DNA from: Antedon mediterranea
Lineage: Eukaryota; Animalia; Echinodermata
DNA length: 64,000 bases
Assembly (NCBI RefSeq): GCF_964355755.1
Contig: NC_092674.1
Location: forward strand, 5,890,001-5,954,000
Direction of reading: 5' to 3'
The notes beneath the pieces were generated by a model. It was not told the DNA's origin, searched no databases, and was given only the letters and a program-made list of their open reading frames with translations. A program made the translations under genes and the position numbers. Numbering within the stretch: the first letter of the stretch is position 1; every line of letters starts with the position of its first letter. Of the stretch, positions 1 through 64,000 are shown one piece after another.

Positions 1-13000: not shown

Positions 13001-16000
13001 AGTATACTGTAAAACATCGTTTCGAAAAAAAGCCCACCCAAGAGTGGTTTTTGGTATGTTGACAAAGGATTGATGGAAATTGGATGAAAAGAAAGTCAAA
13101 AGTTAAAAAGAACGAATAAAGATAAATTAAAGAATGCATTATTGCACCTTTATAGCGACCGGCACCAGGCCCTCAAGGTCATCCTCCGATTCATCAAATT
13201 TAGGCAACGCCGTTGATGATTCTCCATCTAGAAGAAAACAAAATGAGTAGAGATATTTATTGACTTCCATTGAACGTTATCATAAAATTATCTAGGTTTT
13301 TATCAATTAGCTAAAGATAGACAACTACTGTAACACATTTAATGTTAATGTTAATAATAATCAAATGTGATATGCTGATCGATATACCACACTAACTCAG
13401 GAATAAGCCCACCCTGGGCTATAACCCACAAAAATTGTCTTGGTAGACTCTACATTGCAACTGCTGAGGGTATGTAGAGAACCTAATCCAAATGAATATT
13501 TATCAATGATTTAAACTTACTTTCTATTTGTTCTTTCTTCCAGGCCGATTGTCTTCTTTCTACTCGTTCTTTCTCTGCTTTATCCAACTCTTTATCTTTG
13601 GTCCCCACAAGTTCTCCAAATCCGAGTATCTCTAGTCCTACAATTTAACACAATTTATAAATATAATAAATAATTCTGTTTAGATTATTAGGTTATATGC
13701 ATTATCATGCATATAACCTCTTGATTCTGTCAAAATCTTTATTTATTTATTCTTTCCTTAGCACTATTTTGTCCGTGAATTATCTTGATATCAGTTTCAT
13801 CTATCTAAGTCAATTTTTCAGAGTATATTCCTTATGGCCAGGAATCGATGTGGTTATATTTTCACGATGCGTAATCAAAAATTACGCGGTCTACGCGCGA
13901 TTTTACGAAATCACGTTTGTAATCATATCTTCACAAGCATGAATCACAATTAAACAAAATTTGGTACTCATAAATTTCAGGTCATATTTCATCATATGGC
14001 AATACAATTACGTGCGTAGCGCATATAACGCTTGCGTACGCGCGCTTAAAATGTTCAAAATTGTCAAAATTTATTTTCGATGAAATTAGAGTACGTTTCA
14101 GGCAATTTTAAGCGTTTAAAAAATTGCCATGAGTGCGCAGATTTTTGCACGCGCACTGCGCGTTATACGTTAATGCGCACTCTTTTTGTCCGATTTCGGT
14201 TGTACAACCTTTCTTTAATAATATCATCATATTTTATTCACTTTTCAACGCGTAATTGCCTTATACGAGCACGTCAAAAGTGACAGGCTACGCACGTGTA
14301 AGTTAACAAAATGGTGAAAATATGCTAAATTTTAAAATTAATATAGATCGTCAGAATGCTCGGGAACACATATTTTTTATTTAATTTTCTTGAAGTGTAT
14401 GTATCTTATGTATGATTTATTATTAAACTAAGGGAACAAAAGTTGATTAAGCCATAATTAATTGCATATTAAATTTAAAAAAAATCATTTCGAAAATCAA
14501 ACAAATTATGACATTTTCTTAGGCCAAAATAACAAACTTAACATTAACTTTCTTCCTTCAAAAGTTCATATATTAAAGTTAAAAGTATATAGTTTGACAG
14601 TGCATCATTTTTGTACATTTTTAGAGATGTCATCATAGTAAAAAATTATAATTCATTGCGGTATGTAATAATCTATCTGCACCAAAGTGGTTACTGCATA
14701 GTAAATACACGGAGGAATTTTTCTACAATTTTTAGTCAGTTGTGTATGGCTCGGTGGTGTGTGCTCGTGTCTATGGCACTCAAGGTACCGAGATCGAGTC
14801 TCACCTTGGGAAACGAAATAAATTTTTTTTTTTATTATCCGTATTGTTTGTTCAAATTTATTTCTTAGTGTATATATTATACACATGATTTATAATGAAA
14901 TCTAGATAAAAAATAACTTATGTCTTTATTATTATGTAACAGCAAATTTGGTTTATGACATTATACGCAGAGGGATCTTTGATCGGATTGTGATACCGGC
15001 TATTGTATTCGCGTTAGCAAGGTCCTATCATATATTATATATTATTTAAAGAATCTGAGAAAATCAATGAATCAAAATATCTTTTAAAAATAAATTATCT
15101 TTATTTTAATTATCAATGCATATAACCTATAATTCGTCATAGTGACGAATTAAATCTAGTTATTATTACTATTATAATTCTTGTTTAAAAATTATATTAC
15201 CTAATTGTATGACCCATTATACGACCCCGGGATAGGTGCATCATTTGTCCAATGTGCGTCATACCTTATGAATACCATGATGCACCCGTGCATCAAAAAT
15301 ATGACTTATTTTAGGTGACCATGACGCACTGCGACCATGTTGTTTATGATATGGTGGGTGGTAAAGTGACGGACATTGATACACCACCATTGTTCATTGA
15401 TGTGACTTACCATCTAAGTTTATTGACGCACCCCTGCTTCAATAATTATTTTTAATTGACTTACCTATGACGTAACTCTCCCGGGGGTTGTATAGTGGGT
15501 CATACAATTAACAAGTATAATAATATTTGAGTTAATACAGCATAATAATATTAAAATAGACCTTCAAAATAATCCATTTGTTCCGTGTCATCAAGCTCGT
15601 CTAATATTTCATCCCTTAGAGAGCAGTCTTGAATGGCTTCTGGTTTAATGTACGCCTGATACACCTGTCCAATACACCCCGAAAACACTGCCTGTCGTCG
15701 ATTGTCAATCTTGACGATGACATCACGCCAATTCTTCCCAAACGCAAGAGTAAGTTTTTTCTGTGTGTAGTACCATGAATGTGGCATCACATTGAGATGC
15801 AACTGCGAGAACATATCACAGAATTCCGCAGGGAATAAGTCTCTACGTGTGCTGGCCCATTGGCCGAATTTAATCAATGTTGGGCCTAGATTTTCAACGG
15901 CATAATATAATATTTTCAACCACAGCATCCATGTGTCATTAGAGAGGTAGGTCAAAGGGTAAACGCAGCATATCGGAGTAAAAATACAAATCAAATTCAG

Positions 16001-16342
16001 CAACCGGAAGAACAACTTTACATGGAATAAAATACTTCGGAAAAATCTTTCAATAATGTTTCTTTTTTGTTTTATATCTTCCTTCAATGGTGAAATTGCC
16101 TTTGCACATTCCACATGGTTCATAGGATGAATGCATTTCAGGATTGCACACGTTGAACCAAGAGTAAAACATTGTTTTAAAGTTATATACCTGGGACGTG
16201 GTTTTGGAACCAACAAACGAATACATCTTACTGCCGATTTCAAGTTTGTTAGATGGTGTTTATTTAATGTACGAATTACATTCTGCTGAAATTCAAACCG
16301 AATTGATGTTCGAATAAGTGTTCCATGAATAGTGCTAAGCAT
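10001..16342 (-). CDS. ADCK2: aarF domain-containing kinase 2; coding exons 15562-16342, 13521-13637, 13148-13227, 12748-12894, 12349-12477, 11940-12038, 11281-11529, 10545-10673, 10398-10451, 10001-10129
   Basis: GPTLIKFGQWASTRRDLFP (KxGQ), SGCIGQVY, VAIKVLHP, KWLSLPECVKEFEQLMKQQIDLRIEARNLERF, VFVDNFVHGDLHPGNILV, VKLESNFACIVLAIMVLEGLGRSLDPDLDILNAAKPYL; exon phases join consistently; 5' UTR intron acceptor at ~16378. Confidence 0.93.
13686..15163 (-). mobile_element. Helentron-type non-autonomous element (~1.5 kb) in the first coding intron of ADCK2
   Basis: One end has hairpin AGGTTATATGCAT-TATC-ATGCATATAACCT; the other has ATGCATATAACCT plus hairpin AATTCGTCATAGTGACGAATT and TCTAGTT terminus; CpG-rich interior with a tRNA-like segment ~14747-14805. 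Confidence 0.6.
15203..15509. mobile_element. MITE with ~29-bp TIRs
   Basis: AATTGTATGACCCATTATACGACCCCGGG ... CCGGGGGTTGTATAGTGGGTCATACAATT. Confidence 0.7.
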
Positions 16343-19300
16343 TTTATCATCTCTTCTTTTCACCTCATTGCCTAGACCTGGAAATTGATGGCAAATATAT
16401 GAATGATATGAAAAAAAAATAAATTAATATTTTTAATAATAAAAATGCAATACAAAAATTACAATTACAGTACACATGATTTGTTGATAGATAATAAATA
16501 ATAGTCTAGTTATTTATTATTGCAAAAGCTAGTATGATTAATTAAATAGTATTTCCTATTTTTTACAGAAGGGCTAGGCCAATATAGAGGGCGCAAGTCC
16601 AAACAGAACCGCAAGACTTCACACTCCGCTCGGTGCCCGAAGTTTACGTAAATCCGGTGTTGGATGTCTTTTTTGGGCCTAGCCTCGATTCTAATGATTA
16701 GTTCAAAATAACTAATCTTAGGGCAAGCCTAGGCCTACGACACTTAATTATTATTCCACTAGTGATTATGAAATTAAAAATCAAATGAAGATCCTGACAA
16801 TAGGCATAAATATCTTACCGTCTTTTTAATGATGGAAATAAAAAATTACCGTAAATAAGTTTTCTCCTTTTCCACAAATGTCGTATGATGCGCGAAAAGG
16901 GCAAAATACAAGTGTGATGCGTGACATGACACAGTACAACATTCATAAGTTTTAATAGATAATCGATACTGTATACTTCTGCTCATTCATTCCAAGCAAC
17001 TTGTTTTGTCATTGTTTACTACAGCATTCTGTCTAATTCAAACATTTGTTTCACAGTAGGAAGGTTTATGTTGTCAATTTATCAATGTACTACGTATATG
17101 TTATCTGGATCATACTATCGATAAGTAGCCTTAGACTTTGTTCAAACATGAACCCAAACATAAGGGAGATAAGACCACACGTAGGCATAATGAGACAAAA
17201 GATAAAAATTATCAATGTGTGACACAAACGGAAACTAGATTTTTTTTAATGTTTTTCAATAAATAAATACATCACTTTTTAAAATAAGTGTTGTGTGTTG
17301 ATTATGGGGGTACGGTAATATGTAATAACAAATGGAATTCCCTACTTAATTTAAGTTGTGATATATATCCATATTGATATATATTATTAATAAATGTTCC
17401 ATTTCGGACATTTGTAAACAGTTTTTTTTTATTGTCGCTCTATGGTTTCATGTTTATTTTTGATGCAACCAAAAGATAAAGAGCTACTTAACCGGTTTCA
17501 GTTTATGTTTAGTAGTGTGTCGACGACCAATATAACGTGACATACTTGGGAAAATCACTCACTCTTCCCTCGTAAATTAAAATTATGACAGAATTTTTCG
17601 GAGGTTGGTCGAAGGTCGCGGTGGCGACCGACCAAATACAGGCTTTGATTGATAAGGTAAGACAAATTAGATGAGGTAAAGGTGTTAGTATGGGGAAACC
17701 CCTTCCTCTTGTTGATCAATTACCGTGCACACTCTCAACCTTTCGGATCATCATCGCCCTCCTAAGTCAATCCTGTGGTTGTTGTTACTGATTTTGCATT
17801 GTTTCCAACACCTATATTGAAGTATAGCCTGTTTATACATATTAATGTTTTTGATATACCCTGTTATTATTATCTTTTTACCACTTTTTATCAGAGAATT
17901 TTGTTGGGTTGTTTTTGGTGTTGTTGTAGTGTTGGTCCTAATTTTTCTATGTAATTTTTACTGCTTTATTTTTCTACATGATATACTGTATATTCCAGCT
18001 TTCAAAACAACTGTTTCTAAATGGATGGGCGAAACTAAAAAAACGAGGCCTATGATTATGATGAGTATCACATAAATGTTGAATATTCACAGATACGCGA
18101 GGACGCTGAAAGTGCAGCAGGTAGATCATTTGAAATCTATGAGGCTAAATCGTATATAATACAGGTCGTCGCTGGACGTAACTATATCGTACAGGTACAG
18201 TAGTCGAGTCAAATATGGTAGAAATTTACTTCACCTCCCTCAGTATCCAATCAACCTATTCCATTGCCTTTTCTGATTTTATTGTATCTGTATGTTGTGC
18301 GGGTATACTAATCTTCGCCCGGTAGGACCCAGTATCGGCTTCTGGTAGGGTTTATGATATAAAATGATTTCAAGTACATTTTATTAACATACTTTAGTAG
18401 TAAATATATTTTTCCTTCTCAGATAAAATAATTATTGTTAAACTTTTCATTCGCGTCAACAAAACTTATCACAGAGGGCGGTATTTTTTCAATAAACACG
18501 TCAGTATTTGACAGTTTTTTACATTAAAAATTTATAAAACGTACAATTAAATGTCACAATAAGATTAAATAAAACATTTTAGCATGTAATTTACTAGGCG
18601 ATACCGGGCCTTACCAAATATACTTTTCGGAGCCGCATCCAAACCAGAATCAACTTATTTCCAAAAAAGATAGGATATAACATAATTCATAACAACAATT
18701 TATTTTATTTTTTTGCAGGTTGATACTGGTTCGTGTTATGTTCATTTACGTGTATACTGTGACCTCAAAGGAGAAGTAAAGTTCACTTCTTTCCTGGAGA
18801 ATAAATCTGAATCGGACCAAATAAAACCATTTTAATTAATGATTTTAATATATTTGTATACAGGTTACAGTACAGTGTTTCTAATAAGAACAATTATTTT
18901 CATTACCGGAATATAGCGCCAGCATAATTTCAATGTTTTCGATCAGTATCCAATTATGATAGATTCAATGAATACATAATTCCTATAAATAAATATTTTC
19001 AATCTAGCTTTGACTCTGAGAATCTTGTTTGAAATATTGAAAATTTATAAATAAAAAGATCCAATCTATGTATAATAGCATATAGACTTGCTCCAAGTCT
19101 GTATTTATTGTCTTTTTTATGTCATTCCACACGTCGTCGTTTTGATTTTTGTCTGACTCAAGTAATATACGTATGAAACGCCATATGTGCAAAAATATTT
19201 ATATTTTTACTAATATTAAGACAAAACTCCGTCTGGAGCCCAGACTAAATAGCATAGTACATGACCCATTATGAATTAGAAATAAATACACAGTGGTGAA

Positions 19301-19375
19301 ACTAAAGTTATGACACGGTCGGCGCTTCATATGGAGGTACCTGGATGGTCGATCAGCTGACAAACAACATGACAA

Positions 19376-19385
19376 GTCACATGAG
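19376..19385. promoter_or_regulatory. CLEAR/M-box-like E-box GTCACATGAG upstream of the GH27 gene
   Basis: One core mismatch to GTCACGTGAC; candidate non-coding exon donor GTGAGT at ~19450; acceptor TTTAG at 19861-19865. Confidence 0.35.
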
Positions 19386-19866
19386 TAAACCAAACAAACC
19401 GCGAATTCAATCGAAGAGAAGGTATATTCAGTAAAACTATTAGTAATTAGTGAGTATTTATGGTTGTTATAATAAATTGTTGTAGTTTGTAATTATATTT
19501 ATGATTTATTGATCGTCGTTAGATAACTACCGGCTAGATAGGCCGACTATACCACCGGCATTCATTCAATAAATATAGAGTAGGCCTATCTTATACTAGA
19601 TAGGGTAGCACATACATACACTAGGCCTATAATAGGGGTTTAATAGTAGATAGAGGTTCACAGTCTACCACTCAGCTACCGTCCCTACCATGCTACCATA
19701 GTACTAGCTAGTTCCGATGTCCATGCGGCATCTGCAGTTAGTGCAGTCCTATCCCTCTTGGACTAGACAAAGTATGACAATTATAACTACACTTATTTCA
19801 GTAATTGCAAACATTTTTAAGATAAATACTGTATACAAATATTGTTTTATTGGATTCTACTTTAGA

Positions 19867-22800
19867 ATGGTTAAAATGCTTCAGTGCCTTGTGGTGTTAG
19901 TTTCTTTGGTTGTTAGTGTTCATGGTCTGGACAATGGTCTTGCACTTACGCCACCTATGGGTTGGATGTCATGGGAACGATTCAGATGTAATATTGACTG
20001 CAAAAACCAACCAAATGACTGCATAGGGTAAGAGCAACCAATCTTTCCAAACGGAACTTTCTATCTCTGCTTACTTCCTCCTCTCCAGTCATGCAACTAT
20101 GCTGCCCACTCTCTAATATCTCATGATCTCTTCCCATCTGTAGTTATCCCATCTGCAGCCTATCTCCATCTTCATATCTCCTCTGAAGCCCCTCCCCGCA
20201 TTTGCAAACTCCTCCCTAAATCTGCATCCCCCTCTCCACATCTGCAGCCCCACTCTCCACGTCTGCAGCCCCACTCGTCACATCTGCAGCCCTTCCCCTT
20301 ATCTGTAGCTACCCTACCATCCGCATCCCCACTCCATACTGTATCTCCTCTACAGCTCCTCTCCACATCTGCAGCCCCTCTTCACATCTGCAGCCCCTTC
20401 CCCTATCTGCAGTCACCCTCCTATCTGCATCCCCTCTCCACCTTCAAATTTTCATTGCCTCCTCTCTTAATATATGCAGCCCCTCTTCCCCACACTGTCC
20501 AATAACATTTACTACTTTGTTAATTCAGTGAGAAGCTATTTATGGATATGGCTGATAGAATGGTTGAAGATGGCTTTAAAGATGCTGGCTACGAGTATGT
20601 TAACATTGACGACTGTTGGGCTTCAAAAGAACGGGATAGTGCTGGAAAGTTACAAGCAGATCCTGACCGCTTTCCGTCAGGAATCAAGAAGCTAGCAGAC
20701 TATGTAAGCAAGCAAGAGTATTATAATTTAAACATATAATTAATATATTTGCAATAAGTTCACATTTTATCAATTTAGTTAAATTTTATTATTGCCAAAC
20801 GTACGCCTCTAATTTAAAGTCCAATTTGTTCACCCTTTTAAGTGTGTGCAGAGCATACAAAATAATAATAGTTTGGTTTATGGCCACTGTAAAATGTTAA
20901 ACATGTATTGTCCCCCAAACACATGAAAAATGAAGATTAATTTAATCAGACTTTGAGTAGGTTATTTTGTAGTTTCAATAAATGTTATCACTTCTATAGA
21001 AAAAAAAATGAAAAAAAAAAATGTTTTCACCTATAAAATGACAAAATAAATGGTTAGATTCAATCAAATACCCATTTGACTATTTTTGCTATTACGGTAT
21101 TTGAATAAATTTGGATCCAATTTTCAGTCAAAGTGGACATCAAAATGGCATATTCAACCAAAACATTTTTAGAATTATTTTTTCAGGGGGACAATACATC
21201 TTTAAGATATAACAATGAAAGACAATATATCAATTGTTTTCTAACTATACTGTTCACTTTCAACTACAATTACTATTATTCTGCTTCGCTTATACAGACA
21301 AAACTATTTATAATAACAGTACTATATTGTTGTCAAAATTAATCTACCATGAAACTGAAAATGTCACAAAAATATTGATTAATCATGATAGATTAACAGT
21401 ATATGTAAAACAAAAAACAGATTGGCCACAGCTGTATAGGAATAACCTGGATGTTAAAAAAAATCCATTTTCTATTCAATTTGAATAAAAACACATCAGG
21501 GCTGTTTGCTCAGTACCATGATTTTCATCATGGCAAAATATGATTACATTTTTTTATGAAAAGATATATTGTCCTCCTGAAAAATAGTTTGTTGTTGTTG
21601 AATATGCCATTTTAATGTCATATAATAGTTATTATTCACTTTGACCAAAAATGTGATCCAAAAAAACAATTATTTACCTGAAAAAACTGTAATTTTACGG
21701 CCAAAAAAAAAACCAGTCAGATTGACTGATTGATTAAAAGTATAATTTTATAAAAATCTTTATTTTTCAGGATTTTGGGGGACAAATACATCTTTAAATG
21801 ATTACATTACATACTTTACTTTTATTCGTTTTTTCATTTTTCAAATTTGTTTATATGTTCAAGGTACATTCAAGAGGGCTTAAACTTGGTATTTACAATG
21901 ATTTTGGCACCAAAACATGTGGTGGCTACCCTGGTAGCCTAGGCCATCTTGAAGTCGATGCTAAAACATTTGCTGAATGGGGTGTGGACATGCTTAAGAT
22001 GGATGGATGCTATGCTGATGTTAAGACAATGCCACAAGGTAATTTATGATGCATTCATATAATACTGTCATGTTTAAGTCCACACCCATAGCCTACTATT
22101 AAGGCCACACCTATAGCCTACTATTACCGATGCTGTGTAATACAATTGTTTTTTTCCCATAGGCTACCCTAACATGACCAAGGCTTTGAATGCTACAGGC
22201 AGACCAATCCTATTCTCATGCAGTTGGCCTGACTATGAACGAGCCAGTAAAATACAGGTAGTTAAATTAGGTTAAATTACAGTAATACATGTTAAAATTT
22301 GAAGTTTTTTATATTTTTAAAAATGATTCTATATTTCTATAACATATATTCTTTAACAATGACATGATGAGAAATAAAAAAATACTTTTGTGATACTTTG
22401 TTTTCGGTGATAAAGATTGAACCAGAATTTGAACCCAGGATCGAAATTGATAGGCAAACATGTTAACCACCACGCTACTGTCACTACATATAATTTAAGT
22501 GTATATAAATTTGATTTTATTCGCAGCCTGATTACAAACTAATTGCAAAGAACTGCAATATCTGGAGGAACTACATTGACATCCAGGATTCATGGGATAG
22601 CGTTCTGAAAATAATAGATTACTACGCACAGGAACAAGACACCCTAGCTGCTGTGTCAGCACCTGGAAGTTTTAATGACCCTGATATGGTATGTTCAAAC
22701 GCTCTTAAGCTCTGTCTACACTATCAAACTTTATGTGACAACAAAATGTGATGTGCCCATATATGGACATGATGATAATGTCATATCACTACCATATTTG

Positions 22801-25800
22801 AGAATAGCACTACAATGTTTGGGCACATTACACTTTTTTTGTCAAACTAGTTTGATGGTGTTACTGTAGACAGCTTTAAAAATGGGGGATTATCATACCT
22901 GTTATTAAGAACATCTTTATAATTAATTAATACAAAATGATCTATTCAACCTATGATGTTAAAAAAACTTGAAGTTGCAGGGACATTCTTTATAATGTTT
23001 TAATGTCTGTTCGCCTGGATTTAGCCAGAGTTTGGGGTATACACTGGTCATTTTTGGAACGGAACTGCTTAGTAGAAAAGTTCTCTGGTACCAGCAGCAT
23101 ATTCCAGGTGCTTGAAAATGTCATAAACATCAATTAAAATGACATAATTCTTGCCTTTTAGTTGATAATTGGAGATTTTTCATTAAGTGTGGAACAAGCG
23201 AAAGCCCAGATGGCAATGTGGTCTATATTGGCTGCCCCAATGCTCATGTCAAACGACCTTCGAACTATCTCTCCTGAATTCCGAGAGATTCTTCTGAATA
23301 AGGAAGTGATTCAAATCAATCAAGATCCCTCTGGAAAAATGGGAAAGCGAGTTATGCAGGTAACATACTTATTTTGTTATTGTTTCTGTACAGTAACTAG
23401 TTTGCATATATTTAAAACATTGGATTCAGCATTCAAATTTTTGCTGCGATAGAAGAGTAATAAAGCGCACTCTACAAGCTAGTTTCGCTTCGCGCAATAT
23501 TCAGGTCTACCGTGTTGCAAAAAGCTGGCTGTGAAATAGTACATGTAATCATTAGAAAATAATGCATGGCACTTGATATGAAGATTTCGATCCAAGTCGG
23601 CCCTAAACCGTCTTGGCCAAAGTCAAGTCGGCCCCAAGTCAACTCGGCCTCAAGTCAACTCGGCCTCACGTCAACTCGGCCAAAAAATAATCGATCAACT
23701 CGGCCCGGTTAAAGTATGGAACGCAAAAAGTGCAAATGAAGGGAATTGATAAAATAATATTTCTTCACAATTTTTTAACTATGAATAATTCTGACTTTTA
23801 ATGAATATTAATATTTAGACAATAATATATTTAGCAAAAAAAATAGGAATAATTTCACCAACTTTTATTTATTTTAATAAAATTTCAAATTGCACAATTG
23901 AAAACAATTCGTAGCTGCGCCTCCCTGCGCCTTTGGCAGCTTTTTCGATATCTACAACTGCTACGTGTTTTCGCTGACCGGGGGATTCCCCTTTTTTTGA
24001 TTTACTAAAATGCGGTACCTGCACGTGTTTTTGTAACACGCGGGTACTTCTATTCATATCGGCAATGAGTTCATTTTTTTATATGATATTATTTAATTAT
24101 ATTATATTTTTTATTTCTTCATTTTTTTTAAAGCGTGGATAGTAAGAATCATAATAATATTAAGCACTTTTTGCGTTCCATACTTTATTGTGGCCGAGTT
24201 GACCGATTAGTTTTTGGCCGAGTTGACGTGAGGCCGAGTTGACTTGAGGACGAGTTGACTTGGGGCCGACTTGACGTGGGGCCGACTTGACTTTGGCCGA
24301 GACGGTTTGGGGCCGACTTGACCTGCACCCGATATGAAATCAATCAATCGTATGATAGATTTAGGTGTGTTACAGTTATCATCTGATGAAAGTACGAAAG
24401 TACTTGAGGTTGTGAGCAAATAATAAAAAAAGTTTTATAAAAAATGTCATGTGTTTAATATGAAGCATGTGCATGTTGAAAGAACAATAATTTCTGCCAA
24501 TAATATTATATCGTCTCTGCCAGTCTGCCAAATTTATCATGAAACAGACCCCACTGAAGTGAAGTCTACTATACTTTTGTGGACTACACTTTGTGATCCA
24601 TTGAGACTATTCCACTGACGACGGCACTCTGCAAATGTTTGCAAATTTGAAATAGTTATCCAGTGCTGTGAGCTTTCATTGCTTCTCAGGATGAAGTATT
24701 TTTTAATATAGCATCCTTCCATTTTATAAATTTCTGATGCGTATGACATTATTTAAAAAGCTGGAATTCACCACTGTTGTATTTTTATTGTGGAGCAGAT
24801 ATTATTATTATTCTTTATTGACAACTGATAACACTAACAGTGTCCAACATATACATAGACTACATGCATGCTTACTGTGGGATATCTGCATTTCTTTACA
24901 ATTTAATCACTAACAGTTATTTTTCTGTTGTATTATATTACTCACTCATAAACATTTAACTTATTACCATAATTCACTATTGACTGGTGTTGGATTTTTT
25001 GACTATTTTTGTGGTTTTGTTATTTTCTAGTTTATTTTCAACATTTCTTGCCTTAGTTCCTGCTCCATTGATTTCTTATTTAAGTAAACACTATAGAGTA
25101 ATCTATTATTGCGGCTTTTGCCTATTGTCTATTAGCATAAAACTGTTCCAATGTAAATAGATATTCCTAACATAAACATCACTTTATTTTCTTTTTATTA
25201 TAACACAGATTGTATCAGACATTATTTCCTTGTGTTGTTAAAGTTATGATTTAAGCTCTGACTACACTATCAAAAAAGTGTGATGTGGCCAAATATGGTA
25301 GTGATATGACATCATCGTGTCCATATATGGGCACATCAGATTCACATGAAGTTTGATAATGTAGACCATAGAGATCTCTATGTGTAGACAGAGCTTAATG
25401 GAAGTTTGATCACAGATTATGATTTAGATTTTTAAACTAACGCAATCATGCGCACTGTGATCGTAGCCTTTATTTATTGTGTGAAAAGAAGACCTTACTC
25501 ACCACCTTTAATAACGCTATATAATAAGACAACATTTTTAGGAACCATTTTGGTATTTGCCATAGTCCTCTATTGTCTGTAAATAAAGCAAAACAGATAT
25601 ATGCTTTATATATATATATATATCAATCATTATTAATTACATACAGTAAATGATTTCTGCAAACAGTTAATATACAGTACCAAACAAAATGTCCCCCTTA
25701 ATAGAGGTCTCACCTGAAAAAGAGTGATATAAAATAAAATGATATTTCCTCTCCCAGGAAAATGTTCCCTTGACATGTGTGTCCTCAGGATAGGGATGTC

Positions 25801-26390
25801 CCAGAGGAGGAAGAGTCTACTGTGATTTGAAATCTGTTTAGTACAACGTTTGTGGAAGTTTTATTTAGTTGAAAATAGCTGCGTTTAAACAGGACATTTT
25901 AAGAAATTTAAGAAATTTATTGTTATTTTAACCCTGACTTTAATCCTAAATCCAATCAACAATTTTAAAATTTGCAATTTTTAACTTATTCAATACTTGG
26001 TGTTGGGCTTCACTATTTTATATCATTTATTTATTCAATCAAAGAAAATAATTTTGTTATTTTTTCCTATATATCCAATGTGATATTGTTATCATTTATT
26101 TAAAAACTTCATTTCGCCTCACTCCACAGACCCAATCACACATGGAGGTTTGGACTCGGGAACTATCATCAAACGCTTTGGCCGCTGTGATATTTAGCCG
26201 CAGCCAGAGCGCTCCGGCCATTTTTGAAACGACCTTAGAGAATCTGAAGTTTCCGACGACATCAAAGGGTTATAGTGTATTTGATGTTACTGATAATAAA
26301 CCTTTGGGGAATTACGCTTTAAATGAAACATTGTCTTTTATAGTCAACCCTAGTGGTGCTGTTATGTTTAAGGCCACGCCCATAGCCTAG
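19867..26390 (+). CDS. NAGA: Glycoside hydrolase family 27 alpha-N-acetylgalactosaminidase / alpha-galactosidase; shared exons 19867-20027, 20529-20703, 21864-22038, 22163-22257, 22527-22688, 23162-23359, here joined to terminal exon A 26130-26390
   Basis: Signal peptide, [56 protein letters not shown] (nucleophile), [20 protein letters not shown] (acid/base), [31 protein letters not shown]. Ser in CSWP is NAGA-like (GLA has CEWP). Confidence 0.9.
20135..20490. repeat. C-rich degenerate minisatellite (CATCTGCAGCCCC core) in GH27 intron 1
   Basis: Many imperfect ATCTGCAGCCCC/ATCTGCATCCCC units with strong C skew. Confidence 0.75.
23583..24330. mobile_element. Foldback-type DNA transposon with long inverted arms built of ~16-bp subrepeats; 8-bp TSD GATATGAA
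   Basis: (CAAGTCAACTCGGCCT)n at left, (GGCCGAGTTGACTTG)n at right; GATATGAA at 23575-23582 and 24331-24338. Confidence 0.75.
26130..26390 (+). CDS. GH27 terminal exon A (C-terminal beta-sandwich domain)
   Basis: Acceptor CTCCACAG|, phase 0: [25 protein letters not shown]...[19 protein letters not shown]. Confidence 0.9.
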   Translation, partial: TQSHMEVWTRELSSNALAAVIFSRSQSAPAIFETTLENLKFPTTSKGYSVFDVTDNKPLGNYALNETLSFIVNPSGAVMFKATPIA

Positions 26391-36926: not shown

Positions 36927-37590
36927 CAGTGATGATATGAAACAACTAAAGCTCTGTCTACACTATCAAACTTTATGTGACAAAAAATGTGATTGGGCAC
37001 ATCACACGTTCTTGTCTAACTAGTTTGGTAGTGTAGACAGAGCTTTAGATTTAATTACACAACAGATAAAAAAAATATAAGAATTCTTTTTAATTTAGTA
37101 ATGTGACTATTAACAAATAAGACTATATGATACAATTATCCTCCGTAAATTAAGCAATCTATATCAAATTTAATAATAAATTAAAAACTAGAGATACTAT
37201 GTTCAATAGAAGATGAACCCAGTCAGATGAACCTTATGACCTTTGAACTTAAGCTTTAAACACTCCATTTTATTACTGACCAAGTTTAATTGAAATCAAA
37301 TTTCCAATTGTAAGACTAACCAGGGAAGAGTTAAATTACACTCTTCCCTGGACTAATCTACTATCCAGAACTATGTAAAAAATAAATTACATTTTTGTTA
37401 TATTACCAGCTTGTTAACTGTTTCATGTTGTTTGAAACGAGTACATACGCGATTTGAATAAATATAGAGTAATAAACTGTTTATAAAATGTTTCCTTATT
37501 TATTCATTTATTTATTAAATATTTTATTTCTGGGTTTATCGAATGTTACAGTCCATCGAATTCCCGTACTTTATATTCCAAATCATGCAG

Positions 37591-37759
37591 TATAATTATA
37601 CAGATATTGCCTGCTTAGAGGTGAAATATAAGATTTTACATCCCTGAGGGAATGATATTTTGCTCTCGGAAATATATTCCCAAAAGCAAAATATCATTCC
37701 CGAGGGATGTCAAATCTTATATTTTACCGATATAAAAGGTGATATCTGTTATATTATAT
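37591..37759. mobile_element. Palindromic MITE-like element
   Basis: AAATATAAGATTTTACATCCCTGAGGGAATGATATTTTGCT ... AGCAAAATATCATTCCCGAGGGATGTCAAATCTTATATTT. Confidence 0.6.
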
Positions 37760-37766
37760 AGCTAAC

Positions 37767-37924
37767 AACAAGTAGAATATCTACTGGGTCGGGTAGCTAG
37801 GCCTCCACAAGTAGAATATCTACTGGGTCGGGTAGCTAGGCCTCCACAAGTAGAATATCTACTGGGTCGGGTAGCTAGGCCTCCACAAGTAGAATATCTA
37901 CTGGGTCGGGTAGCTAGGCCTCCA
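37767..37924. repeat. 39-bp tandem repeat x4
   Basis: ACAAGTAGAATATCTACTGGGTCGGGTAGCTAGGCCTCC. Confidence 0.92.
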
Positions 37925-38371
37925 TTATGAAATAAGTCTGCCTAGATAATATAAGTAAATAATACACCCAACAAAACAATAATGAAATAATTATAATGCT
38001 TTACAATTATTCATATATTTACTACATACTACTGTATATACAAAAGATAGAAAAACAATGTACATTGAATGTTGTAGTTAAAACACTTGGCCTACAACAA
38101 ACATATTAATGTTTTGTATTTCCTACTCAAGTAATTCAATCCCATAATCTTGGCCTATTCTTTGTATCTTTGTTTGTAATAGTTCCGTCAGATTATGCTT
38201 TTGCACAAAATAACAAAATGAACCGACATACTTTTTTTAATTGAAAGGAATACAGTAGGCCTATATGAGCTAATGGGCATGACACACAACTGACATTACC
38301 AGAACGATATTTTCACTTTAAATCTAAGTATGGAACTGTAGGTCTAGTTTATAAAGGACCGTTTACACTAG

Positions 38372-38692
38372 AACGATAACGATCGACGATAAATATATAA
38401 ACATGCATTTTTTTTACATAAAACAAAAGAAATTAGAAAGGTTTTCGTTCTAAAACTATAGGATAATCATTTATGCTGTCTTGATAAATATAATATTTAA
38501 AAAATTTCAATCAAACGACGTCATGATAAATAAAAACTATAAAATCGTGGGTCGGACGTGTGAAAATATAATTTTCATTCAAGGAAGCATAGATGGTTAT
38601 TTTATAGTTCTAGAATGAAAAGTGTTTATATTTCTTTTGCTTTATGTATGAAAAATGCATATTTTGTCTATTTATCGTCGATCGTTATCGTT
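38372..38692. mobile_element. MITE-like element with inverted arms just downstream of the first otopetrin-like stop codon
   Basis: AACGATAACGATCGACGATAAAT ... ATTTATCGTCGATCGTTATCGTT. Confidence 0.65.
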
Positions 38693-38710
38693 ATCGTCCA
38701 AACACGTCTT

Positions 38711-40690
38711 TCAGAGCGGTTTGCTGGCCTGGTACAGCAAATCAATGGAAGTGAATCGATAGTATGCAGCAAGGGGGAGGAATATAATATTGATGATTAC
38801 AATAGTGTTTCCGAACGTTAAGTCATTTGTAGCAGTAGAATACTTTTCATTATCCGGAGAAACGAGTAAAATTATCAACCATTGAGTGACGTTTGTAATC
38901 ATCAAATAAATTAAAGAACGACGAATGATCGCGTTACCTCCATCATCTACACCTCTAGATCTCCGAGATTTTAGGATGAGCATTGTTTGCAGAGTTGATT
39001 GTACCAAGTTTATAACGGTCAATACAATTAGACCGGTCTGTATAACTATGCTATAGTTAATTTCCGATTTATCGACGTCAACAACTGTCTCTGTAAGGTT
39101 ATGGAAATCTGCGATTAAATTGCCGGTTGCCGATATACCATCACAGCAGCTTAACACAAATACACCTATTAAGCAAATCAGAAGAAGTATTTCGCTTCTG
39201 TTTAGCGACTTGTACAATTTCAGCCGGTTCTTATCTAGGTACTTTTTAGCAAGTATTATAGCAATGATCATTGTAGATTTGTAAATGATGAGACTGAATA
39301 TTAGGATGATACTGACGCTGTCGTGTTGGTGTAGAGTATAAAACTCTGTCATGCTTATCACAAATATAGACATTAGTAGAAGCACCACAAATATTATTAA
39401 CACCCTCGATGAACAGCGTCTGTTTGTAGATGGTATGTTACAATCCATGCTATCGTTGGGAGCGGTACTTATCTGTAGGGTTCTGTTGGTTAGTAGTCCA
39501 CACTGTCTGCTTCCGCAATTTTCTGTGTCACTTACACTGCCAATGTTTTCACTTCTGTCGTCGTTCGAATGCAAACTTGTCCAGTAGTGAAGAAGAATAC
39601 TCACAGCTAAAATATTGTACTCTTGTGAAAATGGTTGGAAAACACTTAGAAACTTCTGTATAGGAATTTGTACCAGCAGTGCATTCACACTATAGCACCA
39701 GACGACCTCATCATAGCTATTTGACGTAATGTTTGCTGGCTGTAAGTGTATCAAGGGCCAAGTCAGCTCCTGATATTCCACTTTTATTCCAAGTACAAGA
39801 ATACTTTCCTTTGCGATATTTTCCATCCAGCTGAGAACATTCGCAGACATGGTTAAAATGAACACATATTGGAAAAAAGAGCAGTTCTTGAAGGAAGCAC
39901 CTCTGAAACTTCTGAAGAACGCCACCTGAGCGATTGTAAAAAACACTTTAAAACAGTTGTATGCTACAAAAACAGTTTCGCGATACTTTTCTTTTCGTCT
40001 GCTTAGTAACGGAACACACTTTCCAATAACTACAATGTTTGTCAAGGCTAACACAATGTTGCAAATACCAAAGATATAAACACCAACAAGATGTTCAGAG
40101 TAGTTTTGAGAGTGAATATTTCCCGGAGAAGAGCCCTCCAAAAGAAGTGGTTGACGTTCATCATTAGGAAGCAACTGTTTTTTAGGACATCTGATAAGGT
40201 CTAACCTTTGCCATGATTTTTTTCTTCGAAGAATTAATATGATTACCGTTACGGAAACTGTATCAAAAATAATACAACTCCAATCTAACGTGTCCCCATG
40301 CACAGGATGACGTCCGCTACCGTAGAACGCAAACAGAAAAGCAATATAAAATGACGTTAATAGGAAAAATACAATCATGGACAATACACGACCGTCTTCG
40401 ACATAACTTTGCCGTGTTTTCACTAAGATGTCTCTGTCTTGATTCTCCAAAGCTGACCTGTACTCACCAGTTGTCATACTCATAGCGTCTGTTGTTGTTG
40501 CTGCTGCTGCTGTTCTGTCAACTGAAGACATGTCTTCTAGCTCTAGTTGTTCCTCACCAGACCAATCATTGCCTGTTGCTGGTCCATTTTCAGAAAACCA
40601 ATTAGAAGATTCTAGTTCTCTTCCCAAACCAGACACATATTCAACTATGTTTCCATTTTCCGTTTTTCTTCCATTAGTAAATGAAGACAT
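38711..40690 (-). CDS. Otopetrin-like multi-pass membrane protein, type A (659 aa, intronless)
   Basis: About 12 hydrophobic segments in two halves; otopetrin-like motifs FTIAQVAFF, SANVLSW, FQPFSQEYNILAVSILLHYW (cf. LYPFNIEY), QSTLQTMLIL, YLMITNVTQW, LPLAAYYRFTS (cf. P..IFYRxHS). Confidence 0.8.
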   Translation of the reverse strand: MSSFTNGRKTENGNIVEYVSGLGRELESSNWFSENGPATGNDWSGEEQLELEDMSSVDRTAAAATTTDAMSMTTGEYRSALENQDRDILVKTRQSYVEDGRVLSMIVFFLLTSFYIAFLFAFYGSGRHPVHGDTLDWSCIIFDTVSVTVIILILRRKKSWQRLDLIRCPKKQLLPNDERQPLLLEGSSPGNIHSQNYSEHLVGVYIFGICNIVLALTNIVVIGKCVPLLSRRKEKYRETVFVAYNCFKVFFTIAQVAFFRSFRGASFKNCSFFQYVFILTMSANVLSWMENIAKESILVLGIKVEYQELTWPLIHLQPANITSNSYDEVVWCYSVNALLVQIPIQKFLSVFQPFSQEYNILAVSILLHYWTSLHSNDDRSENIGSVSDTENCGSRQCGLLTNRTLQISTAPNDSMDCNIPSTNRRCSSRVLIIFVVLLLMSIFVISMTEFYTLHQHDSVSIILIFSLIIYKSTMIIAIILAKKYLDKNRLKLYKSLNRSEILLLICLIGVFVLSCCDGISATGNLIADFHNLTETVVDVDKSEINYSIVIQTGLIVLTVINLVQSTLQTMLILKSRRSRGVDDGGNAIIRRSLIYLMITNVTQWLIILLVSPDNEKYSTATNDLTFGNTIVIINIIFLPLAAYYRFTSIDLLYQASKPL

Positions 40691-42922
40691 ATTTGTTTCT
40701 ATGTCTACACAATACGAAAACTTATTTCCTCATGTTCAAAACGAACAAATTCATGTATAAGAGTGAAATACAATCCGTCTCGGTAATATCTCGGTAATTT
40801 CCTTGTGTTATTCTTAGCCTCATTGGCTGTACAGTAATTCCAAAATTCATGAAGTGTATTGTGTACTTCTTCCTGGTTATCGGTACTCACATAGACTTTC
40901 CCCAAGTAGTTATTGTCTTTTTTTATAATATTGTTCGTACTGTCGATTCCAGCTCAATAAGTATACGTATGACACGCCATGTGCCAACAAATGCACCACC
41001 AAAATCTTTGGCCAAACTACTCAAAATATATGCTACGAGTGCTTTATTTAAAACAAGCACAAACAGTAAAACTGATATCAACCATCACCGAATTATTACT
41101 TGTTTCACGTCTGATTATTATTTAATTGCACGAAGATACTTTTCTATTTGCACATTGTTATGTATTGTCAAGATATATATTTAGATTAATAATATTCGCC
41201 AATAATTCGATGCAATCATGGAACAAGCAAGTTTTCCGCGTACTAATTAACTACATTTTTATAGTAAAAATTGCCAATTTCTTCTAATTGTGTAGATTTA
41301 GTGTAGAATTTTTACTTTTAATTGAACCAAAATAAAGTACAGTACTTCAAATACCTTTAGTGGCGCTTCATCGACAGTCTGTCGACTTCTTCAAGTGTTT
41401 GGATTGGTGTGTAATGTATGACGCTGTAATAATATGACAATAGTAGAATTGGTTTCACTTCCTAACAATCATGTTTAAGTTTTACTTTGTTTATCCTATC
41501 GCGTTTATTCGCTATTAGTTTATTAAGTATATTGACTTTTACACTTGTATAATTTCTCTTAAACATTTAAAATTAACAAATTATTATGATTAATGTAAGT
41601 TAAGTAAATGATTATAATTATGTATTAATTATGTACAATAGTTTATTATGCATCATATACATGATATGATTGAATGAAATTGAATAAAAGTGGTGCATGC
41701 CAAAAAAAAAAATATATATATATATATATTGTAATCGACTATCGCAAGTCATCTAGATACGATTATGTGTATTAAATAGGCTGTCGTTAGGTTCGTATGT
41801 AGTGCATTGAGTATAGTTTTAGATTAGTAATACACTTACATTATAAAAACCTAAGTAGGGTAAATGCAACACCTTTCGTTTTCTCTTAGTGTAAAATAAA
41901 TTAACTCCATTAGAAAAAAAATCAATTCAATGCAAATGATCTAAATGACGTCACAAATTAATTGTAAATTTATTCGTCTAAATATCTTAACAAATCAAGA
42001 AATACAACCATTTCATTTGTATATACCGACAAATTCTGTCACATCGACTAATACATTTTTAATTACAAAAGATAATAATGCTTTCTAATTTAATTTAGCA
42101 ATGTGACTATTAACAATTAAGACTATGATACAATTAGTCATTGAGTTATCGGTGATTATTCCGATAGCTGGCGTAACTAAAACAATCTACCCAATATCAT
42201 AATAAATAAAAACCAGAGATACTCAATACAACATGAACCAAGTCAGATGAATCTTATGACCTTTGAACTTAAGCTTTAAACACTCCATTTATTATTGACC
42301 AAGTTTGATTGAAATCAAACTTCCATTTGTAAGACTAACCTACTATCCATAATTATGTAAAATAAAATACAAATTTACATAATTACGTTATTATTACATT
42401 AATATTACATCACGAGCTACACACATAGTACAAGTCGTAAAACCTCTTCACCACGAGATCACGTGACCATCATTAGCCTACATTTAGTTATACCAGGGAG
42501 TTGAACTCCCTGGTTATACAATTCCAATGTTTTGGCATTCCTTTTTAATTGAGTATAACATTTATTAGTGTAATACAGGCTTTTTATTTTACATTATTTA
42601 CATTTTTTGTAATGGTATATAGTAGTTTGATTTAGTATAGTTTTAGTATACTTTGTCATTTTAAAAAGGACCCTCATATATCAGCTGTCATGCAGATCCT
42701 AAATAAAGTTAAACCTAACATTTTAAAAACTTCATTATTATTACTACATTACGTAAGAGCTATACACAAACACATACAAGTCGTAAAACCTCTTTACCGA
42801 GATCACGCATACAATGACCACCAGTACACTTAGTTATACCAGGGAGTTGAACTATATCAGCTGTCATTCAGATCTTAAATAAAGTTAGTTTTTTTTTAAA
42901 TTCATCCATTCACTCTGTAGTA

Positions 42923-44826
42923 CTACTTCAAAAGCTTGTAGATTTGGTAAAGCAAACTTACACTAATAAATCGAATGTATGCAGCAAGCGGGTAAACAAA
43001 TATGTTAATAACAAAAATAGACTTTCCAAAAACGACATCGTTTTGGTCAGATGAGTAAATTTCAGAACCTGGAGAAAAGTATGCATTGCCTAACCAGTGA
43101 GCGGCATTAGCTATCATTAAATAAATCAAACAACGGCGAATGATAACTTTAGAATGATCGTCCATGCTCCTAGCCCTTCGAGATTTCAGGATTAACATTG
43201 TCTGGCGGCTTAGTTGAACTATGTTAACAACTGCCATTACAAACAGACCGATCCCTCTAGTTAGATTGTAATCAACTTCCGATGTATCCATTTCAAATTT
43301 CTCTGTAAGATTCTGGACATCTATTATTACATTACTAGTTGCAGCTATACCATCACAGCAACTTATCACAAATATGCCGACTAGGCAGAAGAGAAGTAGT
43401 CGTTCGCTTCTGCTTAGCGACTTGCATAGTTTTATTGGAGTTTTATTACAGTGCTTTTTGCCAACTTCTGTTGCTATAAGCATGGTGAATTTGTAAATTA
43501 ACAAACCAAATATTTCTATGGTACTGACACTATGACTATGTGGGATTAGATTAAACAACTCTGACATACCTATCGTTGCTACGCATAGTAATATTATTCC
43601 TATAATTACAACACCGTGAATAAATTTAATATTGCCTCTTGTCGTAAATTCCGTGGACTGTCCATGGTCTATGTATTCGGTGTTAATAGCGGTTATGTAT
43701 TGTGTTCTATTACGTAATTGTGACCAGCTAACGCGAACTCTTTGAACTTGTACTATGTCTCTAGCGTTTTCGTTTATAGGCCTACTATCTAGTATATTTC
43801 CACTTCTGTCGTTCGAATGCAAATTCGTCCAGTAGTGTAGCAGAATGCTTACAGCCAAAATGTTATACTCTTTGGAAAACGATTGACAAATTCTCAACAC
43901 CGTCTGCATCGGAGAAGAATTTACCATTAACTGACTGTAACACCAAGCAACAACATATTTGCTATCTGTTGTATTTGCTGGCTGTACATTTATCAATGGC
44001 CAAGTCTTTTCAATGTATTCATCTTTTATTTCCTCTGCCGTACTTGACATCAAACAAAGAATATTCGCAGAAATTGTTAAAGTGAACGCATATTGGAACA
44101 AAGAAGAGTTTCTGAAGGAGGCACTTTTAAAACATCGGAAGAATGCTATCTGAATACAGGTGAAAAACACTTGTAAACAGTTGGATATTATATAAATAAC
44201 TTCTTGATATTTATCTATGTCTCTAGTTACAGATTCGCACATTCCAATCAATGAATGTATATAAGTGATTGAAAAATGTTGCAAATACCAAACAAATAAA
44301 CACCCGCAATAGGTTCAGAAGAAGTTTCGCTGCTTATATTTTGTGCGGGATGCTGACCTGACAAGAGTAGTGGTCTACGTTCATCATTACAGAACAAATG
44401 TCCTTCAGGATTTCGGATGATTTCTACCTTTTTACGCAGAATATATATCATCATTGTCATTGAAATAGAGTAATTAGTAATATTAATCCAATCCAAAATG
44501 TGCCTATGTACAGCATATCGTCCGTTACTATAAAGAGCAAACAGAAAAGCAATGTAAAATGAAATAATGAAGAAAAATACAATCAACGATGAAACCTGAC
44601 CATCTTCAACAAAACTGATATCACTTGTGATGGTAGTTACTTCATAATTTCTTTCCAAATCAGTTAAAATGTTTCCATTTGCTGTTGCAGTTCCATTGGA
44701 AGAAGACGACATATTTTCCAGGTCAGGCCAGCAATCAGTTAAAATATTTCCATTTTCTGTTGAAGTTTCATTTGGAGATTGGTCTTTCCTTCTGTCTTCT
44801 GCTGTTCCATCGGAAGAAGACGACAT
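42923..44826 (-). pseudogene. Otopetrin-like type B copy 1, single 1-bp deletion at ~44253
   Basis: Near-identical to 54804-56693; + strand CAATCAATG-AATGTAT here versus CAATCAATGTAATGTAT in both paralogues; ORF split into 44248-44826 and 42923-44284. Confidence 0.8.
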
Positions 44827-45635
44827 ATTTTCCAGGTCAGACCAGAATTCAGTTCAGGTTGAAATAAAATCCGTCTCGGTATGTAATATCTCGATAATTT
44901 TCTTGTGTTATTCTTAGTCTCATTGGCTGTACAGCAATCCCAAAATGCATGCATTGTTTCTTCCTCATTGATTTACAGTTGACCACATTTCAATGTTATT
45001 CCCAATCATTAAGTATTATTTCCTATTTCTTCCTATCGGTACTCACATAGACTTTCCCCAAGTTTTTCTTTTATTTTCAAGACACGTCATGATCTGTTGA
45101 GTGTCCATTCCCAAGAGACATGTTAGATTGTCACTTCTTTTCCACATTAGGCAGGTGTTCACTTATATTTCCATTTTCTGTTGCCTTTCCATTTCCAAGT
45201 GATGACATTATTATTCTTAGCTCTCAATCTACACCATACAACTGACACTGTAATTATTTCCTGTAGTTTGAAACTAGTACAGTATTGTACATTATTTGTA
45301 TAAGGGTATGAATACAATCCATCCCAATACTATGTGTCATACAATAGGCTTACAGTTACTTTGTTTAATCTAAAAAGTTGGAGGAGTAAAAATGCAAATA
45401 TAGCATAAAAAATAAATATATACACATAATTATAGGCCTACTATATATAATTAAAAAAATAATAGACTTAAACAGGTTTTGTTTTGGAAAGGCTTCTTAG
45501 TTCTTGCCAGAATTAAGAAAATATAATCAATAATGTTGTTTATAATTATAATGAAAATATTGATATTGATTGTTAAAAATAAAAATACAGTATTCAAAGT
45601 TATTATTCAATTGATAAGTCTTACATGTAGGTTAG

Positions 45636-47609
45636 TCAATTCTTCAAAGATTTACTGGCTTGGTACAGCAAATCTACCGAAGTGAATCGGTAATACGCAG
45701 CAAGAGAGCGGAAAGTGATATTTACAATCACCATTGTGTCTCCGAACATAAAATAATTTGTATCATAAAAGCATGTTTTAGAGTCCGGAGAAACAACTAT
45801 ATTACTCAGCCAGATAGTGGCATTGGTTATCATTAAATACTTCAAACAACGTCGAATGATAACTTTAGCGTCATTATCAATACTCTTAGTTCGTCGAATT
45901 TTCAAGATGAGTATTGTTTGCAGACTTGTTTGTACTATGTTTATAATTGTCAATAAAATCATAAAAAGCTGTCTTGCTATGCTAAGATTCATTTGCGATT
46001 TATTGATTTCCGCCGTTTCTGTGAGATTCTGGATATCTGCTATCAATTTGCCAGTTGCAGAAACACCACCACAGCAGCTCAACACATATACACCGATTAG
46101 GCAGAATAGAAGAAGTGATTCGCTTCTGTTTAAGGACTTACACAATAATTGTTGTGGAGTTTTATTAAGATAGTTTTTGGCAAATACGATAGCAATAATC
46201 ATAGTAGATTTGTAAATTAATAGAGTAAATATCTGTATGGTACCAAATATATCATATTGGATAAAGGTATACAATTCTGTCATACCTATAATAAAAACAG
46301 ATGGTAGTAAGATAAATACTGCCAGTGCTATCCATTGACAGCAGTTATAGTTAGTTTTTTTGTTGTTGCTTGCTGTGCGTTCGTTTACTCTATAATCTGA
46401 AATAGTACGTGTTATGCAGCGCCTTCTAACCTGATCTCGGCTGTTGTCATTGTAATTGGTGGTTGTAGTTCCGTATGCACTTCCTACCATCCTTGTGCGT
46501 GTGGCTGTATTTCGGTCATTATTGGGATGCATACTCATCCAATAGTGCAGCAGAATACTTACACACACAATATGAAATTCTTTTGAAAATGGTTGAAGAC
46601 TGCTGAACAATGTACGTAGAGGAGTTTGAATTTGATCGTAGCATATTAAGATATTATCGTTCTTATTTGACATATTTGCTGGCTCTAAATCAATCAGTGG
46701 CCAATCCAATTCCTTATATTCCGCTGGTATTCCACTTACAGCAAGACTTTCATTTCCGACACTATCAATCAAGCTGAGAATATTCGAAGACATCGTAAAG
46801 ATGAATGCATATTGAAAAAAAGAGCAGTTTTTGAAAGAGGCCCCTTTAAAACATCTGAAGAACGTCATCTGGACTGAAGTGAAAAACACTTGGAAAAACG
46901 TGTACATTATAAACACACCCTGTCGATAGGTATCTATATCTCTAGTTAGTAAATGGACACACATTCCAGTAAGTACAATATGCGTCACTGATAGAATGAT
47001 GTTTAATGTACCAAAGACATAAACGCCAACAAGAGGCTCAGAGACGTTTTCGTACTTAATCTTCTCTGGTGGTGGAAAATCTTCTAAGAGGAGAGGTTGA
47101 CGTTCATCACTAGGTAGCGACTGTCTTTGAGGATTTCTAATAAAGTCAAGCTCTTGCCATGATTTTCTCTTTCGCAGAATGTACATCATTATTATCATTG
47201 AAATCGAATGGATAATGATAACAATCCAATGCAAAATGTCCCCATGAATACTATAGCCTCCGCTACTATAGTGAGCCAACAGCAAAGTAATGTAAAATGA
47301 AATGAAGCAGAAAAACACGAACATTGACGACAAACGGCCATCCTCGACGAAACTGCTTGTATCACATGTTGTTCTTTGATCTCCTGATTTTTGCGTTCTA
47401 TCCTCAAATGAAGGTTCTTGATTTATTTCTGAAATTTCCTCGTCAGATGAACCAATATTAACTTCTAGCTGTTTTTGTACATACGGATCATTGTTGTATG
47501 TTGCTGTACTGTCCAAAGACCTATTATATTGTAGCCTTTCTTCTACATCAGGCAGGTATTCACTTATGTTTCCATTTTCTGTTTCCTTTCCATTCCTAAA
47601 CAAAGACAT
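45636..47609 (-). CDS. Otopetrin-like protein, type C (657 aa, intronless)
   Basis: Same architecture as 38711-40690: FTSVQMTFF, LQPFSKEFHIVCVSILLHYW, QTSLQTILIL, YLMITNATIW, LAAYYRFTS. Confidence 0.8.
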   Translation of the reverse strand: MSLFRNGKETENGNISEYLPDVEERLQYNRSLDSTATYNNDPYVQKQLEVNIGSSDEEISEINQEPSFEDRTQKSGDQRTTCDTSSFVEDGRLSSMFVFFCFISFYITLLLAHYSSGGYSIHGDILHWIVIIIHSISMIIMMYILRKRKSWQELDFIRNPQRQSLPSDERQPLLLEDFPPPEKIKYENVSEPLVGVYVFGTLNIILSVTHIVLTGMCVHLLTRDIDTYRQGVFIMYTFFQVFFTSVQMTFFRCFKGASFKNCSFFQYAFIFTMSSNILSLIDSVGNESLAVSGIPAEYKELDWPLIDLEPANMSNKNDNILICYDQIQTPLRTLFSSLQPFSKEFHIVCVSILLHYWMSMHPNNDRNTATRTRMVGSAYGTTTTNYNDNSRDQVRRRCITRTISDYRVNERTASNNKKTNYNCCQWIALAVFILLPSVFIIGMTELYTFIQYDIFGTIQIFTLLIYKSTMIIAIVFAKNYLNKTPQQLLCKSLNRSESLLLFCLIGVYVLSCCGGVSATGKLIADIQNLTETAEINKSQMNLSIARQLFMILLTIINIVQTSLQTILILKIRRTKSIDNDAKVIIRRCLKYLMITNATIWLSNIVVSPDSKTCFYDTNYFMFGDTMVIVNITFRSLAAYYRFTSVDLLYQASKSLKN

Positions 47610-49027
47610 TTTCCTAGATCGATAAAATCACACCATACAACGCTACCAGCGTACAACTATATCATTTCGTTGAAAACTTGTACAATTACATAATATTCCG
47701 GCTGGCTATTATGCATTTTATTTATATGTCAGGTATACTAAGGCAGGTTATTTCCCTATTTTATTTTTTAGGTTTTTCATTGATTGAATGTTATGGTTGA
47801 TTTCATCCATGGTTACAATTAATGCTCTTTTGATAAGCCCTAAAAAGTTGTTTATTTTATTTTATTTTATTTGACGCCAATATAATATAAATTTACGTAA
47901 GGGAACATTTCGGTAAATCGCGCGTTACTTCTAGAATGTTTACTCGATGGTACTGTACATAAAGTTGGTTCGTACTTTCGGTACTGATTTTAACCACCTG
48001 ATGTAACCCTGTTTACTAATTAAATTGTTTTAGATAATTAGTTATTGACAATTAAAACGAATTTATGATCAACGATGTGGCCCAAATAGGGGTATTTTCC
48101 GATCGTGGTATACACTGTCTAATGGATGTCCATCTTGAAAAATACCCGCACACAATATGCCAGGATGCTTCGCATTTACCTATCTCCTTCTACGATAATT
48201 GATTTTAATAGTTCAAACCCGGTTGAACATCTCGAAGACAGGCCAATTTTGATAGATTTAATATACGTTTATACAAATGTATTGATTTGCGATGAATGGA
48301 ACATTCCAATCTATCAGTCTCCCAGTACAGTATAATTATTTGGTTTAGCACAACTAAGAACATTTATGGGCCCTTGGGGGATAAACTTAAACCTTTTTTA
48401 GTCGCCATTTGACTTCGCAAATTTCTTTTCGCGCCGCGGCTCTAGCCAGCTATGTCCCAGGAGGACACATTCATTAATAAGCTGTTTCATAGCGGTAGCT
48501 TTAGTATCTAAGGCTGACAGTTTTGTGAATTTGGAAACTCGACTATAATTTATAGGTAGCTGCTGGACCCAAAAAACGTCTGGGAGAAGAGAGTCTATAT
48601 GAAAGCCTTTGTTGATAATACAGTATTATTGAGATGTAGACGGAAATCTGTAAAATCTTGTTTAATAAATAATAACTTCATTTTTGCTGTCAACCAGGCC
48701 GGTATTATAATAAGTCACTGTCAAATAATCATTCGATAATGGTCAAAACTTTATTTTGGCTCTGTCAACATAAAGGGAAGTATTTACAATGACTTTCTTT
48801 TTTATGACTGTCAATCTAGGCCAATGTTATAATTCAAAATGAAACTCCAACCTCTCTAATCAAAAGATTGAACTCGAAAACGGACCGTTTTTTTTTTAAT
48901 TGGGTATGTTGAAACATTTCAATATTCATTTAAAAAAGTACATTAATTATGGTATTGATCAGTGGCTATAGAGGCGTAAAAACCCTCGGTCAATATCATG
49001 TAAAATGCACTGTGGAAGGGTCATTAT

Positions 49028-49945
49028 TAAGACTCCAAAATTGGGCTTATCAACAAATAAATACTTTCGTTCAAAATGTAAAATCAAGGCTGAAAAATTG
49101 GGCTTATCAACAACAAAATATTTTATTATTAGACGCGATAACATCAAGGATAATCAGTATAATTATTAATATAGCCACTGTTACTAGTTTTATTCTACAT
49201 GCTAAAGTAAATAAAAATCCACTAGAAAACAAGCAAGTCTGAATGTTATGCTTATTAGCCATTCTATGTTTGTTACTGTAGGCCTATGATTGTTTGCAAT
49301 GTCCACATATTATTTCCGTGGGCATATCTATAGTGTATCACTCACAAAAAAGACGTGTGAGGTTCTTTCTTTAGATTTTGAAGAATGATTTGTGTTACAG
49401 GTTCACACAAGAGTCAAATGCTCAAGATATCAGCTAACGCCATGGGACCCTTGGCTTATCAATGAATAATAAATACAGTACTACTTTCGTTCAATTGAAA
49501 TCGGAATCTGACCGTTTCATTAAATTGGGTGTGATTAGGCCTAAACATATAATAATTTATTAAAAAGGTACAATAAAAACAAATGCATCAGAGGCGTAAA
49601 GAACCCACGGTCAATATCATGTAAAATGTATATGGTATAAGCACTGTGGAAGGGGTCATTATTATTAAACTGGAAAATTCGGCTTATCAACAAATAAATA
49701 CTTTCATTTAAAATGTAAAATAAGAATGCAAAATTGGGCTTATCAACAAATAAATACTTTCGTTCAAAATGTAAAATAAGACTGCACAATTGGGCTTATC
49801 AACAAATAAAATACTTTTTTCAAAATGTAAAATTAAGACTGGAAAATTGGGCTTATAAACAAATAAATACTTTTTTTCAAAATGTAAAATTAAGACTGGA
49901 AAATTGGGCTTATAAACAAATAAATACTTCCCTTCAAAATGTAAG
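49028..49945. repeat. ~55-60 bp tandem repeat clusters (49028-49120 and 49672-49945)
   Basis: AAAATTGGGCTTATCAACAAATAAATACTTTCGTTCAAAATGTAAAATAAGACTG units. Confidence 0.8.
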
Positions 49946-50984
49946 AAAACATTTTTTAAATATAATCCTTAAGCTTTGTCTATACTATCAAACTAAATAT
50001 GATGTGCCCATATTATATAGACATGACGATGTCATATCACTACGATATTCGGGCATATCACTAGCATATTTGGGCACATCACACTTTTTTTGTTAAACTA
50101 GTTGGGACAGTGTAGACACAGAACTATGTGATCGAAACATAAGTCGGAATTGGACTGACGCGATTGATTTAATTGGGTATTTTTATTAATGTAATGATTC
50201 ATTAAAAACTATAATACCGATACGCGTTTGGTATTGATCAATGGTGCAAAAAACCCTGAGAAATAATGTTATAACGCGATTTGGTGATAGCTTAGCAATA
50301 ATACAACCCATATACTATTATTATAAATACCTATTACAAATCCATTCATATAACTTTGATCGCGAACCGAAAATGTATAAATGTTACTCTACAGACAGTA
50401 ATTATATATTCAAAAGCCATATTATTATTATTATCAATACTTAAATGCGATAGTAATAACCACATACATTATTCCCAATACAAGTTTGTGCGTTTAATTC
50501 TAGAAAGAAACGACTGTGCTGACAGGCCAATGACATAAATCACAAGTAAAGTCCCAATTGTTCACTTGCGTTTTGATTGGCCGACCTATTATATTAGATT
50601 AATGAAGACTGTTCTTACAACTGCCCAGTCAAAAAGTTACGCGGCGTTTTTTGTAAGAAATATTTCTTGTTTAGATATATAACCACATGTACAAATGAAT
50701 TGATTACTGTGTGTGTGGGTACAGTTAGATATATAAACACATTAATATACAAATACACTTTAATACTGACAGTTGCTTCTCAACGTTTGTATTAATTAAT
50801 AATTACAAAAAAATATAAACGTCATAGTGGTGTATCGTTACATGTACTATTTCAATCGACTATGACAGTGACAGTTTTAACAAATTATTAAATCGCAAAT
50901 GTTTTACTGTATTTATTGGTATATTATTTATAGGCCTATAAAACATGAAAACAAATTTTGTTAGTGAATGGATACAAAATATAT

Positions 50985-51500
50985 TTAAGGCAGAACAGAA
51001 GAAGTGATTCGCTTCTTTTTAAAGATTTACAAAATCGTTGTTGAGTTTGATTAAAGTACTTATTGGCAAAAACTACAGCAATAATCATGGTAGATTTGTA
51101 AATCAACAGCGCAAATACTTGTATGGTACCAAATGTATCATATTGGATAAAGGTATACAATTCTGTCATACCTATAATAAAAACAGATGGTAGTAAGATA
51201 AATACTACCAGTTATTGTTGGTATTGTTTGTTGTGCGTTTGCTTATTCTGTCGTGTGGAATAGCGGTCATTTTGTGTGGTGTTCTGCAGCGCTTTCTAAC
51301 GGGATTTTTGTAAAAATTGTTGGCTGTAGGTCTGTACGTACTTCCTACCATCCTTGTGCGTTTGGTGTATTTCTGTCTTTGGGATGCAAACTCATCCAAT
51401 AGTGCAGCAGAATACTTGCACACACAATATTATACTCTTTTGAAAATGGTTGAGGACTGCTCAAGAATGTACGTAAAGGAGTTTGGATGTTATCGTTGCA
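50985..51500 (-). pseudogene. Otopetrin-like type C internal fragment with frameshifts
   Basis: Nearly identical to 52979-53450 (RTRMVGSTYRPTANNF, MTELYTFIQYDTFG...RSESLLL). Confidence 0.8.
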
Positions 51501-52359
51501 CCATAGGCTTATTGTTATTTGATATATTCACTGGCAGACAATCTATTTCTTGGTATTGTTGCCTTTCTATTTCCAAGAGAAGACACTATTATTCTTAGCT
51601 CTTAATCTACACCATACAACTAACACTGTAATTATTTCCTGTAGTTTGAAACTATACAGTACAGTATTGTACATTGAATACAATCCGGCCCAATGTGTTT
51701 TTAATGTATAGAGTGTAGGTATGCCCTGAAGAATGGGTATACTAAGGTTATTTCCCAAAAATTTCGTAGTTTTCGTTTCCAAACATACAATAGGCTTACA
51801 GTTGTTTACTCTAAAAAGTTGAAAAACATAAGAAGATATCTACTTTATATAGCATAGTGTTAAAAGATCATACGAAAATTCTACTGCTGTATAAACAAAT
51901 AACTATTTATACAAGGCATGAACAATAAATGCTAAAAAACAACGTATAACAATGTAGGCTACATGCCTTTAGTCTAGATTTAAAGCTGATGTGTTTATAT
52001 GGAACAGGCTATACGTCTTGTACCATTCGGAGTAAAATGCAATTGTAGCATAAAAAATAAATATAAACACATAATATAATATAAACAAGGCCATTACATG
52101 GCTGTAGTCGCGTGCTCAAGTTAGTGTTTACCGACCAACCGACCGACCAACCAACTGACCGGCATAGTGATCTGTAGAGTCGCGTTGCACGTGACTAAAA
52201 ATAATAAACTTTTTAGAAAGGCCCCTTAGTGATTGTTCGTTCTTGCCAGAATTAAGAAAATAATAATCAAGAACTGCTGCTTATAATCACAATGAGAATA
52301 TTGATATTAATTGTTAAAAATAAACATAATTTAAACTAATATTTATACTAGAATGTTAG

Positions 52360-53900
52360 TCAATTCTTCAAAGATTTACTGGCTTGGTAGAGTAAATCTA
52401 CCGAAGTGAATCGATAATACGCGGCAAGAGGGCGGAAAGTGATGTAAACAATATCCATAGTTTTTCCGAACATAAAATAATTTGTATCAAAATAGCATGA
52501 TTTAGAGTCAGGAGACACAACTATATTACTCAACCATAGAGTGGCATTAATTATTATTAAATACTTTAAACAACGACGAATGACAACTTTAGCGTCATTA
52601 TCAATACTCCTAATTCGTCGAATTTTTAGGATGAGCATTGTTTGCAGACTTGTTTGTACTAAGCTAATAACTGCCAGTAAAATGAGACCGAACTGTCTTG
52701 CTATCCTTTGATTAATTTGAAATTCATTGATATCCACCTTCTGCGCCGATAGATTTTGGAAATCTGCTATTAATTTTCCAGCTGCAGAAACTCCGCCACA
52801 GCAGCTCAACACATATACACCGATTAGGCAGAAGAGAAGAAGTGATTCGCTTCGGCTTAAGGACTTAGGACTAGACAATTGTTGAGTTTTGTTAAGGTAT
52901 TTTTTGGCCAGTACTACAGTAATAACCATTGTAGATTTGTAAATTAAATTACAATTAAAAATTGTTCCTCTTTGTTAGAAGAAGTGATTCGCTTCTTTTT
53001 AAAGATTTACAAAATCGTTGTTGAGTTTGATTAAAGTACTTATTGGCAAAAACTACAGCAATAATCATGGTAGATTTGTAAATCAACAGCGCAAATACTT
53101 GAATGGTACCAAATGTATCATATTGGATAAAGGTATACAATTCTGTCATACCTATAATAAATACAGATGGTAGTAAGATAAATACTGCCAGTTTGTTAGT
53201 ATTGTTTGTTGTGCGATGGCTTATTCTGTCGTGTGGAATAGCGGTCATTTTGTGTGGTGTTCTGCAGCGCTTTCTAACGGGATTTTTGTAAAAATTGTTG
53301 GCTGTAGGTCTGTACGTACTTCCTACCATCCTTGTGCGTGTGGCTGTATTTCTGTCTTTGGGATGCAAACTCATCCAATAGTGCAGCAGAATACTCGCAC
53401 CCACAATATTATACCCTTTTGAAAATGGTTGAAGACTGTTAAAGACTGTACGTAGAGGAGTTTGAATTTGATCGTAGAACAGTAAGACCTTATCGTTCAT
53501 ATTTGACATATTATTTGGTGTCCAATCCAGTTCCTGATATCCCGATGGTATTCCACTTACAGCATAACTTTCTTTTCCGACACTATCTATCCAGCTGATA
53601 ATATTCGAAGACATCGTAAAGATGAGTGCATATTGGAGAAAAGTACAGTTTTTGAAAGAGGTGCCTTTGAAACATCTGAAGAACGCCATTGTGAAAAACA
53701 CTTCTCGATATTTATCTATACCTCTAGATAGTAAAGGGACACACATTCCAGTAAGTACAATATGCGTCACTGATAGAATGATGTTTAAGGTACCAAATAT
53801 ATAAACGCTGACAAGAGGTTCAGAGACGTTTTCGAACTTAATCTCCTCTGGTGGCGGACAATCTTCTAAGAGGAGTGGTTGACGTTCATCACTAGGTAGC
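52360..53900 (-). pseudogene. Otopetrin-like type C, 5'-truncated and chimeric
   Basis: Homology ends at 53900 against a Helentron-like fragment; in-frame deletion in TM3 (REVFFTMAFF); break at ~52945-52978 where LIYKSTM..RSESLLL is repeated from a second paralogue. Confidence 0.8.
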
Positions 53901-54073
53901 TGACCTTGACCTATGACATTTCCCTCTCAAAATCGAACTCGTCCGAGCTTTTGGGGCATAGATCATTGTGGCCAAATTTGGTGAGAATCGGATAAAAACT
54001 ATGGCCTCCAGACTGTTCACAGACAGACACACAAACATACAGGGGTGAAAATATAACCTCCTTGGCGGAGGTA
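53901..54073 (+). mobile_element. Truncated copy of the Helentron-associated element at 58375-58933
   Basis: TGACCTTGACCTATGAC...ACAGACAGACACAC...AACCTCCTTGGCGGAGGT. Confidence 0.7.
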
Positions 54074-54803
54074 AATATCATAATAAATAGAAACTAGTCA
54101 GATGAATCTTATGACCTTTGAAGCTAAGCTTTAAACACTCCATTTATTATTGACCAAGTTTGATTGAAATCAAATTTCCATTTGTAAGACTAACCCACTA
54201 TCCATAATTATTTAAAAAAAATTTACATAATTACGTTATTATTACATTGTTATTACATTAATATTACATCACAAACTACACAAACACATAGTACAAGTCG
54301 TAAAACCTCTTCACCACGAGATCACGTGACCATCAGTAGCCTACATTTAGTTATACCAGGGAGTTGAACTCCCTGGTTATACAATTCCAATGTTTTGGCA
54401 TTCCTTTTTAATTGAGTATAACATTTATTAGTGTAATACAGTAGTAGGCTTTTTATTTTACATTATTTACATTTTTTGTAATGGTATATAGTAGTTTGAT
54501 TTAGTATAGTTTTAGTATACTTTGTCAAAAAGGACCCTAATATATCAGCTGTCATGCAGATCCTAAATAAAGTTAAACCTAACATTTTAAAAACTTCATT
54601 ATTATTACTACATTACGTAAGAGCTATACACAAACACATACAAGTCGTAAAACCTGTTTACCGAGATCACGCATATAATGACCACCAGTACACTTAGTTA
54701 TACCAGGGAGTTGAACTATATCAGCTGTCATTCAGATCTTAAATAAAGTTAAATTTTTGTTAAACCTAACATTTTAAAAATTACATTTATTTACTTTGTA
54801 GTA

Positions 54804-56693
54804 CTACTTCAAAAGCTTGTAGATTTGGTAAAGCAAACTTACACTAATAAATCGAATGTATGCAGCAAGCGGGTAAACAAATATGTTAATAACAAAAATA
54901 GACTTTCCAAAAACGACATCGTTTTGGTCAGATGAGTAAATTTCAGAACCTGGAGAAAAGTATGCATTGCCTAACCAGTGAGCGGCATTAGCTATCATTA
55001 AATAAATCAAACAACGGCGAATGATAACTTTAGAATGATCGTCCATGCTCCTAGCCCTTCGAGATTTCAGGATTAACATTGTCTGGCGGCTTAGTTGAAC
55101 TATGTTAACAACTGCCATTACAAACAGACCGATCCCTCTAGTTAGATTGTAATCAACTTCCGATGTATCCATTTCAAATTTCTCTGTAAGATTCTGGACA
55201 TCTATTATTACATTACTAGTTGCAGCTATACCATCACAGCAACTTATCACAAATATGCCGACTAGGCAGAAGAGAAGTAGTCGTTCGCTTCTGCTTAGCG
55301 ACTTGCATAGTTTTATTGGAGTTTTATTACTGTGCTTTTTGCCAACTTCTGTTGCTATAAGCATGGTGAATTTGTAAATTAACAAACCAAATATTTCTAT
55401 GGTACTGACACTGTGACTATGTGGGATTAGATTAAACAACTCTGACATACCTATCGTTGCTACGCATAGTAATATTATTCCTATGATTACAACACAGTGA
55501 ATACATTTAATTTTGCCTCTTGTCGTCAATTCCGTGGACTGTCCATGATCTATGTATTCGGTGTTACTAGCGGTTATGTATTGTGTTCTATTACGTAATT
55601 GTGACCAGCTAACGCGATAACTTTGAACTTCTACTATGTCTCTAACGTTTTCGTTTATAGGCCTACCATCTAGTATGTTTCCACTTCTGTCGTTCGAATG
55701 CAAATTCGTCCAGTAGTGTAGCAAAATGCTTACAGCCAAAATGTTATACTCTTTGGAAAACGATTGGCAAATTCTCAATAGCGTCTGCATCGGAGAAGAA
55801 TCTACCATTAACTGACTGTAACACCAAGCAACAATATCTTTGCTATCTGTTGTATTTGCTGGCTGTACATTTATCAATGGCCAAGTCATTTCATGGTATT
55901 CGTCTTTTATTTCCTCTGCCGTACTTGACATCAAACAAAGAATATTCGCAGACATTGTTAAAGTGAACGCATATTGGAACAAAGAAGAGTTTCTGAAGGA
56001 GGCACTTTTAAAACATCGGAAGAATGCTATCTGGATACAGGTGAAAAACACTTGAAAACAGTTGTATATTATATAAATAATCTCTTGATATTTATCTATG
56101 TCGCACATTCCAATCAATGTAATGTATATAAGTGATTGAAAAATATTGCAAATACCAAACAAATAAACACCCGCAATAGGTTCAGAAGAGGTTTCTCTGC
56201 TTATATCTTGTGCGGGATGCTGACCTGACAAGAGTAGTGGTCTACGTTCATCATTACAGAACACATGTCCTTCAGGATTTCGGATAATTTCTACCTTTTT
56301 TCGCAGAATATATATCATCATTGTCATTGAAATAGAGTAATTAGTAATACTAATCCAATCCAAAATGTGCCTATGTACAGCATATTGTCCGTTACTATAA
56401 AGAGCAAACAGAAAAGCAATGTAAAATGAAATAATGCAGAAAAATACAATCAACGATGAAACCTGACCATCTTCAACAAAACTGATATCACTTGTGATGG
56501 TGGTTACTTCATAATTTCTTTCCAAATCAGTTAAAATGTTTCCATTTGGTGTTGCAGTTCCATTGGAAGAAGACGACATATTTTCCAGGTCAGGCCAGCA
56601 ATCAGTTAAAATGTTTCCATTTTGTGTTGAAGTTTCATTTGGAGATTGGTCTTTCCTTCTGTCTTCTGCTGTTCCATCGGAAGAAGACGACAT
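54804..56693 (-). CDS. Otopetrin-like type B copy 2 (629 aa, intact, intronless)
   Basis: Uninterrupted ORF; FTCIQIAFF, FSKEYNILAVSILLHYW, QLSRQTMLIL, YLMIANAAHW, YPLAAYIRFIS; lacks 5 aa (ESVTR) present in copies 1 and 3. Confidence 0.8.
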   Translation of the reverse strand: MSSSSDGTAEDRRKDQSPNETSTQNGNILTDCWPDLENMSSSSNGTATPNGNILTDLERNYEVTTITSDISFVEDGQVSSLIVFFCIISFYIAFLFALYSNGQYAVHRHILDWISITNYSISMTMMIYILRKKVEIIRNPEGHVFCNDERRPLLLSGQHPAQDISRETSSEPIAGVYLFGICNIFQSLIYITLIGMCDIDKYQEIIYIIYNCFQVFFTCIQIAFFRCFKSASFRNSSLFQYAFTLTMSANILCLMSSTAEEIKDEYHEMTWPLINVQPANTTDSKDIVAWCYSQLMVDSSPMQTLLRICQSFSKEYNILAVSILLHYWTNLHSNDRSGNILDGRPINENVRDIVEVQSYRVSWSQLRNRTQYITASNTEYIDHGQSTELTTRGKIKCIHCVVIIGIILLCVATIGMSELFNLIPHSHSVSTIEIFGLLIYKFTMLIATEVGKKHSNKTPIKLCKSLSRSERLLLFCLVGIFVISCCDGIAATSNVIIDVQNLTEKFEMDTSEVDYNLTRGIGLFVMAVVNIVQLSRQTMLILKSRRARSMDDHSKVIIRRCLIYLMIANAAHWLGNAYFSPGSEIYSSDQNDVVFGKSIFVINIFVYPLAAYIRFISVSLLYQIYKLLK

Positions 56694-57520
56694 ATTTTCC
56701 AGGTCAGACCAGAATTCCGTTCAGATTGAAATAAAGTCCGTCTCGGTATGTAATATCTCGATAATTTGCTTGTGTTATTCTTAGTCTCATTGGCTGTACA
56801 GTAAAATCAATCATAAATTCATGCATTGTTTCTTCCTCATTGATTTACAGTTGACCACATTTCAATGTTATTCCAAATCATTAAGTATTATTTCCTATTT
56901 CTTCCTATCGGTACTCACATAGACTTTCCCCAAGTTTTTCTTTTATTTTCAAGACACGTCATTATCTGTTGAGTGTCCATTCCCAAGAGACATGTTAGAT
57001 TGTCGCTTCTTTTCCACATTAGGCAGGTGTTCACTTATATTTCCATTTTCTGTTGCCTTTCCATTTCCAAGTGAAGACATTATTATTCTTAGCTTCTTAT
57101 TCTTCTCAATCTACACACCATATAACTGACACTGTAATTATTTCCTGTAGTTTGAAACTAGTACAGTATTGTACATTATTTGTATAGAATACAAAGAATG
57201 GGTATACTAAGGTTATTTCCCAATTTCGTCATTAGATCTATCATTGATTGATTGATTGAATTTTACGGTTGATTGAAATTTCGTAGTTTTCGTTTCCAAT
57301 CATACAATATGCTTACAGTTATTTTATGTACTCCAAAAAGTTGAAAAACATAATAAGACGTCTACTTTAAATAGCATTAGTGTTAAAAGATCATTCGAAA
57401 ATTCTACTGCTGTATAAACAAATAACTATTTCTATAAGGCATGAACAATGAATGTTAAAAAATAACGTATAACAATGTAGGCTACGTGCCTTTAGATATA
57501 ATGCTGGTGTGTCTATATGG

Positions 57521-58336
57521 TTAACCAAATGTATCATATTGGATAAAGGTATAGAATTCTGTCATACCTATAATAAATACAGATGGTAGAAAAATAAATA
57601 CTGTCAATGTTATCCATTGACAGCAGTTATAGTTAGTATTGCTTACTTTGCGTTCTTCTGGCATAGCGGTGCTCGTGCGAACTGTTCTGCAGCGCCTTCC
57701 AACGTGATTTCTGTTTTCGTAGCTGGTGGTTGTAGTTCCGTACGTAGGCCTAATTCCTACCATCCTTGTGCGTGTGACTTTACTGTCGTCGGGATGCAAA
57801 CTCATCCAATAGTGCAGCAGATTACTCGCACCCATAACATTATACGCTTTCAAAAATGGTTGAAGACTGCTCAAGAATGTACGTAGAGGAGTTTGAATTT
57901 TATCGTTGCACAGTAAGACCTTATCGTTCATATTTGACATATTATTTGGTGTCCAATCCAGTTCCTGATATTCCACTGGTATTCCACTTACAGCATAACT
58001 TTCTTTTCCGACACTATCTATCCAGCTGATAATATTCGAAGACATCGTAAAGATGAGTGCATATTGGAGAAAAGTACAGTTTTTGAAAGAGGTGCCTTTG
58101 AAACATCTGAAGAACGCCATTGTGAAAAACACTTCTCGATATTTATCTATACCTCTAGATATTAAAGGGACACACATTCCAGTAAGTACAATATGCGTCA
58201 CTGATAGAATGATGTTTAAGGTACCAAATATATAAACGCTGACAAGAGGTTCAGAGACGTTTTCGGACTTAATCTCCTCTGGTGGCGGACAATCTTCTAA
58301 GAGGAGTGGTTGACGTTCATCACTAGGTAGCGACTG
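57521..58336 (-). pseudogene. Otopetrin-like type C fragment truncated at both ends
   Basis: Near-identical to 53450-53900 with the same TM3 deletion; ends at QYDTFG*. Confidence 0.8.
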
Positions 58337-58374
58337 GTTATTCCGATAGCTGGCTTAACTAAAACAACCTACCA

Positions 58375-58933
58375 ACTAGAGGGTACTCCGAGAGTACAAA
58401 CCTCCGCCTACTGTAAAATTCTCCTACATAAAATGTCCCCGGAAAATATATATATACTTTTTTTACATTTTTTTTATTAGCTCTAAGTGTAAATACGCTA
58501 AATGCAAACTACAAAGTTGTGGATGAGAGTTTGGTGTAATGGTTATGTATCCAGCCTCTCATAGTTGAGATCGCTGGTTCAAGTCCCGCTGAATTTTTTT
58601 TAAATTATTTTTTTATTTCTTTTTTTTTGTGGACCTTGATCTTTGACCCTGACCCTTCAAAATTTAACCACAAGAGTCATTGATCATTGTGGCTAGGTTT
58701 GGTGAGAATCGGATAAAAACTGTGGTCTCTAGCAGTAAAATAGTTTTTTGTTAGTTGTGACCTTGACCTATGACCTTTCCCCTCAAAATCGAACTCGTCC
58801 GAGCTTTTGGGGCATAGATCATTGTGGCCAAATTTGGTGAGAATCTGATAAAAACTGTGGCCTCCAGACTGTTCACAGACAGACAGACACACAAACATAG
58901 GGGTGAAAATATAACCTCTTTGGCGGAGGTAAA
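58375..58933 (+). mobile_element. Helentron-associated (HINE-like) element
   Basis: AACTAGA start, subterminal inverted ACCTCCGCC / GGCGGAGGT, TGACCTT motifs, (ACAG)n microsatellite, internal tRNA-like segment ~58532-58588. Confidence 0.7.
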
Positions 58934-59450
58934 TATAATAAATAGAAACTAGTCAGATAAATCTTATGACCGTTGAAGCTAAGCTTTAAACACTCCATTT
59001 ATTATTGACCAAGTTTGATTGAAATCAAATTTCCATTTGTAAGACTAACCTACTATCCATAATTATGTAAAATACAAATTTACATAATTACGTTATTATT
59101 ACATTAATATTACATCACAAACTACACAAACACATAGTACAAGTCGTAAAACCTCTTCACCACGAGATCACGTAACCATAAGTAGCCTACATTTAGTGAT
59201 ACCAGGGAGTTGAACTCCCTGGTTATACAATTCCAATGTTTTGGCATTCCTTTTTAATTGAGTATAACATTTATTAGTGTAATACAGGCTTTTTATTTTA
59301 CATTATTTACATTTTTTGTAATGGTATATAGTAGTTTGATTTAGTATAGTTTTAGTATACTTTGTCAAAAAGGACCCTAATATATCAGCTGTCATGCAGA
59401 TCGTGAATAAAGTTAGTTTTTTTTTTAATTCATCCATTCACTCTGTAGTA

Positions 59451-61394
59451 CTACTTCAAAAGCTTGTAGCTTTGGTAAAGCAAACCTACACTAATAAATC
59501 GAATGTATGCAGCAAGCGGGTAAAGGAATATGTTAATAACGAAAATAGACTTTCCAAAAACTACATCATTTTGGTCAGATGAATAAATTTGAGAACCTGG
59601 AGAAAAGTATGCATTGCCTAACCAGTGAGCGGCATTAGCTATCATTAAAACAATTAAACAACGACGAATGATAACTTTAGAATGATCGTCCATGCTCCTA
59701 GCCCTTCGAGATTTCAGGATTAACATTGTCTGGCGGCTTACTTGAACTATGTTAACAACTGCCATTACAAACAGACCGATCTCTCTAGTTAGATTGTAAT
59801 CAACTTCCGATGTATCCATTTGAAATGTCTCTGTAAGATTCTGGACATCTATTATTACATTACTAGTTGCAGCTATACCATCACAGCAACTTAGTACAAA
59901 TATGCCGATTAGACAAAAGAGAAGTAGTCGTTCGCTTCTGTTTAGCGACTTACATAGTTTTATTGGAGCTTTATTATAGTGCTTTTTGCCAACTTCTGTT
60001 GCTATAAGCATGGTGAATTTGTAAATTAACAAACCAAATATTTCTATGGTACTGACACTATGACTATGTGGGATTAGAATAAACAACTCTGACATACCTA
60101 TAGCTGCTACGCATAGTAATATTATTCCTATAATTGCAACACAGTGTATACATTTAATGTTGCCTCTTGTCGTCAATTCCGTGGACTGTCCATGGTCTAT
60201 GTATTCGGTGTTAATAGCGGTTATGTATTGTGTTCTATTACGTAATTGTAAACAGCTAGCGCGATCTCTTTGAACGTGTACTATGTCTCTAGCGTTTTCG
60301 TTTATAGGCCTACTATCTAGTATATTTCCACTTCTATCGTTCGAATGCAAATTCGTCCAGTAGTGTAGCAGAATGCTTACAGCCAAAATGTTATACTCTT
60401 TGGAAAACGATTGACAAATTCTCAACACCGTATGCATCGGAGAAGAATTTACCATTAACTGACTGTAACACCAAGCAACAACATCTTTGCTATCTTTTGT
60501 ATTTGCTGGCTGTACATTTATCAATGGCCAATTCATTTCATGGTATTCATCTTTTATTTCCTCTGCCATACTTGACATCAAACAAAGAATATTCGCAGAC
60601 ATTGTTAAAGTGAACGCATATTGGAACAAAGAAGAGTTTCTGAAGGAGGCACTTTTGAAACATCGGAAGAATGCTATCTGGATACAGGTGAAAAACACTT
60701 GTAAACAGTTGGATATTATATAAATAACTTCTTGATATTTATCTATGTCTCTAGTTACAGATTCGCACATTCCAATCAATGTAATGTATATAAGTGATTG
60801 AAAAATTTTGCAAATACCAAACAAATAAACACCCGCAATAGGTTCAGAAGAAGTTTCGCTGCTTATATCTTGTGCTGGATGCTGACCTGACAAGAGTAGT
60901 GGTCTACGTTCATCATTACAGAACACATGTCCTTCAGGATTTCAGATAATTTCTACCTTTTTTCGCAGAATATATATCATCATTGTCATTGGAATAGAGT
61001 AATTAGTAATACTAATCCAATCCAAAATGTGCCTATGTACAGCATATTGTCCATTACTGTAGAGAGCAAACAAAAAAGCAATGTAAAATGAAATAATGCA
61101 GAAAAATACAATCAACGATGAAACCTGACCATCTTCAACAAAACTGATATCACTTGTGATGGTAGTTACTTCATAATTTCTTTCCAAATTAGTTAAAATG
61201 TTTCCATTTTCTGTTGCAGTTCCATTTGGTGATTGATCTTTCCTTCTGTCTTCTGCTATTCCATGGGAAGAAGACGACATATTTTCCAGGTCAGGCAAGC
61301 AATCAGTTAAAATGTTTCCATTTTCTATTGCAGAACCAGTTGGAGATCGGTCTTCCCTTCTGTCTTCTGCTGTTCCATTGGAAGAAGACGACAT
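59451..61394 (-). pseudogene. Otopetrin-like type B copy 3, single in-frame CGA>TGA at 60942-60944
   Basis: ORFs 60942-61394 and 59451-60926 are in the same frame; paralogues read EIIRNPEGH where this copy reads EII*NPEGH. Confidence 0.8.
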
Positions 61395-62275
61395 ATTTTC
61401 CAGGTCAGATCAGTTAAAATGTTTCCATTTTCTGTAGCAGTTTCATTTGGAGATTGGTTTTCACTTCTGTCTTTTGCTGTTTCATTGGAAGAAGACGACA
61501 TATTTTTTCAGGTCAGACAAGCAAACAGTTCAGAGAGAAATAAATATCCGTCTCGGTAATATCTCGATAATTTTCTTTTGTTATTCTTAGTCTCATTGCA
61601 GTGTTTTTTTCCTCATTGATTTACAGTTGACAACATATTTTTTTTATTCAGTATTATTTCCTGTTTCTTCCTATCGGTACTCACAAAGACTTTCACCAAT
61701 ATTTGTTTATATTATTTTGTCGATTACAGCTCAGTCTATTGTACCTATGACATGTATACAAAAAAACCTATGACACGCCGTATTAAGCCAAATCACGTCT
61801 CTAGTGATCGCTGCAGAATCTCGTGCGAGATTACAGAGGAACTAGAATTTACGTCTCTATTGTTGTTTTGATTGTTTGATCAGAGTTAAATTACTCTTCC
61901 CTGGTTTGATCGATTGAACGTGATCATTTTATGTTTAAAAACGCTTTGGTTGTTATTAGAAATAGCGAAAATTAAATCATAACAATAAGTCTATCAAAAC
62001 GATTGAGACAAATTTACTGTGGTGTGCCAACCTACATTGTGTCATACTTACGTCCGAAGGTAAACTTTACTAGCAAATATTTTACATTTGTGTATGCAAC
62101 TCGATTTTGTAATAATACAAACTTTCTATAAAGTTTCAAATGTTTTCTCATTTTTGCAGAATTACTCCATCAGAAAATGTAATTATGATTGAAATGATTA
62201 AAATTAGAAATCACATTTGATATTAAGATGCAATAAAAAACGTAAATTAATACTAAATCAAACAAGTCATTATAT

Positions 62276-62795
62276 TTAATTCTTCAAATACTTACTGGCT
62301 TGATAAAGCAAACCTACCGAAAGAAATCGATAATATGCAGTAAGAGGGCGGAAAATTATGTTAACTATCTCCATAGTTTTTCCAAACAAAAAATCATTTG
62401 TATCGGAAAAACACGTTTTAGAGTCTGGATTAACAACTATATCACCCAACCAGATAGTGGCATTAGTTATCATTACATACTTCAAACAACGATGAATGAT
62501 AACTTTAGCGTCATCATCGATGTAACACAATTCGTGGAATTTGTAGAATGACCATTGTTTGTAAATTTAATCCTACTAAGTTTATAATAGTCAATAAAAT
62601 TAGACCGACCTGTTTCACACTGCTTTAAATAATTTCAGATTCATTAATTTCCACTGTTTCTATGAGATTCTGAAAATCTGCTATCAATTTGGAAGTTGCA
62701 GATGTACCATCGCAGCAGCTCAACACAAATACAGCGATTAGGCAGAAAAGAAGAAGTGATTCGCCTCTGTTTAAGGGTTTACGTAGAGTTATATT
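62276..62795 (-). pseudogene. Otopetrin-like 3' fragment with frameshifts, interrupted by an insertion at ~62796
   Basis: NRGESLLLFCLIAVFVLSCCDG, KYVMITNATIW, RPLTAYYRFLS in broken frames. Confidence 0.78.
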
Positions 62796-64000
62796 AACTA
62801 GATGGTACGTTCGCTTCGCTCGCGTACCATCTAGGTCGTGCCCACAGATGGTTCTCGAATACACAGTAATTTCAGGGTAAAAAATTTGGCGATTTCAAAT
62901 GCACGTACCGCAGGACTATAATACATGTCGTTTACAGAAACGAATAAGTAGACACGATGATTTATGTAGTCAACTAAAATTAGCACCCTGGGAATTACTT
63001 CCGAAAGAGAAACTTACCACAAAATGAGTCCAAATTGTTTATTCATTTAAAGAAACCCGATTAGGGTTGAGGGATGGGAAAGAGGATAGGTACAAAGAGG
63101 AACAATTTAAATATATTCTTTATCCACGTCAGTAACGAAATATTGTTTTCATTTTTTATAGGCCTATAAATAATATACCACTAACGGTGACTAAATATAG
63201 TAAAACATTTGCGATTTAATACTTTGTTAAAACTGTCACTGTCATAGTCGATTGAAATAGTAAAGTACATGTAACAATACACCACTACGACGTTTATATT
63301 TTTTGTAATTATTAATTAATGCAAACGTTGAGAAGCAACTGCAACAGTAAGAAAGTTTATTTGTATATTACGTGTTTATATATCTAACAGTAGAGCCTAC
63401 CCATAATCACAGTAATAAAGTTTATTTGTATATATTTTTTTACATCTAACAGTATTCACAGTAAGAAATGTTTGTATATATTTTTTTACATCTAACAGTA
63501 TTCAATGTTCGATTCAAATGACGACCAAAAATGGTTAATAGGTATTTGCAGTACTGTATTGTCAAAGTATTGCAAGTTTATTCTCCAAGGGCTCATAAAT
63601 TTACCTACTTGTGTTAAACCAAACTGGCAGACTGAGAGATTGGAATGTTCCATTCATCGCAAATCAATACATTTGTAAGAACGTAAATTAAATCTATCAA
63701 AATAGTATTTTTTAAAGAAAATCGGCCTGTCTTCAACATTATGACGCTGTACTCGAGCAGTTCAACCGGTTTTCAGCTATTAAAAACAATTATCGTAGGA
63801 GGAGATAGGAAAATGCGAAGGGTCCTCGTATTATTGTGTGCGGGTATTTTTCAAGTTGGACATCCATTAGACAGTGTATACCACGATCGGAAAACACCCC
63901 TATTTGGGGCAAATCGTTGAACCTAAATTCGTTTTAATCGTCAATAACTAATTATCTAACTCAATTTAATTAGTAAACAGGGTTACATCAGGTGGTTAAA
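62796..64000. mobile_element. Insertion starting with an AACTAGA hairpin end; interior homologous (inverted) to 47990-48375 and 50725-50955
   Basis: CTAGATGGTACG-TTCGCTTCGCTCG-CGTACCATCTAG hairpin; reverse-complement matches to the 48 kb and 50.8 kb segments. Confidence 0.5.

Follow-up and report, generated by a model that had tools for sequence, protein, structure and literature searches.

Otopetrins are proton channels that underlie sour taste and the control of pH during skeleton formation. In the crinoid Antedon mediterranea, a run of highly divergent otopetrin-like genes occupies 38.7-62.8 kb on the minus strand of a 64-kb stretch of NC_092674.1 (hereafter the window, meaning the whole stretch analysed). 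The locus raises the question of whether proteins this far from their characterized relatives, and without a histidine that is essential in vertebrates, can still pass protons, and how such a cluster arose.

Cluster architecture

The cluster holds three intact single-ORF genes (A, B2 and C1; 629-659 aa), two copies that carry a single lesion and five fragments of C type, besides some short 5′ remnants. Pairwise protein identity among the three subtypes (A, B and C) is 43-48%. Read as they are transcribed, the copies follow one another as C62, B3, C57, B2, C53/C52, C51, C1, B1, A. The features of the cluster are:

38711..40690, minus strand: gene A, intact; single ORF, 659 aa, otopetrin; PF03189 E 4.8e-12 on the C-half; TM12 reads Y-Y-R-F-T, with His replaced by Thr647
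40760..40921, minus strand: non-coding blocks 5′ of A, common to all three B copies; CCAAT box; likely promoter or 5′ UTR
42923..44826, minus strand: B1, full-length B copy; frameshift from a 1-bp deletion at ~44253; 1842 of 1889 letters the same as B2
45080..45208, minus strand: C-type 5′ remnant upstream of B1
45636..47609, minus strand: gene C1, intact; single ORF, 657 aa; PF03189 E 3.9e-6; His replaced by Thr, N-pore Tyr by Phe
50985..51535, minus strand: C51, decayed C-type middle fragment with several frameshifts
~51557-51675, minus strand: C-type start remnant near C51, a short 5′ remnant at ~51.56 kb
52360..52947, minus strand: C52, open C-type 3′ fragment, equal to C1 codons 464-657; PF03189 E 3.9e-10
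52976..53900, minus strand: C53, open C-type middle fragment, equal to C1 codons 165-501, without the 5′ part
54804..56693, minus strand: gene B2, intact; single ORF, 629 aa; PF03189 E 2.4e-7; TM12 reads Y-I-R-F-I, with Ile in place of the C-pore Tyr and also of the His
56952..57080, minus strand: C-type 5′ remnant upstream of B2
57512..58336, minus strand: C57, C-type middle fragment; three in-frame deletions and a near-identical 5′ end in common with C53
59451..61394, minus strand: B3, full-length B copy; one nonsense codon (in-frame TGA, 60942-60944); third copy of a 114-nt N-terminal repeat
62279..62819, minus strand: C62, decayed C-type 3′ fragment; stop and frameshift; Leu at the His position

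An earlier sequence-only reading had counted at least nine loci on one strand, and all nine that it listed were found at the positions it gave, on the minus strand. Its three intact copies and two singly damaged ones were confirmed, with the lesions now located. Its count of four fragments held in part: four places do contain C-type fragments, but the 52.4-kb locus consists of two pieces, C52 and C53, and the 5′ remnants had been overlooked. The C53-C52 junction carries a 113-nt duplication, such that both pieces span C1 codons 464-501. A spliced gene made of C53 and C52 was set aside because it would still miss the first 164 codons. Each coding sequence lies in one open frame, and the proposed absence of coding introns is upheld; at the local stop frequency, the chance of a 629-codon open frame is ~1e-19 per start. 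The protein collection annotates C1 as a 520-aa form starting at Met138, as against the 657-aa ORF.

Family assignment and predicted fold

The cluster proteins belong to the otopetrin family, a call that had previously rested on motif recognition. PF03189 matched the C-halves of A, B1, B2 and B3 at 29.9-46 bits (cut-off 27.8) and that of C1 at 26.5 bits, slightly under the cut-off; four of the five full C-halves scanned were thus above it, and the C52 fragment scored 39.6 bits. Pfam scans of the three full-length proteins (A, B2 and C1) and of three N-halves returned no match, and neither did a single-sequence PDB search with A. A profile built from the cluster and its relatives matched only otopetrins in the PDB (6/6), with both halves aligning to solved structures. 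A FYR box at the C-terminus is described as a family feature in the available text of PMC2268672. Here it is still recognizable but degenerate, as YYRFTS in A and C and as YIRFIS in B.

The helix lists of two AlphaFold models give 12 membrane helices in two six-helix halves, in agreement with the 12-TM architecture proposed earlier; simple hydropathy alone gives 8-10. In fold comparisons with these models, the 12 otopetrin structures took the first 12 places, aligning over 314-401 residues at Z scores of 18.2-22.7 and 19.0-23.5, against 10.7 and 10.8 for the next row. The models, built from shallow alignments, fit solved otopetrins only at an rmsd of 13-16 Å and a Foldseek TM of 0.21-0.28 by query, and so do not establish how the N- and C-halves pack together, the region in which the TM12 His lies. 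ESM Atlas models matched predicted OtopLc at TM 0.64 and 0.69.

Pore residues and the missing histidine

Ten function-linked positions were taken from the available text of PMC6483595. A keeps nine of them, and B2 and C1 eight each, despite a helix identity between subtypes of only 57-59%. The TM6 Glu (Glu321 in Xenopus OTOP3) is present in A, B1, B2, B3 and C1 and lost only in the fragments C53 and C57. All three intact proteins keep Glu357, both Gln/Asn pore pairs, Gln564 and Arg645 (A numbering). The constriction triads (Gln, Asn/Asp, Tyr) of the N- and C-pore are both complete in A; the N-pore Tyr is Phe in C1 and the C-pore Tyr is Ile in the B copies, with every Gln and Asn kept. For TM9 Asp509 the equivalent residue is uncertain, with Ser in register and Glu at the next position; relatives that keep the His include several with the same pattern, and no conclusion is drawn from it.

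The TM12 His is replaced in all seven window copies by Thr, Ile or Leu. It is kept in 13 of the 14 outside relatives having TM12 and in all six PDB sequences. Variation at this position is possible, as the outside relative P0011 has Asn there. In Xenopus OTOP3, either His669Ala or His669Gln is enough to eliminate current, according to the available text of PMC6483595, and the accessible part of PMC12549899 calls the equivalent His574 of zebrafish OTOP1 necessary for function. The latter also reports that small molecules bind at an interface lined by the TM12 His and a conserved Glu. As far as the available text of these two articles goes, the proton route through otopetrins is still open, be it the N-pore, the C-pore or the interface between them. 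What appears to be new here, on sequence grounds, is the retention of most pore residues while the TM12 His is lost in all window copies. The absence of a residue needed for current in Xenopus OTOP3, together with the Tyr losses from the C-pore in B and the N-pore in C1, counts against proton conduction.

Origin and turnover of the copies

The copies appear to have spread by DNA-level tandem duplication, with flanks and promoter-like blocks in common. Flanking sequence is shared among copies, and the flanks of B1 and B2 are 95% identical over 3.1 kb (97% by a second estimate). The blocks upstream of A and B1 are 87% identical over 101 nt; A and B2 coding sequences average 70%, with 83% in the best 100-nt window. 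This upstream DNA common to A and B indicates genomic duplication, and the retrocopy origin proposed earlier is not borne out. No A-run longer than 10 nt lies within 800 nt after any of the seven stop codons, and no close parent gene was present among the 18 matches in the protein collection. A poly(A) remnant, a target-site duplication and a multi-exon parent are marks that would be erased at a dS of ~0.9. Haplotype artefacts were rejected, and the loci stand as true paralogues. A C-B unit is likely to have been duplicated as genomic DNA, with unequal crossing-over the probable route, after which surplus copies would have decayed.

Selection on the cluster is purifying but loose, with a dN/dS of ~0.4. 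Values between A, B2 and C1 are 0.37-0.42, and the upper confidence limit is at most 0.54. Among near copies, dN/dS is 0.5-0.6, with intervals reaching 1 in two of three B pairs (0.30-1.08 for B2/B1). A ratio of 0.4 is high, and it might mean that constraint is decaying. Birth-and-death turnover, as originally suggested, is apparent from the lesions, the shared flanks and a graded dS of 0.04 (B1/B2), 0.18-0.51 (C copies) and ~0.9 (between subtypes). The divergence of C52 and C62 took place under constraint (dN/dS 0.36-0.39), whereas the truncated pair C53/C57 is drifting (1.16, CI 0.76-2.08). Purifying selection is seen on the helices: pairwise dN is 0.27-0.29 in helices, 0.34-0.48 in extracellular loops and 0.45-0.63 in intracellular loops, a low-power comparison of three sequences with by-eye boundaries and no site model. 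Extracellular loops are no faster than intracellular ones, and the analogy to a receptor repertoire is therefore unsupported. With three intact genes, the likeness to chemosensory or immune receptor clusters drawn in the sequence-only reading is not supported beyond gene layout.

Relatives and known systems

Outside otopetrin relatives share 23-34% identity with the cluster proteins. Three Anneissia japonica proteins (XP_033111860.1, XP_033126192.1 and XP_033103403.1) form the sister group of the cluster (support 95/96), and the stem leading to the cluster measures 1.56 changes per column. The nearest sequences are divergent OtopLc-like or uncharacterized proteins of Anneissia japonica, hemichordates and nemerteans (E 2e-22 to 5e-4); unlike the cluster, to which they are 23-28% identical, all nine named animal proteins keep the His. 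The proteins of a second crinoid contain no orthologue closer than ~28% identity, though its Rab9 is 91% identical. Only three intact genes of the cluster's subfamily were found in the protein collection, and metagenome contig scans with P0011 and P0018 yielded no relative among 80 and 40 pattern matches. P0013, an algal 2230-aa match on a short stretch, was dropped as a chance hit.

Vertebrate OTOP1, OTOP2 and OTOP3 (PDB 6NF4, 8UG6, 6NF6, 6O84) share the 12-helix two-half fold, TM6 Glu, pore Gln/Asn and TM12 Arg with the cluster. They are, however, only 12-18% identical to it, and their FYRMH stands against YYRFT or YIRFI, the His being gone. Vertebrate genes have several exons, in contrast to the single-frame coding sequences here (available text of PMC3038909). 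The notion that otopetrins are usually few in number needs some qualification: C. elegans has eight (accessible text of PMC9909269), and in X. tropicalis three Otop2 and three Otop3 paralogues lie together in a tandem cluster (PMC3038909, same portion). The Xenopus case is likewise a lineage-specific tandem expansion at one locus, and such expansion is as such already known. The solved Xenopus OTOP3 nevertheless keeps FYRMH, and the crinoid cluster is far more divergent, with broken copies outnumbering intact ones. C. elegans offers another invertebrate multi-gene family, one member of which passes acid-evoked current (PMC9909269, available text), but CeOTOP8 (PDB 8UG4) keeps FYRFH and is not a close relative. 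Among echinoderms, sea urchin Otop2l suggests a candidate role, proton export from skeleton-forming cells, according to the available text of PMC13000164. No sea urchin or sea star name occurs among the 10 named of 15 outside matches, so that orthology to Otop2l is not indicated.

Our literature search found no paper on crinoid otopetrins, and none whose title or opening abstract lines dealt with such a cluster; most subscription papers and supplements lay outside it, and an alignment of His-less otopetrins could exist in print. The available portions of PMC10377628, PMC13644484 and PMC9582164 hold nothing on such a cluster.

Can the intact proteins pass protons?

We favour, at roughly 55%, a crinoid tandem otopetrin array in which A, B2 and C1, predicted 12-helix proteins of the otopetrin fold, likely remain able to conduct protons, the loss of the TM12 His having probably changed their gating. 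The polar network kept in all three would still form a proton path, as in OTOP1-3, and acid export and acid sensing are candidate roles. Because every copy is without the vertebrate-essential His, passage is predicted to proceed by a modified mechanism. It is possible, though we consider it unlikely, that the intact genes are selected but do not conduct on their own, serving instead as regulatory subunits of a canonical otopetrin dimer or as sensors or carriers of another small solute. The lost His, the C-pore Tyr missing from B copies, the very long stem and the binding of small molecules at the His/Glu-lined interface (PMC12549899, in part) are all compatible with such a role. The retained network argues against it, as does the Asn of P0011, and no candidate partner or ligand can be named.

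It is improbable that the family is largely dispensable and dying, with copies arising readily because the region is rich in repeats and the three open frames left over under weak constraint. Of the three B copies only B2 is unbroken, and of the C copies only C1; near-copy dN/dS intervals extend to 1 in two of the three B pairs, and the gap between ~28% and the 91% of Rab9 in another crinoid would also suit decay. Against this, three frames of more than 620 codons have stayed open across a dS of ~0.9 at a dN/dS well below 1, the helices are the most conserved part, and the upstream block is better conserved than coding sequence. We consider it very improbable that a retrocopy gave rise to a diversifying repertoire of chemosensory or immune-like type; the loop rates, the scarcity of intact subfamily genes, the shared upstream DNA and the failure to find a poly(A) tail or multi-exon parent are all unfavourable to this view. 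Tandem single-frame genes amid pseudogenes and the low identity among subtypes would nonetheless be expected of it. Also in its favour, the sister group includes at least three more divergent otopetrins from the second crinoid, and otopetrins act as taste sensors in vertebrates and are expressed in sensory neurons of nematodes, in the available literature text.

Three naturally selected proteins with the interface Glu kept and the interface His lost, one of them also without a C-pore triad residue, are ready-made tests of the proton route. As a gene cluster the locus is modest, given three intact genes and the tandem precedent in Xenopus. The cluster also shows that very divergent otopetrins are missed when Pfam is run on whole proteins, so marine invertebrates may have more members of the family than have been counted. 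A broader proposal, which we find rather doubtful, is that the cluster forms a natural otopetrin subfamily working without a His thought essential for proton flow, whether by using a different route for protons or by sensing another ligand. It would then belong to a larger radiation of fast-evolving otopetrins, as yet undescribed, that serves chemical sensing in crinoids and other invertebrates of the sea.

The intact genes are likely transcribed. Gene A is spanned end to end, in colinear order, by two overlapping contigs of run X1, which is only guessed to be RNA and has contigs on non-genic DNA too. One X1 contig departs from the genomic sequence at the GT where an upstream kinase exon ends, while a contig of run X2 continues. 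The lack of X1 cover on 42670-43336, in the 3′ part of B1, is uninformative.

Gene content of the cluster

All of the otopetrin-like loci named in an earlier sequence-only reading were confirmed on the minus strand. They fall into subtypes A, B and C, which share 43–48% protein identity, and C-type fragments are named by their position in kb.

Otopetrin-like genes and fragments of the cluster
38711–40690, minus: A, intact frame, 659 aa
42923–44826, minus: B1, 1-bp deletion near 44253; 47 of 1889 aligned letters differ from B2
45636–47609, minus: C1, intact frame, 657 aa
50985–51535, minus: C-type fragment C51
52360–52947, minus: C-type fragment C52
52976–53900, minus: C-type fragment C53
54804–56693, minus: B2, intact frame, 629 aa
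57512–58336, minus: C-type fragment C57
59451–61394, minus: B3, one TGA (60942–60944); 89 of 1890 aligned letters differ from B2
62279–62819, minus: C-type fragment C62
45080–45208, 56952–57080 and near 51.56 kb: short C-type 5′ remnants

An open frame of 629 codons has a chance probability of ∼1e-19, far outside expectation. In the protein collection, the gene call for C1 begins at Met138. A 114-nt repeat makes up the cytoplasmic N-terminus of B and is present about twice in each of B1 and B2 and three times in B3 (61187–61530 and the B1 and B2 5′ ends).

Family assignment and relatives

Membership of the otopetrin family, proposed from the sequence, held up against both Pfam and structure. 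A Pfam scan of the three whole intact proteins gave no match. The C-terminal halves of A (E 4.8e-12) and of B1, B2 and B3 (E 1.4–3.5e-7) matched the Otopetrin model PF03189, and that of C1 fell slightly below the cut-off (E 3.9e-6). Profiles of the cluster and its relatives matched six PDB sequences, all of them otopetrins, across both halves. With AlphaFold models of A (mean pLDDT 66.5, 16 sequences) and B2 (67.4, 23 sequences), Foldseek placed 12 otopetrin structures on top, as did a second structure aligner (Z 18.2–23.5; next rows 10.7–10.8). Counting against the assignment, the models superpose on otopetrin structures at an rmsd of 13–16 Å, which suggests that they place the two halves differently from solved otopetrins; this may be a weakness of the shallow alignments. 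ESM Atlas models scored TM 0.64 and 0.69 against OtopLc models.

An exhaustive search with C1 (E up to 0.001) returned 18 proteins: the three from the window and 15 others at 23–34% identity. Ten of these 15 are named, from Anneissia (three), Saccoglossus (two), Ptychodera, Glandiceps, Tubulanus, Lineus and an alga (one each); the algal protein was dropped as a chance match. In a maximum-likelihood tree of eight window and 13 outside rows (21 in all, excluding database proteins P0013, P0020 and P0141), the window copies all group together (support 100/100), their stem measuring 1.56 changes per column, and the three Anneissia proteins are their sister (95/96); rows were picked by similarity to the window, and attraction of long branches is possible. 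A search of proteins clustered at 90% returned solely the window's three among 7993 scored candidates, so the subfamily looks restricted to this cluster among called proteins, uncalled genes being invisible to such a search. Four database proteins (P0011, P0018, P0019 and P0141) are full-length, divergent and otopetrin-like, and were called on ENA contigs of 10–62 kb; they too would be single-frame genes if the gene caller could not splice.

Growth of the cluster

Read 5′ to 3′ along the minus strand, the copies are arranged as C62, B3, C57, B2, C53/C52, C51, C1, B1, A. Both flanks of B1 and B2 are 97% identical, C1 and C52 have a common 3′ flank, and the same three deletions occur in both C53 and C57, whose 5′ ends almost coincide. 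Genes A and B also share non-coding upstream blocks, absent upstream of C1. One block, with a CCAAT box, is 87% identical over 101 nt, exceeding every 100-nt window of coding sequence; it is either a conserved promoter or a product of gene conversion.

Upstream blocks of A and B, with CCAAT box and conserved GTGAGT
40760–40921
44856–45077
56723–56949
61532–61752

The GTGAGT could be a candidate donor of a 5′ UTR intron. Shared flanks, deletions and upstream blocks together point to growth by duplication of genomic DNA, and the C–B unit probably multiplied through unequal crossing-over. The retrocopy origin proposed earlier is not supported by these data: no poly(A) remnant was found after any of seven stop codons. 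An ancient retroposition of the founder would be compatible with the missing poly(A), yet nothing here indicates one.

The copies are not haplotype artefacts, a concern raised with the initial reading. Assembled contigs of sequencing run X1, from a separate sample and a separate study, differ from A at 3 of 2132 letters and from the 3′ part of B2 at 5 of 1171, well under the divergence of B2 from B1 (2.5%) and B3 (4.7%), and the upstream neighbours of the three B copies differ. Two shorter X1 contigs at the B2 5′ end differ more (8/482 and 17/351) and may derive from other B copies. The 3′ ends of B1 and B2 are matched with 0 differences by contigs of runs X4 and X2, respectively. Unlike those on A and B2, X1 contigs aligned to C1 (45636–47609) carry many differences (six in 45956–46031, seven in 46649–46767), and several contigs of X2–X4 pile up there, which hints weakly that more C1-like copies, or divergent alleles, exist outside the window.

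Selection and pore residues

Nei–Gojobori counts with bootstrap intervals gave dN/dS of 0.37–0.42 (intervals 0.29–0.54) for pairs of A, B2 and C1, at a dS of ∼0.9 that is near saturation. Fragments C52 and C62 gave 0.36–0.39 against C1 and each other, which means that constraint acted on them for the greater part of their existence. The C53–C57 pair gave 1.16 (0.76–2.08), as expected after death, and B pairs gave 0.51–0.59, with intervals reaching 1 in two of three. Judged from these counts, the cluster is one of birth and death under loose purifying selection, and the turnover suggested earlier stands.

Sequence alignment, free of gaps around the TM12 motif, located ten functional positions of Xenopus OTOP3, which PMC6483595 gives as two Gln–Asn/Asp–Tyr triads, Glu321, Gln554, Arg667 and His669 (the C-pore Gln, printed there as 585, is 558 by our count on the PDB chain). 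A keeps nine, and B2 and C1 keep eight each; the C-pore Tyr is Ile in B, and the N-pore Tyr is Phe in C1. The TM12 His is present in none of seven window copies; its place is taken by Thr (A, C1, C52), Ile (B1–B3) or Leu (C62). It is present in all six PDB sequences and in 13 of 14 outside relatives having TM12 (P0011 has Asn; the P0016 sequence is truncated, and P0141 nearly duplicates P0018). Glu321Gln, His669Ala and His669Gln abolish current in Xenopus OTOP3 (PMC6483595), and PMC12549899 describes two zebrafish residues, Glu267 and His574, as necessary and highly conserved.

We favour, at a probability of roughly 0.55, the reading that A, B2 and C1 are proton channels of the membrane in which selection still acts on the polar path, while absence of the interface His alters the gating. 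The main rival, a protein that is non-conducting or repurposed, is a minority possibility of real weight; the lost His speaks for it and the retained pore positions speak against it. A dying family is unlikely: the intact genes look constrained. Least probable is a diversifying sensory repertoire, the receptor-like character once proposed for this cluster. Helix limits were set by eye on the model, and dN then comes to 0.27–0.29 in helices, 0.34–0.48 in outer loops and 0.45–0.63 in inner loops; outer loops are not faster, and there is no sign of receptor-like diversification in these pairwise dN values, which have low power.

Otopetrin expansions are already known: X. tropicalis has three tandem Otop2 and three Otop3 paralogues (PMC3038909) and C. 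elegans eight otopetrin genes (PMC9909269). What is new here is a single-frame, very divergent, His-less form. Our literature search, which reached few subscription papers, found no paper pairing otopetrin with a crinoid and none on such a cluster. In the sea urchin, skeleton-forming cells export protons through Otop2l (PMC13000164), but no evidence ties Otop2l to the crinoid cluster.

Expression

Transcription of the cluster genes is likely. Run X1 is labelled as RNA by guess. One of its contigs (463 letters) fits the genome for 317 and departs at 15561, a GT closing the frame of an ABC1-type kinase exon, through which an X2 contig continues; the break resembles a splice junction. Gene A is covered entirely and gaplessly by two X1 contigs that overlap each other (38636–39894 and 39865–40737), the coverage terminating at 40737, ∼90 nt past the CCAAT box, and others span parts of B2. 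X1 contigs occur on non-genic DNA too. An RNA origin of X1 would mean that A is transcribed and has no intron in its coding sequence.

Neighbourhood

5395–6021, plus: Rab9 gene, full coding sequence in one frame
15551–16423, minus: coding exon 1 of an atypical kinase of the ABC1 type, matched weakly by Pfam (E 0.23)
32089–35901, minus: tandem array of 17 tRNA-Trp(CCA) genes, ∼220-nt spacing, 2.8 kb downstream of A

The window lies on a contig of 31.9 Mb. Among the best matches listed for Rab9, the protein of the crinoid Anneissia japonica stands at 91% identity and none of the others exceeds 71%, which makes the host a crinoid. With Rab9 also coded in one frame, this layout is not unique to otopetrins in the window. 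From its motif, we take the kinase to be ADCK2-like. A partly palindromic element of ∼150 nt, very abundant in the runs, has many copies in the window (among others 3180–3345, 3693–3835, 11612–11775, 22702–22861, 28185–28345, 28888–29028, 31446–31599 and 49969–50121) and looks like a miniature inverted-repeat transposon.
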